IMG/VR virus record: IMGVR_UViG_3300033067_001375
Location: 3,519 to 67,518 of that record
Length of the DNA: 64,000 bases
Strand: one strand, 5' to 3'
Source: a virus
Lineage: Duplodnaviria; Caudoviricetes
In this document: in pieces, positions 1-64,000 of the stretch
How the letters are laid out: each line of letters starts with the position of its first letter
Position numbering within the stretch: the first letter of the stretch is position 1
Made by a program: the position numbers and the translations under genes
The notes under the pieces: generated by a model
Database searches by the model: none
The model's input: the letters and a program-made list of their open reading frames with translations, nothing else
What the model was told of the DNA's origin: nothing

Positions 1-5
1 TTTCG

Positions 6-659
6 ATGATTAAGCCGTTTTACCAAGATGATTTTGTCACACTTTACAACGCTGATTGGCGCAAGCACGTTAGGGGCGCCGCATGGCTTGGCCGAAAGTA
101 CAACGTGATGATCACGGATCCGCCGTATGGTGCTAAGCGAAGCGGCGGAGTTGGTAAGTACGGCCGTGAGAAGTGGGACAAAGCAAACCCGAAATGGGAT
201 GAGGCAACGCCTACAAAGAGAGAGCTTGAAACGCTGCTTGCCTTGTGTGATGACGCGGTAATATTCGGCGGCAACTATTTTGAGCTACCGCCAAGCCGAA
301 ACTTTTTGGTTTGGGATAAAGGCGCCGGGTTCAAAGATCGTGACTTTGCTGAGTGTGAGCAAGCTTGGTTAAGCTGGGACGGCAACGCCAAGATTGTCCA
401 GCGTGACCCGTTAGCGGCCGGTGACTATCGCGGCAAGTTTCACCCAACGGCCAAGCCAGTGGCCTTGATGCGATATTGCCTAACGTTGCGGCCTGAGTGG
501 CTAAAGCAGAGCGACCTAACAGTGTTTGACCCTTATGCCGGCTCATGCGCAACGGGTGTGGCTTGCAAACGTGAGGGCGTCAAATCGGTGCTGTTCGAGG
601 TCAACGGTGAGTATTGTGAGCGGGCGGTTGAGGCGTTGTGTCAACAAACTTTTTGGTAG
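6..659 (+). CDS. DNA methyltransferase, beta-class N6-A/N4-C
   Basis: Catalytic DPPY (MITDPPYG) precedes HPTAKP and the SAM-binding VFDPYAGS motif. Confidence 0.92.
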   Translation: MIKPFYQDDFVTLYNADWRKHVRGAAWLGRKYNVMITDPPYGAKRSGGVGKYGREKWDKANPKWDEATPTKRELETLLALCDDAVIFGGNYFELPPSRNFLVWDKGAGFKDRDFAECEQAWLSWDGNAKIVQRDPLAAGDYRGKFHPTAKPVALMRYCLTLRPEWLKQSDLTVFDPYAGSCATGVACKREGVKSVLFEVNGEYCERAVEALCQQTFW

Positions 660-669
660 GCAATCAATC

Positions 670-1332
670 ATGACAGCAGATAAAGACGATACCCGCAATG
701 CTATTGGCCAAGTGTTGCACGGCATAGTTGCCAAGGCGAACGAGGAATTATTCGCGACGGCCGAAAGTGACCTTGACCGTGAATACTGGCACTTTCGTTG
801 GGACGATAGCCGTAGTGCCGATTGGAATTTGTACGTTTTCCAAGATCGGCTCAACCTTTACAAGTCAGCAATAAGACGTTGGGAGGAACATTTCAACGGC
901 TGTTGTTGCGTTGTTGAACGTGTGCGAGATAAGTATCTGATGCCGAAGATTCAAGAATTCCTAGAGGCATTAGAGAACAACCTAAAAAATGCTGCGCCAA
1001 ATCAGTGGCGTTGCTTTCATTGTGACGAGGTGTTTACTGAGTCAGAGGAGGCCGCCAAACACTTTGGCGTTGATCAGAGCAAGCAACCCGGTTGTCAGAT
1101 AGACGTTGCTAAGTACCGAAGATTAGAAGCGGAGGCGGCCTCATATCGCAATGAGGATACAGCTTTGCATAAAGAGATAAACGCGTTGCAGGCTGAGATT
1201 GAAGTTGCTAAGCGGCGGGCTGAGGATGATGGCTATGCGCGCGGCTTGCGTGATGCCAAGTTATACCCTGATGAGTTGGGTTTACAAAGAAAGGCAGATT
1301 GTGAAGAATCCAGCCCGCCCACCAAGACTTGA
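670..1332 (+). CDS. Hypothetical protein (CxxC plus C-terminal coiled coil)
   Basis: Long ORF; ATG 670 follows the MTase stop; contains WRCFHC and heptad-like segments. Confidence 0.7.
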   Translation: MTADKDDTRNAIGQVLHGIVAKANEELFATAESDLDREYWHFRWDDSRSADWNLYVFQDRLNLYKSAIRRWEEHFNGCCCVVERVRDKYLMPKIQEFLEALENNLKNAAPNQWRCFHCDEVFTESEEAAKHFGVDQSKQPGCQIDVAKYRRLEAEAASYRNEDTALHKEINALQAEIEVAKRRAEDDGYARGLRDAKLYPDELGLQRKADCEESSPPTKT

Positions 1333-1582
1333 TCCAAGCGATTCGATCGAATCGCTTGTCCGGTTCCCAAAGGCCGATGATCGTCCGGCCGATTTTGTAC
1401 CAGCGTGGTTAGCCAAACAAACTTACCGCGTTGAGCACAACCCGAATTGTCCTAGCCCTTACCTTGTGCGGTTGATTGCAAAAAACAAAGCCCGAATCGT
1501 TGGTGATAAAACCGACGCGTGCGGTTATGGAAAGACGTTGCAGCAAGCCGCAGAAAATGCACGAAAGACCCAAGGCGAATGA
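1301..1582 (+). CDS. Hypothetical protein
   Basis: Fills the gap between genes; stop overlaps the next ATG (ATGA); GTG start uncertain. Confidence 0.55.
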   Translation: MKNPARPPRLDPSDSIESLVRFPKADDRPADFVPAWLAKQTYRVEHNPNCPSPYLVRLIAKNKARIVGDKTDACGYGKTLQQAAENARKTQGE

Positions 1583-2013
1583 GAAACTTTTTCCCGACAG
1601 TGATCAGTGAGCTTGCACTACACAAGCCAGAGCAAACTAACGGCGTTTGCAGCCGTGCCAGCGAAACTATCTTGCATTCGCAAGCGTGGTTTTCTGAGAG
1701 GCCGGTGGATACGCCGTGGCTTGAGTCAATCGGGTTCTTGAAACTTGGCGGCGGCTTCGATTGCATGAGAACGCTGGCGATCAATGAGGACGTGTATCTT
1801 GAGACGTACCCGGCCTACGTTGATGACGATGCCGGCGAACGATATTGGAGTCACGGTGAGGGCGATAGAATTCGTCGGCTTTATTTGGCCCCGCGCAATC
1901 GTGGTGAGGTCTTGCAACTCTTGCGGCGTTGTGGATACTCTCTTGAGGTTCTAACCAAGCACGTTGAACGTGAGGCGGCGGAGTTATGCTCACAAAGTCA
2001 CAAGCCCTCTTGA
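1579..2013 (+). CDS. Hypothetical protein
   Basis: ATGA coupling with the upstream gene. Confidence 0.65.
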   Translation: MRNFFPTVISELALHKPEQTNGVCSRASETILHSQAWFSERPVDTPWLESIGFLKLGGGFDCMRTLAINEDVYLETYPAYVDDDAGERYWSHGEGDRIRRLYLAPRNRGEVLQLLRRCGYSLEVLTKHVEREAAELCSQSHKPS

Positions 2014-2291
2014 ATATCGCTATGGAGTGCCCAGAGCAGTTTGTCGCGTCAATCAAGTATCTTGACGCAAGGGGCAATGTGACTGAGAGGGTGGTAAGCC
2101 CGATTCGCTATTTGACGCCAAGGCTGGTTAGCGTGTATTGTTTAGGGCGGGAAGCGCCAAGATCACTCAGGCTTAGCGGCATGTTGCAAGTGCGGCTGAA
2201 AGTCACGAGCGACGTCTTGGCCCCCGAAGCAATACGAGACTTGGTTCAACAGCGAAGCGCAGATAGTCACCAGAAACGAGCAACACGATAA
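1986..2291 (+). CDS. Stand-alone WYL-domain protein
   Basis: IKYLDARGNVTERVVSPI...VYCLGREAPRSLRL matches the WYL pattern I.Y....G..t.R.v.P....y.C..R...R.fr. Confidence 0.75.
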   Translation: MLTKSQALLNIAMECPEQFVASIKYLDARGNVTERVVSPIRYLTPRLVSVYCLGREAPRSLRLSGMLQVRLKVTSDVLAPEAIRDLVQQRSADSHQKRATR

Positions 2292-2390
2292 CGACGGCCG
2301 ATAGGCTGGTCACTTGTTGGCCTCACGGAAAGCGACAGCAACGTAGCGTTGTCAATCTGCGCGCACCTTCACGGAAAGCGCGTACACTCT

Positions 2391-3656
2391 ATGGGCCTCA
2401 AGACGGTTACCCGAAAGCTTGATGAGCTTACCCTCGACCCTGACAATGCCCGCAAACACAACTCAGACGTTGATGTTGAGGCCATACGGTTGTCACTCTT
2501 AGAGTTTGGCCAGCAAACCCCAATAGTTGTTGATGAGGCCGATATCGTTGTAAAGGGCAACGGTACCATGATGGCGGCGCTCAAGCTTGGGTGGACTGAG
2601 ATTGAGACGATCAAGACAACGCTAACGGGTGACCAACTCAGAGCGTACGCAATCGCGGACAACCGAACGGCTGAGCTCAGCCAGTGGAATACCGAGACGC
2701 TGATTGCTCAACTCAATGAGCTTGAAGCTACATTGCAGACGGCCGCCGGCTATTCAATTGACGCCTTGGACAAGCTAGCGGCGGAAGTTGGCAAGGAATA
2801 CGATTTGGCAATGGGTCAGATAGTTGACGGTATGCCCGATGAGCCGCCTGAGCCCTTGCCTGAGCCCCCGGTGATTGAGTATGGCCCGATAGACCTAGTT
2901 GACGTCCCGTGCGTTGAGGTGGGCGATCTGTGGTATGCCGGCAAGCATATCGTGCTATGTGCTGACAACACCAAAGAGGCCAATTGGAAAAAGCTACTTG
3001 GCACTCAGTACGAACAAGCCCCCAAGACAATGGCCAACGTCACGGATCCGCCGTACGGTATCGGGGCAGATAAGGCTATGGCCCGCAAGAACGGCACAAA
3101 GTACGGCACGGCCGAGGCTGCGAAGAAAATCTATGCCAAGACCGATTGGGACAAGCCGGTGCCTCATGGGATGCTACAGAGGCTCATGGCGTTCAAAGAA
3201 TCGGTTATCTTCGGTGGCAACTATTACCCGATGCCGCCCGGCCGTTGCTGGTTGATATGGGACAAAGAGAACCACGAAACAAAGCACGCGCACGCTGAAC
3301 TAGCTTGGACAAACCTTGACAAGCCGGTGCAAGTGTTGCGGCATATGTGGAACGGCATGATCCGAAAAGACAAAGAGCCAAGGCACGGCCACCCAACACA
3401 AAAGCCCGTGGGCGTTATGGCCTGGGTGATTAAGCACACGCAAGCGGCGGACATTCTTGACGTGTATCTTGGCAGCGGTTCAACGCTGGTTGCCTGTGAA
3501 CAACTGGGGCGGCGATGCTACGGCATGGAATCGTACCCGGCCTATGTTCAGATGGCACTTGACCGATACAAGGCATTGACCGGCAAAGAGCCTATCTTGG
3601 CTGAGACCGGCGAAACGTTGTCCCAAGTGATGACGCGGCGATTGGCGAAGGGCTGA
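2391..3656 (+). CDS. ParB-like N-terminal domain fused to a beta-class DNA methyltransferase
   Basis: N-terminal PDNARKH...SLLEFGQQTPIVVD...GNGT...AYAIADNR; C-terminal TDPPYG, HPTQKPV, ILDVYLGSGST. Confidence 0.9.
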   Translation: MGLKTVTRKLDELTLDPDNARKHNSDVDVEAIRLSLLEFGQQTPIVVDEADIVVKGNGTMMAALKLGWTEIETIKTTLTGDQLRAYAIADNRTAELSQWNTETLIAQLNELEATLQTAAGYSIDALDKLAAEVGKEYDLAMGQIVDGMPDEPPEPLPEPPVIEYGPIDLVDVPCVEVGDLWYAGKHIVLCADNTKEANWKKLLGTQYEQAPKTMANVTDPPYGIGADKAMARKNGTKYGTAEAAKKIYAKTDWDKPVPHGMLQRLMAFKESVIFGGNYYPMPPGRCWLIWDKENHETKHAHAELAWTNLDKPVQVLRHMWNGMIRKDKEPRHGHPTQKPVGVMAWVIKHTQAADILDVYLGSGSTLVACEQLGRRCYGMESYPAYVQMALDRYKALTGKEPILAETGETLSQVMTRRLAKG

Positions 3657-3662
3657 GATTTT

Positions 3663-3676
3663 TGTAAACGTTTACA
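3663..3676. promoter_or_regulatory. 14-bp palindrome TGTAAACGTTTACA (copy 1)
   Basis: Perfect copy, intergenic, 11 nt before ATG 3688. Confidence 0.85.
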
Positions 3677-3687
3677 TTTTGCGGGGG

Positions 3688-4023
3688 ATGGTCGTGAGTG
3701 ACGTATCAAAGAAATTGCGATGGTATCAGACAGACTACGGAAGTGGATTTGTGATTTTTATCGGGGCAATTGCTGTAAGCGTGTTAATTAGCTGCGCGTT
3801 GGTTGATTGCAGGCTGGTTGAATATCGCTTGCCGAATGTACCACTAACCGAAACGCCGGAAACCAAAGCACGTTTTGAGGTTGAGTTTCAAGCAACCAAA
3901 TGCGCCCACTCACGCCGTATCGTTGAATGCGGTTATGGTGATGGCGGTCCAAGTTGGTGGGAGTGTGACGACTGTGACAAGCGATGGGAAATCCGCAGCG
4001 AATTGCCGGAATGGAGAAAGTGA
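3688..4023 (+). CDS. Hypothetical membrane protein with C-terminal Cys motif
   Basis: Hydrophobic segment followed by CAH...C...WECDDCD. Confidence 0.65.
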   Translation: MVVSDVSKKLRWYQTDYGSGFVIFIGAIAVSVLISCALVDCRLVEYRLPNVPLTETPETKARFEVEFQATKCAHSRRIVECGYGDGGPSWWECDDCDKRWEIRSELPEWRK

Positions 4024-4086
4024 TACCAATTTGCGGCCTGAAATGCTGCCAAGACTGACGTAGTATTTGGGTAGAGGTAGAGGTTT

Positions 4087-4100
4087 TGTAAACGTTTACA
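4087..4100. promoter_or_regulatory. 14-bp palindrome (copy 2)
   Basis: Perfect copy, 17 nt before ATG 4118. Confidence 0.85.
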
Positions 4101-4117
4101 TTTTCGGGGGACGGACG

Positions 4118-4711
4118 ATGATCGAATGGTTGATGATTGTTGGGTTACTCAACTTACTGGTTGGGTTGCTGATCCTCAAGTATTTGCGGCGTGTTTGGCT
4201 ACAGTTGCTTGAGCTTGCCGCGTACTATGGCGCGTTGAGCGGTATGAATTGGTGGCAACACTCAATCGTTGACTTAACCAAGATCAAGACTAACGGCGGC
4301 CTCAGCCTCAGGGTATTTCCTAGTGACGGTGAGCACGCCAAGACTGACGGCGAAAAGGCCAAGGCTGACGCTGATAAGTCTGATCCGGTCAAGATCATTC
4401 ACGACGGCGATGAGTGGTCAATAACGATTGGCGATAAGTTGCGCGGCCGATACAAAGATGGTCACGAAATGGCCAAGCACTTAGCCTTTGCGTTGATTGA
4501 GATTGAGAAGTCTGAGGTACAAAAGGAGATTGAGGCCGATAACCCAATTATCACTTTCGGCCCTCTCAACGTTGGCGATATGTTCAACACGAAAAGCGGC
4601 CGTTGGGTAAAGCAGAGTGATGAGGACGCGTTGTGTGTTATGTCCGGCGTGCACCCGGTTGGTTGGTCAACGAAGTTCAAGCCAACCGATGATGTTGTTG
4701 TTTTGTACTAA
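4118..4711 (+). CDS. Hypothetical protein with N-terminal TM helix
   Basis: GGGGG SD-like site and ATG after the palindrome; hydrophobic N-terminus. Confidence 0.7.
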   Translation: MIEWLMIVGLLNLLVGLLILKYLRRVWLQLLELAAYYGALSGMNWWQHSIVDLTKIKTNGGLSLRVFPSDGEHAKTDGEKAKADADKSDPVKIIHDGDEWSITIGDKLRGRYKDGHEMAKHLAFALIEIEKSEVQKEIEADNPIITFGPLNVGDMFNTKSGRWVKQSDEDALCVMSGVHPVGWSTKFKPTDDVVVLY

Positions 4712-4738
4712 AACGCGCCCGGCGGCCAACGCGGCTAT

Positions 4739-5170
4739 GTGTTCGTTGATGATTACCCGCCGGCTAATTGGTCAGCGGTGCAAAAAACTGACGAGGATCC
4801 GTTTACCAAGCTGGGGCGTGAGGCGGCTGAGGCACGCGAAAAGCGTGTGCTAGATGCGATAGAGGGCGATGATGAAAGTGTATCGCAACCGTGCAAGTTA
4901 TTCTTGCCGCCTATGGGCGTTTCAGAGGGTAACCCTTATCCGCCTCCCCCAAGCCCTCTTGGTGTAACGCGTTGTGAGTGTGGCTGTCACAGTGGCTTGT
5001 GTCTGCATTGCTTCCCGTGTTGTGAGGGGCGTTGCACGTATTGCGGCAACTGGTTCAAGAGTGGCCTGAGGGAACATGCTCAAGCGTGTGAAGGTTGCCC
5101 GCCAGATAAGCCGGCGGCCCCGCCTGATGAGTACGCCAAGCAGCGTGATTTCGGCCCGACAGTTTTGTAA
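4739..5170 (+). CDS. Hypothetical Cys-rich protein
   Basis: CECGCHSGLCLHCFPCCEGRCTYC cluster; the stop codon lies inside palindrome copy 3. Confidence 0.65.
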   Translation: MFVDDYPPANWSAVQKTDEDPFTKLGREAAEAREKRVLDAIEGDDESVSQPCKLFLPPMGVSEGNPYPPPPSPLGVTRCECGCHSGLCLHCFPCCEGRCTYCGNWFKSGLREHAQACEGCPPDKPAAPPDEYAKQRDFGPTVL

Positions 5171-5179
5171 ACGTTTACA
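5166..5179. promoter_or_regulatory. 14-bp palindrome (copy 3)
   Basis: Perfect copy; supplies the TAA of the upstream gene; 17 nt before ATG 5197. Confidence 0.85.
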
Positions 5180-5196
5180 AAGTTTAGGTTGAGGAT

Positions 5197-5769
5197 ATGA
5201 CCAAACGTGCGGGCAAAGGCTCGAAGAATAAACGGCGGTTGGCGCATGCGGAAGCGTTGACGGCGGACAATCTGAGCCCTGAGGAATCACTTGCACTTGA
5301 GCTTGAGGCCTTGCGGTCGGGTTGGCTTAACGGCTCACCAACGTTTGCAAAAACGCGTGAGGCGTTGCTACTCAAAGCAGCTACCAAGGCCTTAAACGGC
5401 AAGTGTGACGATCAAACGTTTATAAAGCTCATGAGAGCCATTGCCCAAACAGAGCACAGAGAGATAGCCCTAAGGCTACAGGCGGCCTCAATTAGCCTTA
5501 GGGCTCAAGGGAAAGGTGGCGATGATTTGCCAGAGCAGCGCGGCTTGCCAGAGCAAAGGGGCGGCTCAACCGTTGTGATCAACAACAACGTGAGCGGACA
5601 AGATACGGCGCCGGCTCAGGTGCCAACGTTCGAAGTGATTCAACAGTTGATTGCCAAAAGAGAAATACGCGATGCCGCCGATAGACGCCCCCAACATATG
5701 CGAGCTCTTGACGCCGCTGGACCTAGCCCAACATTGCAACCCCAAATTCCTACGGCCCCCGCACTTTGA
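5197..5769 (+). CDS. Putative terminase small subunit
   Basis: Helical protein directly upstream of and overlapping TerL; assignment is positional only. Confidence 0.5.
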   Translation: MTKRAGKGSKNKRRLAHAEALTADNLSPEESLALELEALRSGWLNGSPTFAKTREALLLKAATKALNGKCDDQTFIKLMRAIAQTEHREIALRLQAASISLRAQGKGGDDLPEQRGLPEQRGGSTVVINNNVSGQDTAPAQVPTFEVIQQLIAKREIRDAADRRPQHMRALDAAGPSPTLQPQIPTAPAL

Positions 5770-7927
5770 ACTATTGCAACGTGAGTTTCTTGAGACGTTA
5801 CAGCCAGAAGGTTGGGACGTTCTAATAGCTCAGGCGCCGCCCCGTCACGGCAAGAGTGAGTTTTTGTCCCGGTGGGTACCGTCTTGGTTTCATCTGACCT
5901 ACCCAACTGAGCGGTCAATTCTGACCTCTTACGCGCTTGACCTTGCACGCGATCACTCACGCGAAGTGCGCGATAGGGTGCATGAGTACGCGCCGCTATT
6001 TGGTCACCGTGGCATTGACCGAAAGGTGAGCGGTAATGCTGACTGGAAAATTGCAGACTACGGCGGCGGCATGAAAGCGGCCGGGATCCGTGGGGCGATC
6101 ACTGGGCGTGGTGCAAATCTGTTTTTGATTGATGACTACTTTAAGAATGACGAGGAGGCAGTCAACCAAACTCTCAGGGATAAGCAATGGTCTTGGTTTC
6201 AGACGACGGCAACAACGCGATTCGAGCCCGGTTGTAAGTTGATCGTGTTGGCTTGCCTCGTTGGTGATACGCCCGTCGCTATGGCTGACGGCTCAAGCGT
6301 GCCTATTCGTGATGTGCGGCCGGGCGATAGAGTCAAGACGTTTGACGACGGCCGGTTGGCTACTTCTGTTATTCGTAATCATGCCTCAGTTGGGTACGAC
6401 GACGTGTTCCGTTTGACGTTGCAATCGGGTAAAACGGTGACAGCAAACGCGCGTCACCCGTTTTTAGTTGCACGCAATGGAGCTTTGAAGTGGATCAGGC
6501 TGAGAAACTTGACTACCGGGTTGAGAATCGTAACAACAAAGGCCAGTGGGGTAAGTGGAAAGGGAAAACTTGCCAATGGGAAGGTTGCGAACGGCCGGCA
6601 AAGTGCCGTGGATACTGCCATCACCACTACGCGAAGAAACGCACGCTTGACGGCTACCGTGCCCCCTCTCACAATCCGGAATCTCACCGAAAATCAAGGC
6701 TCAAATATCGCTACGGCATTACGGTTGATGACTACAACGCGTTACTCAAAAAACAACGTGGCGTTTGTGCCGTATGCCGTCAACCGCCAAGCGAGCATAA
6801 CACACGCAAACACCAAGGCGGACGATTGTGCGTTGATCACTGCCATGACACTGGAAAGGTGCGAGCCCTCTTGTGCAACGATTGCAACCTTGCCGCCGGA
6901 TACATTAAGACCAGCGCCGCCGCCGCTCAGTTGGCTCGATACCTCAGAGTTTTTGAGCGACTCAATAGTAGCGATTGAGTTCGCCGGCCGGGCCGAAGTG
7001 TTTGATATTGAGATTGAAGGGACGGGCAACTTCATTGCGGCAGGAATGGTAAGCCACAATACGCGCTGGCATGAGGACGACTTGATTGGCCGAATACTCA
7101 AATACGCCCTTGAAGATTCTGAGGCGCCAATGCGTGTGCGTGAGATACGCTTACCCGCGCTAGCTGAGCCAACCGATGAACAGCCCGACCCACTTGGCCG
7201 GAAAACCGATGAGGCTCTTTGGCCTGAGCGTTACAGCACGGCCGCGCTCAAGGCTAAGCGGTCACTCATGGACGGCTATTGGTTCAACGCGATGTTTCAA
7301 CAGCGGTTGACTTCGCACGGGTTCAACGAATGGCCAAGCGAATATTTCTACGGCGTGATGGCTCAGGATGATGAGTGGCCCGATAGGTTCACGATGAGCG
7401 CAACGGCCTTGGATCCAAGCAAAGGGCGCGATGCCAAGAAAGGTGACTTCTCAGGCATAGTCACGGCCGGTTATCACAAAGGCTACATTTGGCTTGACTG
7501 TGACCTTGAGCGGCGGCCGGTTCCAAAGATGATGCGCGACTTGGTTGACTGGAACAACCAGCGACGGCCAACAGTTACAGGCATTGAAGCGGTTGCATTC
7601 CAAGAGCTCTTGGGTACTGACTACGTTCAAGCTCAGATTGAGGCCGGCGGCTATCGTGATGAGCCTGAGCTTATATACAACAACGTGTCAAAGAATCTTC
7701 GCATTGGCAGGATAGGGACGTGGCTCAGGTTGCATATGCTCAAGATCCGCAACACGCCCGGCGGCAAGCTCTTGCTACAGCAACTTAAAGAGTTTCCCAA
7801 CGCGAAGTATGACGACGGCCCCGATGCCGCCGAGATGGCCATACGGCTCTTGCTAACGCTGAGCGAAGCGTTGGCCGAAATCTTCGTTCAGGCCTCACCG
7901 ATGTATACCGAAAGAATTATCACGTAG
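5651..7927 (+). CDS. terL: Terminase large subunit, intein-containing
   Basis: Walker A PPRHGKS, Walker B LFLIDD, coupling motif LA|TRWHEDDL split by the intein, nuclease acidic motifs ALDPS and YDDGPDA. Start may be ATG 5672. Confidence 0.95.
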   Translation: MPKEKYAMPPIDAPNICELLTPLDLAQHCNPKFLRPPHFELLQREFLETLQPEGWDVLIAQAPPRHGKSEFLSRWVPSWFHLTYPTERSILTSYALDLARDHSREVRDRVHEYAPLFGHRGIDRKVSGNADWKIADYGGGMKAAGIRGAITGRGANLFLIDDYFKNDEEAVNQTLRDKQWSWFQTTATTRFEPGCKLIVLACLVGDTPVAMADGSSVPIRDVRPGDRVKTFDDGRLATSVIRNHASVGYDDVFRLTLQSGKTVTANARHPFLVARNGALKWIRLRNLTTGLRIVTTKASGVSGKGKLANGKVANGRQSAVDTAITTTRRNARLTATVPPLTIRNLTENQGSNIATALRLMTTTRYSKNNVAFVPYAVNRQASITHANTKADDCALITAMTLERCEPSCATIATLPPDTLRPAPPPLSWLDTSEFLSDSIVAIEFAGRAEVFDIEIEGTGNFIAAGMVSHNTRWHEDDLIGRILKYALEDSEAPMRVREIRLPALAEPTDEQPDPLGRKTDEALWPERYSTAALKAKRSLMDGYWFNAMFQQRLTSHGFNEWPSEYFYGVMAQDDEWPDRFTMSATALDPSKGRDAKKGDFSGIVTAGYHKGYIWLDCDLERRPVPKMMRDLVDWNNQRRPTVTGIEAVAFQELLGTDYVQAQIEAGGYRDEPELIYNNVSKNLRIGRIGTWLRLHMLKIRNTPGGKLLLQQLKEFPNAKYDDGPDAAEMAIRLLLTLSEALAEIFVQASPMYTERIIT
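6254..7060 (+). mobile_element. Intein (269 aa) in TerL
   Basis: Block A CLVGDTPVAMADGS, block B-like ANARHPFLV, block F VFDIEIEGTGNF, block G VSHN followed by Thr+1. Removing it restores KLIVLA-TRWHEDDL. Confidence 0.95.
6490..6978 (+). CDS. Endonuclease VII-type (His-Me finger) nuclease nested in the -1 frame of the intein
   Basis: CAVC...LCVDHCHDTGKVRALLCNDCN motif; N-terminal CQWEGC...CRGYCHHHY Zn motif; GGAG 7 nt upstream of GTG 6490. Confidence 0.88.
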   Translation: MDQAEKLDYRVENRNNKGQWGKWKGKTCQWEGCERPAKCRGYCHHHYAKKRTLDGYRAPSHNPESHRKSRLKYRYGITVDDYNALLKKQRGVCAVCRQPPSEHNTRKHQGGRLCVDHCHDTGKVRALLCNDCNLAAGYIKTSAAAAQLARYLRVFERLNSSD

Positions 7928-7963
7928 GCGACAAACTTCTGAGCGGTTGCGGCCTTGCATGTT
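7928..7963 (+). promoter_or_regulatory. Class A promoter-like motif (BCGMCNA-N17-GCCTT)
   Basis: GCGACAA-N17-GCCTTGCATGTT upstream of ORF 7980. Confidence 0.6.
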
Positions 7964-7979
7964 AGAAAGTGAGGGCGCT

Positions 7980-8216
7980 ATGGGGCCAACATACCGAAAC
8001 GCGGCTGAGCGAATCCAAAACGCTTGTGATGATTTCCAAGAGTTGATGACGGCCGCGCGTGATTTAGTGGGCGTTATTCATGCTACATCGCTTGGAATGT
8101 CTATTGATGGGCTCATGGATAACAGTACGCCGAAAGAATTTGTTGATGCTTTGATGGATCACAAAGTTTGGCAAACGTTCATTGACGCACTCACAGAGGT
8201 TGAGGACGAAAGGTGA
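7980..8216 (+). CDS. Hypothetical protein
   Basis: GAGGG SD and ATG downstream of the class A motif. Confidence 0.65.
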   Translation: MGPTYRNAAERIQNACDDFQELMTAARDLVGVIHATSLGMSIDGLMDNSTPKEFVDALMDHKVWQTFIDALTEVEDER

Positions 8217-8218
8217 GT

Positions 8219-8347
8219 ATGTTTTACGACGTGTTCGTGGTAGCGTTGCTGATTGCCTTGTTGGTGCTGGTGACGCATGTAATTACTACCGGGCCTCAAG
8301 GTAATCAGTACAAGCAGCTTGACGACGATGATAGCCCAACTCAGTGA
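8219..8347 (+). CDS. Small membrane peptide (42 aa)
   Basis: Read manually: MFYDVFVVALLIALLVLVTHVITTG...; AGGTGAG upstream. Confidence 0.5.
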   Translation: MFYDVFVVALLIALLVLVTHVITTGPQGNQYKQLDDDDSPTQ

Positions 8348-8585
8348 CCTTGAAAAAACGGCGCTATGGGGTTGGATTGAAGTGCCCGCCCTTGCCTTGT
8401 TGGCAATGTTTTCAGTTATCTTTTCCGTTTGGCATTTCGTGCGTTTTTTATATCCGGTGCTTAAAGAAACGTTTGAAGCGGCCTTGAGTAAGCGGCCGGG
8501 CGTTGAGCCTGAGCCCACGGTTGCAAGTAATCCGAAACCTTTTAGAGAGATTGATTTAGAGGATGATGATGGCAGCAAACCCTAG
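8328..8585 (+). CDS. Small membrane protein
   Basis: Central hydrophobic helix; overlaps both neighbours. Confidence 0.6.
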   Translation: MIAQLSDLEKTALWGWIEVPALALLAMFSVIFSVWHFVRFLYPVLKETFEAALSKRPGVEPEPTVASNPKPFREIDLEDDDGSKP

Positions 8586-9324
8586 CTATTACTCAGACGA
8601 GCGGCGCGTGGTTGAAGATCACTTAGACTATGACGCGATGACTGACAGTGAGCTTGACGCTGAGCACGCGAACGCGTTGTATGTTCTTGGTCTGCGTGAC
8701 CCCGACAAAACTCAGCGTGAGTGGGCGGTTGTTCACGTCAACAATATTGACAACCAGCGCAACAAGCGACGGCCAGCGCCAAGCCCGTGGTATCGTTTCA
8801 TTTTGTGGCTCATTGGTTTCACGCGGCCTTTCAAAGATTTGCAGAGCTACGCGGACAAGCTTGAGGCTGATCACGAAAAGGTTTTGATGGGCGAGGTTAC
8901 GTTCAAGAGTATGGCCTTTGAACGAGGACACGGTTTCACGGCCGTTGTTGGTTGTCGGCTTGCTGCTGATTTGGGTACGGTATGGCTTGACTGGCTCAAT
9001 GAGGTTGGCGCCGAAAACTACATTGAGCAAAAGCTGACTTGTCCAGATGGCTCATTTTTGGTAGTGACGATCAAGCGTGAGCGCGGCAAGAGCCCGCACG
9101 ATTTACGCAACCGTGCCGAGATCAACTTGCTTTGCACTCTCAATATGCTTGTTGATTATGTCAACGCTTGTGGTACGCCTTTGAGTAGCAGTCAACAAGC
9201 TATGTTTGACCGCGTGAAATCAGAGCTCAGGCCTGACTACGTGGATTGCGTTTCACCGTTCAAGTTTACCGACAAACAACCGCCGGCAATCGGCCTTGAG
9301 TCAAAAGGTGAGGGTGAGTTATGA
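8563..9324 (+). CDS. Hypothetical protein
   Basis: 253-aa ORF with a GAGGA SD. Confidence 0.75.
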   Translation: MMMAANPSYYSDERRVVEDHLDYDAMTDSELDAEHANALYVLGLRDPDKTQREWAVVHVNNIDNQRNKRRPAPSPWYRFILWLIGFTRPFKDLQSYADKLEADHEKVLMGEVTFKSMAFERGHGFTAVVGCRLAADLGTVWLDWLNEVGAENYIEQKLTCPDGSFLVVTIKRERGKSPHDLRNRAEINLLCTLNMLVDYVNACGTPLSSSQQAMFDRVKSELRPDYVDCVSPFKFTDKQPPAIGLESKGEGEL

Positions 9325-9587
9325 GCGGGCTTTACATCGCGATTGCGTTTGTGTTCATCAACTTGGTTTGGTCATTCGCCTATTGGCTTGGCTACTACGT
9401 TGGGCACAAGCACGGGCTCAGGGACGGTGTAGAGCAAGCTGAGCCGTTGCGATGGTATGCCGAATTTGTGGTCAAGGGCTTCGATCACATTGATGGTTGC
9501 GACAGTGGCCGTTGCTGCTACTACTGCGAAGCGGAATGGGCGTTAGAACGTTTCAACTATGGACCGTATCAAAATGGGCAAAAGTAA
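9321..9587 (+). CDS. Small membrane protein with Cys motif
   Basis: ATGA coupling; N-terminal TM segment; CDSGRCCYYC. Confidence 0.65.
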   Translation: MSGLYIAIAFVFINLVWSFAYWLGYYVGHKHGLRDGVEQAEPLRWYAEFVVKGFDHIDGCDSGRCCYYCEAEWALERFNYGPYQNGQK

Positions 9588-9852
9588 TTGTTTGGTGTTG
9601 GAGACGGTTGAGTTTCGTTTTAAGACGAAAACTAGCCAAGGGTTTTTGGCTGACTGGGTTTTGATATTCGCCAAGGACAAAGTAAGCGTTGGCGGAAACG
9701 GCAACGTTTACAACTATCGCATTCTCGACAAGAGCCTCAAGCCTTGTGAGACTCACGCGCGGCGGATAGTAGACTTTGCGGCCGGTGCTTCGGATATGCC
9801 GTTGCAGAATGTGCGCGGCGATGACAAGCCGTGCCTTGAGGTATTGGAATGA
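9574..9852 (+). CDS. Hypothetical protein
   Basis: Overlapping operon arrangement. Confidence 0.6.
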   Translation: MGKSNCLVLETVEFRFKTKTSQGFLADWVLIFAKDKVSVGGNGNVYNYRILDKSLKPCETHARRIVDFAAGASDMPLQNVRGDDKPCLEVLE

Positions 9853-10091
9853 GCGACAAAGTTGTTGTGTACCCAAGCGATTGGGAATTGTGCATAGCGT
9901 CACGCGAAGGGCTCAAGCCTTGCCCGTTTTGCGGAAGCGGCGTTAGTGCGTGCACTGAGCAAAACGTTGTCACGAAAAATTTCATCGCTTCGATATTCTG
10001 CGTTAGGTGCATGGCCCGTGTTAGTTACACAGCGGTCAAGAAATCAGAGGCTCAATCAAAGGTGGAGGCCAGTTGGCAATGCCGCGTGTAA
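9849..10091 (+). CDS. Lar-like (restriction alleviation) zinc-ribbon protein
   Basis: LKPCPFCG...IFCVRC motif. Confidence 0.65.
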   Translation: MSDKVVVYPSDWELCIASREGLKPCPFCGSGVSACTEQNVVTKNFIASIFCVRCMARVSYTAVKKSEAQSKVEASWQCRV

Positions 10092-10318
10092 CGATAGACG
10101 GAGTTGAGTACGTGCCACGGGCCGAAGTGCCAGAGCTCAACGATGAGCGATTGCAGGCGGCATTAGAGAGCCTGACAGAGATACAATATTTCAGCGATCA
10201 AAGGCACAAGCACAGAGCTTGGGCATGGGACGCCCTCAACGCGCTAGCGCCTGAGCTTGCAGAGTTGGCGGGTAGTAATCCTCAGGCGGCGTTTGACCGC
10301 GTGCGTGGCGACAAATGA
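10073..10318 (+). CDS. Hypothetical protein
   Basis: VTIDGVEYVP N-terminal motif common in phage small proteins; GGAGG SD. Confidence 0.65.
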   Translation: MAMPRVTIDGVEYVPRAEVPELNDERLQAALESLTEIQYFSDQRHKHRAWAWDALNALAPELAELAGSNPQAAFDRVRGDK

Positions 10319-10351
10319 TTCGGGCATGGTGGCGTTGCAAGTGGCTTTCTG

Positions 10352-10534
10352 ATGGGACATACGATGAGCACTACAAATAAGATTGACTTTTGCACGGCGG
10401 CGGCGGCCTTGCTATCGGTGTTTTTCTGCCTATTCAATTCCGGCGCAACCTGCGAGCTTGGTTGGTTTGTTGCGGCTATCGCGTGGTGCTTAGCGTCTTT
10501 TTGTTCTTTCAGATTGGCTTATCGCAATGAATAA
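10352..10534 (+). CDS. Small two-TM membrane protein
   Basis: Two hydrophobic segments. Confidence 0.5.
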   Translation: MGHTMSTTNKIDFCTAAAALLSVFFCLFNSGATCELGWFVAAIAWCLASFCSFRLAYRNE

Positions 10535-10757
10535 GCAAGCGGATGCGTTGCCGTTGCCGCCGGGTATTTGCTGGGTGTGCCGCGAAAAGGCCTCTCACGT
10601 CAGTTTTGGCGCGTTGTGCGAGGATTGTTGGGCAGACAGTATGGCCCGCTGCTTTCCGGCGCCTATGCGGCTCCCACGGCTTACAGAGCGGAAGCAAGAC
10701 ACCTGGGCTGAGGCGCGCCGGCGTGAAAGCGAATTGGCCGAACAAAAAGAATTCTGA
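10527..10757 (+). CDS. Small zinc-finger protein
   Basis: CWVC...LCEDC. Confidence 0.55.
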   Translation: MNKQADALPLPPGICWVCREKASHVSFGALCEDCWADSMARCFPAPMRLPRLTERKQDTWAEARRRESELAEQKEF

Positions 10758-10773
10758 AAACTTTCTGAATTGA

Positions 10774-10809
10774 GCGCCCAAGCGCCCGCCCGGTTGAGCC
10801 TTGTACTAT
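10774..10809 (+). promoter_or_regulatory. Class A promoter-like motif
   Basis: GCGCCCA-N17-GCCTTGTACTAT followed by a GGGCCAA/TTGGCCC hairpin. Confidence 0.7.
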
Positions 10810-10863
10810 GTGGGCCAAGTGATTTGGCCCGGTAGTAACTCTCAAAGATTGGGAAACAAGCAA

Positions 10864-11319
10864 ATGAACTATGTGGAAGCCGCAACCGCAATTGAGCCAG
10901 CCCCGTTTGAGCCAGCCGTTGAGACAGGAAAGCCTTTTGATATCGCAACGCACAACGGCTATATCACGATCACTTCGAAGGAAAGCGGCGTTCATCGAAC
11001 GTTTCGCATTCACACTCAGAAAGTTGACGCGAAGTTTGCCCCCGGCGAGCGGCTGGTTGGCCTCTTGATCGGTTCGGACAATGAGCACGATTACAAGGAT
11101 TTCGCGTTCATCGGCAACAACGGCCGCGTTATTTTGTGGAAAAAGCACCGAGGCGACAAGTTTTATGAGTGGGCGGCCAAGGCTCTTGAGAATCCCCAAG
11201 ATTGGTTGGCCAAGTGTGATATCAGCTTTGACGGCCGTTGCCGCAAGTGCAATCGGTTGCTCACGGATCCAACCAGCGTAGAGCTTGGAATTGGCCCGAA
11301 ATGCCGTGGTGATGAGTAG
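10864..11319 (+). CDS. DUF6011-like protein
   Basis: LLIGSDNEHDY...GRCRKCNRLLTDPTSVELGIGPKC. Confidence 0.75.
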   Translation: MNYVEAATAIEPAPFEPAVETGKPFDIATHNGYITITSKESGVHRTFRIHTQKVDAKFAPGERLVGLLIGSDNEHDYKDFAFIGNNGRVILWKKHRGDKFYEWAAKALENPQDWLAKCDISFDGRCRKCNRLLTDPTSVELGIGPKCRGDE

Positions 11320-11327
11320 TCGGTTTT

Positions 11328-11341
11328 TGTAAACGTTCGCC
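11328..11341. promoter_or_regulatory. Degenerate palindrome copy
   Basis: TGTAAACGTT then divergent; intergenic after ORF 10864 and followed by a GC hairpin. Confidence 0.45.
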
Positions 11342-11481
11342 CGGTCACGCGGCCGGGCTCATCGGGTGATATCGTGAATCAGCTACTTTATTTTATTATT
11401 GGTTTCGTTCTGCCGGTTGTGGTGTATTGCGCCTAGCTTTGTCCGATCAGTTGATCCGTGAGCGAATCGAAAGGGTAAACG

Positions 11482-11826
11482 ATGACTAACACACGAAGCG
11501 AATTCTTGCAGTTCGGCCAATGCGGTCCGCTAGATGACCCTGACCGGCCGGAAATCGGTAGTTTGATCAATTATGAGCCTGACCCCGACAACAAAAACTC
11601 ACGCCCCGGCGTTTATGTCGTGAGGCACGTTGAGGCCGTAATGCAAAGCTCAGTGATGCGCGAGGCGTTGTCTAAGGTGCCTAAGGGGGAAACGCTAATG
11701 AGCCCGGCGTTGTTCGCTACTGAGGAATGTATGGCGCGTGTTCATTTTCATCGGCCGTTTGTGTTGTGGTTGATTTGGTGTGATCGTGTTGGCGATTTGC
11801 CGGCGTTGCCGGCAAGCAGTTTGTAA
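11482..11826 (+). CDS. Hypothetical protein
   Basis: ORF with an AGGG SD. Confidence 0.6.
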   Translation: MTNTRSEFLQFGQCGPLDDPDRPEIGSLINYEPDPDNKNSRPGVYVVRHVEAVMQSSVMREALSKVPKGETLMSPALFATEECMARVHFHRPFVLWLIWCDRVGDLPALPASSL

Positions 11827-11837
11827 GGATTGATGGC

Positions 11838-12419
11838 GTGTGGATTTGTTTGAATAACGCTTTCGTGAGCGCGGTTGAGCACAATGATGACCCGTTGTTG
11901 CTGGTTGTACGCGCCCGCGTAGATGGTCACCTTGAGACGTTCTTTGCCGGTGTTGTTCCCGTGGCTGAGCTCAAGGTTGAAATACACCCTGAGCGTGACT
12001 ACTTGTACCGGACAATCGTGCGGCGGCACGTATTCGCGGCGGCGTTGGCTCACCATGTTGTCAGTGGGATTACCTATGGCAACTTCAAAAACAGTGTCAA
12101 AGATGACGCGTTGCACGATGCTTACTCTCACGTATGGCTAACGATGTTGCAGTTGCAGAGGCATGAGCAAGAGTTTGCCTCTGGCGTTGATTGCCAGTAT
12201 GTTCCTCCGCGTGCCCAAGAGCTATGGCCAAGGCTACCGGTTGATGATCGGTGGCACGGTTTGCCGGATCCGGTTATCGAGCCCCGCGATGATGCGCCGC
12301 GTGGTGGAAAGTCAGCCAAGATAAGGCCTTTACCCGATGCTGACTTTGCAGCGTTCGGGGACGATGCACTAAAGAAAAAACCAGCGAAGAAACCAGCTAA
12401 GAAAGGCAAGCGCAAATGA
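11838..12419 (+). CDS. Conserved hypothetical protein
   Basis: MWI...F.SAV...L.VRAR...DY.YR...I.Y.NFK pattern recalled from phage hypothetical proteins; basic C-terminal tail. Confidence 0.75.
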   Translation: MWICLNNAFVSAVEHNDDPLLLVVRARVDGHLETFFAGVVPVAELKVEIHPERDYLYRTIVRRHVFAAALAHHVVSGITYGNFKNSVKDDALHDAYSHVWLTMLQLQRHEQEFASGVDCQYVPPRAQELWPRLPVDDRWHGLPDPVIEPRDDAPRGGKSAKIRPLPDADFAAFGDDALKKKPAKKPAKKGKRK

Positions 12420-12562
12420 TTGCAGATGAGGATACACCAGCGTCAACGTGCGCAGAGTCGTGTTGCTGTTTGTCCGGTTGTCTGCTGATCGTGGCAACGT
12501 TCGCGTTGATCGTGATAGGCTTTTCAACCGTGGCGGTTCTCACGGTAAAGTTTATTTGGTGA

Positions 12563-12598
12563 GCGCCTAACTTTCGGCCGCGTTGGGCCTTGTATTGT
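12563..12598 (+). promoter_or_regulatory. Class A promoter-like motif
   Basis: GCGCCTA-N17-GCCTTGTATTGT. Confidence 0.7.
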
Positions 12599-12635
12599 GG
12601 GTCAACTGATTGGCGTTCAAGGCAAAGGGTTCAAT

Positions 12636-12965
12636 ATGAAAACGCGTGAATATTGTGCGGCGCTTTACTCTCAAAGCGGGCTGGTTGTTGGCGTTCGGTT
12701 TACCGGTGTTTGGGTTGAATCAACCAGCTTGTACAAGTGGGGTGAGGGTCAGTGGGACGCAGACGTTTCGACGGCAACGGTTGCGGCCGTGATCATGCAA
12801 AGCGGCCACTTGGTCAAGCGTGCTGACGCAACGCCTAGCCAAGAGAGTTGGCTTGCCGCGTTTGAGCGCACGTTGCGTGCAAGTGACGCGTGGCTAGCTG
12901 ACGCGATTGAGATTGACTTACAGTTGACCAAGGCTTTCAAGTTAGATGAGGCGTCCAACAAATGA
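12636..12965 (+). CDS. Hypothetical protein
   Basis: AGGG SD and ATG downstream of the class A motif. Confidence 0.65.
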   Translation: MKTREYCAALYSQSGLVVGVRFTGVWVESTSLYKWGEGQWDADVSTATVAAVIMQSGHLVKRADATPSQESWLAAFERTLRASDAWLADAIEIDLQLTKAFKLDEASNK

Positions 12966-13105
12966 CCCCGTTGTTAATAGCTACGATTATTCCGCTGACT
13001 GACGCACAACTTGCCGCGATGGTTGCGGTTGTTGTCGATAAGTCTGGTATGACAGAACAGCAAGCGCGTGAATTTATTGAAGATTCGCGGGCCGGCGAAT
13101 GCTGA
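12962..13105 (+). CDS. Small hypothetical protein (47 aa)
   Basis: Read manually; ATGA coupling to the upstream gene. Confidence 0.5.
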   Translation: MTPLLIATIIPLTDAQLAAMVAVVVDKSGMTEQQAREFIEDSRAGEC

Positions 13106-13174
13106 AATCGGGCTCAAGTGTGACGATTCAAACTCACAAGCGGCTATTGGTAGCGTGCAAAGGGGATTTGACAA

Positions 13175-13939
13175 ATGACGCGTGATCAAACGAAATTGTT
13201 TTACTTGCTGGCCAACAAGCCCGAAAGCTTGACGCTTGAGCGTGCCGGTTCGTTCATGCCTAAGCGACAAGAGACTCAAGCCTATCGTGACCGCGTTGCG
13301 GCCAAAGAGGCGGCCGGCGAAGAAACTACGATTCTCGATATGTTTGGTTGCATGGAAAACGTGTACCCTGATTCGCGGCCAACAATGTCGGAGGCTCATT
13401 GGTTGATCGAACTATCACGGCAAGTTGAGCGTGAGACGCTAGCCGACTTGGTTCTCAATTGGGCTGAGCACAGCGACGGCGATGACTTGATTGCAGCGGC
13501 AACACGCGTTGCTAACGGTAGCGTCGCGCCGGGTGTTGTTGTTCAGATTGAGCCAACGGCTGACATTAGCGTTGACGTTGGAAAGCATGTCGTTGTTTTG
13601 ACGCTCAAGCGTGGCAATGTAGTAGTGGCCTCAGTCAATCTTTCCCCGTCTAAAATTACTGACGATAAGCTTGTGTTTTTGCTTTTCAGAATGTGGGTAA
13701 GGCGGCCTTTCCGTGGTCAAGGCTTAGGGACGCAAATGTTGACTGAGGCGATAAAGTGGTTTAACGAAAACGCGGCGTTGTATGCCAGTCAGTTTGGTAC
13801 TTGGCAGGGGCTACAGTTGGTGACGGTTGCCAAGGTTTTTGACGATTGCCCGATGGATGACGACGGCCTCAACGCGTGGTATGTTCGGCATGGGTTCGTT
13901 AAAGATGCTGACTTACTAACGTATGAAAGCGCAAAGTGA
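13175..13939 (+). CDS. Protein with C-terminal GNAT acetyltransferase domain
   Basis: LFRMWVRRPFRGQGLGTQML (acetyl-CoA motif A) and LNAWYVRHGF (motif B). Confidence 0.8.
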   Translation: MTRDQTKLFYLLANKPESLTLERAGSFMPKRQETQAYRDRVAAKEAAGEETTILDMFGCMENVYPDSRPTMSEAHWLIELSRQVERETLADLVLNWAEHSDGDDLIAAATRVANGSVAPGVVVQIEPTADISVDVGKHVVVLTLKRGNVVVASVNLSPSKITDDKLVFLLFRMWVRRPFRGQGLGTQMLTEAIKWFNENAALYASQFGTWQGLQLVTVAKVFDDCPMDDDGLNAWYVRHGFVKDADLLTYESAK

Positions 13940-14229
13940 TGTGCACTGAGGCAATGGTTGGTGACGTGTGGTGTAATTCAACGGCCGGACTTGCGGCGGC
14001 TATAGGTTGTGAGCCGGCTGACTTGGTTGAGTGCACTTGGCCCGACCCGACAATGCAAACGGGAATCGTGGCCGATAGTTGCCTTTGTCCGGTTGACATT
14101 GAAAAGACGGCTGAGAAGTTTAGTTACGCGGCTGAGTACGATCAAGACGAAGTTTGTTGGAAGTTGACGAAACATGAACAGCGAAAAACTGAAAGCGGCT
14201 CAGGAACGGATTGCAGCGATCATCGTTGA
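13936..14229 (+). CDS. Hypothetical protein
   Basis: Coupled to the GNAT gene; Cys-rich. Confidence 0.55.
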   Translation: MMCTEAMVGDVWCNSTAGLAAAIGCEPADLVECTWPDPTMQTGIVADSCLCPVDIEKTAEKFSYAAEYDQDEVCWKLTKHEQRKTESGSGTDCSDHR

Positions 14230-14659
14230 TCACTTTGAATTCTGTAGCGATCAACAGAGCTCAGCCACTACGGCCGCCGCTGAGATACTTACAACGATGT
14301 TGGCCGGACAATTCGGCTCACTGAGCTCAAACACTGACGCGGGCCTTGAGCGGCTATCAGAGCGGCTTGGTTGTGATGCGAAGTTTGCCGCGTGCGTGGT
14401 TGCAGTTGATGAGCTCAAGGCTGAGAACGAACGGCAACGGCGAATGATCGGCAAGCTCAGGCAACGTGACGATTCGCAAAAGTACGTTGCCTTGCTAATT
14501 GATCAAAGAGTTTACGGCCCGTTCGGTTCGTGGGATGAGTCATACGAATACGGCCGAAAAATGCAAATGCCGTTTTCCGTCGAGGAGCTAAATAACGTGC
14601 ACCCCGACTTGGTCAAGGCAAGTGACGGCGATGCTGATCCGGTAAGCCGGAACGCGTAG
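14174..14659 (+). CDS. Hypothetical protein
   Basis: 161-aa ORF at the end of the operon. Confidence 0.65.
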   Translation: MNSEKLKAAQERIAAIIVDHFEFCSDQQSSATTAAAEILTTMLAGQFGSLSSNTDAGLERLSERLGCDAKFAACVVAVDELKAENERQRRMIGKLRQRDDSQKYVALLIDQRVYGPFGSWDESYEYGRKMQMPFSVEELNNVHPDLVKASDGDADPVSRNA

Positions 14660-15211
14660 GGGTATCTCAAGCAGTTCGCAAACCCGGTTGACGGCCGGCG
14701 CCGGGTAGTAGCTCACGCGTTTCAAGTTTGGCGTGAGTGGGCTTTGCACTCTCTTTGGTGCAAGCGTGGCTAAGAGTTTATCAACGTCTGAGCCGTGCGT
14801 TGCGTACAGTTGCAGACTATCGCGGCGGAAGTACAAGCCGGGTTTCGGTAGCATGGCAAGAGCGCACTTTCTAACCCACGGCATTCGCGTGAGCGTTCGT
14901 CCGTTTTCCTTCACTGTTTTGAGATAGCCGTTTTTGATGAGCCGCCAAAGTCTATCATGAGACGGCTGATCCGGTAGAATCAGAGCGGCCGCGTAAACCG
15001 TCAAGAGTTGCGGGTTGTCTATCTTGGGCTGAGCCGGCGCTTTGAGCCTGAGACGAAACACAAGCGCGGGTTTGTACGCCACGCGGCCGTTTAGGTGCAA
15101 GCTGACAGTGTTGCGATGCACGCCCAAGCGATTGGCGATCACGCGATTATCGACCCCGTTTTGAGCCCAATAGTGCAAGCGTTCAATGTCAGTCTCAGTT
15201 AGTTTTTGCAT
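14588..15211 (-). CDS. HTH DNA-binding protein, candidate late regulator
   Basis: N-terminal HTH VDNRVIANRLGVHRNTVSLHL; divergent from the portal gene. Confidence 0.7.
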   Translation of the reverse strand: MQKLTETDIERLHYWAQNGVDNRVIANRLGVHRNTVSLHLNGRVAYKPALVFRLRLKAPAQPKIDNPQLLTVYAAALILPDQPSHDRLWRLIKNGYLKTVKENGRTLTRMPWVRKCALAMLPKPGLYFRRDSLQLYATHGSDVDKLLATLAPKRVQSPLTPNLKRVSYYPAPAVNRVCELLEIPLRVPAYRISIAVTCLDQVGVHVI

Positions 15212-15233
15212 GTATGCACGCGGCGGTTAGAAT
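15205..15233 (+). promoter_or_regulatory. Class B (late-type) promoter-like motif
   Basis: TTTGCA-TGTATGCA...(17 nt)-TAGAAT upstream of the portal gene. Confidence 0.6.
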
Positions 15234-15257
15234 TGTTGCCGAAGGATAAACCACAAA

Positions 15258-18200
15258 ATGAGCGTTGAAATTCGATTGCGTGAGTTGTTCGGGGACGTCG
15301 TATCGCCTGATTATACATTTGACGGTACCGGCGTCAGTTGGGGTTGGGACCGCACTGGGCGCGGCGTGTATACCAAGCTCTATGATCGAGCCAACGGCCG
15401 CTATTTGCCAGTGTTCGAAAATGAGCTTGACCTACGCGCCCTCAGGCAATCGGCTTGGCTCATGGCTGAGCGTGTGCCGATGGCCAAGTCTATCATTCAC
15501 GGCTTACAAAACTACACGATTGCCAGCGGGTTTGATTACAAGATAACGCACAGCAATCCTACCGTTGCTCAGATTTGCACCAAAGTATTCAAAAACTGGG
15601 AATCGAATTCCAAGTGGACAAGTCACCAAGAGCGTGATAGTTTCGCGGCCGAAATCGTCGACGGTGAGTTCATTGCTGAGCTATGTTGTGACGGCCCCGA
15701 TGTTTGCCTTGAGCCGCTTGAGGGTGACAATCTCACTGAGCCGCTTAACACAAATGACCTTGATGACTACTTTGAAATCAACGGGCCAACTGATTGGACG
15801 TTTGGCGTTTGCACGCGTGAAAACAAGTTTCGGCCGTTGCGTTATCACGTTGTGCGCAATGACACGGCTACAGACTGGGACGCCCTCAAGCCTTGCGAAA
15901 TAGTTCACTGGACCCGCAACGTTCCGGTCAAGGCCAAGCGCGGGTTTGGTGACTTCTACATTTGTCACCGATACTTGGGTCACGCTGACAAGCTTGCGAT
16001 CAATACGGCGATTGGTACGCAAACGCAAGCGGCCATTGCCTACATAGTTGAGCACGCGGAAGGCGCCCGAAAAGATTCGGTTATGAACATGCTAAACGGG
16101 CTCAGAAACGTTGTGCCCAACGCCTATGATCCGGTCACGGGCGACCCCAACATTCGCACAAAAAAGATTGTGCCCGGCCAGCGAATCGACATACCCTTCG
16201 GTGCCAAGTATCACGCCGGTTTGTTGGGCTCAAACGCAAGCAACATTTACATTGAAGTGATGGAGGCAATGTTGCGCATGGTTGGCACTGTGCGTCATTT
16301 CCCTGAGCACATGCTGACCGGATACGCGGGCAACAACAACATGGCTAGCAGCTTGGTTGCTGAGAGCCCGTTTGTTCAAGGTCGTGTTGCAGAGCAAGCG
16401 GTACGGTCATCACGGCTCAAAGAGCTCATCGTCAAGGTTCTGAAAAAGTTTTTCAATTCACCGTGGGCCAAGCAGCGCGGCTATTGTTGGGACGATGTTG
16501 AGGCCGGTCTTGAGATTACCATTAGCGCGCCTGAAATTGTGAGCCGCGACATTGGTGCGCTTACACTTGCACTCAAGAGCCAAATGGAATTGGGCCTATT
16601 GAGCAAGCGCACGGCCTCACAAAAGTTGTCTCTTGAGTTTGACGCTGAGCAAGCCAACATTAAGAGCGAATCGGCTGAGAGCGGCGGCGGTGAAGTTGGC
16701 GCCGATGGTCAACCGGTGGCGCCTGCCGGATCCGGTGTGTTGGCAAATAGCAACCGGGTACAGTTCAAGCGTGCACGCAAGAACGTTGCCGAAATCGTCA
16801 ATGACTTCACCAGCGGCGCGACGACACGCGTGCAAGCCGAAGTGCTCTTGAGCGCTCAAGGTTTCGGCCCGGCAGAAGTTGAAAAGCTACTCAATGAGCA
16901 AACGCCAAACGTGCAAGAAAGTCTTGTAAACCGATTGACAAAGCGGTTGATCCTCAAGCGTTCCAAGTCACTGCGCGAATCGGTACCGCGTAAACGTTTC
17001 AATGTTGCCCGGCTCTTTGAGTGGGATGAGTACGATCATCCGCGCGGCAGCGATGGTAAGTTTATAGGCAAGATGAGCGGTGTTGATTTGAGCGGTTGGA
17101 ATCCCAAACACGCGACGGCCAAGTGGGCGATCAACAAGATCGGAAAGCTTGAGCAGTTCGCTAAGGCTGGCCAATGGGATATGTTCGAAAGTGCACTGAG
17201 CAAGCCCGGCGGATCAACGCTCAACACGTATCAAAAAACTGTTCTCAAAGCACAAGCCAACTTGGCCAAGCTCAAGGTTGACACGGTGAGCGCGCCGCCT
17301 GAGGGTACAACGCCCAAGCTTGAGGCGCCTGAGCTCATCGACGGTAGCGGCTGGAAAAAGGTAGGCTCACAACTTGGCTCAGTTCAAGGCGGCACATACG
17401 TTGCGCCTGACGGTACAAAATACTACGTCAAGCACGGAGATGATCCGTTGCAAGCACGCAACGAAGTATTGGCCTCGAAGTTGTACCAAGCGTGCGGCGG
17501 TAACGCGTTGGATGTTGACTTGGTTGAAATCAACGGCAAGGTGGGCGTGTGTTCGAAGTGGGACGATTCGGCACAAGTGATTGATTGGGCAAGCTCACCT
17601 GACCTCAAGATTGAAGCGGCCAAAGATTATGCCTTGCACGCGTGGCTAAACAACTGGGATTGCGTTGGCCATATCAGCGATCAGACCAACATTAAAGCGA
17701 TCAACGGTAAGCCGGTGTTGATGGATGCCGGCGGTAGCCTCGAATCAAAAGCCACGGGCGGTATCAAACCGTTTGGTACGGTGCCTAGCACTTACAACGA
17801 TTTGCTCAAGCCCGGTATCAATCAGTCGACGGCTAGTGTGTTCGGCGGAATGACGCCGGCACAACACGTTGAAGCGATAAGCAAGCTTGAGAATATCAGC
17901 GATCAAGACATTGCCGACATGGTTACCAAGTTCGGCAACAAGGATACAGCAACCGCGACGATCAAGACGTTGATTGCACGGCGTGACGCTATCCTCGGCA
18001 TGAAAGAAAGCTTGCAAGCGGCCGCCGCAATGTCAACTGACGCCGTGCCAGCGGCTAACACGCCTGAGGCAAAAGTCAGAGGGCCAGCCGATGGCCAATT
18101 GCACAAAATGTTCGGCCTCACGCCGGCACACTATGACAGCGAGCTTGAGACGTTCACGCCTGACGGTTGGGGCATTATAGCCAAGGCCAAGGGATATAAA

Positions 18201-20027
18201 GACTTCGCCGCGATGGTTGGTGCTCACATGGGCGCGGTCACGAAAGTTGGGTTGGCTAAGAGCAAGTTTGACAAGCTCGAAGCATTATCACAGATACCCA
18301 AAGCGCCAGTTGTAGAGCAACAAGCGGCTAAACCTGATCCGGTAGCGGCGGCCGTTGAGGCTGGTGACAGCAACGCGGCTATCAACGCAATCGTCAAGTC
18401 AAAGCTTGCTGGTCAATACGGCTTAGATGCCGATTATGAATTGAAAGATTCGCCTAAATATGCGCCTTATGCGTTGTCGCCTATTGCACAGAAGAAAGGT
18501 TACAAGGGGTTGCTTGACCTCAAGTATCACTTGCCCGATGCTGTTAGCGCATGGGCGGCGGCTAGTGACTTCACTCAGCAAGCCAAGATTCTTGACGCGT
18601 TGCCAAGTAAGGATAATTTCGATTTGGTTATGGCAACCGGCGGTAGCCCAAGTGAAACGTTTAACAAAAAGCTCGACGATATTTTCAGTGGTGGTTTCAA
18701 AGCGCAACCGGCTAGCGCGCCAGTTGCGCCAGTCACGCCACTACATGAGCCATTGGTTGAGCCTGATCACTGGCAAACCAAGCCTGAGGCGATGGCGGCA
18801 AACGTCACGATGGCAGTACCGCCGCCTCCGATCATCACAAGCCCGGCCAACCAGGACAAAGCCAAGCTCTTGGCTAAGTTGCATGAAGCGGCCAAGACTG
18901 GTGATATAGCAGCGGTGCACGCGATACCGGTCAACATGGATGCCAAAAATACTTATGCCAAAAAGGTAACGGCTTACAAGCTTGCAGTGTTGGCGGCGCT
19001 ATCGTCCGGTGGCGTTGTGGATCCGGCACACGTTACGCCTCCGTCAACGGCTCCGGTTGAAACTGCGCCTGAGGTACCCGGAACAAAGGCGGGGGCACTG
19101 CCTACGCTCACCAGCAAGGTAATCAAGGGCGTTATCAAGCCTGAGCTATTCCCGGCCGCCCCTGAGTTCGTGAGCTCCAACGCGGCCAACGTAGAGGCCA
19201 ACAACGCGATTGTGACCAAGGCACTCTCACTTGCGGCCGCCGGTGACATTGAGGGGCTTGACGCTCAGAGCGCAACGTTGCCACCAAGCAACAAGCTCAA
19301 GACGTGGCACGCGTCACTATTGAGCACGGTGAAAGATCAAACTCAACCGCAAGTGCAACTAGACGGCTCTTATGCTGACTTCACCAAGGCGATTGGCGCG
19401 CTACCGGCCAAGGGTGCTAAGAAGGTTGGCTACTGGGCGGTTGTTAAAGATTTGGGCGGCGTACCGGCCGGGCTTCCAACTGGTGAATACAAGAGCGCAG
19501 AGTATTCCTATCTGCAAGATCACAACCCGGTTTTGAACAAGGGTTTTGAAAACTACGGAAAGAAACTGGACGGCAATGAAGGGCAAGCGATTGTTTCCTA
19601 CACCAACGGATCCTATGACGGGATAAATTCGTGGTTGCGTCACGGTAAAGGTGATTCGAAGTACAAGGAAAAAGCCAAGCAAGCGGCGGCCGCGATGGCC
19701 AAGGCTTCGCATGAGTTGCCAGTTGGTCTAAAACTCAGCCGCAAACACGACGGAGATATGAGCTCACTCAAGGTTGGTGAGGTTGTTGCTGAGGGTGGTA
19801 TACTATCAACTTCTACGGATCCATCGACGTGGAGCGGTTCGAATCATTGGCATATCACGATTGGCCCCGGCTGCAAAGGTTTGTCAACTCACAAGTTTTC
19901 AAGCCACAAAACAGAGGATGAGATTTTACTACCGCCCAACACGCGTTTGCTCATCACTCATATTGCGCCAGGTGACTACGGAAGCGGCCGAAAGATTCAA
20001 GCGGTTATGTTGCCAACGGTCGACTAA
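15258..20027 (+). CDS. Lambda-type portal protein fused to kinase-like and ADP-ribosyltransferase domains
   Basis: Portal at about aa 1-500; HPRGSDGKF motif at about aa 594; kinase-like domain (YYVK, EVLA.KLY, WLNNWD, D.GGSL) at about aa 699-915; ART with R (LSRK), STS and EDE motifs at the C-terminus. Confidence 0.88.
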   Translation: MSVEIRLRELFGDVVSPDYTFDGTGVSWGWDRTGRGVYTKLYDRANGRYLPVFENELDLRALRQSAWLMAERVPMAKSIIHGLQNYTIASGFDYKITHSNPTVAQICTKVFKNWESNSKWTSHQERDSFAAEIVDGEFIAELCCDGPDVCLEPLEGDNLTEPLNTNDLDDYFEINGPTDWTFGVCTRENKFRPLRYHVVRNDTATDWDALKPCEIVHWTRNVPVKAKRGFGDFYICHRYLGHADKLAINTAIGTQTQAAIAYIVEHAEGARKDSVMNMLNGLRNVVPNAYDPVTGDPNIRTKKIVPGQRIDIPFGAKYHAGLLGSNASNIYIEVMEAMLRMVGTVRHFPEHMLTGYAGNNNMASSLVAESPFVQGRVAEQAVRSSRLKELIVKVLKKFFNSPWAKQRGYCWDDVEAGLEITISAPEIVSRDIGALTLALKSQMELGLLSKRTASQKLSLEFDAEQANIKSESAESGGGEVGADGQPVAPAGSGVLANSNRVQFKRARKNVAEIVNDFTSGATTRVQAEVLLSAQGFGPAEVEKLLNEQTPNVQESLVNRLTKRLILKRSKSLRESVPRKRFNVARLFEWDEYDHPRGSDGKFIGKMSGVDLSGWNPKHATAKWAINKIGKLEQFAKAGQWDMFESALSKPGGSTLNTYQKTVLKAQANLAKLKVDTVSAPPEGTTPKLEAPELIDGSGWKKVGSQLGSVQGGTYVAPDGTKYYVKHGDDPLQARNEVLASKLYQACGGNALDVDLVEINGKVGVCSKWDDSAQVIDWASSPDLKIEAAKDYALHAWLNNWDCVGHISDQTNIKAINGKPVLMDAGGSLESKATGGIKPFGTVPSTYNDLLKPGINQSTASVFGGMTPAQHVEAISKLENISDQDIADMVTKFGNKDTATATIKTLIARRDAILGMKESLQAAAAMSTDAVPAANTPEAKVRGPADGQLHKMFGLTPAHYDSELETFTPDGWGIIAKAKGYKDFAAMVGAHMGAVTKVGLAKSKFDKLEALSQIPKAPVVEQQAAKPDPVAAAVEAGDSNAAINAIVKSKLAGQYGLDADYELKDSPKYAPYALSPIAQKKGYKGLLDLKYHLPDAVSAWAAASDFTQQAKILDALPSKDNFDLVMATGGSPSETFNKKLDDIFSGGFKAQPASAPVAPVTPLHEPLVEPDHWQTKPEAMAANVTMAVPPPPIITSPANQDKAKLLAKLHEAAKTGDIAAVHAIPVNMDAKNTYAKKVTAYKLAVLAALSSGGVVDPAHVTPPSTAPVETAPEVPGTKAGALPTLTSKVIKGVIKPELFPAAPEFVSSNAANVEANNAIVTKALSLAAAGDIEGLDAQSATLPPSNKLKTWHASLLSTVKDQTQPQVQLDGSYADFTKAIGALPAKGAKKVGYWAVVKDLGGVPAGLPTGEYKSAEYSYLQDHNPVLNKGFENYGKKLDGNEGQAIVSYTNGSYDGINSWLRHGKGDSKYKEKAKQAAAAMAKASHELPVGLKLSRKHDGDMSSLKVGEVVAEGGILSTSTDPSTWSGSNHWHITIGPGCKGLSTHKFSSHKTEDEILLPPNTRLLITHIAPGDYGSGRKIQAVMLPTVD

Positions 20028-20055
20028 ACCGGTGCCAGTTGCGGCCTTGTTACCC
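20020..20055 (+). promoter_or_regulatory. Class A promoter-like motif
   Basis: TCGACTA-N17-GCCTTGTTACCC; followed by AGAAAGTG as at 7964. Confidence 0.55.
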
Positions 20056-20061
20056 TAGAAA

Positions 20062-20700
20062 GTGAAACCAAAAATGACTGAGATTGTTGATCGAACAGAT
20101 GGCACCAACGCTTCAAAGGGCCGCGATGAGGACGTGTTTTCGGTAGCCAAGAGCCGTGCGGTGACTGAGAGTTATCTTGGCAACGTTGCGGTTGTTCAAG
20201 CTCTATTGAGGGCAGAGATAGCCGATTTCATGCAAACGGCTGACAACCAGAATGCCAACGCGACGGCCGTCAAAGGCCGTGAGATAGCGTTACAGTTGAC
20301 TAAGATTTTTCTTGGCCAAGACGAAACGTTTGCAGGTGTTCCCGGCTGGAATGATCCCGGCCGAATTGACCGATACTTAGCCCCAAAGATCGGTTCAACT
20401 GAGTCTGACGCGGCGCGTGTGATCGAACAATGGGCCGTCCGGTTGCTGACTCAAGTTGTTCAGGTTGCCAACTTCGCGGCTCAAGAGGGCGTGCTTGATG
20501 AGCAATGGACCGGTGAGCTCGAATCAATCGTTGACGAAAATTGTCACCTGATCATGGGCATAGATTCAAGCTATGACGAAATGGTTGATGGTGACATTGA
20601 AATTGAGACGGCGCCGGCGATCAGCCAGCCAACGCCCGAATCAGTGAAAGCTCAGCGGCTTTACGATAGCCTGAAATCCTCTTGGAAAGATTACCCGTAA
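20062..20700 (+). CDS. Hypothetical protein in the head gene cluster
   Basis: 212-aa ORF between portal and MuF. Confidence 0.7.
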   Translation: MKPKMTEIVDRTDGTNASKGRDEDVFSVAKSRAVTESYLGNVAVVQALLRAEIADFMQTADNQNANATAVKGREIALQLTKIFLGQDETFAGVPGWNDPGRIDRYLAPKIGSTESDAARVIEQWAVRLLTQVVQVANFAAQEGVLDEQWTGELESIVDENCHLIMGIDSSYDEMVDGDIEIETAPAISQPTPESVKAQRLYDSLKSSWKDYP

Positions 20701-21350
20701 TGCCGGACGTCATTAAGCGGGCTCAAAAAGAAAAGCGGTTCGCGCGGGATATGGTTTCTGCGTGGACCGTTTTTGCTGCGCCAGCGCTTAAAGGCAAAGA
20801 GCCTGATTGGGACAAATTCGCGTCGGTAAGTGAGAAAGCGGCGCGTGAGCATATTGAAGCGCAGCGGCGGTTGGCAATCGTGTTGCTCTTTCTCATGTTT
20901 GCCGATGATATTAAGAGCGGTAAGCTGAGCGAAGATCCGGAGGAGTACGCCCGCCGGCTGGCCGAATATGAGGCCAACAGTAAGCGCCCCACGAAGTTGG
21001 GCCAACTCTTGGCCAAGACTTCACGCAACCGTTGGCGTGAGCTCAGAGAGCAACCTACACGTCAAGAGCTTGAGCAATGGGTTGAGGACAATCTATCGCT
21101 TGAGCGTGCGCTGGCCGTGAGCGCTACTGAGATAACTATGGCCAACACAAACGGCGAATTCAGGGCGCGTGACATACTGCGCAACCTGGGCGTGAGGCTT
21201 CGCGGTATCTGGCGTGCTGAGCCCGGCGCGTGTGAAGTGTGCGGAGATTTGAACGGCTCACCTGAGGTTATTTGGATCAGATACTTTCCTGGTGGGCCGC
21301 CGGATCCGCACACGTCTTGCCGGTGCCATATCGATTGGGTCAACGCCTAA
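20700..21350 (+). CDS. MuF / SPP1 gp7-like head morphogenesis protein (short form, no toxin extension)
   Basis: TE...A...W....ACEVCGDLNG...PPDPHTSCRC; TAATG coupling. Confidence 0.85.
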   Translation: MPDVIKRAQKEKRFARDMVSAWTVFAAPALKGKEPDWDKFASVSEKAAREHIEAQRRLAIVLLFLMFADDIKSGKLSEDPEEYARRLAEYEANSKRPTKLGQLLAKTSRNRWRELREQPTRQELEQWVEDNLSLERALAVSATEITMANTNGEFRARDILRNLGVRLRGIWRAEPGACEVCGDLNGSPEVIWIRYFPGGPPDPHTSCRCHIDWVNA

Positions 21351-21522
21351 CTAAGTCAATAAAGATCGAGCTCACGCCACTTCGGCTTAGGTTGTTTCTT
21401 TTGTTTCTTCGACGGCTTAACGTCTTGGCGTGACTCATCGTCTTGTTTGTGTAAACGTTTACAAACTCAACGGCGGCCAGCACGTACAAGGCGCCAAGTA
21501 AAAGTTTGGCAATTGGGCTCAT
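21340..21522 (-). CDS. Small hypothetical protein
   Basis: Signal-like N-terminus, basic C-terminus; contains palindrome copy 4. Confidence 0.45.
   Translation of the reverse strand: MSPIAKLLLGALYVLAAVEFVNVYTNKTMSHAKTLSRRRNKRNNLSRSGVSSIFIDLVRR
21450..21463. promoter_or_regulatory. 14-bp palindrome (copy 4)
   Basis: Perfect copy; 12 nt before an in-frame internal ATG on the minus strand. Confidence 0.8.
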
Positions 21523-21899
21523 ACGTTGCTTGGGCCGGGCTCAGTTTGCTCACCCCTCAGAACGCGACAATCAATGAGCTCACCCGTGCGAAGATCGTCC
21601 CAATTCTCAATGATATGCCGATGGGCCAGCGATAGTGTATTACTACCCCAAGTCTCAGGCATGTAATCGGTCTTGAGATTGGTCAACGTGGTAACGATGA
21701 TATGCCCGGTTTCGGGCGGCCAAGCTTGACGGGCAAGCAAACGTTTGACGCGGTCGTAATCGTCAACGTTTCGCGTGTAGTCAACCAGTGACAACGCCGG
21801 ATCATCATGCAACTCAAACGCCGGCTTGCCATCAAGCCGCGTAGCAAGGACAACGATGAACGTGCCGTGATCAACAATTTCAAAAACTTTGCTCAACAT
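21519..21899 (-). CDS. Hypothetical protein
   Basis: 126-aa ORF; palindrome 18 nt upstream on the minus strand. Confidence 0.7.
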   Translation of the reverse strand: MLSKVFEIVDHGTFIVVLATRLDGKPAFELHDDPALSLVDYTRNVDDYDRVKRLLARQAWPPETGHIIVTTLTNLKTDYMPETWGSNTLSLAHRHIIENWDDLRTGELIDCRVLRGEQTEPGPSNV

Positions 21900-21917
21900 T
21901 AGGCGCCAGCCTTTTTT

Positions 21918-21931
21918 TGTAAACGTTTACA
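21918..21931. promoter_or_regulatory. 14-bp palindrome (copy 5)
   Basis: Perfect copy at the junction of two minus-strand genes. Confidence 0.85.
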
Positions 21932-22382
21932 AGAAATACCGCCGCCGCTTAACGTTCGGGGCGTGGATTGGTAGGTCTAAATACTTGGCCAAGCTTACAA
22001 GCTCTGCCTTGGTTTTAGGGATCAAGTTGCCGAACAACTGCTCATCGCAACCGTCCGTGTCACGCACAAACCAAGCAAGCTTGCCGGTTTGTGTTTCGAT
22101 GACTAGCAAACGCCCCAATTGTAGATCACCGTCCTCATTGGAAGCAAAGCCGATAGCTTGCAACCAAGGCACGGTGACTGGATCATTTTTGACGACCAGC
22201 GCGTAGCACTCACTCAGAAAGAAACGCAAGCCAAGTGAGTACGCGCCATATGCAAGGCCAACGCCAAGCAAAACTTGCACTGAGCCGGTAGCCGTGAAGC
22301 AAGCTATGCCCGCAATAAAACAACCGGTTGCAACCGAATCGACGGCAGACGGAACTTGAATAATTCTGATTTGGTCTTTCAT
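21927..22382 (-). CDS. Hypothetical membrane protein
   Basis: Two N-terminal hydrophobic segments; GGGGAAG upstream. Confidence 0.7.
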   Translation of the reverse strand: MKDQIRIIQVPSAVDSVATGCFIAGIACFTATGSVQVLLGVGLAYGAYSLGLRFFLSECYALVVKNDPVTVPWLQAIGFASNEDGDLQLGRLLVIETQTGKLAWFVRDTDGCDEQLFGNLIPKTKAELVSLAKYLDLPIHAPNVKRRRYFL

Positions 22383-22464
22383 CGCTTCCCCAGGAATATG
22401 GTGAAAACTCTATAACACTTTAAGGGGCCTCCAAACGTTCTATTGGATTGGTTTGTATTTGACT

Positions 22465-22500
22465 ACAGAGCAAGGCCGAAATTCCAAAAAAGTTTGTCGG
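22465..22500 (-). promoter_or_regulatory. Class A promoter-like motif
   Basis: CCGACAA-N17-GCCTTGCTCTGT on the minus strand, pointing at the 3-gene minus cassette. Confidence 0.65.
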
Positions 22501-22505
22501 TGCGG

Positions 22506-22534
22506 TTTGCAAGTATGCAAACGCCAGAAAGAAT
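22506..22534 (+). promoter_or_regulatory. Class B (late-type) promoter-like motif
   Basis: TTTGCA-AGTATGCA...(17 nt)-AAGAAT; ATG 22542 lies near the expected +1. Confidence 0.55.
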
Positions 22535-22541
22535 GAGCAAC

Positions 22542-23675
22542 ATGAAAACCAAAGCACGCACTCACAACCAACGTTTGAGCGAATCGGTAACGCAAACCGG
22601 CAACTTCTCAGTTGACCGCGAGGCCGGTGTAATTCGTGGCGTTCGTGTGCTTGGCCTCAAGTCAAAGAACGGTCGGCGCTATCTCAAAGAAGCGGTAGCC
22701 GATGCCATACCGATGTATGAAGGCTCGAAGATTTTCATTGATCACACGTTGGTTGAGGGCGACCGGCCCGTGCGTGATCGGTGGGCTCAGCTTAAAAACG
22801 TTTCTCAGGATGAGGACGGCGGTTTGAGTGGTGACATTCACTTTCTCAAGAGCCATGCGCTAACGCCCGTGATCCTTGAGGCGATTGAGCGTTTTAGTGA
22901 CTTCGGGCTATCACACGATGCCAACGGCGAAGTGCGTAGCGAAAACGGTGTAGCCGTTGTGCACAAGATCAACCGCGTGCATAGCGTTGACTTGGTTAGC
23001 AACCCGGCGACAAACAAAAATTTACACGAAAGCGAAACCATGAAACGCAAGATCATCGAAGTGCTACGCGAAAACGCAAAGGTTTCCATTGCCGGCTATC
23101 TTGCTCAACGTTTGCAAGAAATGGATGGCATGGGCGATATGTCAATGGACATGCCTACTGAGGCCGCGAGCCCCGAAGATCAAGCAGATGCCGCTTTCAA
23201 GGCAATCGTGTTAGCAATTCTTGACGGCGAAGGCGATGCCAACGCGATGGTCGAGAAGATTCGCAAATTATTGGAAGTCAAATCCGAAATTTCGGGGGGT
23301 GGTGGTATGCCTAAAAAAGATAGCGGTGAGGCGATGGGCGCCGCCGCACAAGAGTCAATTGACAGGCTCAAGACTGAGCTTGACAAGTCAAATCAGACTA
23401 TCAATGAGCTCAAGGAATCATTGCAACGCAAAGATGACCGGGCGGCCGCAATCAAGCTGCTTGAATCGTCTGAGCGTGAAGTAACCGAATCGCGTATTGC
23501 GATCATCATGCGATTGCCTGAGGCTGACCGCAAAGGCTATGTGACCGACCTGCCAGTTGTTCGCAAGCGCCCCGAATCCAGCCCAAGCCGTATTGCAGAG
23601 TCAACCAAGGCCGATGAGGAAATCAAGGTTGAGACTCACGATTCGCTCAAAAAGTTGCTAGGCGTGGGCCGCTAG
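22542..23675 (+). CDS. Prohead protease-scaffold fusion
   Basis: SKNGRRY, IFIDH, GLSHDA and SVDLVSNPAT protease motifs, then an acidic coiled-coil scaffold; immediately upstream of the capsid genes. Confidence 0.88.
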   Translation: MKTKARTHNQRLSESVTQTGNFSVDREAGVIRGVRVLGLKSKNGRRYLKEAVADAIPMYEGSKIFIDHTLVEGDRPVRDRWAQLKNVSQDEDGGLSGDIHFLKSHALTPVILEAIERFSDFGLSHDANGEVRSENGVAVVHKINRVHSVDLVSNPATNKNLHESETMKRKIIEVLRENAKVSIAGYLAQRLQEMDGMGDMSMDMPTEAASPEDQADAAFKAIVLAILDGEGDANAMVEKIRKLLEVKSEISGGGGMPKKDSGEAMGAAAQESIDRLKTELDKSNQTINELKESLQRKDDRAAAIKLLESSEREVTESRIAIIMRLPEADRKGYVTDLPVVRKRPESSPSRIAESTKADEEIKVETHDSLKKLLGVGR

Positions 23676-23721
23676 GCCTCAACAAATTCAACAACGCGCA
23701 CACTGACAACCCACCCAATTT

Positions 23722-23735
23722 TGTAAACGTTTACT
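23722..23735. promoter_or_regulatory. Palindrome variant (13/14)
   Basis: TGTAAACGTTTACT, followed by GGAG and ATG 23754. Confidence 0.75.
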
Positions 23736-23753
23736 TTCTTCGGAGTTGATACC

Positions 23754-24470
23754 ATGCCTAAAGCACTGAATTTGCCAGAAGCGTACTACTACGCTGATCG
23801 GCAAGTGTGCGTTGTTGAGGATTTCGTTAGCGGCGTGCCTGCTACATGGACGGGCGTTGGAACGAGCGCAACGGCGGCCAGCGCTACGGATAAGGGCGGC
23901 GCGGTTTCGATTGTGACAACCACAACCGATAACAACGTTTCGAGCTTGATCCTAACTGCCAAGCCCATCATACCAGCGGTTGACGAGCCAATTCACTTTG
24001 CGGCCCGCATTCGGTTTGCTGAGGCAGCCACCAATCAAGCCAACTTGTACGTTGGTCTTAGCTCCAACGCGCCAGCAACGCAAATGCAAGCCAACGGCGC
24101 AGGCCCGGCGGCAAGCTATACCGGTTTCGGTTTCTTCAAGGTCGACGGTAATGTCAACTGGAAAGTGGAAGTCAGCAACGCGGCCGTCAAGTCAACGCAA
24201 GAGCTCAACGGGCAAGCCGTTGCATCGCTCACCCGTGCGGCCAAGGTTGCGGGCTCAGCCTCTTACCAGTTGCTTGAGATTGAGATTATTGCCAAGACTG
24301 CAACCAAGATGGATGTGAGTTTCAAGATCGACGGCGTGTGTGTGTTCAAGGTCACCGATTTTGTGTTCACTTCGATGGTTGCGGTTGGCCCGGTGTTTGT
24401 TTGTATGACCGGATCCACAACGGCCGAAACGCTGATTGTTGACTTGGCCAAATGGGCTCACGTTCGATAG
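23754..24470 (+). CDS. Putative head decoration / minor capsid protein (beta-rich)
   Basis: Lies between scaffold and MCP; predominantly beta-strand-like sequence. Confidence 0.55.
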   Translation: MPKALNLPEAYYYADRQVCVVEDFVSGVPATWTGVGTSATAASATDKGGAVSIVTTTTDNNVSSLILTAKPIIPAVDEPIHFAARIRFAEAATNQANLYVGLSSNAPATQMQANGAGPAASYTGFGFFKVDGNVNWKVEVSNAAVKSTQELNGQAVASLTRAAKVAGSASYQLLEIEIIAKTATKMDVSFKIDGVCVFKVTDFVFTSMVAVGPVFVCMTGSTTAETLIVDLAKWAHVR

Positions 24471-24545
24471 TTCACTGATCACAGTTTTGTTGGGTAGATA
24501 AGCGCCAACGTTTCCTTTCAACGGTTCCACGATTTAGAGGTAATT

Positions 24546-25700
24546 ATGTCCAATGCAATTCAACGGCGTCATAACGACTTGCGTCGGTTGCGTGAGTGCC
24601 GTCTGAGGGAAGGGCGGCGCGATTTGTTTGAGCGCGAAATGGCGGATTTATTCGCTGACCGCTCAGTAAGCTTGAGTGATTTTCACGTTCGCCCGATGTT
24701 CGAGGCTATGGTTGACGACGGCCATGAGCTAGTGAGCAATCACTACGCGCCGAATATGTCCGGCGGCTACCAAGTGCAAGAAGCAAGCGATGCCGTTTCA
24801 ACAAGTATGTTCCCCAATATTATGGGGCAGTATTTGTTCAACGCAATTTTGCGTGCCTATGAAGCGCCTGAGTTCATCGGTGATTCGCTGGTTAGCAAGA
24901 TGGGCACGATGTTGAGCGGGGAGAAGATCCCCGGCATTTCGCCGATCGGTGACCAAGTTGAAGTTGTCAACGAAGGTCAGCCATACCCCAACGCGGTGTT
25001 TGGTGAAAACTGGATTGAAACGCCTGAGACGATCAAACGCGGTTTGATTGTTGACGTGACCAAAGAGGCCGTGTTCTTTGATAAGACTGGCTTAGTGCTC
25101 AAGCGTGCTGGTGAAGTTGGTCAAGCCATCGGCCTAAACCGTGAAAAGCGAATCCTTGACGTTGTGCTTGGTTTGGTGTCAACCTACAAACGCAACGGCG
25201 GCGCAGTTGAAGCAACGTATCAGTCAGATAACACGGTAACCACAACGCCGCTGACCGATTACACAAGCCTTGACGCGGCCGATACCAAGTTTTCCGCGAT
25301 GCTTGATCCGGATACCGGCGAGCCAATCGTGCTGACGCCAAAGGTCTTGATCGTGCCACCAGCGCTACGCAATACGGCCAACCGTATCAAATCGGCGTTC
25401 ATGACGAATATAACCAACTCATCGCGTGAAACGCGTGTTGGTTCCAATTCGCTCAACTACGATTGGAAGATCATAACAAGCCCGTATGTCAAGCAGCGTA
25501 CAAGCTCAGATACGACTTGGTTCTACGGTGACTTTGACGGCGCGTTTGTGTATTCGGAAAATTGGCCAATGCGTGTTGAGCAAGAAAACGCTTCGAGCGC
25601 TCAAGCGTTTGATCGTGACATTGTGCAGCGTTACAAGGCCTCCGAACGTGGCGCCGCCGGCGTGTTTGAGCGCCGCAAGGTTCTCAAGGGCACTGCCTAA
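24546..25700 (+). CDS. Major capsid protein (HK97 fold, Mu gpT-like)
   Basis: QEA...STSMFP, KRG.I..VT.EA.F.D, PKVLIVPPAL and WFYGD motifs; size and position fit. Confidence 0.9.
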   Translation: MSNAIQRRHNDLRRLRECRLREGRRDLFEREMADLFADRSVSLSDFHVRPMFEAMVDDGHELVSNHYAPNMSGGYQVQEASDAVSTSMFPNIMGQYLFNAILRAYEAPEFIGDSLVSKMGTMLSGEKIPGISPIGDQVEVVNEGQPYPNAVFGENWIETPETIKRGLIVDVTKEAVFFDKTGLVLKRAGEVGQAIGLNREKRILDVVLGLVSTYKRNGGAVEATYQSDNTVTTTPLTDYTSLDAADTKFSAMLDPDTGEPIVLTPKVLIVPPALRNTANRIKSAFMTNITNSSRETRVGSNSLNYDWKIITSPYVKQRTSSDTTWFYGDFDGAFVYSENWPMRVEQENASSAQAFDRDIVQRYKASERGAAGVFERRKVLKGTA

Positions 25701-25742
25701 GCTTGCAAATTTTGTCCGCTATCGCCAAACTGTAAACACGTT

Positions 25743-25773
25743 GGGGCGGCGTTCAAGCGCCGCCCCTTTTTTT
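25743..25773 (+). terminator. Intrinsic terminator after MCP
   Basis: GGGGCGGCG-TTCAAG-CGCCGCCCC followed by T7. Confidence 0.9.
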
Positions 25774-25798
25774 GTCCAGCACAAAAAAGGGTTTACAG

Positions 25799-26500
25799 AT
25801 GTCAAACGGCAACGGGGGAAACGTGAGCAGAAATCAGCAACCTCAACCGGCTCGCGCTCAAGGCCAGCCACAAGGCCAGCCACAAGGCCAGCCTAACGCG
25901 TCAGCGCCTCAGGCGGCACAATCGTTGCAAGAGAACGCGAGCAACGCTCAGCAACTCACTGAGGCGGCCTCAGACGTGATTGACAAGGCCGCCCTCATCG
26001 CACGCCTTGAGCAAGCTGAGCAAGCTTTGGCGACGGCGGAGAAAGGCCGCATTGAGGCAGAGAAGCGGGCCGAGGAGGCAGATGCCGCGCGGCGTGAGGC
26101 CGAATCACTCAACGGCCGCCGACTGAGTGGCGAAGAAAAGCCGCTTTATATTCGCGGTGGAGTTTACAAGTTTCGCGTTGGCCCTCTCAAGCCATTGCCT
26201 GACTTTCCCCACCTTGTCAATAAAGAGGTTGAAACCGTCGATGAGAGTGAGGCTATTCGATGGTACTGCGCCAACCACGAAATGAAACCCGGCTCGAATC
26301 GACAAGTTGATCGTGAAAAGGTCAACGTTGTGGCAACGTGTTTGGAAAACAAGCGGCGCGGCGGAATAATCGCGCTCAAGAATCGGCTGGCTGCATTGCG
26401 CAACAAAGTCTTGGGCGGTGCTGTCCTCAATGCCGATGAGGAAAAGCTTGTCAAAGAGTTTGAGGCCGAAGTTTACGGTTACACTAACTTTGAAGATTAA
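25799..26500 (+). CDS. Hypothetical protein (Gln/Pro-rich N-terminus, coiled coil)
   Basis: ORF following the MCP terminator. Confidence 0.75.
   Translation: MSNGNGGNVSRNQQPQPARAQGQPQGQPQGQPNASAPQAAQSLQENASNAQQLTEAASDVIDKAALIARLEQAEQALATAEKGRIEAEKRAEEADAARREAESLNGRRLSGEEKPLYIRGGVYKFRVGPLKPLPDFPHLVNKEVETVDESEAIRWYCANHEMKPGSNRQVDREKVNVVATCLENKRRGGIIALKNRLAALRNKVLGGAVLNADEEKLVKEFEAEVYGYTNFED
25859..25894 (+). repeat. 12-bp tandem repeat CAAGGCCAGCCW x3 (QGQP)
   Basis: Seen directly; in frame within the coding sequence. Confidence 0.9.
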
Positions 26501-26514
26501 AGATTGATTCGATC

Positions 26515-26904
26515 ATGCCAAAGGTGATTGGGGATCCCGGTTCGGGTAAGCGGCTTTTCAAGGTCACTCTCGATGGCGTCAAGGGCTATGCCCACGCAGT
26601 TGATGAGACTGACGCAATTAAGGCCGTGCGCGATGTTGGCGGCATTTCTTATTGCGTGCATCAATCGGCCGTTGCGGTTGACGACATTGACCCTGAGGAC
26701 GCGGTTGAGGCCGACGTTGTTGCTGTCAACGATGAGCTCACGGCTCAAAAGGTTGACGATGAAACCAAAGCAAACGCCATTCGTAAAGAGCTCAAGGCTC
26801 ATCCCGGTATTACCAACGCCGAAGTGGTAAAAAACCTGAAAGCCAAGGACGTCAAAGTCACTAGCGCTCAGGTCACCAAAGTACGCAACGCCGAATCCGT
26901 TTAA
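26515..26904 (+). CDS. Hypothetical protein with a C-terminal HTH-like segment
   Basis: HPGITNAEVVKNL...TSAQVTKVRN. Confidence 0.7.
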   Translation: MPKVIGDPGSGKRLFKVTLDGVKGYAHAVDETDAIKAVRDVGGISYCVHQSAVAVDDIDPEDAVEADVVAVNDELTAQKVDDETKANAIRKELKAHPGITNAEVVKNLKAKDVKVTSAQVTKVRNAESV

Positions 26905-26960
26905 TCAACGGATCACGCGTTCAAGCGAAGTGCCCTCGACTTTACGGGCGGGGGCTTTTT

Positions 26961-26974
26961 TGTAAACGTTTACA
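26961..26974. promoter_or_regulatory. 14-bp palindrome (copy 6)
   Basis: Perfect copy, 9 nt before ATG 26984. Confidence 0.85.
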
Positions 26975-26983
26975 AAGTTGATC

Positions 26984-27256
26984 ATGGCTACCATACGTCA
27001 AAACCTGATCACGCGGGCCAAAAATATTGCGGCTGAGCTTGCGGCAATTGATCAAACCGCAATCGGCGGTATGCCTAATACCAAGGATGCGGACGGCGGT
27101 ACCACGATTGATCACGTTGGGTACAAGAAGGCTCTTTGGGATGAGCTACTAGGCCTGATGAAATTGTTGGGCGTCAAGACGGTTGAAGAATTAGACGCGC
27201 TTGACGGTGCTGAGGACAACTCAGTATTTGAAATCGAAACTCAACTAGAGGTTTAA
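26984..27256 (+). CDS. Putative head-tail adaptor / small virion protein
   Basis: Small helical protein after the capsid genes; positional assignment. Confidence 0.45.
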   Translation: MATIRQNLITRAKNIAAELAAIDQTAIGGMPNTKDADGGTTIDHVGYKKALWDELLGLMKLLGVKTVEELDALDGAEDNSVFEIETQLEV

Positions 27257-27258
27257 CC

Positions 27259-28776
27259 ATGAGCACGCTGCTACAGTTCACGGCCGCCGGCGGTGCCTGG
27301 GATACTCACAACTGGGTTTCAAATGAAGCGTTGACGGCTGACGGGCATTATGCTGAGTTCGTTGTCACAAGCCTCGATAACGGCCACGGGTTCGGTGTAA
27401 CGCCCGACACAAGCGGCGTATCAACTAACGCCTGGGTTGTTTGGTTCAGCGGTGGCATAACTTACATACTACTTGCCGGCGGCGTTCAGGCGACCTATCC
27501 GGCCGTCACTTACAACCTGTTTGATCGGTTCCGCTTTCGCAAGAGCGGTAGTAATGTGATCGTCAGCAAGAACGGCGTTGACTTCCACGCGATAGCTTTG
27601 GCCGGTACTCTCTACGCTTATGCGGCTAGCTATAACGGCACTTCGTCTTGTGATGTTGACTCAGTGAATGGATCCGCCGTCACAACACGCACTAGCGCGG
27701 CGTGTACGATTACCGCCGGCGTTCCTTCAACAGACTATTTCGCCAACAACGCGGCGTTACGATATTGTCCGCTCACATGGATGGGCTCAGGCACAAATCG
27801 CGAATCGTCATTGCCCGGCTCATCAGTTAGTTTTAATTTCAGCGGGCCGCGTGCAAGCTTTCTTTATGATGGTCGCGGCCAAGTCAACTTGGTGCAAGGC
27901 ATTCGCACTTGGTTGTCATACCGAATTGATGGCGGTGCATGGACGCGGTACAAGATCACTGATGAAACGCTTGTATCCTTAGAGATAGCCAGCGGCTTGA
28001 GCGCGGGCACTCACAAGGCCGAGGTGTTGATTGCCGAATCAAACTATGGGGCACGCTACAACGCTTCTCCTATTCGATACGCGGGCATTTATTCCTATGG
28101 TGTGAGAGTACCAACCGGGCAAACAGTGAGCGCTCCGGCGCCTAAGTCACGGTTGCTAGTGATGTTCGGTGATAGTAACTCAGAGGGCGCCGAGGATATC
28201 TACCCAAATCACAACCAACCCACTTCGTTTTCACAGTTGATTGCAGACGGCATTGGGGCTGAGCTTTCGCTGACTTCGTTTCCTGGTCAAGGTTGGATAA
28301 CAACGCCCGGCGCTAATATTCCAACGTTTCAAAACGCCTGGGATAAGTACAACGATACGTCAAGCAAATTGAGCGGCGGTAAGTTTACTACCGAGCCGAA
28401 GATCGTTGCAATTTGTCACGGTCAGAATGATTCAACCGATGTTACGGCGGCGGCAACCAGTACGCTCAACGCGATACTTGCAGCAACCACTACGGCCAAG
28501 ATCGTCGTGATGTGCCCGGTTGGGCGTTCGCGGCGTTCTGAATTGATTGCAGCGGTAGCGGCGGTGAATAATTCGCGTTGCGTGTTCTTTGATAACCCTA
28601 CTGACTGGCTGGCCACCTACGGCGCCAACGGCCTCAACACTCACTTGACAGAGGCCGGGCACGTTCAGTACGCAAACGTTATGCGTCCTAAGTTCGCGGC
28701 GTTGTTCCCGGTGCCAGCGGCCGCAACGCCAACGCGTCAAGTTTCCAAGGGCTCTTTACGTTCATGTTTGAGGTAA
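27259..28776 (+). CDS. Virion-cluster protein with SGNH/GDSL hydrolase domain
   Basis: FGDSNSEG (block I), SFPGQG (II), HGQND (III), THLTEAGH (V); beta-rich N-terminus. Confidence 0.82.
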   Translation: MSTLLQFTAAGGAWDTHNWVSNEALTADGHYAEFVVTSLDNGHGFGVTPDTSGVSTNAWVVWFSGGITYILLAGGVQATYPAVTYNLFDRFRFRKSGSNVIVSKNGVDFHAIALAGTLYAYAASYNGTSSCDVDSVNGSAVTTRTSAACTITAGVPSTDYFANNAALRYCPLTWMGSGTNRESSLPGSSVSFNFSGPRASFLYDGRGQVNLVQGIRTWLSYRIDGGAWTRYKITDETLVSLEIASGLSAGTHKAEVLIAESNYGARYNASPIRYAGIYSYGVRVPTGQTVSAPAPKSRLLVMFGDSNSEGAEDIYPNHNQPTSFSQLIADGIGAELSLTSFPGQGWITTPGANIPTFQNAWDKYNDTSSKLSGGKFTTEPKIVAICHGQNDSTDVTAAATSTLNAILAATTTAKIVVMCPVGRSRRSELIAAVAAVNNSRCVFFDNPTDWLATYGANGLNTHLTEAGHVQYANVMRPKFAALFPVPAAATPTRQVSKGSLRSCLR

Positions 28777-28780
28777 CGCG

Positions 28781-29113
28781 ATGGAAAAGGCAATAACGGC
28801 CGATGGCGCTAATGGTTCGGTCACGCTGGTTAAAGGCGATAACCTGATCACACTAGAGGCGTCAGCTATAGGCGCCACAACTGAGTTGATTCTACAATCG
28901 CGTACCGATGCCGCCGGCATTTGGTGCGATCACATTGACCCGATGGACTCAACCAAGCTTGCGAAGATTTCGATTGCCAACGCCACAACCGGGGGCGCCG
29001 GATACGGTCGTCACTTCGTGCTGCCGGGGCCGGGCGAATTGAGAGCGTGGGCGGTAAACTTCGGCGTGACGGCGGGTGCAAAATTAAGAGCTCTTGACGC
29101 TCAGGGACGATAG
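28781..29113 (+). CDS. Hypothetical virion-cluster protein
   Basis: GAGG SD; operon context. Confidence 0.7.
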   Translation: MEKAITADGANGSVTLVKGDNLITLEASAIGATTELILQSRTDAAGIWCDHIDPMDSTKLAKISIANATTGGAGYGRHFVLPGPGELRAWAVNFGVTAGAKLRALDAQGR

Positions 29114-29120
29114 TACGGCT

Positions 29121-30215
29121 ATGGCAATCAATCAAAACGCTGAGTCAATTGGTTCAAGCGGGTACGCGGTGCGCGGGCCGATTAGCGCCGCTGTCGCGGT
29201 TGGTTGTTGCCTAATCGAAGTTGGTAGTAATCAACTAGGTTGGTCAGCTAGTGCCGTTTCATTGGTAGGTCACACGCACAACGTTGCCGATGTTACTGAT
29301 CTCGCAACTGCGCTTACTGGTCTAGTGAGCAAAGCTGGCGATACGATGACTGGCGCACTGAACGGCACATCGTTCATCGCCAGTTCTGCGATAGTCGGTC
29401 AAAACGTATTGGCCGATTACTATCTGACGACGCAGGCCAACCTATCTCTGCGAACATCGGGTGTGGTCAAGTTTCAGAATGTGGCAGGTAATGCCGATGT
29501 GGGGTTCACTGGTGGTGCAGGTACGCTGAGCGGTAATATTGCCATTGCCACCGCTGGCGTTGCTGGTACAGCAGCGAGCCCAACATTGAAACTTGGTGCT
29601 TTTGCTACCGGTTTATTTGAAAACAATGCTAGTCTGTTCGTTACCCGTCAAGGCACTACTCAAGTTGCTTTTGATGGCACTAATGTCAATCTGAAAAGCA
29701 CTGTTGCGTTAGGCTGGGCAAGTGGCTCGCCTGATGCAACTAGTGCCGATATTTCATTAGTTCGTAACGCTGCCGGTCAACTCGACGTTAGGGCTAACAA
29801 TGGCTTGCGGATTAGGAATCTTGCGAATAGTGCCTATGCTTTTTTGGCTGCTAATGCTGGAGTGTCTTTTTCGCCATACGGCATTGTGCGAGACGATGGA
29901 GCAAAAACAGTTTTAGAAGCCTACGGGGGACACCAATTAGCCCTGAAAAACTATTCGTCCACTGTAGCGACAAAAGTATTATGTAATAACGGATTCGCTG
30001 TTCGCAATGAAGCTGATAACGCAGACGCTGCTTTGACCACCGGTGCAGCTACACTCAGCGGCCCTCTCTACCTCGCTCCAATCACATTCGCCACGCTCCC
30101 AAGCGCTTCCGCACAAACCGGCGCTCGCTATCGAATCACAGACCGTTCGCAACGCGAATGCTACAGCGACGGAACTAATTGGCGATTCGCCGCCGATGAT
30201 GCGATCGTAACTTAA
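29121..30215 (+). CDS. Tail fibre / receptor-binding-like protein
   Basis: HTH.vADV..L..AL...VSKAGDTMTGAL fibre motif; Gly/Ala/Thr-rich; C-terminal YSDGTNW. Confidence 0.72.
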   Translation: MAINQNAESIGSSGYAVRGPISAAVAVGCCLIEVGSNQLGWSASAVSLVGHTHNVADVTDLATALTGLVSKAGDTMTGALNGTSFIASSAIVGQNVLADYYLTTQANLSLRTSGVVKFQNVAGNADVGFTGGAGTLSGNIAIATAGVAGTAASPTLKLGAFATGLFENNASLFVTRQGTTQVAFDGTNVNLKSTVALGWASGSPDATSADISLVRNAAGQLDVRANNGLRIRNLANSAYAFLAANAGVSFSPYGIVRDDGAKTVLEAYGGHQLALKNYSSTVATKVLCNNGFAVRNEADNADAALTTGAATLSGPLYLAPITFATLPSASAQTGARYRITDRSQRECYSDGTNWRFAADDAIVT

Positions 30216-30223
30216 TCCAATCA

Positions 30224-30415
30224 ATGATCAGGCCAACCATGAATGTAAAACGCACTATCTATCTCTGCACGCTCTCAGGCGAGTACAGGCAAGTCGTGAA
30301 TGTTGCATCGCATGACCTGCTACCGCTAGCGGCGAACAACCCTGGAATGATTTGCACGATAACTGGCGAAAATGTCCAATACGAATCTGATGGAACTAAC
30401 TGGATAGCACTTTAG
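30224..30415 (+). CDS. Small protein resembling the fibre C-terminal tip
   Basis: Ends in YESDGTNWIAL, echoing YSDGTNWRFA of the upstream gene. Confidence 0.55.
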   Translation: MIRPTMNVKRTIYLCTLSGEYRQVVNVASHDLLPLAANNPGMICTITGENVQYESDGTNWIAL

Positions 30416-30417
30416 AA

Positions 30418-31119
30418 ATGACAACTCGACCATACGAATTACTTGCCCGCTTCGCCAATGACGGCTCAGTCGCTGGTGTTTCGGTGCGCACCATAACCAA
30501 CGCCAACGGGCGTGATTACGAAAACGACCCGCAGCCACTCAGTGGCGCAACGGATCCAGCATTCGTCGCGTTCGCTGCTGCTTTCTCGGCCGCGATCGTC
30601 GCCCAGCGTGATCAGCTGGTCATCGATAAGGCATCGCTCGAATCGCAGCTGGCCATACTGACCAGTGATCGCGACAGCCTGCAGGATCAATTGACGATAC
30701 GCAGGATCGAACGAGACTCCGCCAATGCCTTGACATTGGAGACATCCGCAGACTTCAATCGAGTGTCTGCGCAACTGGCAACTATGACTAGCGAGCGCGA
30801 CGCGCTGCAGGCGGAGGTAGCAACTCGCGATCAACGAATCATCGAAGTTGAGGGCCAGCTCGAGGCGCTACTGCATCCGGTGACCAATCCACGCCACGTC
30901 GCCCCGTTCGACTTCCTGGCCCTGCTAAAGCCAGAAGAAATCTTCGCGCTGCAAACCAGTGTTGATCCGGTCGTAGTTGTCGGCCGTGCCAAGCTGCAGA
31001 CGATCATCACCTACATCGATTTAGACAACCAGGAAACGATTGGTTTAGTCCGCTACATGGAATCAATCGGCTTGATCGAAGCGGGCCGGGCGGATCAAAT
31101 TTTAAGCGGCAAAAGCTAA
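30418..31119 (+). CDS. Coiled-coil protein with a tail-fibre-chaperone-like C-terminus
   Basis: Long heptad repeat, then FDFLALLKPEE...IDLD...GLIEAGRADQIL. Confidence 0.65.
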   Translation: MTTRPYELLARFANDGSVAGVSVRTITNANGRDYENDPQPLSGATDPAFVAFAAAFSAAIVAQRDQLVIDKASLESQLAILTSDRDSLQDQLTIRRIERDSANALTLETSADFNRVSAQLATMTSERDALQAEVATRDQRIIEVEGQLEALLHPVTNPRHVAPFDFLALLKPEEIFALQTSVDPVVVVGRAKLQTIITYIDLDNQETIGLVRYMESIGLIEAGRADQILSGKS

Positions 31120-31121
31120 GC

Positions 31122-31820
31122 ATGAGCGCCATTGAGTGGGCTGGACAAATTGGGTATACGTTCACGGTCACGGTGAAAGATCCGTTGGCCGGGTTCGCTA
31201 CGTTGGCAACCGGTTTGAGCGTGACTGAGTACGCGCCGGGAATCTATCGTTGCTCAACCGGCTCACTCACTGGATTGGTTTACATCGAAGCGACGGCGGG
31301 CGTTGCCAAAACGATTGGGTACGCCAACCTTTCGCAACCCGGCACTGACGGCTATAGCGATGTGGTTGACACGCCTGAGGAGGTCTATCCACCCTCAGGT
31401 ACCTCAACAGACTACCGCGCGTTGTACGCTAGTTCGTGGCGTCATTTGCCAAACGTGCACAATGCGGCTTTTGAGTTTAGCCCTCAACGCAAGTTTGCAG
31501 GATCAGCGCCAACAGCGCCGGCTAGCGGCGTCAAGATTCGCAAAGCCAACCCAACGCAAAAGCAAATGATGGAAGCAAGCGCGACGGGTATCGGGTTCGA
31601 TGGCACGGATCAGATTATCACTGTTTGGGCTTACACGCTGAGTGCAAGCTACGCTTTTGAGCCTAAGCCGAAAGATCGGCTGATAATCCTTGATGACGTG
31701 ACAGGCCTGAGTGTTGAGCGTTGGTTGATCGAAAGCGTTAAGCGTGCGATGTTCGGCGCTCAGTTCGTTTGCTACTGCAAGAGCTCACCCATTAACTCAA
31801 GTGAGGCGGCGGTTGTTTAA
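31122..31820 (+). CDS. Putative head-closure-like virion protein
   Basis: C-terminal PKPKDRLI...WLIESV beta pattern; position. Confidence 0.5.
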   Translation: MSAIEWAGQIGYTFTVTVKDPLAGFATLATGLSVTEYAPGIYRCSTGSLTGLVYIEATAGVAKTIGYANLSQPGTDGYSDVVDTPEEVYPPSGTSTDYRALYASSWRHLPNVHNAAFEFSPQRKFAGSAPTAPASGVKIRKANPTQKQMMEASATGIGFDGTDQIITVWAYTLSASYAFEPKPKDRLIILDDVTGLSVERWLIESVKRAMFGAQFVCYCKSSPINSSEAAVV

Positions 31821-32275
31821 TGCCACTTCAAAAGCGAATCAAGGCCGAAGATTTCGTCGAGGCAATTGATCAGTGGGCAGATGAGATAATCGGTGGCTCA
31901 TTCGAAAAGCCTCTGCGCGAATGCTTGCCAATCTTGCACGAAAACTTTGAGGATCATTTCATCAAAGAGCAAGCGCCATATGGCACATGGCCAGCGCGTA
32001 AGTATTCGTACCCTTGGCCTATCTTGATCAAGACCGGCAACATGCTTGAGGCCGCCCGCGATACTGGCAACCCCGGCAACTTGTGTGAGGTTACCGCTCA
32101 CGAATTACAAACGGGCGTCAAGGTCGATGTTGTCAAGTATGCAGGCTTCCAGCAATATGGTACGAGCAAACTGCCCCCGCGCCCGTATGTCTGGGCAGAC
32201 GATGCCACGATTGACGCGTGTGAGGATGCGTTTGCCGTGGCTTGCTTCAAAATGTTTGTCCTCAGTGGCTTGTAA
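31820..32275 (+). CDS. Phage virion morphogenesis protein (Mu gpG/gpS-like)
   Basis: W....PILIKTGNML...YAGFQQYGT.KLPPRPYV. Confidence 0.82.
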   Translation: MPLQKRIKAEDFVEAIDQWADEIIGGSFEKPLRECLPILHENFEDHFIKEQAPYGTWPARKYSYPWPILIKTGNMLEAARDTGNPGNLCEVTAHELQTGVKVDVVKYAGFQQYGTSKLPPRPYVWADDATIDACEDAFAVACFKMFVLSGL

Positions 32276-32787
32276 TGGCGCTCAAGAGTCAGCAATTCGA
32301 AATATGCAAAAAGCTCAAGGCGATACTTGACGCTGACGCTGACATTGGCGGCGTTGACAAATGGCGCGTGCGCAAGCTGGGGTTTCACGAGGAGGCCAAG
32401 TGGGCGGCCGGTTGGTATGTTGTTCCGCTCACCAGTAGCGACGATTACCACGAAACGCAACAAGATCAAATCCAGTTTCGGCAACTGGTTGCGATCATTG
32501 ACCCGGCCAATGAGGGTAACCTTGAGACAGGGCTGGAAATAGGCCTAGCACGCATTGAGCGGGTTGAGTCTATCTTTCGCAACCGTGCGGGCGGAAACGC
32601 GCCAGCGGGCCTTATGGCCCTCAATAGCGTGTTGACCGGTGCTGATCAGATGGCGTTTCAAAAATCCGAAATCTCACCCGCTGATCGGTTTGTGGCGGCG
32701 GCTCTTGCCAAGGGTTATGACTGCTCTGCGACGGTTGTCAGTGTGTTTATTACAACGCTACGGCGTGACGTTTCATTATTGGGGTAA
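32275..32787 (+). CDS. Putative tail terminator / completion protein
   Basis: Position and size; TAATG coupling. Confidence 0.5.
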   Translation: MALKSQQFEICKKLKAILDADADIGGVDKWRVRKLGFHEEAKWAAGWYVVPLTSSDDYHETQQDQIQFRQLVAIIDPANEGNLETGLEIGLARIERVESIFRNRAGGNAPAGLMALNSVLTGADQMAFQKSEISPADRFVAAALAKGYDCSATVVSVFITTLRRDVSLLG

Positions 32788-32789
32788 TC

Positions 32790-33125
32790 ATGGCAAAGCG
32801 AATTGGCGCACTAGAGGAAACTACAGTTTCCAACGTGGCGGAAACAACCAGCAAGCCGGCTGAGCCGGTTGTTGAGTCAAAGGTTGTCGATGGCTTATAC
32901 CAAGCCAAGGGCGGCGGCTATGACTTGCACGTTGAGGCGGATAGCCGTGAGCTTGCGGTTGAGTTGGTCAAAGCCTACACGGGGCTTGAGCCTCAAGGCT
33001 TCGTGCTTACCCAATGCAAGGTAACGCCGGTACACGGTACGCCAACGCTACGCGGTGGCTATCGTGATGTGGTGGTTGACGAAAAAGGCAAGGTTGAAAA
33101 CCGTTTGTGGTACGAACGCGGCTAA
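32790..33125 (+). CDS. Hypothetical protein
   Basis: Operon context. Confidence 0.65.
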   Translation: MAKRIGALEETTVSNVAETTSKPAEPVVESKVVDGLYQAKGGGYDLHVEADSRELAVELVKAYTGLEPQGFVLTQCKVTPVHGTPTLRGGYRDVVVDEKGKVENRLWYERG

Positions 33126-33337
33126 TGGGCAAAGATGATCGAGACTACAGCAACGGTGAGATAACCGTTGAATGGCGGCCGGACAAATGCGTGCACTGTA
33201 AAGTGTGCGTTGATGGTTTGCCGCAAGTGTTCAACATTGACGCCCGGCCTTGGGTAAACATGCAGGCGGCGACAACTGACGAAATCAAGAAACAAGTTGA
33301 GGCTTGCCCTAGCGGTGCCCTCAAGATTCGATTGTAA
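33125..33337 (+). CDS. Divergent 4Fe-4S mono-cluster protein (Fer4_19 / YjdI-like)
   Basis: YSNGEITV.W.P.KC.H...CV.GLP.VF....RPW...CPSGAL. Confidence 0.85.
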   Translation: MGKDDRDYSNGEITVEWRPDKCVHCKVCVDGLPQVFNIDARPWVNMQAATTDEIKKQVEACPSGALKIRL

Positions 33338-33346
33338 ACGTTTACA
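33333..33346. promoter_or_regulatory. 14-bp palindrome (copy 7)
   Basis: Perfect copy; supplies the stop of the Fe-S gene; 20 nt before the tail tube ATG. Confidence 0.85.
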
Positions 33347-33366
33347 TTTTTTGAGGGTGCAAAGCC

Positions 33367-34236
33367 ATGTCCCAAAGCGTAGCAAGTGTTGCTTTCGGCG
33401 GTTCAGATACCGGCTGGACAACTGATAAGATCGCGCTTGGTTTGCGTGATTGTGATTTGATCGGCAACCGCGTTTTCGGCGTTGCTCAAGGCAAGCGTGG
33501 CACGCGTCAAGACTATGATTGCCGCGCCGCTCAGTTGGCCGAAACCGTTGAGGGTGGTTTCAATATTTATCCAACTGACGCTGAGCTCGATTGGATAATG
33601 AATAGGGCTTTCGGTACCAACACGGGAACGCCTTGGGTACCCGGTGAAACGATACCGGCCTTTTTCTTTTGGGTGAAAAAAGGTGGCGTGCAAACGTTCA
33701 AGTATGACAACTTGCGCGTAAACCGTTTTGTGATCAGCGGCGCCGAAACTCAGTTTCTCAACTTGCGAGTTGATTGCGTTGGTGAAAAAGAAACCGAAGT
33801 CACCGATCTAGTGCCCGGCGGTACGCTGGTGGATTGTGATACCGTCTTTCCGTTCGCGACAATCGTGCTCACTATCGGTGGCACGGCGTTCAAGATCAAG
33901 AGCTTTGAGTGGTCAGTTGACAACATGATTGCATCGGGGCAGATGGAAAATAACCTCACGCGTCAGATATTTGAGAGTGAGGGTATCAGCGTTGGCCTCA
34001 ATGTGAACTGTGCTTATCGTTCGGATACAAAGGCGCTCTACCGCAAAGCAATTACCGGCGATGCGGCTAGCCTCTTGTTTACAAATGGCACGAATGCCTA
34101 CACAATCACTATACCTAACTTGAAGATCCCCAACGCCGGGCCAACGGTTCCTGAGAGCGGCGAGGTTACGATGGGCTTGCAAATGCAGGCTTACCGAACT
34201 ACCGCTAACCCGGTGTTTACGATCACAAAGGCATAG
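33367..34236 (+). CDS. Major tail (tube) protein
   Basis: 289 aa, beta-rich, directly upstream of the chaperone/frameshift pair and tape measure. Confidence 0.78.
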   Translation: MSQSVASVAFGGSDTGWTTDKIALGLRDCDLIGNRVFGVAQGKRGTRQDYDCRAAQLAETVEGGFNIYPTDAELDWIMNRAFGTNTGTPWVPGETIPAFFFWVKKGGVQTFKYDNLRVNRFVISGAETQFLNLRVDCVGEKETEVTDLVPGGTLVDCDTVFPFATIVLTIGGTAFKIKSFEWSVDNMIASGQMENNLTRQIFESEGISVGLNVNCAYRSDTKALYRKAITGDAASLLFTNGTNAYTITIPNLKIPNAGPTVPESGEVTMGLQMQAYRTTANPVFTITKA

Positions 34237-34245
34237 TGTTGAGTT

Positions 34246-34259
34246 TGTAAACGTTTACA
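34246..34259. promoter_or_regulatory. 14-bp palindrome (copy 8)
   Basis: Perfect copy, 16 nt before ATG 34276. Confidence 0.85.
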
Positions 34260-34275
34260 TTGCGGGGCGCGCAAA

Positions 34276-34647
34276 ATGAGTTCGTGGAAAGATGGATTGA
34301 TTCTTGAGGGCTTCACTCAGACGGGTTACATGGAGCAAGTTGAAGGCTTGCACCCTGAGCTCAGGTTTGAGTTTTGCCCGGTGCTGTCAGATGACGTTGA
34401 GGTTGCACAAGCCAAGCTTGTTGGCCTCAAAACAACTGAGGTTATTTCGTTCATGGCCAAGGTTATTGCTGACTCACTGACCAAGTGGAGTTTCGGCGAT
34501 GGCAAGCCAACCGTCACGCTAGTTAAGCGTATGCGTCACTCTCAGTTGGCCAAGCTCTATAGCATGGTGATTTGCCAACGGCCGATTGACAAAGATCCGT
34601 TGGCAAGCGATGAGGACGAAACGGTCGAAAGTCAGTTGGGAAAATAA
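34276..34647 (+). CDS. Tail assembly chaperone (G-like)
   Basis: Lies between tube and tape measure; ends in the slippery sequence G GGA AAA TAA. Confidence 0.8.
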   Translation: MSSWKDGLILEGFTQTGYMEQVEGLHPELRFEFCPVLSDDVEVAQAKLVGLKTTEVISFMAKVIADSLTKWSFGDGKPTVTLVKRMRHSQLAKLYSMVICQRPIDKDPLASDEDETVESQLGK

Positions 34648-35042
34648 AGCGGGCTTTTGGCTTGCTGCTCAATCATGCTCACTTGTACTATCGGCCTTGT
34701 GCTCTTTGTAGAGAGTTTCACTTTCAAGAGGACACGGGGCAGGTAGCCAAGAATGGCAGGGATCAACCGATCAAGAGGCAAGGCCCGGTGCCTTGCGAAA
34801 CGAGCCACGGTTGCCCCAAAGGCCATTGGCGTGACGAAATAAAGCTGAAAGCTCATCAACGAAAAGTAATCGACCTTTTTTACGCAAGCCGCAACCACAA
34901 CGTTTTGACGAAAGACGAAAAGCGCAGCCCAATAATCCGTCACTTGTTCGCCTCATTTGAGCAACAACTTGCCACACATGAGCGGACAAATTTAGTTCAA
35001 GTGATCACACTGGCAACGATGAAAAGGGCAACTCAACAATGA
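34638..35042 (+). CDS. Tail assembly chaperone -1 frameshift extension (T-like)
   Basis: Heptamer G_GGA_AAA at 34638-34644 is in phase; the -1 frame stays open to 35042 and has no good start of its own. Confidence 0.75.
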   Translation, partial: GKIKRAFGLLLNHAHLYYRPCALCREFHFQEDTGQVAKNGRDQPIKRQGPVPCETSHGCPKGHWRDEIKLKAHQRKVIDLFYASRNHNVLTKDEKRSPIIRHLFASFEQQLATHERTNLVQVITLATMKRATQQ

Positions 35043-37690
35043 GCGGTGCGCGGGACGTTGTATTCAAGTTGACGGCTGAGCCGGATCCGGCGTTGCGTGC
35101 CAAGCTTCGCAATTTTGCGACCGATGTTGTAGGCGTTTACAAGGTCATTGAGGACGCCGAAACCAAGACGGTTGAAAAGAGCAAGCTTGGCGTCAACGCA
35201 CGCGTTGAGGCTCATCTAAGCGGCGCACGCAAGATAGCGGCGGCAACTATTGAGGCCGTCAAAGCCGGGCAGCAAATTGACTCTAAGGAGGTGCAAGAGT
35301 ATGCCAAGCTCATGGCTGAAAAGGAACGTATTGCAGCGAAAACCGAAAAGGCTATTCGCGTGGCTATGCGCTCTGCTGACCGTCACGGGTTTGATGATCA
35401 AGGCAAAGAAACGTTGCGGGCTAAAATCGCAGCGGCGGCCGCCGACGAAATCGCGAAGATCGAAAAGCGGTTGGATATACTCAAAACCTCAATTCAACAA
35501 AAGGCCGCCAAAGAGGCTCAGAAACAAGCCGATGCCGAAATCAAAGCCACTCAACGCGTGGAGAAAGAGAAAGCAGCGGCGGCGGCCAAGCTTGCAGCGG
35601 ATCAAGCTAAGTTGGCAGCGAAGCGCCAAGCCGAGGCAGATAAAGAGTATGACCGTCTTTTGCAGAGTGGCCAACGTGCGGCGGCTAAAGAATATGAGGC
35701 CAAGGTTAAGGCTGACGCTGACGCGGCGGCTAAGATCAAATCGGAGGCAGAGCGAACGGCGGCGGCTCAGGCAAAGGCGGCCGAAGATTATTCCAGGGTA
35801 GCTATAGCTGCTCACAATCGCTTAGGTGACGCTCGCACAAGCGCGGCCGCCCAATCAATGGCGGCCAATGCCCGATTGAATACGGCAAGCCGTGAGGCCC
35901 TCCAAGCCGTTGCTGAGCTTGGCGAGTCAGTGATGAAAACTGCGCGGGGCTTCGTGGCTCTTGGCCTTGTTGGCGAAAAGGACCTCGATAAGGTCAAGGA
36001 CAACTTGCTTGCGATGCAAGGCGCCCTAGACATTATGGGCGGTTCAATGCAGACGTTTCTAAAGATAACAAGATCCGCTGAGGCATTGGGCCGGGCTCTT
36101 AAAGCAGCTACAGCCGCTCAGATTGCGCTCAATGCGGCTCAATCCGCTGGGGCGGTAACTGGGTCAAGTGGAATTGGCGCGGCCGTAGTGGGCTCACTGG
36201 CTGGCTTAATGGGCCGGTTCCGGAAAGCGGCCCCGAATATGACCGGGCAAGGTGGGATGCTTGGCATGAGTGGCGGCGCTACGGCAACGGCGGCGGGCGC
36301 GGGCGGGGCGGCGGCCGGCACTGGCTTGGTATTGCCTACGGCGATAGCGGCCGGCGGGGCGTTTGATTTGTATGCCGGGTACGATGTTGGCAAAAATATG
36401 TTGCAGCATGGGATTGGCGGTGGCGCTACCCGTGGCTCGTTTACTGATATGTCCGGCGGTTCGAAACTCAACCCGTTTTCGTGGATGTATCGGGCTCAGT
36501 GGGAACGGCAAAAATCAGACACGCAAACGGCCAAGGCTACCAAGAGGGCCGCAAGCTTGGCCGAAATGACGGCGTTGCAGGACGCCGAAATGGGCCGTGC
36601 GGGCGGTGAGTCTTTCGGCCGGTCAGCTAAGTCACTGGCAAGTCAGTCAGCACTCTTTGACCTTGGCGGCCAGCGCCTTGACGATACTGCCGGATCAGCA
36701 CGCACAAGGCTTGAGGCTCAACAGTCAGAGCGTGACGCGGCGCTAATCAAATCAACTGAGGCACTTGAGGCCAAGCGGCGTGCGATCAGTGCGCAGAGTG
36801 CCAAGGCAAAGGCTGAGGATGAGGTTGGCGCTTATAAGAAAGCCAGCGCTCAGTTGATGGCTATTGACAAGGAACAATACAAGGCGCGTGACGCGGCTCA
36901 GAAAGAGGGCGGCCGTGCGCAGAGCGCAGCCGTTGATATTCGATACAAGAGCCAAGAGGCGCGGCTTGTTGCAGAGATAGCGGCCGAAGAAAAACGCGTT
37001 GCCGGATACAAGGCAGAGGCCGCCAAATACGATGAGCGGTTCAAAGAAATTCGTGAGCAATTCTTGGGGCAAGCGGAGGAGGGTGAGCGGCGCATACTTG
37101 GGCTACTTGGCCAACGCCGTGACCTTGAGCGCCAGACGGGCCAAGAGAAGCGTCAAGTAGCCGAGGACTCACTCAACTTTGCACAGCAAGAGTTTGACGT
37201 TGCCAAGGCCAAGGCTGACCAAGCGCGTGATCAAGTGTTGAGCGCGAAAGAGCGTTTCGGTTTGATGGACTCAGGGCAGCAAGCTGACTTACTTGATTTA
37301 GCGAGACGCGCCAAGGCTGGCCAAACACTGAGCCGCGAAGAGCTCAAACGTTTACAAGGGTTGGGTCTTGAGTCAACCAACAACTTAGTAAGCCGTCAAG
37401 CTAACCGATTGGCTGAGCAAGGCGGCTTTAACCAAATTGCCGGTGAGGATATGGCAAAGGCTAAGCAACTTCAAAACATGCAAAACAGTCTTGCGGTGCA
37501 AGTTGCTGATCGACGTCAGATTGTGCTCAACTACCAAGCTAACACGGACAAACTTGTTGCCGAAGTCACAAAGCAAGTTGGTGATCGTTTGGCAGCTACG
37601 GACAAAGAAACGGTTGATAAGTTCAACAAGGCCTTTGCTGAGCTCGAAGCGGTTAGGAATTCGATTCGCAACGGTGGAGGTCGCGGGTAA
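35039..37690 (+). CDS. Tape measure protein
   Basis: 883 aa, Ala/Lys/Gln-rich helical sequence with a central Gly-rich hydrophobic stretch; position. Confidence 0.88.
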   Translation: MSGARDVVFKLTAEPDPALRAKLRNFATDVVGVYKVIEDAETKTVEKSKLGVNARVEAHLSGARKIAAATIEAVKAGQQIDSKEVQEYAKLMAEKERIAAKTEKAIRVAMRSADRHGFDDQGKETLRAKIAAAAADEIAKIEKRLDILKTSIQQKAAKEAQKQADAEIKATQRVEKEKAAAAAKLAADQAKLAAKRQAEADKEYDRLLQSGQRAAAKEYEAKVKADADAAAKIKSEAERTAAAQAKAAEDYSRVAIAAHNRLGDARTSAAAQSMAANARLNTASREALQAVAELGESVMKTARGFVALGLVGEKDLDKVKDNLLAMQGALDIMGGSMQTFLKITRSAEALGRALKAATAAQIALNAAQSAGAVTGSSGIGAAVVGSLAGLMGRFRKAAPNMTGQGGMLGMSGGATATAAGAGGAAAGTGLVLPTAIAAGGAFDLYAGYDVGKNMLQHGIGGGATRGSFTDMSGGSKLNPFSWMYRAQWERQKSDTQTAKATKRAASLAEMTALQDAEMGRAGGESFGRSAKSLASQSALFDLGGQRLDDTAGSARTRLEAQQSERDAALIKSTEALEAKRRAISAQSAKAKAEDEVGAYKKASAQLMAIDKEQYKARDAAQKEGGRAQSAAVDIRYKSQEARLVAEIAAEEKRVAGYKAEAAKYDERFKEIREQFLGQAEEGERRILGLLGQRRDLERQTGQEKRQVAEDSLNFAQQEFDVAKAKADQARDQVLSAKERFGLMDSGQQADLLDLARRAKAGQTLSREELKRLQGLGLESTNNLVSRQANRLAEQGGFNQIAGEDMAKAKQLQNMQNSLAVQVADRRQIVLNYQANTDKLVAEVTKQVGDRLAATDKETVDKFNKAFAELEAVRNSIRNGGGRG

Positions 37691-38415
37691 TGTATCTTCG
37701 AATTGGCGGTTACACGCGGCCGTTTCTTGAGGCCAATGTCGACCCAAGCTTTCAAAACTTTTTTGATGGCCAACGGCGATTGTACAAAACCGGCGTGACG
37801 TACCAAATCGACGGCAAGATCGTGTTGCAGACTGGGGCAAGTGAGGCGGCAATGACGCGCGAAATAAACGCGCTCAAGGTTGCATTGGGTCAACTCAACC
37901 CTGACATTGTTTTGCTCAACAGTGACGGCGTGACGCCATCACACTTTGCGCTATACGCCAACAAGTGCATTGTTGGGCCTCAGATAATGAATTGGTCTTT
38001 TCCGTCCAATGCAGGACGCTTGTACCACACAAGTTGTCCGTACTCAATTACCGTTTACGCTGAGCAACCAGTTGGCAACGGTAGCCCAATATTGGCTTTC
38101 AGTGAAACGGTAGATGACTCAGGGGCCGGCGGTTGGGAAAAGGTTTTCGTGGGCGGTGCGATCAACCCGCCTGAGGAACAAATTGGACAACAGTACAGCA
38201 CGTACAGGTACACTCAAAGCGGCTCAGCTATGGGCCTATACGACTGGCCTCAAGTGCCTCCGCCTCTTTGGCCGTTTGCGCTCAAGCGTCAACGACCAAA
38301 GATACAACGTTCATCGCCTGAAATAATGGGTGACGTTGCACAAAATTATCGGATAAGCTGGGCGTATGAATACGAGAGCCCGTTCGAGCTCTTTGGTGAC
38401 CCTCACACAATGTAA
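37690..38415 (+). CDS. Putative distal tail / tail tip protein
   Basis: Directly follows the TMP (TAATG); the stop lies inside palindrome copy 9. Confidence 0.55.
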   Translation: MYLRIGGYTRPFLEANVDPSFQNFFDGQRRLYKTGVTYQIDGKIVLQTGASEAAMTREINALKVALGQLNPDIVLLNSDGVTPSHFALYANKCIVGPQIMNWSFPSNAGRLYHTSCPYSITVYAEQPVGNGSPILAFSETVDDSGAGGWEKVFVGGAINPPEEQIGQQYSTYRYTQSGSAMGLYDWPQVPPPLWPFALKRQRPKIQRSSPEIMGDVAQNYRISWAYEYESPFELFGDPHTM

Positions 38416-38424
38416 ACGTTTACA
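38411..38424. promoter_or_regulatory. 14-bp palindrome (copy 9)
   Basis: Perfect copy, 15 nt before ATG 38440. Confidence 0.85.
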
Positions 38425-38439
38425 AAAACGGGTTGAGAA

Positions 38440-39681
38440 ATGGCAAAGAAATACTGGCTCGGCGCGGCTCAAGCAGTGGCTCAGGTTACAACGGTTACCT
38501 ATTCAGCCTACACAATCGGCGTGACGTACAGACTGACCGTCAACAATAAGGTCGTGAGCTACACGGCCGTCGCGGCAACCAGCGCAGACGTTTGGGCCGG
38601 AATGGTCAACGCGTGGAATTCAAGCGGCTTCGCTGAAATTCAAGAAATGGTTGCAAGCGTTGGCGGCGCGGGCATTGTTTTGACAGGCCGGGACGCTGGC
38701 GTACCCGTGACGGTTACCGGTAGCTCAAGCGGTGCACCAACAGCAACGGTTACAGCGACGACGGCGGCAACTGGGCCAAACTTTTTGATGAACGCGGCCA
38801 ACTGGGTTGGCGGTACTGCGCCAGTTGCGGCCGATGAGCTTATCTTTCGCAACTCATCGGTCAGCGTGCTTTATGACATTGAGCAAACCGGGATCAACTT
38901 TTCTCACGTCACGGTTGAAGCAAGCTTTACGGGTGCAATCGGTTTGCCGGCAACGCGTGAGAACGGCGCGGCTTATCCTGAGTACCGCCCGCGATACTTG
39001 AAACTTGGCGATGGCACTAACACTTACAACTTGACTATTGGCGCCGGTGTTGGTCAACAAGCCTCACGCGTGCTCGTTGATGCAAACCAAGCGTCAGTGA
39101 CCCTAGTAGTGTTTGGCAGTGGTCAAGCCTCTCTTGATGCGATGCCGGTTGAGCTCAAAAATACTGACTCAGCAAGCGCGGCTCAGATATACGCGGGCAA
39201 CGTTGCCATTCGCGCCGATACAACGGGCAACCTTGCAACTCTTGCGGTAATCTTCAGGCAAGATTTGAACGCTCAGCCCAATGTGATTATCGGTGAGGGT
39301 GTGACGGTTGCGGCCGCCAAGCAACTTGGCAATAGCACTCTATCGAACTATGGCACAATCACAGTTATGGATGTTGTTGACGGTGCTGAGTGTTACAACT
39401 ACGCAACAATGCCAACGGCACTCGCAGCCAACCAAGGCAAAATCTATTGGGTATCGTCAGCCAACTTGTCAACGCAAGCGATTGCGTACAGTATGGGGCT
39501 GATTGACTTCTCACGGCACGGCACGGCCAAGAGTTGCCAAGCGTGCGATGTGTACGGCGGCGGCTCAGTGTTGGATCCGTTGGGGCTGGTGACGTTTACA
39601 ACGGGCATAATCCTAAAGGGTTGCAAGCTTGCCGATACAACCATTGACGTTGGGCGCAGCCGTACACTAACAATCACGTAG
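38440..39681 (+). CDS. Tail tip / baseplate protein (beta-rich)
   Basis: Thr/Ala/Val-rich; operon context. Confidence 0.55.
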   Translation: MAKKYWLGAAQAVAQVTTVTYSAYTIGVTYRLTVNNKVVSYTAVAATSADVWAGMVNAWNSSGFAEIQEMVASVGGAGIVLTGRDAGVPVTVTGSSSGAPTATVTATTAATGPNFLMNAANWVGGTAPVAADELIFRNSSVSVLYDIEQTGINFSHVTVEASFTGAIGLPATRENGAAYPEYRPRYLKLGDGTNTYNLTIGAGVGQQASRVLVDANQASVTLVVFGSGQASLDAMPVELKNTDSASAAQIYAGNVAIRADTTGNLATLAVIFRQDLNAQPNVIIGEGVTVAAAKQLGNSTLSNYGTITVMDVVDGAECYNYATMPTALAANQGKIYWVSSANLSTQAIAYSMGLIDFSRHGTAKSCQACDVYGGGSVLDPLGLVTFTTGIILKGCKLADTTIDVGRSRTLTIT

Positions 39682-39686
39682 GTATC

Positions 39687-41456
39687 ATGAAACAATGTTT
39701 GTTTCTTTGGGGCAATGAGCCTTGTGAGGGTGGAGGCTCATTTACCTTGCAACCGGGCACGGCGCCGTCGCGTGGCACGTTCCGGTTTCGTCTTGGTGCA
39801 ACACTCAATCAGTTTGACCGGCTCACGATCACTGATGGCTCACAAGCTATTCGTGTTGATGGTTGTCGTGTTGTTCGCGCCTCGATCACTTCTGGCTCAG
39901 GCGGCCGATACCAAGAGGTAACGATTGAGGATAGGCGTTGGCGTTGGCAGTATGCCCGCGTATGGGGCGATTACAACGCGGTCGAGCATAACGTCATACT
40001 TGCGGCAACCAAGCGCAGTGCGCGTGATATGGCTATCCAATGCCTCAACGCAATGAACGAGACTGTTTACAACGTTTCACTCTTACCGGCTGATTCATAC
40101 CCGCGTATTGACTGGGACGCTGAGTTAGCCCCGGCGGCTCTTGATCAACTTGCGGCTCAGTATGGATTGATTGTCACGGTGAGTTTCGCCGGTGCGATCG
40201 TCCTATGTAAGAACGGCGTTGGTCAGCGGCCGCCACTTGATCAGCGTGCGATGGATGCGACGGCCGGCCGTGAGCCGCCGGTTGTGCCTGATCAGCTTGT
40301 GTTTGAAGGTGGGCAAACACTATGGCAACATGACTTGCTGCTCGACCCTTGGGGCTTCGAGTCAATGCTCGAAAGGTCAGAACTCAAGCCGATCAACAGC
40401 TTGACTTACAAGCCTACAAACGGTTGGGAAAAAGAGGATCCAACGGACTTCTACGGCGTGACCGAAAAGAAACGTGAGCTTGCCAAGAGTTGCATTTGGA
40501 AAGTGTTTAAGGTTTCCGAAGGGTTTCAGTTGCCCATACCGCCGGCCGCGCTACCCAATGGCGGCAAGGGCGGTTACATGCCGCGCGCAGCGATCAACCA
40601 AGTAAAGAACTACTACCGCGTTGACACTGGTGAGCTTTGGCGAATCTTGCCATTGCATAATCTGCAATTGTCAATGTTCAAAAAGGCGGGCAAAGAGGAG
40701 GGGCCGGCGGCTCAAGTGTTTGGTGTATTCCGCGATGAGAAACACCAATTCGGAAACAACGTGACCACGGATCCGCCAAGCATACTGGACAAAAATTATT
40801 CGTTTCCGCAAACGGTTGCCGATGAGCTCCTGTATCACGGTGGGTTCAGCATTGATGCGTTGCACGGCGTTGTTAAGTTCGGTTCTCCGATGTATTGTTG
40901 GGACCGCACTGGAAACAAAAACTCAGCGCGTGCGGCGCCAAAGATTCGCTTGAGAACGTCTTTCGGTTTGCGTGACACGCAATCGCGGGCTCATTTATCT
41001 CAACAGTATTGGTACTCACCCGGCAACCTTTCGTCGCGCCAAGGTGTTGTTGATGTAATCAAGCGGCCTGAGTCAATTTTTGAAATCGCTTCGGTGGCGA
41101 CGTCCTCATCAACAACCAACGTTGCCGATTACATTTTGCAGGCCAAGTATTACTTGCAAGAACAGTTGAACAGCTACTACCCTGAGGACGCATTGAGCGT
41201 ACCCTACAAAGGTTTCGTGTTCAACGTTGGTCTTGACGGCGCTATCCGTTCGATCACTTGGGCCGTTCGAGATGGCGGCGGCGGTACAACGCAAATTGAA
41301 TATCTCAACGAGCGGCCTGACTTGCGAATCAGCCACAATGACCTAAAGGCTAAGGTTGCGGATTACAATCAGCGCGTTCAAATCATGCAGGATAGAGCGA
41401 AGCAAGCCATATCAAAACGCAACGCTCACAACCACCACCACCAGCACAACCGATAG
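39687..41456 (+). CDS. Putative baseplate hub / tail tip protein
   Basis: 589 aa downstream of the TMP; positional assignment. Confidence 0.55.
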   Translation: MKQCLFLWGNEPCEGGGSFTLQPGTAPSRGTFRFRLGATLNQFDRLTITDGSQAIRVDGCRVVRASITSGSGGRYQEVTIEDRRWRWQYARVWGDYNAVEHNVILAATKRSARDMAIQCLNAMNETVYNVSLLPADSYPRIDWDAELAPAALDQLAAQYGLIVTVSFAGAIVLCKNGVGQRPPLDQRAMDATAGREPPVVPDQLVFEGGQTLWQHDLLLDPWGFESMLERSELKPINSLTYKPTNGWEKEDPTDFYGVTEKKRELAKSCIWKVFKVSEGFQLPIPPAALPNGGKGGYMPRAAINQVKNYYRVDTGELWRILPLHNLQLSMFKKAGKEEGPAAQVFGVFRDEKHQFGNNVTTDPPSILDKNYSFPQTVADELLYHGGFSIDALHGVVKFGSPMYCWDRTGNKNSARAAPKIRLRTSFGLRDTQSRAHLSQQYWYSPGNLSSRQGVVDVIKRPESIFEIASVATSSSTTNVADYILQAKYYLQEQLNSYYPEDALSVPYKGFVFNVGLDGAIRSITWAVRDGGGGTTQIEYLNERPDLRISHNDLKAKVADYNQRVQIMQDRAKQAISKRNAHNHHHQHNR

Positions 41457-41462
41457 GCCAAC

Positions 41463-42095
41463 ATGATCACTGAGCTCTACAAAGGTTTCGGTTGGATCAA
41501 TGACACGGGTGCTGACATTGAGCCCGGCTCAGCGCTTGAGCTCAAGGATTCAATCGTGCAAGAGAATGAGATTTTCTTTCACGTCAAAAAGCCTACGATT
41601 GCCGGCATAGCAAAGCGGTTGATTTACTTCAATGCGCCGGTGCTTGTGCCGGACGGTGGCGCGGGCCGGTTTCAAGTTGGGCCTATCTTTATCGTTGCCA
41701 AAAATGGCGCGATCAACATTGGTGATTTGGTTGGGCCGGTTGCTGCTCAGTGGTATGTAGCAACTGGCTCAGGTGGCTACAGCTACCTTGGCGATGATCC
41801 GACAGGCGTGTTCACTAACTGTGGCGTAATTGCGGCGGTTGGATCAGTAAAAAAACTGTTTGTGACTACCTCAACTATCACGGCGGCAACTGGCACAAGC
41901 TCACCGTTTACACCCGGCACGGGTACCGGCACTATGATGGAATTCTACGATGCAAGCGGCACAGTAAAGACTCAGACAACCGGGATAACTGGCGTGACTC
42001 TCAAACACCACGGCTCACAGTCAATTGCATCGGGCCGCGTAGTTCAAGCTGAGTACGTGGACGGCTTTTGGCTCATCGACGTTGACTACTGCTAA
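41463..42095 (+). CDS. Minor tail protein
   Basis: Gly/Thr-rich; operon context. Confidence 0.55.
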   Translation: MITELYKGFGWINDTGADIEPGSALELKDSIVQENEIFFHVKKPTIAGIAKRLIYFNAPVLVPDGGAGRFQVGPIFIVAKNGAINIGDLVGPVAAQWYVATGSGGYSYLGDDPTGVFTNCGVIAAVGSVKKLFVTTSTITAATGTSSPFTPGTGTGTMMEFYDASGTVKTQTTGITGVTLKHHGSQSIASGRVVQAEYVDGFWLIDVDYC

Positions 42096-42104
42096 AGCGT
42101 AAAC

Positions 42105-42773
42105 ATGAAACATAATTCCCCCGGTTGCGCAACGGTTGATTGTTGCTCTAACCCTTGTCCGTGCGGTGTGACTGGTGACCCGGTTGTTGGCAACTATGGC
42201 ACAATATCAGTCACAATTGCCAACGTGGCTATGAATGGCTTGTCGCCGCCCATGTGTGACCCGCCGCGTTCAGGTTTGACGATAGATCAAACATGGTACA
42301 ACGGCGTGACGTTTCAATTTAGGCACGAATGGACGCTTGCGCAACTGGCTTCGAATAATCCAAACGGCTTTGATGTTGTTGACAACTCAACGGCGCCAAC
42401 GGTGCGATGCACTCAGCAAAGCGGATATTGGCAATGCTTCTACACGGCAACTGATTTTTTTTGGTGGGGCATTGCTTGCGGTATTGGGCGACTTGGTTCC
42501 GGCTTCCCATACTTTCTTTTGACGCGTACAGTTTTGCAATGCGGCCTTGGCTCAACAGCCTCAGGCTCGCCCGTGATTTCGTCAGTGACCTCGCAAGGTT
42601 CAGTTGATTACTACAACAGCGCCAACACTTCCAACGACCCGGTTCACCCTTGCCACAATCCAGCGGGAACATACATTTTCCTGGGCAGAAACTCAGCGCC
42701 GTTTACAAGTATAAATACCGGGCCGTTTGATTTTCGAACGTTCACAATTTCAAGTATTACGTGGTCACCATGA
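42105..42773 (+). CDS. Cys-rich minor tail protein
   Basis: N-terminal PGCATVDCCSNPCPC. Confidence 0.55.
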   Translation: MKHNSPGCATVDCCSNPCPCGVTGDPVVGNYGTISVTIANVAMNGLSPPMCDPPRSGLTIDQTWYNGVTFQFRHEWTLAQLASNNPNGFDVVDNSTAPTVRCTQQSGYWQCFYTATDFFWWGIACGIGRLGSGFPYFLLTRTVLQCGLGSTASGSPVISSVTSQGSVDYYNSANTSNDPVHPCHNPAGTYIFLGRNSAPFTSINTGPFDFRTFTISSITWSP

Positions 42774-43075
42774 TCGAGTGCGATTGCGGCCGCCGGTATC
42801 ACGGCGTAAAGGTCTTGTGCGATTGCGGCCTGTTAATCGAAGCGGGGCAACTTCCAAGAAAAACAGTCTGCAAGTTTCGCGGTGACGAAAAAGGGGTAGG
42901 CTCTTGCCGTTGCGGGCCGTTTTATACGTGCGATTTGAAGGGGCTTTACTGTTCAGCCAAGACACCAGTTGATGACCTTGTTGAGCTCAATTTCACTGAC
43001 GGTTCAAAGATGGTGCTTGTGATGGAAGTTGACTTTCAAGGTTGCGATCAGTGTGACGACTTTATGACTGAGTAG
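42770..43075 (+). CDS. Small Cys-rich protein
   Basis: ATGA coupling; multiple CxC/CxxC motifs. Confidence 0.6.
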   Translation: MIECDCGRRYHGVKVLCDCGLLIEAGQLPRKTVCKFRGDEKGVGSCRCGPFYTCDLKGLYCSAKTPVDDLVELNFTDGSKMVLVMEVDFQGCDQCDDFMTE

Positions 43076-43077
43076 TT

Positions 43078-43091
43078 TGTAAACGTTTACA
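43078..43091. promoter_or_regulatory. 14-bp palindrome (copy 10)
   Basis: Perfect copy; overlaps the -35 of a class B motif. Confidence 0.85.
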
Positions 43092-43114
43092 AGTATGCAC
43101 GCCCGCCGGATACT
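43086..43114 (+). promoter_or_regulatory. Class B (late-type) promoter-like motif
   Basis: TTTACA-AGTATGCA...(17 nt)-GATACT upstream of the membrane/peptidase operon. Confidence 0.55.
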
Positions 43115-43163
43115 AAGGCTGAAACTGATCAACCTTTGACGTTTAACCAAGCGAGGCGCGCTT

Positions 43164-43757
43164 ATGGATTCCCGTCACGAAATCATTATCACTGAGCAAG
43201 GCAACAATCGGGGCCGAAACTTTCTTATCGGCGTTGCCGTCATTTGGCTCTTGTTTCATCTCTGGTTTCACGATTCCAATATCCGCAACCTAGTCCACTT
43301 TGCGGCCTCAGGCGAAAAGCCAAGCGGTTTCTCAAGCGTATCGTTTTCAATCTTCTCGATACTGCTTGAGGTCGTCATTGTGATCGGCGGCGTTGGGGCT
43401 GCAATCGGTTGGGGTGTATGGCAAGTCATTTGGGACGTAGGCGCCGGTTTCGTGCAGGCTATCAACGCGTGGCGGGCCAAAAACGCGGCATTGGCGGCGG
43501 CTCAGGATGCGGCCAAGCAAGCGGCCATAAGCGCGGCCACTCTCAACGCGGTAGCAACTGGCCTATCTGATCAAGTCAGAACGGATACCGGTGAGGCGAT
43601 AACGTTCAGTGATGTTGTCAACGCAGTTCAGACGGTAGCCAATGAGCTTGAGGAGTTGCGTAAACGTTTTGACGCGGTACCGCTTTTCACTGGTGAGCCC
43701 GCTAAAACTCCAACAGCGCGAAAGACTGCAACCAAAAAAACTTCTGATTCAAAGTAA
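43164..43757 (+). CDS. Membrane protein (holin-like candidate)
   Basis: Two TM segments and a basic C-terminus. Confidence 0.55.
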   Translation: MDSRHEIIITEQGNNRGRNFLIGVAVIWLLFHLWFHDSNIRNLVHFAASGEKPSGFSSVSFSIFSILLEVVIVIGGVGAAIGWGVWQVIWDVGAGFVQAINAWRAKNAALAAAQDAAKQAAISAATLNAVATGLSDQVRTDTGEAITFSDVVNAVQTVANELEELRKRFDAVPLFTGEPAKTPTARKTATKKTSDSK

Positions 43758-43772
43758 GGCACGGGGGACACG

Positions 43773-44474
43773 ATGACTTTTTCAAACAAGCTATTCAAGC
43801 AATCTAGCGGCGTATCTCAGGTGAGCGCGCCAGCGGGTCTTAGCTCTGGGGCGGGTGAGCATAACGCCCTGCCTCAGAGCGGGCTCGGCGCTCAGTCACA
43901 ACCTGAGCCAGCGCCGCAACCAACCGTCGCGTCCCCCGCGCCGGCAACCGCGGCGCCGCCGGTGCAATATCCGGCGGCGCCCGTGGTTCAGTTTCCCAAT
44001 ACGGTAGGGCCTGTTTATGCCGCGCCGTTGCAACCTGTTCAGCGTCAGTCAACGTTGCTGATCACTGCGCTCATTTGTGCCGTGATTGTCTTGGGTGCGC
44101 TTCAGTTTCGATCACTCATCAAGATCATGCCGGATCCCGATGGCGCAGACGGGTTGCATGTGCTCTTGATGTATGAAAGCGATCCCGATGAGGGCGAAGC
44201 AACCGACGATCAAAAGCTTTCGATGAGCGCCAAGATGGTTGGCGATTGGCTCAAGGAAAATTGCGGCAAAGATTCAACCGGAAAGCCGGCTTGGCGAATC
44301 TTGGATGATGACACCAACCTTGAGCATGATGATCCGGCGTTTGCCAAGATGGCTGAGAAGAAACGCAAGAGTGAGCCTTGGCTTTACATGAGCGGAGGCG
44401 GCCGCGAAATCAGTGAGCCAATGGTTGACGGCAAGCCCGAAGAATTCATAGAGCAATTGGAAAAGGGGAAGTAG
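43773..44474 (+). CDS. Single-pass membrane protein with a Pro-rich N-region and globular C-domain
   Basis: Pro/Ala-rich region, TM LLITALICAVIVLGAL, acidic C-terminal domain. Confidence 0.7.
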   Translation: MTFSNKLFKQSSGVSQVSAPAGLSSGAGEHNALPQSGLGAQSQPEPAPQPTVASPAPATAAPPVQYPAAPVVQFPNTVGPVYAAPLQPVQRQSTLLITALICAVIVLGALQFRSLIKIMPDPDGADGLHVLLMYESDPDEGEATDDQKLSMSAKMVGDWLKENCGKDSTGKPAWRILDDDTNLEHDDPAFAKMAEKKRKSEPWLYMSGGGREISEPMVDGKPEEFIEQLEKGK

Positions 44475-44478
44475 GCAA

Positions 44479-45282
44479 ATGGTTGACTTCTACAAACCGC
44501 GTTGCACAGTCATTGACGACAATACGTACAAGCAATTCGTTGACGATTTGCCGCCGCGTTTTCGTCGTGGTTACACTGGGCGGCCATTCGATAAGGTGCC
44601 TTACGGTGGGGCAAGTTATGCTAAGCCGCGTGCGCGCCGAATCTATGATCGGTCAGAGTGGGCAGAGCGAGCCAAGGACAAAAAGAAATACGGCTCGAGC
44701 TTGCGTGAAGTGTGGCGCCGTGGCGGCCTCAACGTACTCAACCAACAACAAACAAACTATTGTTGGTGTAATGGCGTTGTAGGTGCCTACCAAGCCAAGC
44801 GGGCCTTTCAGGGTTTGCCTTACATCAAGTTCAGCGCGGCCAGCGTTGCGGCCCGGCTCAAGCGTTATCAAAACGTTGGCGGTTGGGGTGGTGAGGCAAT
44901 CGAAGGTATCAACCAAGGCCTCTTGTGCAATCTGGACCTTTGGCCAGCCAATGAGATTGATGACCGCTTTGACACGCCTGAGGCTCGCGCCTATGGCAAG
45001 ACTCATTCGGTGCTTGAGTGGGATGACCTCAAGCCCGGTTCGTTCGAAGAAATGGCAAGCGCGTTGCTTGACGATGATCCGGTACCGGCCGGCCATATGT
45101 GGTGGGGTCATTTAGTTTGTCACCTTGACTTGGTTCAACTAGGTCGCGATGACTGGGCTACAATCTTCGCTAACTCTTGGGGTTCAGATTGGGAGGATGA
45201 GGGTTTCGGCGTGATGCACGAAAACAAGGCGCGGCCAGATGAGGCTAACGCTTTGCGATCAGTAGCGGCCGTCCTTGTGTAA
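44479..45282 (+). CDS. Papain-like cysteine peptidase (C1 family)
   Basis: NQQQTNYCW (oxyanion Gln and catalytic Cys), GHLVC (His), ANSWGSDW..EGFG (Asn). Confidence 0.9.
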   Translation: MVDFYKPRCTVIDDNTYKQFVDDLPPRFRRGYTGRPFDKVPYGGASYAKPRARRIYDRSEWAERAKDKKKYGSSLREVWRRGGLNVLNQQQTNYCWCNGVVGAYQAKRAFQGLPYIKFSAASVAARLKRYQNVGGWGGEAIEGINQGLLCNLDLWPANEIDDRFDTPEARAYGKTHSVLEWDDLKPGSFEEMASALLDDDPVPAGHMWWGHLVCHLDLVQLGRDDWATIFANSWGSDWEDEGFGVMHENKARPDEANALRSVAAVLV

Positions 45283-45285
45283 GCT

Positions 45286-45705
45286 ATGCGTGTTTTTATT
45301 TGGGTAGTGATCGTTTTACTTTGTGCCGCGTGGGTGTTCACAATCTCACGCGAGCTACATCGTGCGGGGGATGATATGAGCAACAAGTTGAAAGCTGAGC
45401 ACTTCGCGGGCAAGGAAAACAACCGGCCCCTTGGTGGCACAACAACCGGCCCCGGCTTATCGGTAAGCTGGAAAGGTGACAACGCTCAGTTTGGTGCTGA
45501 GCCGATTGATTTAGTTGAGGCGGCGCTTGATCGTGTCAAGCACTTGCAAACGACGGCGGCCGGCGGTGATCCGGTGGCACGTCAAATTTGGGCGCTTGAA
45601 CAGTGTGCCCAAGAGCTACGCAAGATTGAAGCGGCCAACGCGCCGCGCACTGCGCCGGGCGTTGGTTCCGGTGCTGGTTTCGGTGGTACGGTTGAAAAGG
45701 AATAA
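45286..45705 (+). CDS. Tad1/Acb2-like helical protein (optional N-terminal TM; internal ATG at 45376)
   Basis: GAEPIDLVEAALDRVKHLQ resembles the G...DL.E...DRLK.FQ core recalled for Tad1. Confidence 0.55.
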   Translation: MRVFIWVVIVLLCAAWVFTISRELHRAGDDMSNKLKAEHFAGKENNRPLGGTTTGPGLSVSWKGDNAQFGAEPIDLVEAALDRVKHLQTTAAGGDPVARQIWALEQCAQELRKIEAANAPRTAPGVGSGAGFGGTVEKE

Positions 45706-45714
45706 CAAACAACC

Positions 45715-46425
45715 ATGTTTCAAAAAACTCAATTCTTGATGGTAGCCATTTCGGCTATCGGTTCGGTTGGTGCCTTACTGGCACCGAATGCTAAGGACGA
45801 AAAGGCTCGCCAATATTCGAGCCCTGAGCAACCACACTTTGTATCGGCGCCAGCGGACAAAAAGCCCAAGGCTGAAAGTGAAGATTCGGATTTTCGGGGT
45901 TCGGGCTACGGCTATAACGACCCTCTCGAAGATCGTGTCGTGAAACTTGAAAACGATATGCAGGTGGTCAAGAAAGCCATTGAGCTTGTCAACGGTGGTA
46001 AGACGCCGGCGGCGGCGGTGACTGAGGCGGCCTCTAAGCCCGCCGTAGAGAGCAAGACAACTCAAGTGGACTCTTTGACCGTGCGAGCCGGGCAAACGCC
46101 TGAGGAGGTGGTTAAAGCGTTGCAGGCGGCCGGTTACAAGGCAAACGTGACCTATGGCTCTTATGGATCAACCGGCTCATCGGCGACCTACTCAAGCGGC
46201 GGCTCAAGCGGCGGATCCAAATCAGCGGTGAGCTACGCTTACCCTGAGACGGTGCAAAGCTACAGCTACCCAGTTCAACAGAGCTACAGCTACCCGGTGC
46301 AAACCCAAGCTACCTACGCGTACCCGGTGCAAACTCAGTCTAGCTACCGCGTTGGATTGTTCGGCCGCGTGTATTCGTCTCAACCGACTTGCCGCATGGT
46401 CAATGGGCAAATGATTTGCAACTAG
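45715..46425 (+). CDS. Exported protein with Tyr-rich repeats
   Basis: Signal-like N-terminus; three YxYPVQxx repeats; ends CRMVNGQMICN. Confidence 0.7.
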   Translation: MFQKTQFLMVAISAIGSVGALLAPNAKDEKARQYSSPEQPHFVSAPADKKPKAESEDSDFRGSGYGYNDPLEDRVVKLENDMQVVKKAIELVNGGKTPAAAVTEAASKPAVESKTTQVDSLTVRAGQTPEEVVKALQAAGYKANVTYGSYGSTGSSATYSSGGSSGGSKSAVSYAYPETVQSYSYPVQQSYSYPVQTQATYAYPVQTQSSYRVGLFGRVYSSQPTCRMVNGQMICN

Positions 46426-46514
46426 CCTATTGCGCTGGCTTGCTGATCGTTTTGGGTGCACTCTTGGTAGTTTTGGGCGCGTTGCTGTCTGATCAACGAC
46501 CAGCGCGCCCATGA
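46416..46514 (+). CDS. Small TM peptide (32 aa)
   Basis: Read manually: TTG start, LQLAYCAGLLIVLGALLVVLGALLSDQRPARP. Confidence 0.35.
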   Translation: MQLAYCAGLLIVLGALLVVLGALLSDQRPARP

Positions 46515-46524
46515 GAGGCTGGCA

Positions 46525-46908
46525 ATGTTTTATCTTATCGCTCAAGTTGACGTGAAATCCGCCGGTGACGCGGTTGGCCGATGGACTCAGGATTACGGCA
46601 TTGCCGTTGTCTTGTTGTTCGGTGGGCTCTTTGCGCTCGCGTTCGCGGCTTGGAAAATATCAAGCTGGACGGGTAAAAATATTTTGATCCCGTTGCGTGA
46701 TGCCGGCATATCGCATTTGAGCAAGACTGACGCAACGCTTGAGAGCGTCAAAGATACTATGGTGCAAATCAGCCGTGACCTTGGAACGGCTAGCCAAGCG
46801 ATCACTACTCTTGACGCAAGGCATAGCCGTTGGGTTGATGAGCAACAAATAAAACTTGGTACGATCAAATGCCGGCCGCGTGATGACGCTGAGCCGAACG
46901 GAGCTTAA
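46525..46908 (+). CDS. Single-pass membrane protein (holin/spanin-like candidate)
   Basis: N-terminal TM followed by a coiled coil. Confidence 0.6.
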   Translation: MFYLIAQVDVKSAGDAVGRWTQDYGIAVVLLFGGLFALAFAAWKISSWTGKNILIPLRDAGISHLSKTDATLESVKDTMVQISRDLGTASQAITTLDARHSRWVDEQQIKLGTIKCRPRDDAEPNGA

Positions 46909-46909
46909 C

Positions 46910-47119
46910 ATGACTCGAAAATGGCGTCACTTCAAACACGGTGATATGCGGCTGATGGGACAAGTTGAGCCCAAGGATATTTTGGAGCTCAACTACAACG
47001 TCAGCCGTTGTATCAACGTTACTCACCTGAGCGAAAACTTGGCTGAGTTTATTTGTGACGCGCTCAACAACGAATTGCCGTTGAATCTTGAGCACGCGTT
47101 GCAAGCCAGCCGGGCTTAG
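46910..47119 (+). CDS. Hypothetical protein
   Basis: GGAG SD; last gene of the plus-strand operon. Confidence 0.55.
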   Translation: MTRKWRHFKHGDMRLMGQVEPKDILELNYNVSRCINVTHLSENLAEFICDALNNELPLNLEHALQASRA

Positions 47120-47349
47120 ATATCGCCGATGATTTCTTGCAACTCAGTTGATGACCAGTTGCCGGAAGTTGCTACGCGGCGAAGCGTTTTCTTGTAAAGA
47201 TCACGCTCCTCACGCAGGCGGGCGTTTTCGGTTTCCAGATTGTCTACCTGTTTTGCAAGTGCCGTTGTTGTCGACGTGGAGTTAGTCAACTCCAAAATTC
47301 TCTGTCTGAGGCGGGCGTTTTCTTGCTCAGCCTGTTCGAGCTTGTTCAT
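47116..47349 (-). CDS. Small coiled-coil protein
   Basis: Heptad pattern; GAGGG SD after a palindrome variant. Confidence 0.65.
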   Translation of the reverse strand: MNKLEQAEQENARLRQRILELTNSTSTTTALAKQVDNLETENARLREERDLYKKTLRRVATSGNWSSTELQEIIGDI

Positions 47350-47570
47350 TCGAGCCAGCCCTCATTTGTAAACGTTTCAAGCGGCAAGCACTCACACAAA
47401 GTCTTGGGTCGTTGGCAGCGGCCGCAACGGCAAACAGCGGACGGCTCGGGCCAAGGTTTTTTTCGCTCACGCTTGGCTGAGCACTCTCGGCAACGATTGA
47501 CAATCACTGAGTTGGTAGTCAAGCAGTTGCGGCAAATCCAATTGTCGCCATCAAGCCCTTGGTTGTTCAT
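47346..47570 (-). CDS. RanBP2-type zinc-finger protein
   Basis: WICRNCLTTNSVIVNRCREC fits W-x-C-x2-C-x3-N-x6-C-x2-C exactly. Confidence 0.65.
   Translation of the reverse strand: MNNQGLDGDNWICRNCLTTNSVIVNRCRECSAKRERKKPWPEPSAVCRCGRCQRPKTLCECLPLETFTNEGWLE
47367..47380. promoter_or_regulatory. Palindrome variant (12/14)
   Basis: TGTAAACGTTTCAA, 17 nt upstream of minus-strand ATG 47349. Confidence 0.65.
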
Positions 47571-48159
47571 GACGCCTTGCCGTTTGAAGATTTGAGCGAA
47601 GCGAAGCAACCAGCGCCAGCGCGGCAACGTGAGCGTCGGCCGCCCAAGCGTGTGCGGATTGGGTAACATTTTTCCTCGTAAACATAGCGGTCAGATTGAC
47701 AGTTGCAATGCAGCGTTCGAGAGACTCAAGACGCCTCTCAATGCGTCGCGCCTCATCAAGTAGGTTTTCTACTTCGATAGCCTCTACGTCCTCAGTGTGC
47801 TTGCTGAGAACGGTTGCAATACGGTCAAAAATCTCAACCAAGTAACGGGCGTTATCGCGTTGGCAAACGGTTGCGAATAAAAACGCGGCGTCAACCTCAT
47901 CAAGATCCAATAGCCGGGCGGCCTCATCCTCAAAGAGCTCACCGTCAAAGGCTTCGCTTTCGGTGTTGGCGTCCTCATTGGCGGCGTAGCAAACCCAAGC
48001 GGCTAACCCGGCTTTCGTCGTGCTAGCGTCAAGTAAGAGCCCAAGCAAGCTGTCAACACAATCGCGGTCTTGGCCATCAATAACAAACCCGCAATCAGCA
48101 ACCTTGTTGCGGTTGGCTTGCATGAGTGAGCGGGTCTTTTCCAGTAGTTTGACGTTCAT
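47551..48159 (-). CDS. Hypothetical protein
   Basis: 202-aa ORF downstream of a class A motif and leader. Confidence 0.7.
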   Translation of the reverse strand: MNVKLLEKTRSLMQANRNKVADCGFVIDGQDRDCVDSLLGLLLDASTTKAGLAAWVCYAANEDANTESEAFDGELFEDEAARLLDLDEVDAAFLFATVCQRDNARYLVEIFDRIATVLSKHTEDVEAIEVENLLDEARRIERRLESLERCIATVNLTAMFTRKNVTQSAHAWAADAHVAALALVASLRSNLQTARRHEQPRA

Positions 48160-48206
48160 TTGCTTGGTTCCTTAGGCTTGATTTACCGGGGCTACCGTTG
48201 CCCCTT

Positions 48207-48242
48207 GTAATGATAGGCTCAACCCGTGTCACCTTTGGGCGC
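48207..48242 (-). promoter_or_regulatory. Class A promoter-like motif
   Basis: GCGCCCA-N17-GCCTATCATTAC on the minus strand. Confidence 0.65.
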
Positions 48243-48254
48243 TAATTCGCGAAA

Positions 48255-48719
48255 TTATTTTTCGGGATTTGCGCCAACAGATGCGGCGATTTCTTCGTTG
48301 GTCAGTTGCTTGCCGCTTTTGAGGCTAGCCAACAGAGCAATGTCGGTTTCCGATGGTGCGCCAAGCTTGGCATAATCTTCGGCCGAAATGCCGATTGACG
48401 CGGCCAGCCGGCCGAAAGCCTCAGTGAGCTTTTGGTTGTAGTAGCAAAGGAAACGCAAGCGATCAGAGCGAAAGGCAGGGGCGCCGTTCTTTCTTTTGGC
48501 GGCTCGCGTTGGCTTGTTGACAGTGATGCCAACGGCCTCAACGACCTCATCAATAACGCCGTCCGTGACAACCATACCGTTGAAGTTTTTGCGGATCAAG
48601 TTGGCTAACTCATCGGGCGTTTTGTTGTCAATGAGTGACTTGTTGACAGTGGCCCACATGACAATTTTCATTGCATCGGCGCGGTTGGTCACGGTACGTG
48701 GCTTTTTGTTCGTGTTCAT
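48255..48719 (-). CDS. Hypothetical basic protein
   Basis: AAGGGATGAG upstream of ATG 48719. Confidence 0.7.
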   Translation of the reverse strand: MNTNKKPRTVTNRADAMKIVMWATVNKSLIDNKTPDELANLIRKNFNGMVVTDGVIDEVVEAVGITVNKPTRAAKRKNGAPAFRSDRLRFLCYYNQKLTEAFGRLAASIGISAEDYAKLGAPSETDIALLASLKSGKQLTNEEIAASVGANPEK

Positions 48720-48817
48720 CTCATCCCTTTGGTGAATTCTGGAAACTGAAACTGATCGGAAATTCCTAACGCAATTACAAGGCTCACTAGCGGCTAAGAT
48801 TTGTCGGGTATTTTTTT

Positions 48818-48831
48818 TGTAAACGTTTACA
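48818..48831. promoter_or_regulatory. 14-bp palindrome (copy 11)
   Basis: Perfect copy at the left edge of the non-coding control region. Confidence 0.85.
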
Positions 48832-49004
48832 AACTTTTGCAGCAATGCGGCCTTGTATCTTCGGAGGGTTCAATATGTCTAACGCTGTTTTGTTCTTGGA
48901 TTGTGATGGGGTAATCAACGGCAACTCAAGCCCGCGATCACGCCGGGTTGGTGGCTTTGAGCATGCGCTACAGATGGCTTGACGTATCTTGCAGATGGCA
49001 ACGC

Positions 49005-49032
49005 TTGACAATTTCCGCCCGGCGTTTATTAT
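49005..49032 (+). promoter_or_regulatory. Sigma70-type promoter
   Basis: TTGACA-N16-TATTAT; the predicted +1 is just before the 18-bp stem at 49041. Confidence 0.6.
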
Positions 49033-49040
49033 TTGTGCAC

Positions 49041-49197
49041 GGGGTTGTCAGTCCTGCCAAAATACCCGTTGTTGAGTGAGGCGTTGTAAACCTCAAACAG
49101 CAACGGGTTTTTTCGTGTCAAAATTGTATCGACAGATTGACCTACCGAATCGGCCGCTTATCCTTGTACGAACGCGCCGGGCAGGATTGACAACCCC
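49041..49197 (+). ncRNA. Candidate structured ncRNA (about 157 nt)
   Basis: Ends pair over 18 nt with one G-U; internal 11-bp hairpin 49064-49111; no ORF. Confidence 0.5.
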
Positions 49198-49625
49198 TTC
49201 CCGGCGCCAGTGATCATTTGAGTTCATGGCGACTGGAAAGAGGCGATAGATTCGGCGCACGATATCGGGCCTGGGGTGGACCCCTCAGAAGTTATCGAGG
49301 CGGGTGATGTTCGCTAATCTCTGCGCACGCTATGCGCTCATGCAACACGGCCCGATGAGCCGTGGGGGTCAGACACGCGGCAAGCGTGGACGGACAAAAG
49401 GCCTCACCAGCCTCAAGCCAACGTTGAAGTGAAATAAACCGGGCAACGCCACCCAGCGACCCGGTCGGCGGCGCTCAATGACGATTGGCAACCCTTGGGG
49501 GTCAACATGCCCTCAATGCTAGGTCAGTTAGGCAAACCTTCCCGGTCAATCGGCGGCCGCTCAATACCGCCGGACATGGGGGTGGCGCGCCTTGTGGGCA
49601 GAAAAAAGAAATATTTTGAAAATAG

Positions 49626-49662
49626 GCGCCTAACTTTTCCGCCAAGCCGGCCTTGATGTTAT
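49626..49662 (+). promoter_or_regulatory. Class A promoter-like motif
   Basis: GCGCCTA-N17-GCCTTGATGTTAT upstream of the AAA ATPase. Confidence 0.7.
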
Positions 49663-49712
49663 GTGGGCAGTGAGCCCGGTAAACAAGCAAGCAAGTGTAA
49701 AGGGTAAAAGCG

Positions 49713-51263
49713 ATGATCAAGACCAAAGAGAAACCAGCCGCCGCCAAGGCAGATAGCAAGGAGTCAGACAACAAGGGCGTTTACGCCAAGCTCAATAAGG
49801 CCTATCGCGTTGGTTGCCCAATTGTCAGCCTTACTACCAGTGACCCGGCCGAGGCTACCCGCAACGTGATAGCAGCGCTTGACAAGTGCGGCGTGGTTAC
49901 GTGGGATTGTGCCGTTGGTGCAAAAATCCCGTTGGGTGTTTCCAATGAGGATCAGGCACAAATAAAGTTGGCGAATGAGGGTCTTGGAAAAGTTGACACG
50001 GACACGCTCAATTTGGCCGATTTTCTGGTGAGTTGCAACAAGTTGCCGCGTGACGTTGCCGTTGTGATTTACAACGCCCATTTGTTCATCGGTGAGCCCT
50101 CGGTTGTTCAAGCTATCTGGAATCTTCGCGACCCATTCAAGAGCCCTAAGCGCATGCTTATTTTGATGAGCCCCGCGCTACGTGTTCCGGTTGAGTTGCA
50201 GCACGACGTGATCGAGCTTGATGAGCCGTTGCCAACGAAAAGCGAATTGGCGTCAGTCATTGACCGCGTTGCCGGCCAAGTGGAGAGCGTTAGCCAAGAG
50301 CAAATTGATGACGCGGCCAACGCTAGCCAAGGCTTGAGCGCCTTTGCTGCTGAGCAGATGGCGGCCCTCAATCTAACCAAAGAAAACGGCTTGAGCGTTC
50401 GCGGTGTTTGGGGTGACAAGTGTGCCAAGATCAACGAAACGCCCGGCCTCAAAGTGATCAGCGCCGGCGGGTTCGATGATGTTGCCGGAGTTGAGCAAAT
50501 CAAAAAGTTTCTCAAGTCCATCTTGGCCGGGCGCGACAAGCCTAATTGCATCGTGTACGTTGACGAAATCGAAAAATCAATGGGCGGCTCAGCCCACGAC
50601 ACAAGCGGCGTGAGTCAAGATCAGTTGGGCGTGTTGTTGCAGTATATGCAAGACAAGAAAGCAACCGGGGCGATTTTCAACGGCCCTCCTGGCGCCGCCA
50701 AGTCAGCACTAGCGAAAGCCGCCGGGGCTGACGCTGGTATCCCTACGATTCAAATTGACCTTGGGGCCATGAAAGGCTCATTGGTTGGCGAATCGGAAAC
50801 GCGGATCCGTGACGCCCTCAAGGTGATTGATAGCGTCAGCGGCGGCCAAACGCTTTGGTTAGCAACGTGCAATAGTCTGACGGCCTTGCCACCTGAGCTA
50901 CGACGCCGGTTCAAGTTTGGTACGTGGTTCTTTGACTTGCCAACGCTTGAAGAGCGCCGGGCTATCTGGGCGCTCTACTGCAAAAAGTATGAGTTGGCTG
51001 AGCCAAGCGAAAAGCTTTTGGCTAATCCATGGACGGGGGCCGAAATCGAGTCTTGCTGCGATATCGCATGGCGAACAATGCAAACCGTTGAGCAAGCCTC
51101 AGATTTCATCGTGAGCTACGCGGTAGCCAATGCACGATCACTTGAGGCCTTGCGTGACGGTGCTGAGGCTAAATTCCTGAGCGCGTCAGCCCCCGGCTAC
51201 TACACCAAGCCCAAGAGTGAGAAAGAGCCTACCGGCGAAAATTCCCGCGAGCTCGATATCTAA
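49713..51263 (+). CDS. Ycf46-like AAA+ ATPase with transposed Walker A/B blocks
   Basis: VYVDEIEK at about aa 281-288 precedes GPPGAAKS at aa 324-331; then LATCN, LPPELRRRF and FFDLP. Confidence 0.88.
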   Translation: MIKTKEKPAAAKADSKESDNKGVYAKLNKAYRVGCPIVSLTTSDPAEATRNVIAALDKCGVVTWDCAVGAKIPLGVSNEDQAQIKLANEGLGKVDTDTLNLADFLVSCNKLPRDVAVVIYNAHLFIGEPSVVQAIWNLRDPFKSPKRMLILMSPALRVPVELQHDVIELDEPLPTKSELASVIDRVAGQVESVSQEQIDDAANASQGLSAFAAEQMAALNLTKENGLSVRGVWGDKCAKINETPGLKVISAGGFDDVAGVEQIKKFLKSILAGRDKPNCIVYVDEIEKSMGGSAHDTSGVSQDQLGVLLQYMQDKKATGAIFNGPPGAAKSALAKAAGADAGIPTIQIDLGAMKGSLVGESETRIRDALKVIDSVSGGQTLWLATCNSLTALPPELRRRFKFGTWFFDLPTLEERRAIWALYCKKYELAEPSEKLLANPWTGAEIESCCDIAWRTMQTVEQASDFIVSYAVANARSLEALRDGAEAKFLSASAPGYYTKPKSEKEPTGENSRELDI

Positions 51264-51267
51264 TTTT

Positions 51268-51281
51268 TGTAAACGTTTACA
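51268..51281. promoter_or_regulatory. 14-bp palindrome (copy 12)
   Basis: Perfect copy between the AAA and sigma genes. Confidence 0.85.
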
Positions 51282-51500
51282 AGCCGCCCGGCCGATAAAT
51301 ACAAAATTGGCCGGGATGGCTTGATCCGCCTACGCGGCGGAGCTAGACTGTCCCCCGGTAAATAAGCAAGCACGCAAATGATTGCGGCAAACTCTCTAAA
51401 ACAATATGGGCCTTAGGTCAGCCGCCCCGCGAAAGCGGCGGTTTGCTTGACCGACCAAGCGGTTGACCTCTGGCCCTCCTTTCAAGATGAAAGATTGCAA

Positions 51501-52070
51501 ATGACAACTCTCGAACTGGCTATCAGCGGTGATTCTGACGCGGCCGCCCAAGTGATCGAAAACGTTGCCAAGCGTGTTCGGTATCTTTGCACCAAAGCGA
51601 ACTACAAAATTACGGCCGTACGTGCGGACGCAGATGACGCGGCTCAAATGGCCCTTGTGCGAATCTATCAAGCTCTTGTTGGCGGTGACTGTGCCGTCAT
51701 GGATCCAAACGCGTTTGGCTGGTTCGTGTTTCGCCAAGCCCGTAACGCGTGCCGTCTGATCGAAAATACACACGGCCGCAAAAAGCGTGAGATAGCCAGG
51801 GAGGCCGCAAGCTTCGATGATGCTGACGCCGGTTGTACGGTTGTCAGCAGTGACAAGCCGGCCGATGAGCGAGCCGTAGAAACAGAGCTCATCGGCGCAC
51901 TTATGGCCATGGTCAAGCGTGATGATGACCGGGCGATACTCAACGGCATTCTTGACGGCATGACGATCAATGAGATTGCCGCCGGCCTCAAGGTTTCCCC
52001 AGCGTTTGTTTACACGCGTCTACAGAAGATTCGCGCAAAGGCGCGTACTCAGTTGGCGCAATTGGTCTAG
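51501..52070 (+). CDS. ECF-type RNA polymerase sigma factor
   Basis: Region 2 (A..GD..A....; DADDAAQ.AL; FGWF...ARN) and region 4 HTH (GMTINEIA..L.VS...VYTRL.KIR). Confidence 0.88.
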   Translation: MTTLELAISGDSDAAAQVIENVAKRVRYLCTKANYKITAVRADADDAAQMALVRIYQALVGGDCAVMDPNAFGWFVFRQARNACRLIENTHGRKKREIAREAASFDDADAGCTVVSSDKPADERAVETELIGALMAMVKRDDDRAILNGILDGMTINEIAAGLKVSPAFVYTRLQKIRAKARTQLAQLV

Positions 52071-52299
52071 TTGCTCAATGGTTGTGAACAACCCGCGAAA
52101 CTGATAAGCGATAACCGGAAAGGCGCGGCTTGCCGTAGCCCGGTTGGAATTGGCTCACAGTGCACAATGTAAAGCTAAGGTTGTTGAAGTGCCTGAGCTC
52201 ACGCCACATAGAGGGCAGTAATTGGGTGAAGGCGTCAGTAACTGAACCGAGCATTGTTTGCTTAGCTTCCAAGAGCAACGTTTTATTTTGAGGTTTTTA

Positions 52300-53013
52300 A
52301 TGGCTTGGAAAGTAACGGCTTACACTGGCAAGCGTAGGGACAAGATTCTTGGCTCAACGTACGTTCGAGCCGATACAGAGGACAAGGCCAAAGAGATTGG
52401 CCGAAAGGCTTTGCGGCTGATCGGTATCAAGGGTAAGTATCAGGTATCAGCGGCGGTTTACCGCCCTGAGAACGATTGGGCGTTTTTTGGGTATCTGGCA
52501 AGGGTTGAGGTAATCGTGCATCGCGTTGCTGGCGTTGTGGTTTGGCGGGATTATTTGGAGGAAAAGATGAGCGAGTCAAGCATAGGCATACAGTTGCTAC
52601 ATCCATTCTGCTTTACCAATCCAGGTAAGTGGTCAGACGGTTTTAATGAGCATGGCATTTTTGAGATTGTCGGACTGGACGAACTTTCTGGCCGAGTCCC
52701 GAAAGCAACTATTCGACGAATTGCATCATTCAAAGCTGACTGCATGATTGGCGAAGTGGCAAAGACACCAACACATCGCATTAAAAGCCGAGCAGTTCGG
52801 ACATCGCTTCATAGCTTTTCGGAGCATGCTGATTTCAACCAACTAACCGCCGCCCAGTCGCGAGTGGCGGAGCTGGAGAAACTGCTGCGAATCGTCAATG
52901 TGCAACTGGGCAATATCGAGTTCAATATTCGGCAGGAATCAGTAGCCAACCCAAGCAAAGAGGACTGGCTGCGAATTGTACGATCAGTGCTGGAGCAATT
53001 GAATGGAAAGTAA
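52300..53013 (+). CDS. Hypothetical protein, possibly two fused genes (internal GGAGG-ATG at 52568)
   Basis: Continuous ORF with an apparent composition change near 52550. Confidence 0.6.
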   Translation: MAWKVTAYTGKRRDKILGSTYVRADTEDKAKEIGRKALRLIGIKGKYQVSAAVYRPENDWAFFGYLARVEVIVHRVAGVVVWRDYLEEKMSESSIGIQLLHPFCFTNPGKWSDGFNEHGIFEIVGLDELSGRVPKATIRRIASFKADCMIGEVAKTPTHRIKSRAVRTSLHSFSEHADFNQLTAAQSRVAELEKLLRIVNVQLGNIEFNIRQESVANPSKEDWLRIVRSVLEQLNGK

Positions 53014-53138
53014 CTGTGCATGTGGCAACGAGTCCGGCACAAACGACGAATGCGAGCGATGCCGACTGATTGACCAGTTGAAAGCGGCCCAGAATCGAGT
53101 GGGACCGTGGCTGGCTGGACACCCACGGCCCTGGGCTC

Positions 53139-53375
53139 TTGGCTTTGCGCCTAGCGTGCGCACGCGGGACGGTTGACGCTGTGGCCGTCAACAAGGCGTT
53201 CGATGAGGGGCCGGCCGTTCCAGTGTTCAAGACGGCCGCACAGGCGGCTAAGCATGGACGGAGAGCGATCAACCGGCCCGGCCGCAAGGCAAAGGCGTTG
53301 GTTGAGAAGATCGAAACCAAGCGGTTAAAAAATAAAATCCGCACAAGCGGCAAAATCGGAAAAAAGACCGACTAG
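53139..53375 (+). CDS. Basic hypothetical protein, start uncertain
   Basis: Frame is open from 53082; no clear start codon. Confidence 0.4.
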   Translation: MALRLACARGTVDAVAVNKAFDEGPAVPVFKTAAQAAKHGRRAINRPGRKAKALVEKIETKRLKNKIRTSGKIGKKTD

Positions 53376-53404
53376 TTTTTCCGTATACGCGGCCTTTACT
53401 TTAT
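53368..53404 (+). promoter_or_regulatory. Class A promoter-like motif
   Basis: CCGACTA-N17-GCCTTTACTTTAT followed by the CCGGG/CCCGGTA hairpin leader. Confidence 0.65.
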
Positions 53405-53455
53405 GAGCCGGGTAGTTCGCCCGGTAGAATAGTTTCAAAGATTGGAGCAAAGTAA

Positions 53456-54463
53456 ATGAGTGACGCGATGACCACAACAACCGATTTGCCAGCCGGGTTC
53501 GTTATTCCTGAGGCTCAGCAAGAGGCGGCCCCAGTGGCCCCAGCGGCAACCCCAAGTGCCATTGAGTTTGGCAAGAAACTGCAAGAGCAAACGAGCGGTT
53601 GTGCGTTGCACACGTACGCGCTCAGCCGCCGCCGAACTATGTCACGCGGTGCCCTCAACCAAGTGGCCGGCATGTTTGAAGCGGAAACCGATTCGATTGG
53701 CGGATCCCGCGAGATTATCAGCCGCAAGCACGAATTCGTTAAGCCGGTCTATATGCTGCTTGACCGCGCGAAAGACTTGGTGCGCACCTATACGATTGAC
53801 TACCCTGAAAAGGGCGTGCGGCTGATCAAGATTGATCGAATCGAATTGGTTGTTGGTAAGATCAACGAAATTCGCGATGAGCTCAACAAGGCGTTGTTGG
53901 CCTTGCGTGACAACTGGCAATCGGTCAAAGATGACGCCAAAAATCGGTTGGGCAATCTCTACAACGAGGGTGACTATCCACTTGACCCAACGGTTGGCTA
54001 TGGCGTTGAGCTCACGTTTCCAGCGATCAAGCCGGATGATCGTTTGGCTCAATTACACCCTGAGCTTTTCAAGCAAGAGCAAGAGCGTATTGCGGCCCGA
54101 TTCGCTGACGCGGTGAAACAAGCCGAGGCAGTGGCGGCCGATGAGCTCACCAAAATGCTTGATCACTTGATTGAGCGGCTGACGCCGGCCGATGGCGGAT
54201 CCAAGAAAACGTTGCATGAGACGACGGTAACCAACTTGGTTGACTTCGCTAAGCGGTTCAAGGATATGAGCGTAGGTAGCAACGCTGACCTTGAGGCCTT
54301 GGTTGCCGAAGTGGAAAAGGCGGCCAGCGGCATTGACGTTAAGACGTTGCGAAAGAGCGACGGCGGTGCCATCGGCAAGATCAAAGAAAAGGTGCAAGGG
54401 TTGCGGGCCAAGATGGATGAGCTTGTCATTGCCCGGCCGATTCGCGAGCTCGATTTGGATTAA
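53456..54463 (+). CDS. DUF3150-like helical protein
   Basis: ...RLGNLYNEGDYP... pattern and long helices; ends RELDLD. Confidence 0.55.
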   Translation: MSDAMTTTTDLPAGFVIPEAQQEAAPVAPAATPSAIEFGKKLQEQTSGCALHTYALSRRRTMSRGALNQVAGMFEAETDSIGGSREIISRKHEFVKPVYMLLDRAKDLVRTYTIDYPEKGVRLIKIDRIELVVGKINEIRDELNKALLALRDNWQSVKDDAKNRLGNLYNEGDYPLDPTVGYGVELTFPAIKPDDRLAQLHPELFKQEQERIAARFADAVKQAEAVAADELTKMLDHLIERLTPADGGSKKTLHETTVTNLVDFAKRFKDMSVGSNADLEALVAEVEKAASGIDVKTLRKSDGGAIGKIKEKVQGLRAKMDELVIARPIRELDLD

Positions 54464-54479
54464 ATTTTTTCGATGGGCC

Positions 54480-54515
54480 GCGCCTAGTTTTTCGCCGGGC
54501 GCGGCCTTTCATTGT
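54480..54515 (+). promoter_or_regulatory. Class A promoter-like motif inside a 10-bp inverted repeat
   Basis: GCGCCTA-N17-GCCTTTCATTGT; GGCCGCGCCT/GGGCGCGGCC stem at 54476-54506. Confidence 0.65.
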
Positions 54516-54550
54516 AGGCTGATCGGTAACAAGCAAACTGAGGGTTAAAA

Positions 54551-55012
54551 ATGTCACACGTCACAACGGTTGATTTGGAAGTTAAGGATTTAGATTGCCT
54601 CGCAAAGGCGGCTGAGTTTCTTGGTCTTGAGCTTGTACGCGATGTTAAAACGTACAAGTGGTGGGGGCGGTTTGTGGGCGATTACAACGACCCGGCAATC
54701 AAGGCTATGGGCCTGACGCCTGAGAATCACGGCAAGTGTGAGCACAAGCTACGCGTAAAGGGCGCCGGTTCTGAGACGTATGAGATTGGCCTTGTGATGG
54801 TCGACGGCTCATGGCGGCTCTTATTTGACTTCTACGCGGGCGGTAATGGCCTCATGCAAAAGATCAGCCGCGTTGGCGCACGCGGTAAGGATTGCGATTT
54901 GTTGGTGCAAGAGTACGCGGCCGAAGTGGCTAAAAAGCAACTGCGCCGCAAGGGTCTACGGTTCACCGAACGCCGCGAAAACGGCAAGATCAAGCTCACG
55001 GCTCAGGTTTAA
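54551..55012 (+). CDS. DUF1257 (Ycf35-like) protein
   Basis: MSH...V...VKDLDCL.KA...LG...EIGL...DG.W.L.FD.Y...L.QEYA. Confidence 0.82.
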   Translation: MSHVTTVDLEVKDLDCLAKAAEFLGLELVRDVKTYKWWGRFVGDYNDPAIKAMGLTPENHGKCEHKLRVKGAGSETYEIGLVMVDGSWRLLFDFYAGGNGLMQKISRVGARGKDCDLLVQEYAAEVAKKQLRRKGLRFTERRENGKIKLTAQV

Positions 55013-55028
55013 TTTTCAGCGCAAGTTT

Positions 55029-55042
55029 TGTAAACGTTTACA
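55029..55042. promoter_or_regulatory. 14-bp palindrome (copy 13)
   Basis: Perfect copy, 17 nt before ATG 55060. Confidence 0.85.
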
Positions 55043-55059
55043 ACGTTCAAAGGTGAATC

Positions 55060-55251
55060 ATGGCAGGGACAATTGACATTGAGATTGATGAAAAGGGCGC
55101 CGCAACCGTCAAGGTGCAAGGCGTTGCTGGCAAGTCTTGCAAAGATTTGACGGCCAATATTGAGGCCGCGCTTGGCAAGGTTGCCAAGACTGAGCCCACG
55201 CGGGAAATGAATAGCCCGGCCGTTCACAAGCGTACTCAGGGGCAAAAGTAA
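55060..55251 (+). CDS. DUF2997 protein
   Basis: I.I.ID..G...VKV.G..G.SC..LT..IE.ALG.V.....T.E. Confidence 0.85.
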   Translation: MAGTIDIEIDEKGAATVKVQGVAGKSCKDLTANIEAALGKVAKTEPTREMNSPAVHKRTQGQK

Positions 55252-55288
55252 GGTAGCGTTGTTGTTGACTCCTCCAACGCACTTTGCG

Positions 55289-55329
55289 AGGCCGTTGCTG
55301 CTTGAGGGGAAGCGGCAACGGCCTTTTTT
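55289..55329 (+). terminator. Intrinsic terminator
   Basis: 15-bp stem AGGCCGTTGCTGCTT/AAGCGGCAACGGCCT followed by a T run. Confidence 0.85.
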
Positions 55330-55344
55330 CATGGAGTTGAAAAG

Positions 55345-56100
55345 ATGGCTTTCAAGATCGGTGATTCGGTTTACATCAAACACGCTGGCATTGTTTTGTA
55401 CAGCGCAACCGTCGTTGATCCGATGCCCGGCGAAAAATGGGTTACTGTGCATGGCTACAACCTGGGCATTAAATACGACAAAGAGCAATTGCACAAAAAC
55501 GTTGTCCGTGTGCGTGAGAGTAATGTTGAGAAAGCCTTGGCGGGTGACGTGCCTTGTTGCAACGTGCACGGCGGAAAGCTTGTAAGGCGAACGGGCAAGC
55601 GGCGAACGTTCCACGCGTGCCCTGAGTGTGATGTTGGTTGGTGGGAAAGGGACGCCTACAAAACAGTTTCCTATCCGGCCAACCAAGCTGTCAGAACAGC
55701 ACGTCTTGAGCTCTGTAAACTCATGCCGGTAAATTGCAGCTACACCTACAAAGTCATGGCGTTTGTGATCGAAAAAACTGGCGGCTCAATCGGGCGGCTC
55801 AACTTCAAAGAGTGCCAAGATTTAACGCGTATCTGCAAGCGCGGCGGCGTGATGCGTTTCGATGACTGGGACGGCAATTGTTGGCGGCTCAGTAGTCTTG
55901 AGGGCGATGAGGCCTACGCAAACGTTGGCCTTGATCGAATGCCCGGCTACTGCAATCGGCACGCGTTTGACCCGGTAACTATGTGGTGCGGATTCTGTGG
56001 CGTCAGCGCAGAGCTTGTAAGATTTGGGACGACAAAAGTTGATCCAAAGGCGGCCTTTAATAGTACCAAGCCAACTGTTTGGCGGGAAATCGAATTGTAG
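55345..56100 (+). CDS. Multi-domain protein with a DUF3268-like zinc finger
   Basis: CNVHGG...FHACPECD...PANQAVRTAR; C-terminal HAFD...CGFCG. Confidence 0.65.
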   Translation: MAFKIGDSVYIKHAGIVLYSATVVDPMPGEKWVTVHGYNLGIKYDKEQLHKNVVRVRESNVEKALAGDVPCCNVHGGKLVRRTGKRRTFHACPECDVGWWERDAYKTVSYPANQAVRTARLELCKLMPVNCSYTYKVMAFVIEKTGGSIGRLNFKECQDLTRICKRGGVMRFDDWDGNCWRLSSLEGDEAYANVGLDRMPGYCNRHAFDPVTMWCGFCGVSAELVRFGTTKVDPKAAFNSTKPTVWREIEL

Positions 56101-56135
56101 CGCCTAAGAAAACAGGAAACTAGGCCTTTAACTGA
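56100..56135 (+). promoter_or_regulatory. Class A promoter-like motif
   Basis: GCGCCTA-N17-GCCTTTAACTGA upstream of csrA. Confidence 0.65.
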
Positions 56136-56146
56136 GAGGGATACGG

Positions 56147-56377
56147 ATGTTAGTTTTACAGCGCCAAGAGGGCGAAAAGATCATTTGCCGAATTGAAGAT
56201 ATTGAGGCTTTGAAAAATGGGGATGAAATCGTTATTGATATCGCGTCGGCTCGCGGCAATCGGATCAAGGTGGGCATTGAGGCGCCGCTTGCAATTCGAA
56301 TCTTGCGGGCTGAGCTTGCGGACGATAGTAATTTCGGAAACCGGAGAGATAAGCTACCTATCAGCCCAAACGCTTGA
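56147..56377 (+). CDS. csrA: CsrA-like RNA-binding regulator
   Basis: MLVL.R..GE.I...G..IKVGIEAP..I.ILR.EL. Confidence 0.85.
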   Translation: MLVLQRQEGEKIICRIEDIEALKNGDEIVIDIASARGNRIKVGIEAPLAIRILRAELADDSNFGNRRDKLPISPNA

Positions 56378-56642
56378 TGATGCCTTTGACGGCAAGCAGA
56401 GCAAGCGCCGGGCCTCTCACGTTGAGCCGGTCAATGTTGTGCTCAGGCCAGCGTTTCACGTCTTGCGTTGGGCGTTCGGTGAGAGCGGCCGCGTTGCAAA
56501 GTGGACGCGGCATTGGGCTTGCAAGTGGCGAGTGAATCTTAGCCCTAGCAACGGGCCAACCTTCGGCCGTTTCATTTCGCGGGATATCGCGATAGCGGCC
56601 GAGGAGCGATGGCTTGAGGCCAATTACCTTTGAGGTAGGAAA

Positions 56643-57149
56643 ATGCAGACGTTAGCCGAAGTTGGGTTAGAGCGTGACGGCCAGATTATCAGCGGCTATG
56701 ATGCGGCGCACGACGACGAAAAAAACGGCGGCGGGGAAATGATTTCAGCCGCTATAAGTGTCCTTAGGCACACACGCGGCGAAATCGCCAACGATAAGTT
56801 TGGCATTTGCGATAAGTGGAAAGGAAACAACCGGCGGTTGATAATCATAGCGGCCGCGTTGTTGGTTGCTGAGATTGACCGGCTTGACCGGATCACTGAT
56901 CGGAATGAGGCGCTAAAGGGCGTGCCTGAGATTGAGCCCAAGCCGCAAGATCCGGCGGCCAAGTTGTTGAAGTGGTTCAGCTATCAACACCTTGCCAAAG
57001 AGGAGGTGCGCGCGGTTTCGCGCCGGTTCTCAATCATGGCTCAGATGATCATTGAATCTATGCCCCCGTGCGCTGAGCGAACAAAGTGCATGAGCAAGTT
57101 GCTTGAGGCCAAAGATTGTGCGGTGAGAGCAACGCTCGACCCGTCTTAG
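56643..57149 (+). CDS. Two-domain phage hypothetical protein
   Basis: ER..QI..GY...HDD...AALLVAEIDRLDR, followed by F.Y.HL...KLLEAKDCAVRA. Confidence 0.75.
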   Translation: MQTLAEVGLERDGQIISGYDAAHDDEKNGGGEMISAAISVLRHTRGEIANDKFGICDKWKGNNRRLIIIAAALLVAEIDRLDRITDRNEALKGVPEIEPKPQDPAAKLLKWFSYQHLAKEEVRAVSRRFSIMAQMIIESMPPCAERTKCMSKLLEAKDCAVRATLDPS

Positions 57150-57174
57150 CGTGAGTAGTTTTGAGTGTTGAGTT

Positions 57175-57188
57175 TGTAAACGTTTACA
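57175..57188. promoter_or_regulatory. 14-bp palindrome (copy 14)
   Basis: Perfect copy, 17 nt before ATG 57206. Confidence 0.85.
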
Positions 57189-57205
57189 AGGATTGGGTTG
57201 ATCGA

Positions 57206-57625
57206 ATGACGAAAGAGATTGATGATGTGAAAGCGGCCGATGATGCTGTGGCGGCTGAGGCCGAGACGGATCCAACGCCGGCTGAGAAAAAACGCAAGAC
57301 GTTTTCGCTGGGGGACAAAATCAAGATCGTTGATTTGCTACGCGGCCGCGTTGAGCCCTTCATTGATGACACAAAAGATGGCGTTGCGCGACAAGTTTCT
57401 GAGGCAACCGGCGTTGATATGCCGGCAAGTAGTTTGTACTACCTTGTTGATGAGTTGCCAGAGTTCAAGCTTGCCGAAAAACTGATCGTCAAGACTGAGC
57501 CGAAAATGATGGAGCAACAAGTCAAAGAGCTTGAGCGCGAAGTGAGTAAGCTCAACGAAACGGTGACGTTGCTCACTTCGCAAGTGTTCGAGATGGCGGC
57601 TATCGTTCGGTGGGATGGTAGATAA
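57206..57625 (+). CDS. Hypothetical protein with a C-terminal coiled coil
   Basis: ORF following the palindrome. Confidence 0.65.
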   Translation: MTKEIDDVKAADDAVAAEAETDPTPAEKKRKTFSLGDKIKIVDLLRGRVEPFIDDTKDGVARQVSEATGVDMPASSLYYLVDELPEFKLAEKLIVKTEPKMMEQQVKELEREVSKLNETVTLLTSQVFEMAAIVRWDGR

Positions 57626-57652
57626 GGTTTAATAAGGTTTAGCAACTGAACT

Positions 57653-58582
57653 ATGGCACTGACACCACAACAGATTGCGGCCCGCCAATTTCGGATTGGT
57701 GGGTCAGAGCTTGCGGCGATCATCGGGGACAACCCGTATTGTTCGCCATACGAATTGTGGGCGCGAAAAACAAATCGTTTACGTGTCAACTATTCAGATG
57801 AGGAAAATGAAGCGATTGAGCTCGGTAACATGATCGAGCCGTTGCTACTCAGTTGGTTTGAAATACGGCAAGGCAAACCGATTGAGCGCGGTGGTGAGGT
57901 TGCAAGTGACGACGGCCTAGTTGTCACGCTGCTTGATGGAAAGTTTTACGACAACTCAGCGGTGGTTGAGGCTAAGACCTCGATGCTTGCCGGGTGGTCA
58001 CGCAAGCTTGCCGATCAATGGACGCGTGAAAGTTTCCCGCGCTACTACTGGTGGCAAATTCAAGCTCAGATGCACGCGGCGAAGATCCCCAAGGGGTTTC
58101 TCATTGCGCTCATCGGCGGCAAGGGCCGTGTAGTGTACGAGGTTGAGTATGATCAAGAGACGATTGTTAAGGCTCTTGAGGTTGCGCGTGAGTGGTGGGA
58201 TTTGCACGTTGGCTTTGATCAAGAGCCGCTAGCGGTACCGCCAAAGGACGCCGATGTTATCCGGCGCATGCACGCAAAGATCGGTGAGGCAGTTGAGCTA
58301 ACCGATGAGGACGCCGATGATGTTGACCGGGCCAATGAGTTGAACGATGAGGCCACGGAGCTCATTAAAAACGTCAAGGCAATCAAGGCGGCTCTTGCGT
58401 GCAAGATGGGTGAGGCAACCGAGGGTTTGCTTCCCGATGGACGGCTAGTCTCTTTCAGAGAAAAGAACGTCAAGGGTTATTGGGTAAAGCCGCGTACGCA
58501 ACGTGAGCTAAGATTACCCAAAACGATTAAGCTGGAAGCTGAGGACGATGACGAAAGCGAAGATTTCGCCGCGTTCGAATGA
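57653..58582 (+). CDS. YqaJ-like (lambda-exonuclease family) nuclease
   Basis: R...IGGSE...I.G.NPY.SP..LW..KT; LDG; EAKT; Y..Q.Q.QM. Confidence 0.92.
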   Translation: MALTPQQIAARQFRIGGSELAAIIGDNPYCSPYELWARKTNRLRVNYSDEENEAIELGNMIEPLLLSWFEIRQGKPIERGGEVASDDGLVVTLLDGKFYDNSAVVEAKTSMLAGWSRKLADQWTRESFPRYYWWQIQAQMHAAKIPKGFLIALIGGKGRVVYEVEYDQETIVKALEVAREWWDLHVGFDQEPLAVPPKDADVIRRMHAKIGEAVELTDEDADDVDRANELNDEATELIKNVKAIKAALACKMGEATEGLLPDGRLVSFREKNVKGYWVKPRTQRELRLPKTIKLEAEDDDESEDFAAFE

Positions 58583-58604
58583 TGAGCCGCCGGGCTTTGC
58601 GGCG

Positions 58605-58964
58605 ATGCTCAATGGCTATGGTGACTTGTTGCTTGGTGCGCTTATCGTTGACCCTTCGCGGATCCATGACGAAAACGTTGCCAAGCTACAGGTCACCGAT
58701 TGCCCCTCAGAGCTCTTGCAACGCGTTGTAGTGACGTTGCGATACAAAGCTGACATAGATGAGCGGGCGCTTGCTGGGGCGTGCGTGGTTGGCTACGGCT
58801 ACTCATGCCGGGCTGAGCTAGTCAACGCCACGGCTCACGCAGTGCCGTATCTTGCCGGTTGGTACGCGGCAAACATTCGAAGGTTGCAGCGTTCGCGGCG
58901 GTTGTTTTGGAAGTACGCCCGAAAGACTGAGGAGGCCCGGTTGAAAATGTTGCGTGATTTCTGA
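58605..58964 (+). CDS. Hypothetical protein
   Basis: ORF between the exonuclease and annealing protein; start uncertain. Confidence 0.55.
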   Translation: MLNGYGDLLLGALIVDPSRIHDENVAKLQVTDCPSELLQRVVVTLRYKADIDERALAGACVVGYGYSCRAELVNATAHAVPYLAGWYAANIRRLQRSRRLFWKYARKTEEARLKMLRDF

Positions 58965-59016
58965 TTCGAAGCGACCAAAGTTGTCCGGATCCGGCGTTAA
59001 ATGGTAGCCTGAGTTT

Positions 59017-59030
59017 TGTAAACGTTTACA
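59017..59030. promoter_or_regulatory. 14-bp palindrome (copy 15)
   Basis: Perfect copy, 10 nt before ATG 59041. Confidence 0.85.
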
Positions 59031-59040
59031 AGTTTTGAGG

Positions 59041-60081
59041 ATGATGATGACCGAACTACAACCCGGCTTACCGCAGCAGCAGAGGATTGACGATGAGACG
59101 CGAAAGCAACTCAACCTAGAGATTTGGAATTCTCTTTCGATCACTGACCCGGCTTTCACGCGTGAGATTGAGGGCAAGGATTACAAGGGCACAACCGTCA
59201 AGCCTCATTATGTGGTATGGCGATTGACTGAGAAGTTTGGCCCGGTTGGTGTAGGTTGGGGTTGGGAAATCGTCGATGAGCGAATTGACGCGTTTGGCGA
59301 ACATGAACGAATGCACGTTGTGCGAATGCGTTTTTGGTATCGGCCTATCATTGCCGGCATTCAAGTTGAAGAGCGCGCGACAATTGAACAGTTTGGGCAG
59401 ACACGATACGCCTACCTAACAAAAGGATCAGACACGCGGCCGGGCTACTTAAAGGTTGATGAGGACGCCCCGAAGAAATCAATCACTGATGCGCTCACGA
59501 AGTGTGCAAGCTACGTTGGGGCGGCCGGCGATATTTTCCTCGGTCAGTGGTGCGAAAGTTACGTTGGCCGTGCACGCAACTACATTTCGCGCACTGGTCA
59601 CGGCCCAAAGCAACCGTTGGCTCAAGCCGATGGCAACAACCCGGTAAGCGGTAAGCCTCAGAACGTTGCAACGCCTGAGACGAAAAAGACAACGACGGCT
59701 GAACAGACTAAGGCACAAACGCAAATCCCGCCGTCACCAAAAACGCTCGAGGAGTTGGCTGAATTCGCTTTGAAAATCGAAAAGAGCGTTAGCGAGAAAG
59801 AGGTTACCGGATACGGCCTTACTGTTTACAAGTGGTACGTTGACCGTGACAAAGTATCGCTAGTGCCTATGCTGCAAGAGAAAGAGTTTGCCAAGCTAAA
59901 GGAGTTGGCAGGAAAGATCGTTCAGCGGCGCAGCGAGCTTGTTATCAGTAAGACGATGCCCCTATTTAAGCAAATGTCCGAAACGCTGGTTTCGTGTGGT
60001 TTGCTAACCAAGTCACAAGCAGACGTTCCATATAACTTGGCACGCACGCGATTAAATTACGTTGAACCAAGTCAGCAGTAG
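59041..60081 (+). CDS. Rad52/Sak-like single-strand annealing protein
   Basis: RLTEKFGPVG.GWGWEI...DEDAPKKS.TDALTKCAS.VG...DIF.G; adjacent to YqaJ. Confidence 0.75.
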   Translation: MMMTELQPGLPQQQRIDDETRKQLNLEIWNSLSITDPAFTREIEGKDYKGTTVKPHYVVWRLTEKFGPVGVGWGWEIVDERIDAFGEHERMHVVRMRFWYRPIIAGIQVEERATIEQFGQTRYAYLTKGSDTRPGYLKVDEDAPKKSITDALTKCASYVGAAGDIFLGQWCESYVGRARNYISRTGHGPKQPLAQADGNNPVSGKPQNVATPETKKTTTAEQTKAQTQIPPSPKTLEELAEFALKIEKSVSEKEVTGYGLTVYKWYVDRDKVSLVPMLQEKEFAKLKELAGKIVQRRSELVISKTMPLFKQMSETLVSCGLLTKSQADVPYNLARTRLNYVEPSQQ

Positions 60082-60114
60082 TAACCCTTAGAGAACGTAG
60101 AAAGATTCTGGATT

Positions 60115-61152
60115 ATGACAACGAAGAAAAAGACAACCACCAAGGCGCAGGGAACGCGGCCGCCGGCTGAGGATGTTTGGCAGATTGCGACGGTTCCACT
60201 TGCGGACGTGGTTTTGAATCCCGATTATCAGATGAGAGTTGAGGCGCGGTCTCCGTCTGAGTATTTCGAAGCGATTGTAAACCGCAACGGTGATTGGCCG
60301 TTTCCGCCGATCAAGTGTTGTGAGGTTCGCGGAAAGCTGATTTGTGTTGATGGCTTTACGCGTTGCCAAGCGGCTCTTGATTACGTTGCTGAAAAGAGTG
60401 TTGAAGGGTTCTCTATTCCGGTTTCGTACAAGAAAGCGACGGCGCGTGAGGCGTTGATTGAGGCGTTGAAGTCTAACGCCGATCACGGTTACCGGCGCAC
60501 CAACGCGGATAAGCGAAACGCTGTGTTGCGGGCAATCGGTGCGATGCCAACGGCGACGGCTCACAAGATTGCTGACGCTTGCAGTGTGAGCCATACATAC
60601 GTTTACACAATCAAGGCGCAACTCACAACTGATAGCGAAGCGCCAACGGCTGAGCAAGTGACCGCGACGGCCGCCGATCATGAGGCCAACGCGGCGGCTG
60701 AGACGTTGCATCAAGAGCAACTGACGGCGGCTGAGAACAAACAGAAAGAGCTTGGCGCGTGCCCCAACTGCAAAGTCAAAGGCCGCTGGATTGAGCGCGA
60801 TGACGGTTGGGTATGTGGTGACTGTTTACACCCGCACGGTGAGCCGGCGGGCAATGAGGATGAAAAAGAGGCTGAGCCGGTGGCGCCAAAAACGCCTGAG
60901 CCTGAGCCCGTGACCGTTGATGAAACAACGCCGTCCGGTTTCGAGGTGCCCGATGTAGAGCAACCGGATGACACCAAGAAAAACAGCAAGCCAGCCAAGC
61001 CAACGGCGGCTATGCTCAACTTGCGAGCGGACAAGATCAAGAAAGCCAAGGCGGCCGTTGGTGTGATCGTTCGCATTGCTGACGACCTTGGGTTCACTGA
61101 TTCGATTACTTCGGCGATTGAAGCGATACAAGCCAAGCTTGCAGAGGGCTAA
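60115..61152 (+). CDS. ParB-like N-terminal domain plus HTH protein
   Basis: FPPI....V.G.L..VDGF.R..A; SNA.HG..RT..DKR.AV; HTH TAHKIADACSVSHTYV. Confidence 0.8.
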   Translation: MTTKKKTTTKAQGTRPPAEDVWQIATVPLADVVLNPDYQMRVEARSPSEYFEAIVNRNGDWPFPPIKCCEVRGKLICVDGFTRCQAALDYVAEKSVEGFSIPVSYKKATAREALIEALKSNADHGYRRTNADKRNAVLRAIGAMPTATAHKIADACSVSHTYVYTIKAQLTTDSEAPTAEQVTATAADHEANAAAETLHQEQLTAAENKQKELGACPNCKVKGRWIERDDGWVCGDCLHPHGEPAGNEDEKEAEPVAPKTPEPEPVTVDETTPSGFEVPDVEQPDDTKKNSKPAKPTAAMLNLRADKIKKAKAAVGVIVRIADDLGFTDSITSAIEAIQAKLAEG

Positions 61153-61154
61153 CC

Positions 61155-61463
61155 ATGAGCGGATCAGAGATTGATTATCACTTTGCGTTTGAGCACTTCG
61201 AACGCGAAGTGAGGCCGGTTGTTATCTGGCGCGTTGTGTTTAGCACGGCGGCGGGCAACGCCAACGCGTTACAGTTGACGCGGTACTATAGCGGGCATGA
61301 TGCAAAAGAAAAAGTTGACGCGATTGCGGCCGACAAAACTAAGCGCGTTATCAGCGTTGATAAGTACGTGATGGCGTTGAATAGCTCATTGAAGGATCAG
61401 AAACTTGCAATCGTTAATACCATGCCTACCGCCGCTCAAGAGTCACCAAAGCAAGGGACTTGA
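61155..61463 (+). CDS. Hypothetical protein
   Basis: GAGGG SD. Confidence 0.6.
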   Translation: MSGSEIDYHFAFEHFEREVRPVVIWRVVFSTAAGNANALQLTRYYSGHDAKEKVDAIAADKTKRVISVDKYVMALNSSLKDQKLAIVNTMPTAAQESPKQGT

Positions 61464-63063
61464 TGCGTTCAATGTTCAGCGCGCAAATGAGCCTGAGTTA
61501 CCCTCACTGCTTGTGAGCCCGCCGGGCTCAGGCAAAAGCCGAATGATGCTTGAGCTTGCGGTTGCTGAGTTAGCACGGCCCAACGGCTTGACGGTACTCA
61601 AGGCCCATAGGCGCATGCTCATTGAGCAATTGCAAGCCAACTTTGAAACGGCCGGCATTGAGTACGGCATGATAGCTGACGGATACCCGTACAACCCCGA
61701 CGCCCGTATTCAGCTTGTGTCAAGTCAAACGCTCTACGCACGGGCGGTACAACGCGGCACGATTGACATGCCAAAGGCAACGCTTGTCATTGATGATGAG
61801 GCTCACCAACAGACCGGCAAAATGCAAAGGGCGATGGTCTATGGATCATTCCAAGATAACACGGTGCAAGAGGGCTTCGCGACGAATGGCGCTTACGTGT
61901 GCGGCTTCACGGCCTCACCACTCATGGGCGCGGCCATCTATCAACGGTTGATCAACGTTGCTAGTTATTCAGAGCTACGCGACTGTGGTATGCACCAACT
62001 TGTCAAAGTGTTCGGCCCCGATGAGATTGACACGGCCGGGCTCAAGATGACTCAAGCCGGTGAATACTCAGAGAAGAAACTAGAGGAGCGCGTACAAGTA
62101 ATTTTTGGCAGCGTGTATGCCGAATGGAAAGCGCTAAACACGGCCGCTTACCCGGCCATCTTGTACGCCCCAAGCGTTAAGTCAAGCCGATGGTTTGCAA
62201 CTGAGTTTTTGAAAAAGGGCGTTCGCGTTGCGCACCTCGACGGTGAGCAAGCGTTGATTCCTGAGGGCAACAAGTTGGTCACCTACGCGGCCGATAAGGA
62301 TATCAGGCGGCAACTATTGGAAATGAGCAAGAGCGGTGAGATTGCTATGATCAGCAACCGTTTCGTGTTGCGTGAGGCAATCGACATGCCTTGGCTTTAT
62401 CACGGCATTTTTGCGACCGTGATGGGTAGCTTGACTACCTACCTACAAAGCGTTGGCCGGCTTCAACGTTTTTGGTCTGCATACGATCACAAAATATTGC
62501 AATGTCACGGGGGCTCATACTGGCGCCACGGCTCACCAAACGAAGATAGAACGTGGCGGCTTGGCGTCACAAACCAGCAAGCGCAGAAAGAGCGCATAGA
62601 AAAGATACTCAAGGGTGAACGGCCTGAGGGCATACGGTGCCCGCGTTGTGGTTTCTGGCAACGAAGCGGCCAAGCGTGCCTCAATGAAAATTGCCGACAT
62701 GATCACAAGGGCGTCAGCGTTCGAATGGTTCGAAGTGTGGCGGGTAAGCTCAAGGCGATGACCGGGGCAGTGTATCGCGCACCAAGCAACGATGATGAGG
62801 TAAATAAATTTTGGCGCAAGATTCTTTTCATGTGCGGCAAGGACAATGCGTCAGTCTCAAGCGCGGTTGCCATATTCATTGCCGGTTGCAATAAGCGCGG
62901 TTGGATCCCTGACACAAGCAAACTCACCAACAAGGTGCCCGCCCAAGATTCGATGATGTGGCATAGAAAGGTTGCAGTTGTTTACCCGTGGACCGTGCGT
63001 GCCAAGGTAGTGGCTAAGTCTGAGACGGCCCAACAACCAGTGAGAGAGCTCGATTTAGATTAA
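61405..63063 (+). CDS. Superfamily 2 helicase (RadD/YejH-like) with C-terminal zinc finger
   Basis: SPPGSGKS, DDEAH, GFTASP, LREAIDMP, QSVGRLQR and CPRCG motifs. Confidence 0.92.
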   Translation: MQSLIPCLPPLKSHQSKGLDAFNVQRANEPELPSLLVSPPGSGKSRMMLELAVAELARPNGLTVLKAHRRMLIEQLQANFETAGIEYGMIADGYPYNPDARIQLVSSQTLYARAVQRGTIDMPKATLVIDDEAHQQTGKMQRAMVYGSFQDNTVQEGFATNGAYVCGFTASPLMGAAIYQRLINVASYSELRDCGMHQLVKVFGPDEIDTAGLKMTQAGEYSEKKLEERVQVIFGSVYAEWKALNTAAYPAILYAPSVKSSRWFATEFLKKGVRVAHLDGEQALIPEGNKLVTYAADKDIRRQLLEMSKSGEIAMISNRFVLREAIDMPWLYHGIFATVMGSLTTYLQSVGRLQRFWSAYDHKILQCHGGSYWRHGSPNEDRTWRLGVTNQQAQKERIEKILKGERPEGIRCPRCGFWQRSGQACLNENCRHDHKGVSVRMVRSVAGKLKAMTGAVYRAPSNDDEVNKFWRKILFMCGKDNASVSSAVAIFIAGCNKRGWIPDTSKLTNKVPAQDSMMWHRKVAVVYPWTVRAKVVAKSETAQQPVRELDLD

Positions 63064-63099
63064 GCGACGAAACTTTCAAACGATTAGGCCTTGAGTGAT
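63064..63099 (+). promoter_or_regulatory. Class A promoter-like motif
   Basis: GCGACGA-N17-GCCTTGAGTGAT directly before ATG 63100. Confidence 0.6.
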
Positions 63100-63924
63100 A
63101 TGAGCAAAAAACGAAACCGCAAGACGTACCGAAAGCGAACGTGCCCAAGGCATAGTGTTGCACTCATCGGATCAAGTACGCGGTTTGGCCGGCGTTTTGA
63201 TTGCCCTATTGGCGGTTGTGACGTGATGTGTTGGGATGGCTCAACCAGTACGCCGGCCGATCAGAAAACGCGTGACGCGCGTCACCAAGCCCATGAGGCC
63301 TTTGATCCTATTTGGAAAGAGGGTTGGCTAAAGCGATCACAAGCGTACAAAGAGCTTGCCCGGTTAATGAAGTTGACGCCGGACAAAACTCATATCGGTA
63401 TGTTCAACTTGCAGCAATGCCTAGAAGTGCATGAGCACGCGGCGACCATTATGAAAGGGTTTGAAGTGAATCCCGAAAGACAAGCAGAAATAGCACAAGC
63501 GATGGGGGCTGAGATAGTCAATCCTGAGGATATGACCGAACGCCAAAAGCACTTGGTTGCGACGGTAAAGACTATCAGCGGGCCACTTGGCGGCGGTTTT
63601 GTAACGGGCATTATTCCGCCTGGCGCAGGCAAGGCACGACGGTTGGTTGAGTTGACTGATCACGACCTAGCAACGCGTTTGGTGTGTGCGATGCGAAAAC
63701 GCATTACTCACAATCAATCGTTGCTTGCGAACTACTACGCTGACGATTCGAAGCGTGACAAGTCTCAGCCGTTTATAAGCGTTGAGGACGCGGCCCGGCT
63801 TCGCGGTGAAACAATGGCGCTCATCGGCGTGCTTGATGAGTGCGGCGTGACTGTGGCGGCCGATGGTGTACTGGGTGATTGCCGGCGGCGAATCGGGCAA
63901 AGGTGCGCGGCCAACTCATCCTGA
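63100..63924 (+). CDS. DUF3268-like zinc-finger protein with C-terminal extension
   Basis: C...GC...PAD..TR.AR..AH.AFD.IW...R..AY..LA..M......HIG.F...QC. Confidence 0.75.
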   Translation: MSKKRNRKTYRKRTCPRHSVALIGSSTRFGRRFDCPIGGCDVMCWDGSTSTPADQKTRDARHQAHEAFDPIWKEGWLKRSQAYKELARLMKLTPDKTHIGMFNLQQCLEVHEHAATIMKGFEVNPERQAEIAQAMGAEIVNPEDMTERQKHLVATVKTISGPLGGGFVTGIIPPGAGKARRLVELTDHDLATRLVCAMRKRITHNQSLLANYYADDSKRDKSQPFISVEDAARLRGETMALIGVLDECGVTVAADGVLGDCRRRIGQRCAANSS

Positions 63925-64000
63925 CAAAAACCAAGGAAACCGTGGCTGCAGGCAACTGCAACCGGTTGCAGAGAAGATCCCTATGAATTTGCCAGTGACA

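Follow-up and report, generated by a model that had tools for sequence, protein, structure and literature searches.

A genome-wide palindrome array in an uncultured Planctomycetota phage points to docking sites for a putative phage DNA-binding protein

Introduction

The closest published analogue of the array described below is a 17-bp dyad repeat of Cluster O mycobacteriophages, TGTTCGGNNNCCGAACA, which is unexplained and occurs in dozens of invariant copies in a siphophage genome, between genes, at their 5' ends and in some cases within them (Cresawn et al., 2015; PMC4351075). This repeat does not occur in the host genome, occasional insertions and deletions are bounded by its sites, and a dimeric regulator was proposed for it by its authors (PMC4351075). 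Stoperators (L5 gp71) of Cluster A phages are many short sites in short intergenic gaps throughout the genome, whose consensus co-varies from lineage to lineage with the phage's own repressor and at which binding blocks transcription elongation (Mavrich and Hatfull, 2019; PMC6550527).

The array studied here resembles the Cluster O repeat as an invariant multi-copy palindrome that is spread genome-wide, with some indels bounded by sites, but it belongs to an unrelated phage lineage and host phylum, and its palindrome is uninterrupted and 14 bp long. Moreover, its copies are strictly non-coding and near start codons in the phage under study, and across the clade a conserved center is combined with lineage-specific arms, a feature not described for Cluster O. 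With the Cluster A stoperators the array shares many short intergenic sites across the genome, whereas the present sites are perfect palindromes and no repressor or integrase was identified in the phage under study. The start-associated sequence (SAS) of Cluster K mycobacteriophages, which Pope and colleagues reportedly described in 2011, is said to be a conserved short motif a few bases upstream of many starts, asymmetric and overlapping the ribosome-binding site. The motif analyzed here is likewise short, conserved and near starts, but it is palindromic and lies upstream of a separate Shine-Dalgarno sequence.

Results

The window, that is, the whole 64-kb stretch of DNA that was analyzed, comprises bases 3519-67518 of an IMG/VR contig of 67,518 bp and contains 15 exact copies of the 14-base palindrome TGTAAACGTTTACA, as compared to an expectation of 0 based on 100 dinucleotide-preserving shuffles, none of which contained it. 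Since two additional exact copies are located just upstream of the window start, one of them at 77 nt, the contig holds 17. Thus, as in Cluster O-type repeats, one invariant dyad sequence is found in tens of copies genome-wide (17 exact vs 0 expected). The 15 copies had been listed in a first-pass annotation, in which every coordinate proved correct and which had rightly called the repeat beyond chance. Its three variants are also present: the half-degenerate TGTAAACGTTCGCC at 11328..11341, which follows the stop of 10801-11319 and keeps only the left ten bases; a copy with one mismatch at 23722..23735, 18 nt 5' of ATG 23754, which is perfect in the closest relative (L132:9175); and a copy with two mismatches at 47367..47380, 17 nt before a minus-strand start at 47349. 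A further variant with two mismatches, absent from that list, lies at 35128 inside an 883-aa gene and may be a chance occurrence. The T-run that was reported to precede the palindrome was recovered in the 17 copies, with T at positions -1, -2 and -3 in 15, 14 and 12 of them, respectively, and A at +1 in 13, giving the flanked consensus TTT-TGTAAACGTTTACA-A. The T-run remains on the plus strand even in a leftward operon, a property that, together with the perfect palindrome, sets the sites apart from stoperators.

The array is not randomly placed. All 17 exact copies avoid coding DNA, stop-codon overlap excepted, yet about 87% of the contig is coding according to a crude gene call. Downstream of 12 of the 17 contig copies and of 11 of the 15 window copies, a G-run resembling a Shine-Dalgarno sequence and then a start codon follow, the latter at 9-22 nt, in agreement with the proximity to starts noted at first pass, and this distance stays short even when 25-342 nt separate the site from the upstream stop. 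Thus, the copy at 3663..3676 lies 6 nt past the stop of a ParB_N-methyltransferase gene and 11-17 nt before ORF 3688/3694-4023, and those at 4087..4100, 26961..26974, 34246..34259, 55029..55042 and 57175..57188 lie 17, 9, 16, 17 and 17 nt 5' of ATG 4118, 26984, 34276, 55060 (a DUF2997-like ORF) and 57206, respectively, while the copy at 59017..59030 is found 10-16 nt 5' of the ATG cluster of an exonuclease gene extending to 60081. Three copies had been reported to supply the TAA stop of the upstream gene, namely those at 5166..5179 (stop of 4739-5170; 17 nt 5' of ATG 5197, likely the small terminase), 33333..33346 (stop of a Fer4_19-like ORF; 20 nt before the tail-tube gene 33367-34236) and 38411..38424 (stop of 37690-38415; 15 nt 5' of ATG 38440). 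To these can be added the copy at 21918..21931 in a leftward operon, which provides the stop of 21927-22382(-) on the minus strand 18 nt before the start of 21519-21899(-). The exceptions to start-proximal placement are the copy 77 nt upstream of the window (54 nt to the start) and those at 21450..21463, between convergent genes; at 43078..43091, 72 nt 5' of ATG 43164; at 48818..48831, in a divergent control region 10 nt upstream of a leftward bipartite promoter-like motif at 48807; and at 51268..51281, 4 nt past an AAA-ATPase gene and upstream of an ECF sigma gene (51447/51501-52070), with at least 165 nt to the start.

Planctomycetota phages related to the phage under study (G000) were located through capsid homologs, and each relative with an array carries a multi-copy palindrome with a common AACGTT center and symmetric, lineage-specific arms (for example TCT..AGA, ACT..AGT, TGG..CCA or GGC..GCC), in up to 62 copies in 64 kb. 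L132, whose major capsid protein (MCP) is 90% identical, has the identical 14-mer at syntenic positions. The palindrome is TCTAAACGTTTAGA in L135 and L136, ACTAAACGTTTAGT in L138 (10 copies in 21 kb), GGTAAACGTTTACC in L145, CAAACGTTTG in G006 (57 copies), GTGGAAACGTTTCCAC in G007, G011 and G012 (21-23 copies), TGGCAACGTTGCCA in L150 and others, and TTGCAACGTTGCAA in L137, where the core departs from the rest; the CGCG palindrome of G009 is unrelated to the AACGTT arrays. The sites syntenic to 33333 hold the variant palindromes in L135, L136 and L138. The array is therefore clade-wide, its arms change symmetrically, and its sites are under selection, as about one in two alignable sites is unchanged at approximately 70% nucleotide identity, where about 1% would be expected by chance, and the rest have turned over. 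As in Cluster O-type repeats, junction and 5'-end sites are conserved in position among relatives, with gain or loss of single sites. Between a third and a half of the sites in G007 and G006 fall within conserved coding segments, and sites are spaced more evenly than random in G006 (CV 0.45, p<0.0005) and also in G011 and G007.

These comparisons bear on the earlier proposal that the sites serve as short homology for gene-cassette exchange. The homology that G000 shares with L132 starts again precisely with the first base of the 21450 site, beside an indel of about 1 kb, and deletions between repeats are known from Cluster O phages (PMC4351075). However, for this genome pair only 1 of 12 homology ends falls at a site against about 0.2 expected, which is not significant, and in five other genome pairs 0/28, 0/42, 0/44, 0/30 and 1/36 ends are 25 nt or less from a site, no more often than expected by chance. 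With a single end in 180 from these pairs the proposal was not borne out; exchange as the function of the sites is extremely improbable, and cassette exchange would be a side effect at most.

Discussion

The start-proximal placement of the sites could point to an element acting in RNA, that is, a short hairpin 5' of the ribosome-binding site that is bound by an RNA-binding protein or nuclease and affects processing, stability or translation. Of the 17 sites, 12 are found 9-22 nt 5' of a start codon and keep their distance to the gene that follows, not to the preceding stop; similar placement is found in L138, L145, L132 and with the unrelated G009 palindrome, and the clade encodes 1-3 CsrA homologs. 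However, the core hairpin has a folding energy of just -0.9 kcal/mol and does not occlude the Shine-Dalgarno sequence, no asymmetry of the G-U type is seen among variant copies, and the arms are uniform in each genome with no compensatory drift, unlike a structured RNA with its stable fold and compensatory or G-U changes. Moreover, sites occur between convergent genes and, in relatives, within genes, start-codon proximity is at about the random level in G006 and the TGG group, and CsrA is equally present in array-less genomes, while the motif lacks GGA. The hairpin suggested at first pass, with its self-complementary center, is thus an unlikely role for these sites.

Alternatively, the palindromes might be a second promoter class, or a promoter-proximal element, for a phage-directed RNA polymerase that produces very short leaders. 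A separate promoter-like motif, GCGMCNAA-N16-GGCCTT, is found at operon starts in 14 matches as compared to 0.4 expected; apart from a single case at 48.8 kb, palindromes and bipartite motif do not share an intergenic gap, the palindromes lie about as far from the start codon as the bipartite motif does (23-27 nt from GCCTT), and scaffold, tail-tube and chaperone genes are preceded by sites. Perfect dyad symmetry is, however, atypical of promoters, no conserved second element was seen at a fixed distance, site 21450 has no gene to drive, many sites in relatives lie deep within genes, and the contig yielded no phage RNA polymerase. The bipartite motif at operon starts accounts for promoters, and a promoter function of the palindromes appears improbable.

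A third possibility is restriction-modification of AACGTT, in which a phage methyltransferase or a host enzyme of the AclI type would act preferentially on the sites or be decoyed by them. Bare AACGTT is 3- to 6-fold over-represented in array-bearing genomes (G000: 83 vs 14-27 expected), relatives lacking an array have almost none (G014: 0 in 69 kb; G009 and G001: 2 each), other 6-bp palindromes are avoided, and the phage under study carries two N6/N4 methyltransferases. Methylation nevertheless leaves the invariance over 14 bp, the lineage-specific arms and the placement at junctions unexplained, and methyltransferases are present in array-less genomes too, so that we consider this explanation very improbable.

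We tentatively favor, at somewhat less than even confidence, the explanation that the 14-mers are sites on double-stranded DNA at which a symmetric reader docks; this reader would be encoded by the phage, would co-evolve with the sites and, in the phage under study, would gate genes at junctions. The AACGTT center, which cannot pair within a hairpin, is always self-complementary, as predicted for a dyad-symmetric reader of duplex DNA. The reader would be a twofold-symmetric, sequence-specific protein, most probably phage-encoded, recognizing the conserved AACGTT center together with arms that vary by phage lineage. In the phage under study the sites are restricted to gene junctions and mostly directly precede the ribosome-binding site of the following gene. 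A protein bound there would therefore lie in the way of RNA polymerase as it enters this gene, and the array may act as a genome-wide transcription gate (an operator or roadblock, stoperator-like in spirit) alongside the separate bipartite promoters. We infer that the reader is a protein of phage origin, with the identity discussed below, and that its binding affects transcription. The tight start-codon spacing in the phage under study also fits a promoter-proximal or RNA-level role. The earlier suggestion of loading sites for a phage DNA-organizing protein survives in the more general form of docking sites, but not in the ParB-like identity that it had given to ORF 60115, for which no ParB-family match was obtained in Pfam, PHROGs, NCBIfam or PDB sequence searches.

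The leading, as yet unproven, candidate reader is a 207-aa protein encoded on the minus strand at 14588..15211, divergent from the portal gene, which is predicted to contain two DNA-binding modules, an N-terminal three-helix HTH and a central winged helix of the Xis/MerR type (model pLDDT 84.5). Excisionases and the DNA-binding domains of small terminases are among its structural matches, which are middling (Z 5-7). The HTH family of this protein is present in 7/7 complete array-bearing genomes and in 0/3 complete array-less genomes, and among 27 informative loci no array was found without it; G001 and L139, on the other hand, encode a family member in the absence of an AACGTT array. G007 and G012, which share a motif, also have the same recognition helix in this protein, and the most divergent helices are those of L137 and G009, whose cores differ; L158 and G007 have a motif in common but not this helix. 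Compared with the co-evolution of stoperators and their repressor, helix and motif hence co-vary in part, with counterexamples. The link between family and array is largely phylogenetic; independent contrasts number about two, one provided by the outgroups and the other by G013, a clade member that has lost both. In G000 the nearest site is more than 5 kb from the candidate's own gene.

A different reader was considered in the first-pass annotation, which proposed an operator or roadblock for a host LacI-type sensor. On this view the sites would serve a host regulator of the LacI/GalR family as ideal operators and would tie phage expression to host carbon state or titrate the repressor. The AANCGNTT center, which is kept in all clade variants, is typical of LacI-family operators. 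By inspection, the claimed fit to the LacI/CcpA cre consensus holds, as TGTAAACGTTTACA matches TGWAANCGNTNWCA as a palindrome with a central CG, and the exact 14-mer also appears in a publication on S. aureus CcpA. Although the array thus resembles LacI/GalR operators, including CcpA cre, in its 14-bp palindrome, central CG and AANCGNTT core, its copy number and perfection are far above those of natural regulons. That the phage has no LacI-family gene was confirmed over the whole contig, where a six-frame search for the LacI HTH (PF00356) gave a best score of 12 bits against a cut-off of 27 bits. In addition, TGKAAACGTTTMCA was found in just 14 of 401 Planctomycetota genomes, with 1-2 copies each, similar to the reversed control, so that neither enrichment nor a host regulon of the exact site was seen in these genomes, as in the host of Cluster O-type phages; the scan is a weak test, since degenerate sequences are the norm for natural operators and the true host may lie outside the genomes scanned. 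Furthermore, arms switch between close relatives, for instance between GGAAAC and GGCAAC, whose carriers are intermixed on the capsid tree, and each such switch would need a new host factor. The consensus fit therefore stands, but a host LacI-type sensor is weakened by the phage and host searches and by the differing arms, and we regard it as unlikely.

Finally, the sites might load a CTP-dependent clamp of the ParB/KorB type that spreads over the phage genome. The parS consensus is TGTTNCACGTGAAACA; by inspection, the palindrome echoes it, as had been remarked, only in the outline TGT...ACGT...ACA, and differs from it in consensus and in length (14 instead of 16). Proteins with a ParB_N domain (phrog_620) are encoded in 6/6 complete AACGTT-array genomes, the even site spacing in G006, G007 and G011 and the within-gene sites, which resemble parS, fit a clamp, and RK2 KorB with its palindromic OB operators offers a precedent (PMC11790492). 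The latter are likewise multiple near-perfect palindromes dispersed over a mobile genome, through which KorB exerts one-protein genome-wide control. KorB, however, is a full ParB with a helix-turn-helix domain and a CTPase clamp (McLean et al., 2025; PMC11790492), whereas the ParB_N proteins of the clade consist of just a ParB_N/Srx domain with an acidic tail and a zinc ribbon, or a methyltransferase, and none has a helix-turn-helix; a ParB with both the N-terminal CTPase domain and an HTH was not found among them. Moreover, by eye they are much alike across genomes with AACGTT arrays, with the CGCG palindrome (G009) and with no array (G013), those of G000 and G006 belong to another subfamily than that of G007, and the Pfam ParB_N model scores under the cut-off in G000. 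A clamp is accordingly improbable. The ParB_N domain fused to an N6/N4 DNA methyltransferase (2349..3656, plus strand) was tried as reader and is not supported, as the ParB_N proteins of the clade neither contain an HTH nor track the motif.

In summary, the palindrome array of this uncultured Planctomycetota phage points to docking sites for a putative phage DNA-binding protein.

A palindrome array at the gene junctions

The perfect palindrome TGTAAACGTTTACA, which consists of an AACGTT centre and two arms, occurs 15 times in the window, while none is expected from 100 dinucleotide-preserving shuffles, and two extra copies directly upstream of the window bring the total for the 67,518-bp contig to 17. 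All 15 coordinates listed in the first-pass annotation were recovered, and its description of the array proved accurate. Allowing up to two mismatches added just three sites (23722, 35128 and 47367), so that degenerate members hardly occur in the palindrome family; with its flanks, the extended consensus reads TTT-TGTAAACGTTTACA-A. Apart from stop codons, none of the 17 copies overlaps coding sequence, on a contig that is about 87% coding according to a crude gene call. Twelve of the 17 are located 9-22 nt 5' of a start codon with a G-rich Shine-Dalgarno-like stretch, and in long intergenic gaps the palindrome adjoins the downstream start rather than the upstream stop. Four copies furnish the TAA stop of a gene, three at 5166, 33333 and 38411 and a fourth, on the minus strand, at 21918. 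The spacing of the sites in this phage is not more even than random, and one stretch of 16 kb is devoid of them.

Scans of bases 1-20000 for sigma-70 promoters and for intrinsic terminators both remained at or below shuffle expectation, and no terminators coincided with palindromes. A different element, the bipartite motif GCGMCNAA-N16-GGCCTT, has 14 matches compared to 0.4 expected and covers the 16-kb palindrome-free gap and most operon starts, 23-27 nt 5' of the start codons. Its matches lie on the plus strand at 7928, 9269, 10774, 12563, 20020, 49626, 53368, 54480, 56100 and 63064 and on the minus strand at 48807 and 22500; two more on the minus strand (36831 and 5245) fall within oppositely oriented genes, and chance could account for them. 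Judged from sequence, this motif is likely to represent a promoter class, possibly served by the ECF-type sigma factor of the phage (PF07638; nearest Atlas clusters mostly Planctomycetota). Since the bipartite motif marks most operon starts, the palindromes are not needed to explain the promoters, and the palindrome copy at 21450 has no gene to drive.

The phage and its host

Genes were identified for a large terminase interrupted by an intein (PF14890; 5651-7927), a PF25209-family capsid protein, a tail tube protein, an SF2 helicase, exonucleases, an N6/N4 methyltransferase with a fused ParB_N domain (2349-3656, plus strand), a second methyltransferase and a CsrA homolog (56147-56377, plus strand; PF02599, 45.6 bits); no tRNAs were found. 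The portal and a C-terminal ADP-ribosyltransferase domain (PF03496) form a single ORF of 1589 aa (15258-20027), and several relatives encode the portal on its own, as a protein of about 570 aa. Searches of 50,697 phage records by megablast with 24 kb and by tblastn with the portal and the sigma factor returned no similar phage, and the portal as a single-protein query had no match among viral contigs. The sequencing runs listed for the phage were DNA or contig sets, some of them labelled riverine metagenome, with no RNA run among them. The capsid protein has about 1,400 metagenome homologs and 362 relatives in 185,579 species genomes. Because nearly all of the best 80 of these 362 belong to Planctomycetota (Pirellulales, Planctomycetaceae and Thermoguttaceae), many of them within megabase contigs, the host is in all probability a planctomycete. 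Relatives that are complete and have terminal repeats measure 60-69 kb.

Several 6-bp palindromes are missing from the whole contig (CACGTG, 0 observed and 9.5 expected; CCCGGG, 0 and 14.4; GGGCCC, 0 and 7.4; ATGCAT, 0 and 6.4), which looks like restriction-site avoidance. Four small low-GC viral contigs (L025, L030, L044 and L079; 40-43% GC) contain two to three exact copies of TGTAAACGTTTACA with G/C flanks, which bracket a small-terminase-like gene beside a LexA-like winged-helix ORF and a TerL 38% identical to that of our phage.

A fixed centre and changing arms across the clade

Relatives were fetched through the capsid protein. In one well-supported clade of 46 rows in the capsid tree, every lineage possesses its own multi-copy palindrome with a constant centre and symmetrically altered outer positions. 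The closest relative, contig L132 (capsid 90% identical), carries the identical 14-mer at six syntenic junctions within 20 kb, and one of these copies is perfect at the spot where the window has a one-mismatch variant. Contigs L135 and L136 have TCTAAACGTTTAGA, also at the junction 5' of the tail-tube gene that corresponds to window position 33333, L138 has ACTAAACGTTTAGT (10 copies in 21 kb), L145 has GGTAAACGTTTACC and L137 has TTGCAACGTTGCAA. Among the related genomes, G006 contains CAAACGTTTG (57 copies in 64 kb; 62 copies of AAACGTTT compared to 2 of the reversed control), G007, G011 and G012 share GTGGAAACGTTTCCAC (21-23 copies in 60 kb), G008 and G019 have TTGGAAACGTTTCCAA, and TGGCAACGTTGCCA is found in several contigs. 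Genome G009 (L233-L235) lacks an AACGTT palindrome; in its place, an unrelated palindrome of 18 bp that is imperfect, AGGTC(T/A)CGCGCG(A/T)GACCT, is present in about 17-25 copies in the same junction position, i.e. just 5' of the Shine-Dalgarno sequence and start, followed by TTTGGAG and the start codon (for example at 9307, 18979, 25139 and 37689, all on the minus strand). Arrays are absent from the outgroup lineages, from a few genomes within the clade (G013 and G018) and, as AACGTT arrays, from Planctomycetota prophage relatives (MCP at most 47% identical), and G001 (40-50% amino acid identity) has a single 14-mer copy together with a non-palindromic repeat of its own.

In alignable blocks about half of the sites are exactly conserved at approximately 70% nucleotide identity, compared to about 1% by chance, and the remaining sites were gained or lost, which is how selected binding sites behave. 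The palindrome array is real and under selection. In G006 the sites follow each other at a mean of 1,015 bp (CV 0.45), significantly more evenly than random, and the same holds for G011 and G007. Between one third and one half of the sites in G007 and G006 are located inside conserved protein-coding segments, and these sites are hardly closer to start codons than expected at random; since sites in these genomes are often intragenic and start proximity is near random, the function shared by the sites is not translation initiation. These intragenic sites also argue against a hairpin acting at the RNA level as the basis of the array, an unlikely reading. The hairpin itself is negligible: the core would fold with only -0.9 kcal/mol (-3.7 kcal/mol with flanks) and would leave the ribosome-binding site unsequestered. 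Furthermore, the arms of a structural hairpin could drift by compensatory change in single copies, which disfavors such a structure. The unpairable centre is always self-complementary, and the arms change on both sides together and are uniform within each genome, and these features are those expected if a protein with twofold symmetry recognises the duplex. The best reading of the array is that its palindromes serve as docking sites on duplex DNA, bound by a symmetric reader which co-evolves with their arms and is probably encoded by the phage. Both the existence of such a reader and its effect on transcription are inferred by us; when bound at the junctions of this phage, it would gate entry into individual genes.

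Candidate readers of the sites

A host LacI-type regulator, proposed in the first-pass annotation, would be in line with the fit of the 14-mer to the cre/LacI consensus. However, the reading is weakened by the switched arms of closely related phages and by the contig itself, which has no LacI helix-turn-helix, as that annotation had noted for the window. Moreover, the scan of potential host genomes that it had suggested showed no enrichment: TGKAAACGTTTMCA occurred in only 14 of 401 sampled Planctomycetota genomes, one to two times each and about as often as the reversed control. This is a weak test, since operators in nature tend to be degenerate and the sample represents the phylum rather than the host itself. 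Loading of a ParB/KorB-type clamp could be considered because proteins with a ParB_N domain are encoded in all six complete AACGTT-array genomes, but it is not supported, as the ParB_N proteins of the clade are devoid of a helix-turn-helix, look very alike in genomes with AACGTT, CGCG or no palindromes, and belong to a different subfamily in our phage and G006 than in the others. The ORF at 60115, previously called ParB-like, has no family or structure match by sequence. Clade-wide, the ParB_N/Srx proteins without HTH (window 2349-3656; G007, 34070-34582; G009, 5159-5656; and others) either stand alone, with about 200 aa and a CxxC zinc ribbon at the C-terminus, or are fusions to an N6/N4 methyltransferase, and the G009 copy has an in-frame TAA.

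Other conserved genes were rejected as readers. CsrA homologs, up to three per genome (G007 and G012), occur in most genomes of the phage group with or without arrays and are equally frequent in array-less ones. ORFs for an AAA/Ycf46-like ATPase, a 335-aa protein and DUF1257-like and DUF2997-like proteins (window 49713-55251) are kept in many clade members. Every array genome has this AAA/Ycf46, DUF1257 and DUF2997 module, but so do the array-less G001, G013 and G018, and it is missing from G009, G010 and G014. For the ORF at 48255-48719, which lies beside the site in the control region, a single-sequence model (pLDDT 62) gave no significant fold match. Gene clusters strictly confined to array genomes included none in common with this phage.

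The best remaining candidate is a 207-aa protein encoded divergently from the portal gene (14588-15211, minus strand). Its family is present in seven of seven complete array-bearing genomes, G009 included, and in none of three complete array-less ones, and wherever an array occurs among 27 informative loci, the family is there too. The AlphaFold model (pLDDT 84.5) predicts an N-terminal three-helix HTH and a central winged helix of the Xis/MerR type; the structural matches, from a VIA search, reach Z scores of 5-7 only and are at the domain level, and Foldseek found no match at E<=0.001. An excisionase or the DNA-binding domain of a small terminase would fit the predicted fold as well. G007 and G012, which have a common motif, do not differ in the recognition helix, and that of G011 is near-identical; the helix varies among lineages with different arms and is most divergent in L137 and G009, whose cores differ. 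The caveats weigh heavily, however: the association with arrays is mostly phylogenetic, contig L158 and G007 have one motif and different helices, and G001 and contig L139 have the protein and no AACGTT array.

Core hexamers and possible exchange at the sites

Counted on our contig and in the relatives G001, G006-G014, G018 and G019, the AACGTT hexamer is 3-6-fold over-represented in array-bearing genomes (83 in this phage compared to 14-27 expected) and nearly absent from array-less relatives, with none in 69 kb of G014 and two each in G009 and G001. In our phage, 65 of the 83 lie outside the arrays, mostly in coding DNA and with symmetric flanks (MAACGTTK). They could be low-affinity core sites of the same reader, or could reflect restriction avoidance in one phage set and protection in the other. 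A more far-reaching reading, which we regard as rather unlikely, is a clade-wide address code, in which lineage-own AACGTT-core palindromes at junctions, about one per kb in some lineages, are read by a co-evolving two-domain (HTH and Xis-like) phage protein, with specificity groups resembling immunity groups, possibly in non-temperate phages, and with the core hexamer enriched genome-wide and purged from relatives without the system.

For an exchange of gene cassettes through the sites, the first-pass annotation suggested looking for gene gain or loss bounded by the motif, and a single indel is of this kind: homology between our phage and L132 restarts exactly where the palindrome copy at 21450 begins, and this copy forms the right edge of an insertion of about 1 kb in L132 (5835-6907, compared to window 21387-21449) with extra minus-strand genes. 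However, in five further genome pairs only one of 180 homology ends fell within 25 nt of a site, which is the chance level, and exchange is at most an occasional by-product.

Relation to known systems

Among published arrays, the closest was described in Cluster O mycobacteriophages, whose dyad repeat of 17 bp has 34 invariant copies between genes, at their 5' ends and inside them, and is absent from the host; the authors suggested binding by a dimeric regulator and also reported occasional recombination at the repeats (PMC4351075). The stoperators of Cluster A phages share the genome-wide spread and the co-evolution of site and reader, but unlike the palindromes they are asymmetric and oriented and are read by a monomeric immunity repressor (PMC6550527). 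KorB/OB of RK2 likewise has dispersed palindromes and differs in needing a full ParB protein (PMC11790492). Phage-wide palindrome arrays have been known since Cluster O, without an assigned function. New here, and absent from Cluster O, is a deep natural series of related genomes with a fixed centre and symmetric arm switches, which also displays gain and loss of sites, intragenic sites, and loss of the system or its swap for another palindrome. With this series, the options come down to a symmetric reader that recognises duplex DNA and co-evolves with its sites, and a short list of proteins for testing is obtained. If the reader is confirmed, the matched pairs of site and protein with distinct specificities would constitute ready orthogonal parts for gene control. 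The array moreover opens a view on how phages of Planctomycetota control their genes, for a host phylum in which, to our knowledge, almost no phages have been characterised.

Follow-up and report, generated by a model that had tools for sequence, protein, structure and literature searches.

A terminase intein of an uncultivated virus with a probable homing endonuclease encoded as a separate, overprinted gene

How the intein of a terminase gene can hold a second, complete reading frame for a nuclease, and which of the two overlapping frames is maintained by selection, are the questions raised by the locus described here. The window, a 64,000-nucleotide stretch from an uncultivated virus of the Caudoviricetes (IMG/VR record IMGVR_UViG_3300033067_001375, positions 3,519 to 67,518), contains on its plus strand an ORF at 5651–7927 that was identified as terL, encoding the large terminase (PHROG 38, 1.5e-79; Pfam Terminase_6N), with TTG at 5651 or ATG at 5672 as candidate start codons. 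A 269-amino acid class 1 intein at 6254–7060 is inserted in the ATPase C-motif of this gene (…VLA|TRWHEDD…). It is preceded by an N-extein comprising the ATPase part up to the C-motif, …KLIVLA (5651–6253, plus strand; PHROG 4758/38 terminase large subunit, Pfam Terminase_6N), and followed by a C-extein that runs from the +1 Thr of TRWHEDDL through the nuclease domain (7061–7927, plus strand; PHROG 38). The C-extein shares just 27–29% identity with Brucella, Microcystis, and Rhizobium phage terminases, and the exteins resemble terminases from phages of Gram-negative bacteria and cyanobacteria rather than those of actinophages. A blastn search at the DNA level against cultured phages gave no match, and a tRNA scan of the window found none. 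The element is very probably a mobile TerL C-motif intein, at the site designated TerL6-f, with its homing endonuclease overprinted as a gene of its own.

The assignment of the splicing domain draws on several lines of evidence. A preliminary description of this DNA had proposed that an intein with intact splicing blocks splits the TerL coupling motif, which was confirmed by a match of 6254–7060 to the Intein_splicing profile PF14890 (55.8 bits vs. a cut-off of 35.8) extending to the profile end. The intein begins with Cys (CLVGDT) and ends with SHN, and the +1 residue is Thr (…MVSHN|TRWH). Its N-terminal splicing lobe (residues 1–98; 6254–6547, plus strand; Pfam Intein_splicing) contains Cys1 in block A and a block B, ANARHPF, with the invariant His68, while the C-terminal lobe (residues 231–269; 6944–7060, plus strand; alignment A2 and Pfam Intein_splicing) contains block F (EVFDIEIEGTGNFIA) and block G (MVSHN). 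Residues C1, G4, T6, H68, and W80 are invariant in alignment A2 (C1 and H68 in 34 sequences), and the C-terminal HN is kept in at least 90% of its sequences. Both lobes are predicted with pLDDT >90, and Foldseek matched the splicing domain to the mini-inteins Ssp/Npu DnaB and Mtu RecA (probability 1.0, target TM 0.78–0.89). By blocks A and B, the HN plus Thr junction, profile, and fold, the intein belongs to class 1, with a HINT splicing domain. The N-extein abuts the C-extein directly in the intein-free relatives L088–L108, and this exact junction supports the predicted intein boundaries. Splicing itself has been demonstrated in a reporter for a homologous intein of the TerL6-f type, that of phage Chandler gp6 (Kelley et al., 2016, PMC5050341), and by analogy the window intein would be expected to splice as well.

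Nested within the intein is a second ORF (6490–6978, plus strand), with 162 amino acids, a GTG start and a TGA stop, in the +2 (= −1) frame relative to the terminase frame. The preliminary description had read it as an endonuclease VII-type ORF with intact motifs, in agreement with its match to Endonuclease_7 PF02945 (E 7.7e-19, 67.8 bits vs. a cut-off of 23.6) and to PHROG endoVII (1e-25). Its product would have a Cys/His Zn-finger-like module at the N-terminus and a core of the endonuclease VII/His-Me finger type. The CxxC (6766–6777), VDHCH (6832–6846), and CNDCN (6874–6888) motifs align with the residues of T4 endonuclease VII (1e7d) that bind Zn or act in catalysis. All Zn and catalytic residues are among the 22 invariant columns of the nuclease family, which include C93, C96, D116, H117, C129, C132, and N133. 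The sequence match to T4 endonuclease VII in the PDB was marginal (E 0.007), and profile and fold evidence was therefore used for the family assignment. Structure prediction of both frames, which had been proposed as a check, gave a confident AF2 model of the nuclease (pLDDT 89.6) and a disordered terminase-frame middle (pLDDT <50). The top three Foldseek matches of the nuclease model were T4 endonuclease VII (probability 1.0, E 2.5e-3), followed by Hpy99I; the structural match to T4 endonuclease VII is restricted to the core (TM ~0.3, E 2.5e-3). Profile, Zn and catalytic residues, and the predicted beta-beta-alpha-metal fold thus place the putative product in the Endonuclease VII/His-Me finger family.

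The terminase frame reads through the nuclease gene (intein residues 99–230; 6548–6943, plus strand) and encodes a Thr/Ala/Ser-rich linker between the lobes. The linker was without a family match and was predicted to be disordered, consistent with the earlier view of it as a merely tolerated sequence lacking a nuclease motif. A canonical bifunctional intein with an in-frame homing endonuclease was considered and rejected on these same features. A fractured gene with a split intein was likewise rejected, as a single ORF, of 758 codons in the window, spans both lobes in the window and at 42 of 42 homologous loci.

The openness of both frames in the overlap was judged against several expectations. 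The nuclease and terminase frames are both fully open, while the third same-strand frame contains 15 stops. In 163-codon windows of the other long ORFs of the 64,000-nucleotide stretch, this offset frame was open in 0.24% of cases; when the nuclease was re-encoded with window codon usage, the terminase frame was open in 1.25% of trials, and it was open in 8% after a conservative shuffle of the nuclease's own synonymous codons. Stop-avoiding codons occupy 14 of 14 at-risk codon pairs. Openness of both frames is accordingly more than chance would give, in line with the earlier inference that selection is likely. Among 42 non-redundant loci, which share ancestry so that pooled counts overstate their independence, the terminase frame is stop-free in all 42 and the third frame open in none.

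Substitution patterns reveal which protein is under selection. Across the homologous loci, nucleotide diversity in the overlap is 0.39/0.36/0.62 at nuclease-frame codon positions 1/2/3, and hence the second codon position of the terminase frame is the most variable; in the flanking splicing lobe, the values are 0.34/0.31/0.63 at terminase-frame positions 1/2/3. The preliminary description had called for the constrained frame to be identified across homologues, and the outcome matched its prediction: six independent close pairs differ by 138 synonymous vs. 66 non-synonymous codon changes in the nuclease frame and by 31 synonymous vs. 167 non-synonymous changes in the terminase frame. Over the same columns, amino acid identity among homologues is 0.27 in the terminase frame vs. 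0.50 in the nuclease frame. Protein-level selection in the overlap thus acts only in the nuclease frame, and the terminase frame is constrained merely against stops.

Expression of the nested gene may depend on signals written within the splicing domain. A GGAG Shine-Dalgarno-like motif (6479–6482, plus strand) lies at a conserved position 7 nt before the nuclease start, where it occupies Gly-Ala codons of the intein frame. It is found in the same position at 26 of the 42 loci, and some Shine-Dalgarno-like motif is present at 37, while GGA accounts for just 10.8% of Gly codons within the same genes. The nuclease start codon, whose position is fixed, is composed of the wobble base before the invariant Trp80 and the TG of the TGG codon for Trp80. 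Its first base is A at 34 loci, G at eight, and C or T at none, against a background third-position A frequency of 15.5%; the window nuclease starts with GTG and most of its relatives with ATG. The conserved spacing of GGAG points to internal initiation, a process that is usually inefficient within a translated ORF. RNA structure around the start site (z-score 0.77) gave no sign of ribosome-binding site occlusion or of a regulatory hairpin, and no internal sigma-70-like promoter was detected beyond chance upstream of the nested ORF. The Shine-Dalgarno sequence falls in Gly-Glu codons that belong to a conserved turn, and the start codon overlaps an invariant Trp codon; there is perhaps an even chance that the splicing domain has these signals built into its synonymous positions. 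If so, the intein and nuclease gene would be one ancient, co-adapted unit, with nuclease dose set by internal initiation on the terL mRNA, that has spread over the phages of seven or more bacterial phyla.

This layout recurs at more than 60 independent loci, in cultured phages of Gordonia and Mycobacterium, in IMG/VR contigs, and in genomes or MAGs that represent at least seven phyla, and the +2 offset is common to every complete homologue examined. It occurs in cultured actinophages (four loci, L001–L004, with the nested ORF verified, plus Chandler), at about 43 IMG/VR loci, and at 19 of 20 loci in bacterial genomes or MAGs, which belong to Chloroflexota, Alpha-, Beta-, and Gammaproteobacteria, Actinomycetota, Bacillota, Verrucomicrobiota, and Desulfobacterota. 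None of the 21 closest terL relatives of the window (up to 67% C-extein identity) has the intein, and their junction is 0 nt; an empty site with an exact junction in the closest relatives fits acquisition by homing. In 94% of pairs, identity is higher in the splicing domain than in the exteins, and the Gordonia phages Affeca and Fosterous have exteins that are 99% identical and nucleases that are 46% identical. Every close full-length nuclease relative travels with the intein, and stages of decay occur within the family, including a stop in the nuclease frame (L169) and a 148-amino acid mini-intein (L187). The family is sporadically distributed, with evidence for mobility at the family level; the closest intein-containing match to the window intein is 48% identical.

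These results suggest a model in which ribosomes read the terL mRNA in two frames. Those reading through in the terminase frame would produce a precursor in which the two class 1 HINT lobes are joined by a disordered linker of ~130 amino acids, and protein splicing would excise all 269 residues and re-form …VLA-TRWHEDD… to yield active terminase. A minority of ribosomes may start internally in the +2 frame, at GGAG-N7-GTG (6479–6492), to produce the free 162-amino acid endonuclease VII-type His-Me nuclease. This putative nuclease would cut terL alleles without the intein in co-infecting phages, at or close to the conserved sequence that codes for the C-motif, and recombinational repair would copy the intein and nuclease gene together. 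The sequence ACNCGNTGGCAYGARGAYGAC is conserved in terL alleles both with and without the intein, and the first ~21 nt of the C-extein are presumed to be the conserved half of the homing site.

Other routes to a nuclease product, or to the appearance of one, were weighed against this model. Programmed −1 frameshifting at G_GGA_AAA (6562–6568), a heptamer correctly phased in the window, would produce a fusion of N-extein, N-terminal intein lobe, and nuclease instead of a free protein. Nearly all of the 42 homologues lack the heptamer at the corresponding position, and frameshifting was therefore rejected as a general route; it is very unlikely for the window as well, since it would skip the 25 conserved residues at the nuclease N-terminus and leave the upstream ATG or GTG and Shine-Dalgarno sequence, conserved through wobble-position choice, unaccounted for. 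An assembly or indel artefact concealing an ordinary intein with an in-frame HNH domain has a practically negligible probability. Two contigs of the set, L010 and L033, do carry indels, but in the window an artefact would need two compensating indels, the nuclease has its own stop, and the same offset is shared by over 60 independent assemblies, some of them finished phage genomes. L010 had appeared to be an in-frame fused variant and was rejected on account of two indels, one of them in the N-extein; L033 was set aside for an indel near the intein start, and in both low-quality contigs the extein is broken. None of the refuting cases of the preliminary description was borne out, and a fused single frame, one of them, was seen in no homologue.

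The remaining alternatives accept the nuclease gene and assign it a different fate or beneficiary. The nested ORF might be an inactive relic in this virus, with the intein fixed and vertically inherited and the nuclease frame recently freed of selection. Relic stages are predicted by the homing-cycle model, decay is seen in L169 and L187, and a near-identical intein-containing relative of the window was not found. This reading is nonetheless unlikely, as the window nuclease has lost none of the 22 residues invariant in the family and retains both start codon and Shine-Dalgarno sequence, and the nearest terL relatives are all intein-free, a setting in which a homing nuclease would still be useful. 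It is also conceivable that the nuclease benefits the phage instead of the intein, as a terminase-associated HNH packaging factor or an endonuclease VII-like junction resolvase lodged in the intein. General precedents exist: HNH proteins adjoining terminase genes help cos cleavage in some phages, and T4 endonuclease VII resolves branched DNA ahead of packaging. A phage function is highly improbable, however, given that the closest terL relatives lack both intein and ORF at the site, that close nuclease relatives accompany the intein, and that near-identical exteins bear very different nuclease alleles, which together form the pattern of a selfish element rather than that of a core function.

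The preferred reading, an intein with a separately encoded homing endonuclease, has precedents. The preliminary description knew of no account of this architecture; this remark on novelty fails because an out-of-frame nuclease inside a TerL intein was described in a 2025 preprint, with members in Gordonia phages Angelicage, Affeca, Keitabear, and Sedona (bioRxiv 10.1101/2025.01.02.630785). In the window, as in that layout, the endonuclease gene shares the strand of the intein, uses reading frame 3 relative to it, and sits between the splicing blocks, and the elements are also alike in TerL host, insertion site, +2 offset, nuclease family, and unstructured in-frame middle. In tblastn searches, Affeca, Sedona, Keitabear, and Angelicage were the best cultured-phage matches of the window intein (36% identity, 100% coverage; nuclease 46%). 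The preprint surveys PhagesDB only and does not discuss start codons or ribosome-binding sites; the proposed mechanistic and evolutionary layer of start signals and a co-adapted unit is additional to it. The window represents a non-actinophage example of this recently described mobile-intein organisation; in it and its relatives, in phages and prophages of many phyla, the selected frame is the overprinted nuclease, and the start signals are kept at wobble positions. The TerL6-f inteins of cluster B3/B4 mycobacteriophages (Chandler gp6) are homologous to the window intein over the full length (32.7% identity) and occupy the same ATPase coupling C-motif. The +2-frame ORF is nested in Chandler gp6 as well; a text search of Kelley et al. 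(2016; mBio, PMC5050341) found no mention of endonuclease VII and mentions of HNH only for other proteins.

More distant systems share parts of this organisation. The cyanobacterial dnaX intein has a LAGLIDADG homing endonuclease that is encoded out of frame or antisense (Gorbalenya, 1998, as cited; Phillips et al., bioRxiv 10.64898/2026.09.14.751524) and, like the window, combines an overlapping, separately encoded endonuclease with the same frame-dependent selection pattern. It differs in nuclease family, in its dnaX host gene, and in being cellular rather than phage-borne, and its overlap is proposed to stem from secondary invasion of a mini-intein. Fractured genes (Dassa et al., 2009, PMC2677866) also have an endonuclease gene of free-standing type at the position of the intein endonuclease domain, but there a Vsr-like gene lies between split-intein halves, with the host gene in two ORFs and splicing in trans, whereas the terminase frame of the window is continuous and splicing would occur in cis. 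The hidden ShiLan-type insertions of HNH genes into phage methylases (Arsenault et al., 2025, PMC11855218) resemble the window in their out-of-frame HNH, GTG start, and open host ORF; they have no splicing domain, so the insert stays in the host protein, whereas in the window an intein would remove it. As a compact natural system, the family also lends itself to studies of internal initiation and dual coding. Such nested genes are missed by annotation pipelines, and GenBank records of the cultured homologues give just "terminase" over this stretch.

The large terminase gene (terL) of the window, which derives from a 67.5-kb IMG/VR virus record, occupies 5651-7927 on the plus strand (PHROG 38, 1.5e-79; Pfam Terminase_6N) and is interrupted by an intein at 6254-7060, plus strand (PF14890, 55.8 bits; cut-off, 35.8). 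The intein begins with Cys at 6254 and ends in ...SHN at 7060, with Thr as the next residue; its insertion point, between ...KLIVLA and TRWHEDDL..., lies in the ATPase coupling C-motif, a site named TerL6-f (Kelley et al., 2016; PMC5050341). The model of the intein in the terminase frame contains two lobes of high confidence (pLDDT above 90; residues 1-98 and 231-269), which together match the mini-intein splicing domains of Ssp/Npu DnaB and Mtu RecA (target TM 0.78-0.89); residues 99-230 have pLDDT below 50. Upstream, a 190-aa ORF at 5197-5769 may encode the small terminase. It overlaps terL by ~120 nt with the listed TTG start, and terL may in fact begin at ATG 5672 or farther downstream.

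Nested within the intein, in the +2 (= -1) frame of the plus strand, is a 162-aa ORF at 6490-6978 matching Endonuclease_7 (PF02945, 7.7e-19) and PHROG endonuclease VII families. Its CxxC, VDHCH and CNDCN motifs align with the Zn ligands and catalytic Asp-His...Asn of T4 endonuclease VII, and the best PDB matches of its AlphaFold model (alignment of 34 relatives, mean pLDDT 89.6) were three T4 endonuclease VII entries (probability 1.0), with Hpy99I next.

A codon alignment of 42 non-redundant nuclease ORFs revealed which frame is under selection. Mean pairwise nucleotide difference at nuclease codon positions 1/2/3, which correspond to terminase-frame positions 3/1/2, was 0.39/0.36/0.62; the N-lobe, coded only in the terminase frame, gave 0.34/0.31/0.63. 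Over the same overlap columns, amino-acid identity was 0.50 when translated in the nuclease frame, compared with 0.27 for the terminase frame. The 251 differences among six independent close pairs were split 57/30/164 over nuclease codon positions, with synonymous to non-synonymous codon changes of 138:66 in the nuclease frame against 31:167 in the terminase frame. No stop interrupted the terminase frame at any of the 42 loci, and the third frame was open at none of them. The overlap is therefore a nuclease gene, and its second frame is just held open. The preliminary description's observation and its mechanistic reading of a dual-coding intein hold.

Across the window's nuclease ORF, the third same-strand frame contains 15 stops and the terminase frame 0. 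Within the other long ORFs of the window, the equivalent offset frame was open in 0.24% of 163-codon segments, close to the order of 1e-3 estimated earlier for an extra open frame. When the nuclease protein was re-encoded 20,000 times with window codon usage, the terminase frame escaped stops in 1.25% of trials (mean 3.3 stops); under the most conservative null, permutation of the ORF's own synonymous codons, it did so in 8%. At-risk contexts, in which a codon beginning with A or G follows Leu, Val or Ile, number 14, and all of them use stop-avoiding codons, e.g., CTC AAA, not CTG AAA.

In essentially all loci the nuclease start codon has one position, formed by the wobble base of the codon that precedes invariant Trp80 of the intein and by the TG of TGG. 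Of the 42 loci, 34 have A as this first base, 8 have G and none has C or T; A makes up 15.5% of third positions in the same genes. GGAG, spelled within Gly-Glu/Val/Ala codons, was present 7 nt upstream in 26 of 42 loci and an SD-like motif in 37 of 42; GGA represents just 10.8% of Gly codons. The window's own signals are GGAG at 6479-6482 and GTG at 6490. Expression by -1 frameshifting was considered at an in-phase slippery heptamer (6562-6568), which is not conserved among homologues. Together with the lack of significant local RNA structure around the start site and of a detectable promoter for the nested ORF, this points to internal initiation on the terL mRNA as the probable and best-supported expression route.

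Full-length tblastn matches to the intein in cultured phages were led by Gordonia phages Angelicage, Affeca, Sedona and Keitabear (36% identity), followed by Fosterous, Vivi2 and relatives (34%) and Mycobacterium phages Pipefish, Phlyer, Athena and Chandler (32.7%). Six-frame translation revealed the +2-frame endonuclease VII ORF likewise in Affeca, Fosterous, Phlyer, AlanGrant and Chandler, where GenBank records annotate just 'terminase' over it. An IMG/VR scan with the nuclease protein yielded 80 loci, ~43 of which contain N-lobe (frame f), nuclease (frame f-1) and C-lobe (frame f); the remaining, more distant matches were free-standing genes sharing the catalytic core only. Two apparent fused-frame variants (L010, L033) were rejected, as their indels also break the extein, and are read as poor contigs. 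Searching prokaryotic genomes, one for each species, with the intein alignment gave 20 loci, 19 with the nested layout, in Anaerolineae and other Chloroflexota, Oleiphilaceae, Endozoicomonas, Kistimonas, Gallionellaceae, Sulfuritalea, Bradyrhizobium, Caulobacteraceae, Microbacteriaceae, Mycolicibacterium, Oribacterium, Dysosmobacter, Clostridiaceae, Opitutaceae and Geobacteraceae. The same terL intein and nested nuclease occur in PWLL01000067.1, a contig binned as 'Candidatus Iainarchaeum archaeon' that probably belongs to a phage and entered this archaeal MAG by mis-binning.

In IMG/VR, no intein interrupts the 21 terL genes most closely related to that of the window, and their N- and C-exteins are joined with 0 nt in between. 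The closest, L088, shares 56% N-extein and 67% C-extein identity with the window (others, 35-47%), and the 3' flank ACNCGNTGGCAYGARGAYGAC is kept in both filled and empty alleles. Terminases hosting the intein's nearest relatives are only 30-38% identical, and in 94% of 666 pairs the splicing domains had higher identity than the flanking exteins. The terL genes of Affeca and Fosterous are 99% identical in exteins, 79% in splicing domains and 46% in nucleases, a contrast suggesting that, within a single phage genus, alleles were replaced or invasions occurred independently. Decay stages include a locus in which an internal stop interrupts the nuclease but not the terminase frame (L169:1674-2231) and a 148-aa mini-intein without the nuclease region in a Desulfobacteraceae MAG (L187:1501-1944). 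Empty sites, identity contrasts and decay stages fit a homing cycle, as does the occupation of the same C-motif site in L153:2005-3000 by a different, 332-aa intein (N-lobe 29%, C-lobe 50% identical to the window's). That intein lacks an endonuclease VII ORF but contains a GFMVGDG motif and matches LAGLIDADG_3 weakly and in frame.

The preliminary description considered this architecture undescribed; that claim fails, since a 2025 preprint reports the layout, naming Angelicage (spelled Angelicase there), Affeca, Keitabear and Sedona, and proposes that a free-standing endonuclease gene invaded an intein (bioRxiv 10.1101/2025.01.02.630785). Splicing of the Chandler gp6 TerL6-f intein was demonstrated by Kelley et al. 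(2016; PMC5050341). Overlapping or antisense endonucleases of the cyanobacterial dnaX intein date back to Gorbalenya (1998, as cited) and have been re-analyzed with the same frame-dependent selection logic (bioRxiv 10.64898/2026.09.14.751524); out-of-frame HNH genes without inteins (PMC11855218) and split inteins with free-standing endonuclease genes (PMC2677866) are also described. The additions made here are modest: conserved wobble-encoded start signals, codon-position evidence over >40 loci, cross-phylum distribution, and a member from an uncultivated virus that is probably not an actinophage (its C-extein shares 27-29% identity with terminases of phages of Brucella, Microcystis and Rhizobium).

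Elsewhere, an Endonuclease_7 ORF (L049:1026-1649) is nested at +2 offset between the two domains of a TerL_ATPase/TerL_nuclease-type terminase (L049:103-2493); no intein splicing blocks were detectable in this terminase, which suggests a hidden nuclease insertion of the ShiLan type within terL. A longer nuclease (~185-196 aa, intein ~300 aa) was observed in loci L014, L018, L022, L024, L027, L030, L032 and L035, and likewise in L038, L040, L042, L045, L046, L086 and L087, with an extra N-terminal Cys-rich repeat (C..EGC.RP.R…KC..C) preceding the module common with the window nuclease.

Follow-up and report, generated by a model that had tools for sequence, protein, structure and literature searches.

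A conserved internal Shine-Dalgarno sequence and start codon, placed on intein codons, as the probable translation start of an Endonuclease VII gene hidden in a phage terminase intein

Recent papers have left open how homing nucleases that lie out of frame within other genes are translated, and one that treats the matter in a section of its own resorts to leaderless initiation (PMC11855218). The same question is raised by a 64,000-nucleotide stretch of DNA from a Caudoviricetes virus (hereafter the window), in which the large terminase gene, terL, carries an intein with an Endonuclease VII-type reading frame nested inside it. This architecture has already been described in a preprint (Gosselin et al., 2025) that is silent on the translation of the hidden gene, the terms 'frameshift', 'ribosom' and 'start codon' being absent from its text. 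An earlier note on this DNA had offered two routes to the nuclease, namely internal initiation at a GTG codon preceded by a Shine-Dalgarno (SD) sequence and a -1 ribosomal slip at a G_GGA_AAA heptamer. We propose that the nuclease is made as a separate 162-aa protein through internal initiation at GTG 6490 directed by GGAG, and that the heptamer at 6562 is not a selected recoding signal, a reading to which we assign a probability of roughly 0.8. The features that carry the argument are as follows.

5651-7927, plus strand: ORF of the TerL (large terminase) precursor, 758 codons, open through the intein
6254-7060, plus strand: class-1 intein of 269 aa (Cys1 ... His-Asn/Thr+1), boundaries read from the sequence
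6479-6482, plus strand: putative SD sequence GGAG of the nested nuclease, formed by an intein Gly codon GGA and the first G of the next codon
6490-6978, plus strand: 162-aa homing-nuclease ORF of Endonuclease VII type, nested between the splicing halves in the -1 frame relative to TerL (frame 3, offset 2 nt)

The host ORF matches the Pfam families Terminase_6N (E 1e-6) and Intein_splicing (PF14890, E 9e-14), and its real start may be ATG 5672 rather than TTG 5651. The intein interrupts the LIVLA/TRWHEDD motif of TerL, its splicing domain is intact, and the host frame is unbroken over the whole TerL ORF; a Pfam search of the intein linker in the TerL frame found no domain. Segments homologous to its N- and C-terminal splicing halves (IntN and IntC) are present in 54 other loci. 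Among isolate phages, the close IntN relatives are all of the nested class, and the remaining ones are inteins of about 30% identity, many of them in UvsX/RecA-like recombination genes.

The nested ORF matches Pfam PF02945 (E 7.7e-19), a family of the beta-beta-alpha-Me / HNH superfamily, as well as PHROG endonuclease VII families. Its AlphaFold model has a pLDDT of 85 and is confident from about residue 21, and the best Foldseek match in the PDB is T4 EndoVII (1e7l, probability 1.00) at a weak E of 2.9e-3, nothing in that search reaching E <= 1e-3. In an alignment of 33 nucleases, C93, C96, C129, C132, D116, H117, H119 and N133 are invariant, and all are kept in the window, so that the predicted Zn-ligand cysteines and the D-H-x-H ... 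N motif are both present; we take these positions to be the equivalents of the T4 EndoVII catalytic residues. M1, G21, K22 and W23 are also invariant in this alignment, and G18 and G25 nearly so. Over the overlap, homologues are 47-63% identical in the nuclease frame vs 25-33% in the host frame, and by this comparison sequence selection in the overlap acts on the nuclease frame, the host frame being merely kept free of stops. It is unlikely that two frames would both stay open for 163 codons at 53% GC without selection. Gene calls on short contigs, which are independent of this analysis, likewise give proteins of 153-163 aa that start at the equivalent Met. The nuclease would presumably drive homing of the intein.

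The window shares with the phages of Gosselin et al. (2025) the host gene, the intein family, the nuclease family (PF02945 / IPR004211) and the relative frame. Those same phages provide the best isolate-phage matches of the window nuclease (Angelicage, Affeca, Keitabear and Sedona, 48-50% identity; Phlyer, 45%), and the TerL inteins of Angelicage and Phlyer, which have the same frame offset, are the closest relatives. What defines that class is also found here: an intact intein in an open host frame, an EndoVII gene in the -1 frame between the splicing halves, and a linker that is domainless and poorly conserved. The window virus differs from them in not being an actinophage, as judged from its 53% GC and from a TerL C-extein that is at most 27-29% identical to the TerLs of isolate phages, the nearest being phages of Brucella, Microcystis and Rhizobium. 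Compared with isolate phages by blastn, terL gave zero matches, and no collection searched held a relative above 62% protein identity, for which reason the conservation of the heptamer was judged over distant homologues.

As the earlier note had stated, seven nucleotides separate GGAG at 6479-6482 from GTG 6490. No ATG, GTG or TTG lies between the nuclease-frame stop at 6430-6432 and this GTG, which overlaps the Lys-Trp codons of the intein (aaG TGg). The arrangement accords with the window's own genes, where GGAG or GAGG lies 5-11 nt upstream of 13 of 42 crudely defined gene starts vs 4.8% of random positions, with a modal spacing of 7-8 nt. The predicted fold around the SD and start (6455-6530) gave a z of -0.23 against shuffled sequences, with no sign of a regulatory hairpin in that segment.

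The comparison of homologues covered 55 distinct nested junctions, the window included, drawn from isolate phages, IMG/VR contigs, and genomes and MAGs of many phyla. The nuclease occupies the -1 frame of the TerL intein in all homologues except four decayed or indel-ridden copies (L007, L083/P0047, L101). At the 55 junctions its start codon is ATG in 45 and GTG in 10, and is always fused to TGG, the codon of the invariant intein Trp. Most of the junctions have GGAG at -11 to -8 (32/55), and most of the others have GGGG, GAGG, GGAA or GGGA there; the SD and start of the window are exactly the family consensus.

Such conservation could in part reflect the conserved Gly and Trp residues of the intein, a point that synonymous sites address. 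As the close isolate-phage relatives of IntN all carry the nested gene, the codon usage of the same TerL ORFs served as the control in place of homologous inteins without it. The intein residue before the Trp varies (K, Q, E, T, R, A, V or S), yet its codon ends with A 28 times, with G 6 times and never with C or T (n = 34), where codon usage predicts 13.5 A, 16.0 G, 2.8 C and 1.7 T (binomial P 4e-7). At the SD position, the Gly codon is GGA in 23 of 30 cases vs 4.8 expected (P 4e-13). Both P values are naive, in that they ignore the shared ancestry of the loci. That the SD-start pair is more than a chance arrangement is well supported by this comparison, and of the two routes first offered it is the internal one that has gained strong support, extending to synonymous sites.

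From the anatomy, its conservation and the constraint at the codon level, all of which are directly observed, we infer that initiation takes place at GTG 6490. In the proposed mechanism, GGAG 6479-6482 would direct ribosomes to GTG 6490, probably on the terL mRNA itself. Both signals lie in conserved intein codons: the putative SD is made up of the Gly codon GGA and the G that opens the next codon, and the start codon of the last base of the codon before the invariant Trp and the TG of its TGG. Ribosomes elongating in the TerL frame cross the nuclease start site, and occlusion is possible. A mini-ORF at 6477-6488, ATG GAG CTT TGA, stops one base short of GTG 6490 and was considered as a termination-reinitiation device; it was rejected because it is not conserved in relatives.

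The proposed arrangement has several precedents. In phiX174, genes E within D and B within A are classical overlapping genes with internal ribosome-binding sites. The window resembles them in that a whole gene, equipped with an SD and start, occupies a shifted frame within another gene of one mRNA, and differs in that the outer sequence is an intein linker constrained only to stay open and the inner gene is a mobile-element nuclease. Closer in kind are an HNH nuclease hidden out of frame in the ShiLan insertion of mycobacteriophage DNA methylases, for which no ribosome-binding site was found and leaderless-type initiation was proposed (PMC11855218), and an out-of-frame LAGLIDADG nuclease in a cyanobacterial dnaX intein, with putative SD motifs upstream of its start (bioRxiv 10.64898/2026.09.14.751524). 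Both share with the window the same-strand overprinting of a homing-type nuclease in a different frame of an insertion, an open host frame and a proposed GTG or internal start, but their nuclease families and host genes are different, and the lack of a ribosome-binding site in ShiLan contrasts with the canonical, conserved GGAG-N7 start of the window.

An alternative is that the nuclease is made from a transcript of its own, arising from an internal promoter or RNA processing, or by leaderless or otherwise SD-independent initiation, rather than from the terL mRNA via GGAG. Section 4.3 of PMC11855218 proposes such initiation at a GTG for the comparable HNH gene without a recognizable ribosome-binding site, and the window nuclease likewise starts with GTG. 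However, the window has a well-placed GGAG, and SD-independent initiation would not predict the synonymous-site constraint on GGAG across the family. A scan of 5000-8200 for promoters and terminators found nothing above chance, with two promoter sites vs 2.0 expected, neither of them 5' of the ORF on the plus strand. We regard this alternative as unlikely.

It is also quite unlikely that the nested ORF is an unexpressed relic here and that the intein, in effect a mini-intein, is passed on by vertical inheritance. Such decay does occur among the relatives, as L007, L083 and L101 are clearly broken by indels or stops, and the window start is a GTG rather than an ATG, a weaker start than that of most relatives. 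Against this, the ORF is intact and retains every invariant Cys, Asp, His and Asn position of the 33-sequence alignment, its Pfam match and predicted fold are both confident, its SD and start conform to the family consensus, and the long doubly open frame would be improbable without selection. A search for natural in-frame fusions that would mimic the product of a frameshift led to the same copies: in L007, IntN is in frame with the nuclease; in L083/P0047, the nuclease is in frame with IntC and the C-extein; and in L101, TerL-N, IntN and the nuclease share one frame, with a stop inside IntN. They were rejected as evidence of such a product, each being decayed or error-prone with several indels, and the nuclease of L007 and that of L101 are disrupted with respect to their own starts.

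There remains the proposal that a programmed -1 frameshift leads a set fraction of TerL ribosomes to make a TerL(N)-IntN-EndoVII protein of 442 aa (306 + 136), which would serve as the homing nuclease or contribute to it. Two sites in the window bear on it.

6562-6568, plus strand: in-phase G_GGA_AAA heptamer, made of nuclease codons Gly25-Lys26 (GGG AAA) plus A; judged incidental
34638-34644, plus strand: G_GGA_AAA followed by TAA, at the end of a G-like ORF (34276-34647); probable tail-assembly-chaperone frameshift site

The heptamer at 6562 is as first described. TerL codons phased from 5651 read aaG GGA AAA ctt across it, which makes it an in-phase X_XXY_YYZ site, and a -1 slip would give GGG AAA ACT TGC in the nuclease frame, three codons ahead of the first Cys (codon 6571-6573). 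The identification of 34638 as a tail-chaperone site also stands as far as its layout goes: TAA follows the heptamer, and the -1 frame continues to a TGA at 35040-35042 that overlaps ATG 35039 of an 883-aa ORF, and the site lies between a tail protein (phrog_290) and that ORF. A PHROGs search gave no match for the G-like ORF, its GT extension or the 883-aa ORF, and by synteny and layout 34638 is probably a tail-assembly-chaperone frameshift site of the canonical G/GT type. The lambda G/GT frameshift, at G_GGA_AAG, is reportedly widely conserved among tail assembly chaperones. The 34638 site fits it by layout. The 6562 site is of the same X_XXA_AAN type, in phase and with an open -1 frame downstream, but it differs from lambda in that its heptamer is unconserved, no stop or structure follows it, and its product would be without conserved residues.

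In favor of a frameshift are the canonical, in-phase heptamer and its identity with the one at 34638; the plus strand of the window has four copies of GGGAAAA, and the only two in phase are these. The homologous loci L043 and L084 also have GGGAAAA at the position of 6562. However, of the 28 homologues that share the G-K-x-C context just 3 have GGG-AAA, vs 1/8 by chance (P 0.70), and the three carriers are not one another's closest relatives. Among Gly-Lys dipeptides in the nuclease leaders, 5 of 52 (9.6%) are encoded as GGG-AAA. The window as a whole has fewer such motifs than expected, with 5 copies of GGGAAAA vs 11.6 and, over about 13,700 codons, 19 in-phase X_XXY_YYZ sites (Y = A or T) vs about 27 at random.

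The surroundings of the heptamer also argue against a programmed signal. The earlier note had suggested looking for a stimulatory hairpin, but folds of 6569-6640 and 6574-6620 were no different from shuffled sequences (z -0.45 and -0.15), and the heptamer is not followed by a 0-frame stop, unlike that at 34638. A weak GGGG tract at 6548-6551 is all that the upstream sequence offers. When a heptamer lacks a stimulator, frameshifting in E. coli rises to only 2-10 times its background of about 0.055% (PMC4066793). Missing from the slip product would be the invariant G21-K22-W23 and the near-invariant G18, all of them upstream of the slip point, and the product would carry some 300 residues of unspliceable TerL-IntN; in L043, a slip would also skip an extra N-terminal Zn-ribbon domain. 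As a frameshift site, then, 6562 offers an in-phase heptamer without conservation, a stimulatory element or retained functional residues. We therefore judge it incidental, a probable chance by-product of the nuclease Gly-Lys codons, and the suggested 'frameshift switch between packaging and homing' is not supported; where the SD and start are conserved, the heptamer stands at chance.

A programmed frameshift is thus very unlikely, and there is equally little prospect that the GGG-AAA-A codons are a non-neutral choice, arrived at separately in this phage, in L043 and in L084, by which a small, selected fraction of TerL ribosomes slips -1 to yield TerL(N)-IntN-EndoVII. Were it so, the slip would tie nuclease dosage to terminase translation as a second route beside the conserved internal start. 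Low-level, unselected slippage at 6562, at background level at most, is plausible, since the same heptamer is apparently used at this phage's tail-chaperone site. A run of just four A bases led us to reject transcriptional slippage.

Beyond the description by Gosselin et al. (2025), sequence comparison here shows a conserved SD and an ATG that make use of the Gly and Trp codons of the intein. The conserved internal initiation signal means that a recoding mechanism is no longer needed, and slippery heptamers at the frame junctions of overlapping genes should be viewed with caution, as they arise readily from Gly-Lys or Lys-Lys codons. For the Endonuclease VII class, the comparison suggests an answer to the question of how an out-of-frame homing nuclease is translated, namely from a canonical SD and start that lie in intein Gly and Trp codons and appear to be held there by selection at synonymous sites. 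Their placement on conserved intein codons would also explain why the nuclease lies in the -1 frame in every member of the family across many bacterial phyla.

The large terminase (TerL) of this virus contains an intein, and the intein contains an endonuclease VII-like gene in another frame. The features concerned, in window positions, are:

5651-7927, plus strand: TerL ORF (Pfam Terminase_6N, E 1e-6; intein splicing domain PF14890, E 9e-14)
6254-7060, plus strand: intein in TerL as read from the sequence (first residue Cys at 6254, last residues His-Asn at 7058-7060, next residue Thr at 7061)
6479-6482, plus strand: Shine-Dalgarno (SD) GGAG, then a 7-nt spacer and GTG 6490
6490-6978, plus strand: nested nuclease ORF, 162 aa, contained in the intein and read in the -1 frame (Endonuclease_7 PF02945, E 7.7e-19)
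6562-6568, plus strand: heptamer G_GGA_AAA, in phase with the TerL frame, which reads aaG GGA AAA ctt
34638-34644, plus strand: the same heptamer, a probable tail-chaperone slippery site, at the end of ORF 34276-34647 with the 0-frame stop TAA immediately after

The intein is inserted between LIVLA and TRWHEDD of the TerL motif, in a region of the virus record with about 53% GC. The nuclease matches several PHROG endonuclease VII families, and its AlphaFold model (mean pLDDT 85, built on a 33-sequence alignment) has T4 endonuclease VII, 1e7l, as its top PDB match (probability 1.00, E 2.9e-3); that alignment shows no variation at the family's expected Cys, Asp, His and Asn positions. Among cultured phages the virus has no close relative; the nearest isolate-phage terminases to its TerL C-extein (7061-7924), from Brucella, Microcystis and Rhizobium phages, are only 27-29% identical.

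The element shows every defining feature of the out-of-frame Endo VII class of inteins reported by Gosselin et al. (2025) and belongs to it; the nested architecture is conserved and was already known. The best tblastn matches of the nuclease among isolate phages lie within terL of Gordonia phages (Angelicage, Affeca, Keitabear, Sedona and others) and Mycobacterium phages (Phlyer, Athena and others), where a 2-nt offset again puts the nuclease in the -1 frame of the annotated terminase. About 40 further nested loci came from IMG/VR and 19 from a GTDB species genome scan, and all undamaged nested loci hold the nuclease in the TerL -1 frame. The genome contigs (L084-L102) fall in bins of Anaerolineae, Bradyrhizobium, Oribacterium/Dysosmobacter, Sulfuritalea, Mycolicibacterium, Saccharimonadales, Opitutaceae, Geobacteraceae and Caulobacteraceae, with one labelled archaeal, so that the class reaches far outside the actinophages in which it was first described. 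The overlap core is 47-63% identical to the window when read in the nuclease frame and 25-33% when read in the host frame, indicating that the nuclease frame is under sequence selection while the intein frame is merely kept open; the host frame has no stops in 14 of 14 comparisons.

In a subclass of the nested nucleases, an additional Cys-rich (Zn-ribbon-like) N-terminal domain, about 40 residues long, precedes the conserved G-K-W motif, with the start at the same Trp-overlapping ATG (loci L012, L016, L019, L021, L024, L027, L029, L032, L035, L037, L039, L042, L043, L095-L098, L100 and L102), so the N-terminal module of the nuclease is variable. Three loci with the nuclease in frame with the N- or C-terminal splicing segment (L007, L083 and L101) were rejected as true in-frame variants, since each has several frame breaks from indels or stops and looks like a decaying prophage copy or an indel-prone assembly; in L083 one protein (P0047) is called as a 231-aa EndoVII-IntC-TerL(C) product. 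Locus L046 has an EndoVII-like ORF (1026-1649) in the -1 frame of a 796-aa host ORF (103-2493) of a different large-terminase type; no similarity of that ORF to the window's TerL or intein was found, nor obvious Hint motifs around the insertion, possibly making it a ShiLan-type 'hidden nuclease' inserted outside any intein.

An earlier note proposed two routes to the nuclease, internal initiation at GTG 6490 and a -1 slip at 6562-6568, and the sequence at both sites reads as it described. GTG 6490 is the earliest possible start past the nuclease-frame stop at 6430-6432. In a junction alignment covering 55 distinct nested loci, the first nuclease-frame start was ATG in 45 and GTG in 10, and in all 55 it was fused to an intein Trp codon (nnA/G TGG). 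Different residues (K, Q, E, T, R, A, V or S) precede this Trp, yet their codons end in A in 28 and in G in 6 of 34 distinct contexts, never in C or T, versus 13.5 A, 16.0 G, 2.8 C and 1.7 T expected from codon usage for the matching amino acids in the same TerL ORFs (naive binomial P 4e-7, shared ancestry ignored). Likewise, the intein Gly 11 bases upstream of the start is GGA in 23 of 30 cases versus 4.8 expected (P 4e-13, shared ancestry again ignored). As the next residue is mostly E, V, A or D, whose codons all begin with G, GGAG stands at -11 to -8 in 32 of the 55 loci; the others mostly have GGGG, GAGG, GGAA or GGGA. The window junction, aat GGA Gct ttg aaG TGg, fits the family consensus exactly. 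The phage's own genes have GGAG or GAGG 5-11 nt upstream in 13 of 42 crude starts, versus 4.8% at random positions, with a modal spacing of 7-8 nt.

Although these P values take no account of common descent, the putative SD/start pattern holds over very divergent loci and differing residues. We found no unusual RNA structure on folding the SD/start region and no promoter-like sites above chance upstream of 6490, and a 3-codon mini-ORF ending one base ahead of the GTG was set aside, as it is not conserved in relatives. On these comparisons, internal initiation is probably the main translation route (probability about 0.8), and the nuclease would be translated as classical overlapping genes are, from a ribosome-binding site within the outer gene. 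The predicted signals use the Gly and Trp codons of the intein and are constrained at synonymous sites, which would explain the fixed -1 frame.

The proposed frameshift switch between packaging and homing is not supported. A slip at 6562-6568 would read GGG AAA ACT TGC and yield a predicted fusion of 442 aa (306 + 136); the nuclease's own codons for Gly25-Lys26 (GGG AAA), with the first base of Thr27, account for all seven bases of the heptamer. GGG-AAA encodes 5 of 52 Gly-Lys dipeptides (9.6%) in nuclease leaders from 34 loci, and 3 of 28 loci sharing the window's G-K-x-C context (chance 1/8, P 0.70); these three, the window, L043 and L084, are not nearest relatives of one another. The SD is conserved in homologues, and the heptamer occurs at chance level. 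Folds of the RNA 3' of the heptamer are unremarkable against shuffled sequences (z -0.45 for 6569-6640; -0.15 for 6574-6620). Upstream of the slip point, G21, K22 and W23 are invariant and G18 nearly so in the 33-sequence alignment, and the AlphaFold model reaches confident values at about residue 21; the fusion would therefore swap conserved nuclease residues for intein-frame ones, and in L043 it would also omit the additional N-terminal domain. Compared with a programmed -1 site, the heptamer thus fails in conservation, stimulator and a product keeping conserved residues.

The identical heptamer at 34638, to which the note had pointed, does have the canonical layout. Its -1 frame runs to 35042, where TGA overlaps the ATG (ATGA) of an 883-aa downstream ORF, giving a predicted trans-frame product of 255 aa; none of the three ORFs of the region matched a PHROG family, and this textbook arrangement is probably a tail-chaperone frameshift. 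In contrast, no 0-frame stop follows the heptamer at 6562. This genome has many in-phase X_XXY_YYZ heptamers (Y = A or T), 19 in ~13,700 codons versus ~27 expected at random. GGGAAAA itself is scarcer in the window than expected (5 copies over both strands versus 11.6 ± 4.0 in shuffles) and is in phase with a gene only at 6562 and 34638. Given the phage's apparent use of the latter, some slippage at 6562, unselected and well under 1%, is plausible; in E. coli, stimulator-free heptamers raise frameshifting just 2-10-fold above a background of ~0.055% (PMC4066793). The heptamer at 6562-6568 is judged incidental, and that it is a selected frameshift signal is very improbable.

Probable internal initiation from an intein-embedded SD and start bears on the question, raised previously (PMC11855218), of how hidden nucleases are translated. 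Beyond Gosselin et al., we suggest two modest additions: the extension of the class far outside actinophages, and its putative translation signals, held under synonymous-site constraint.
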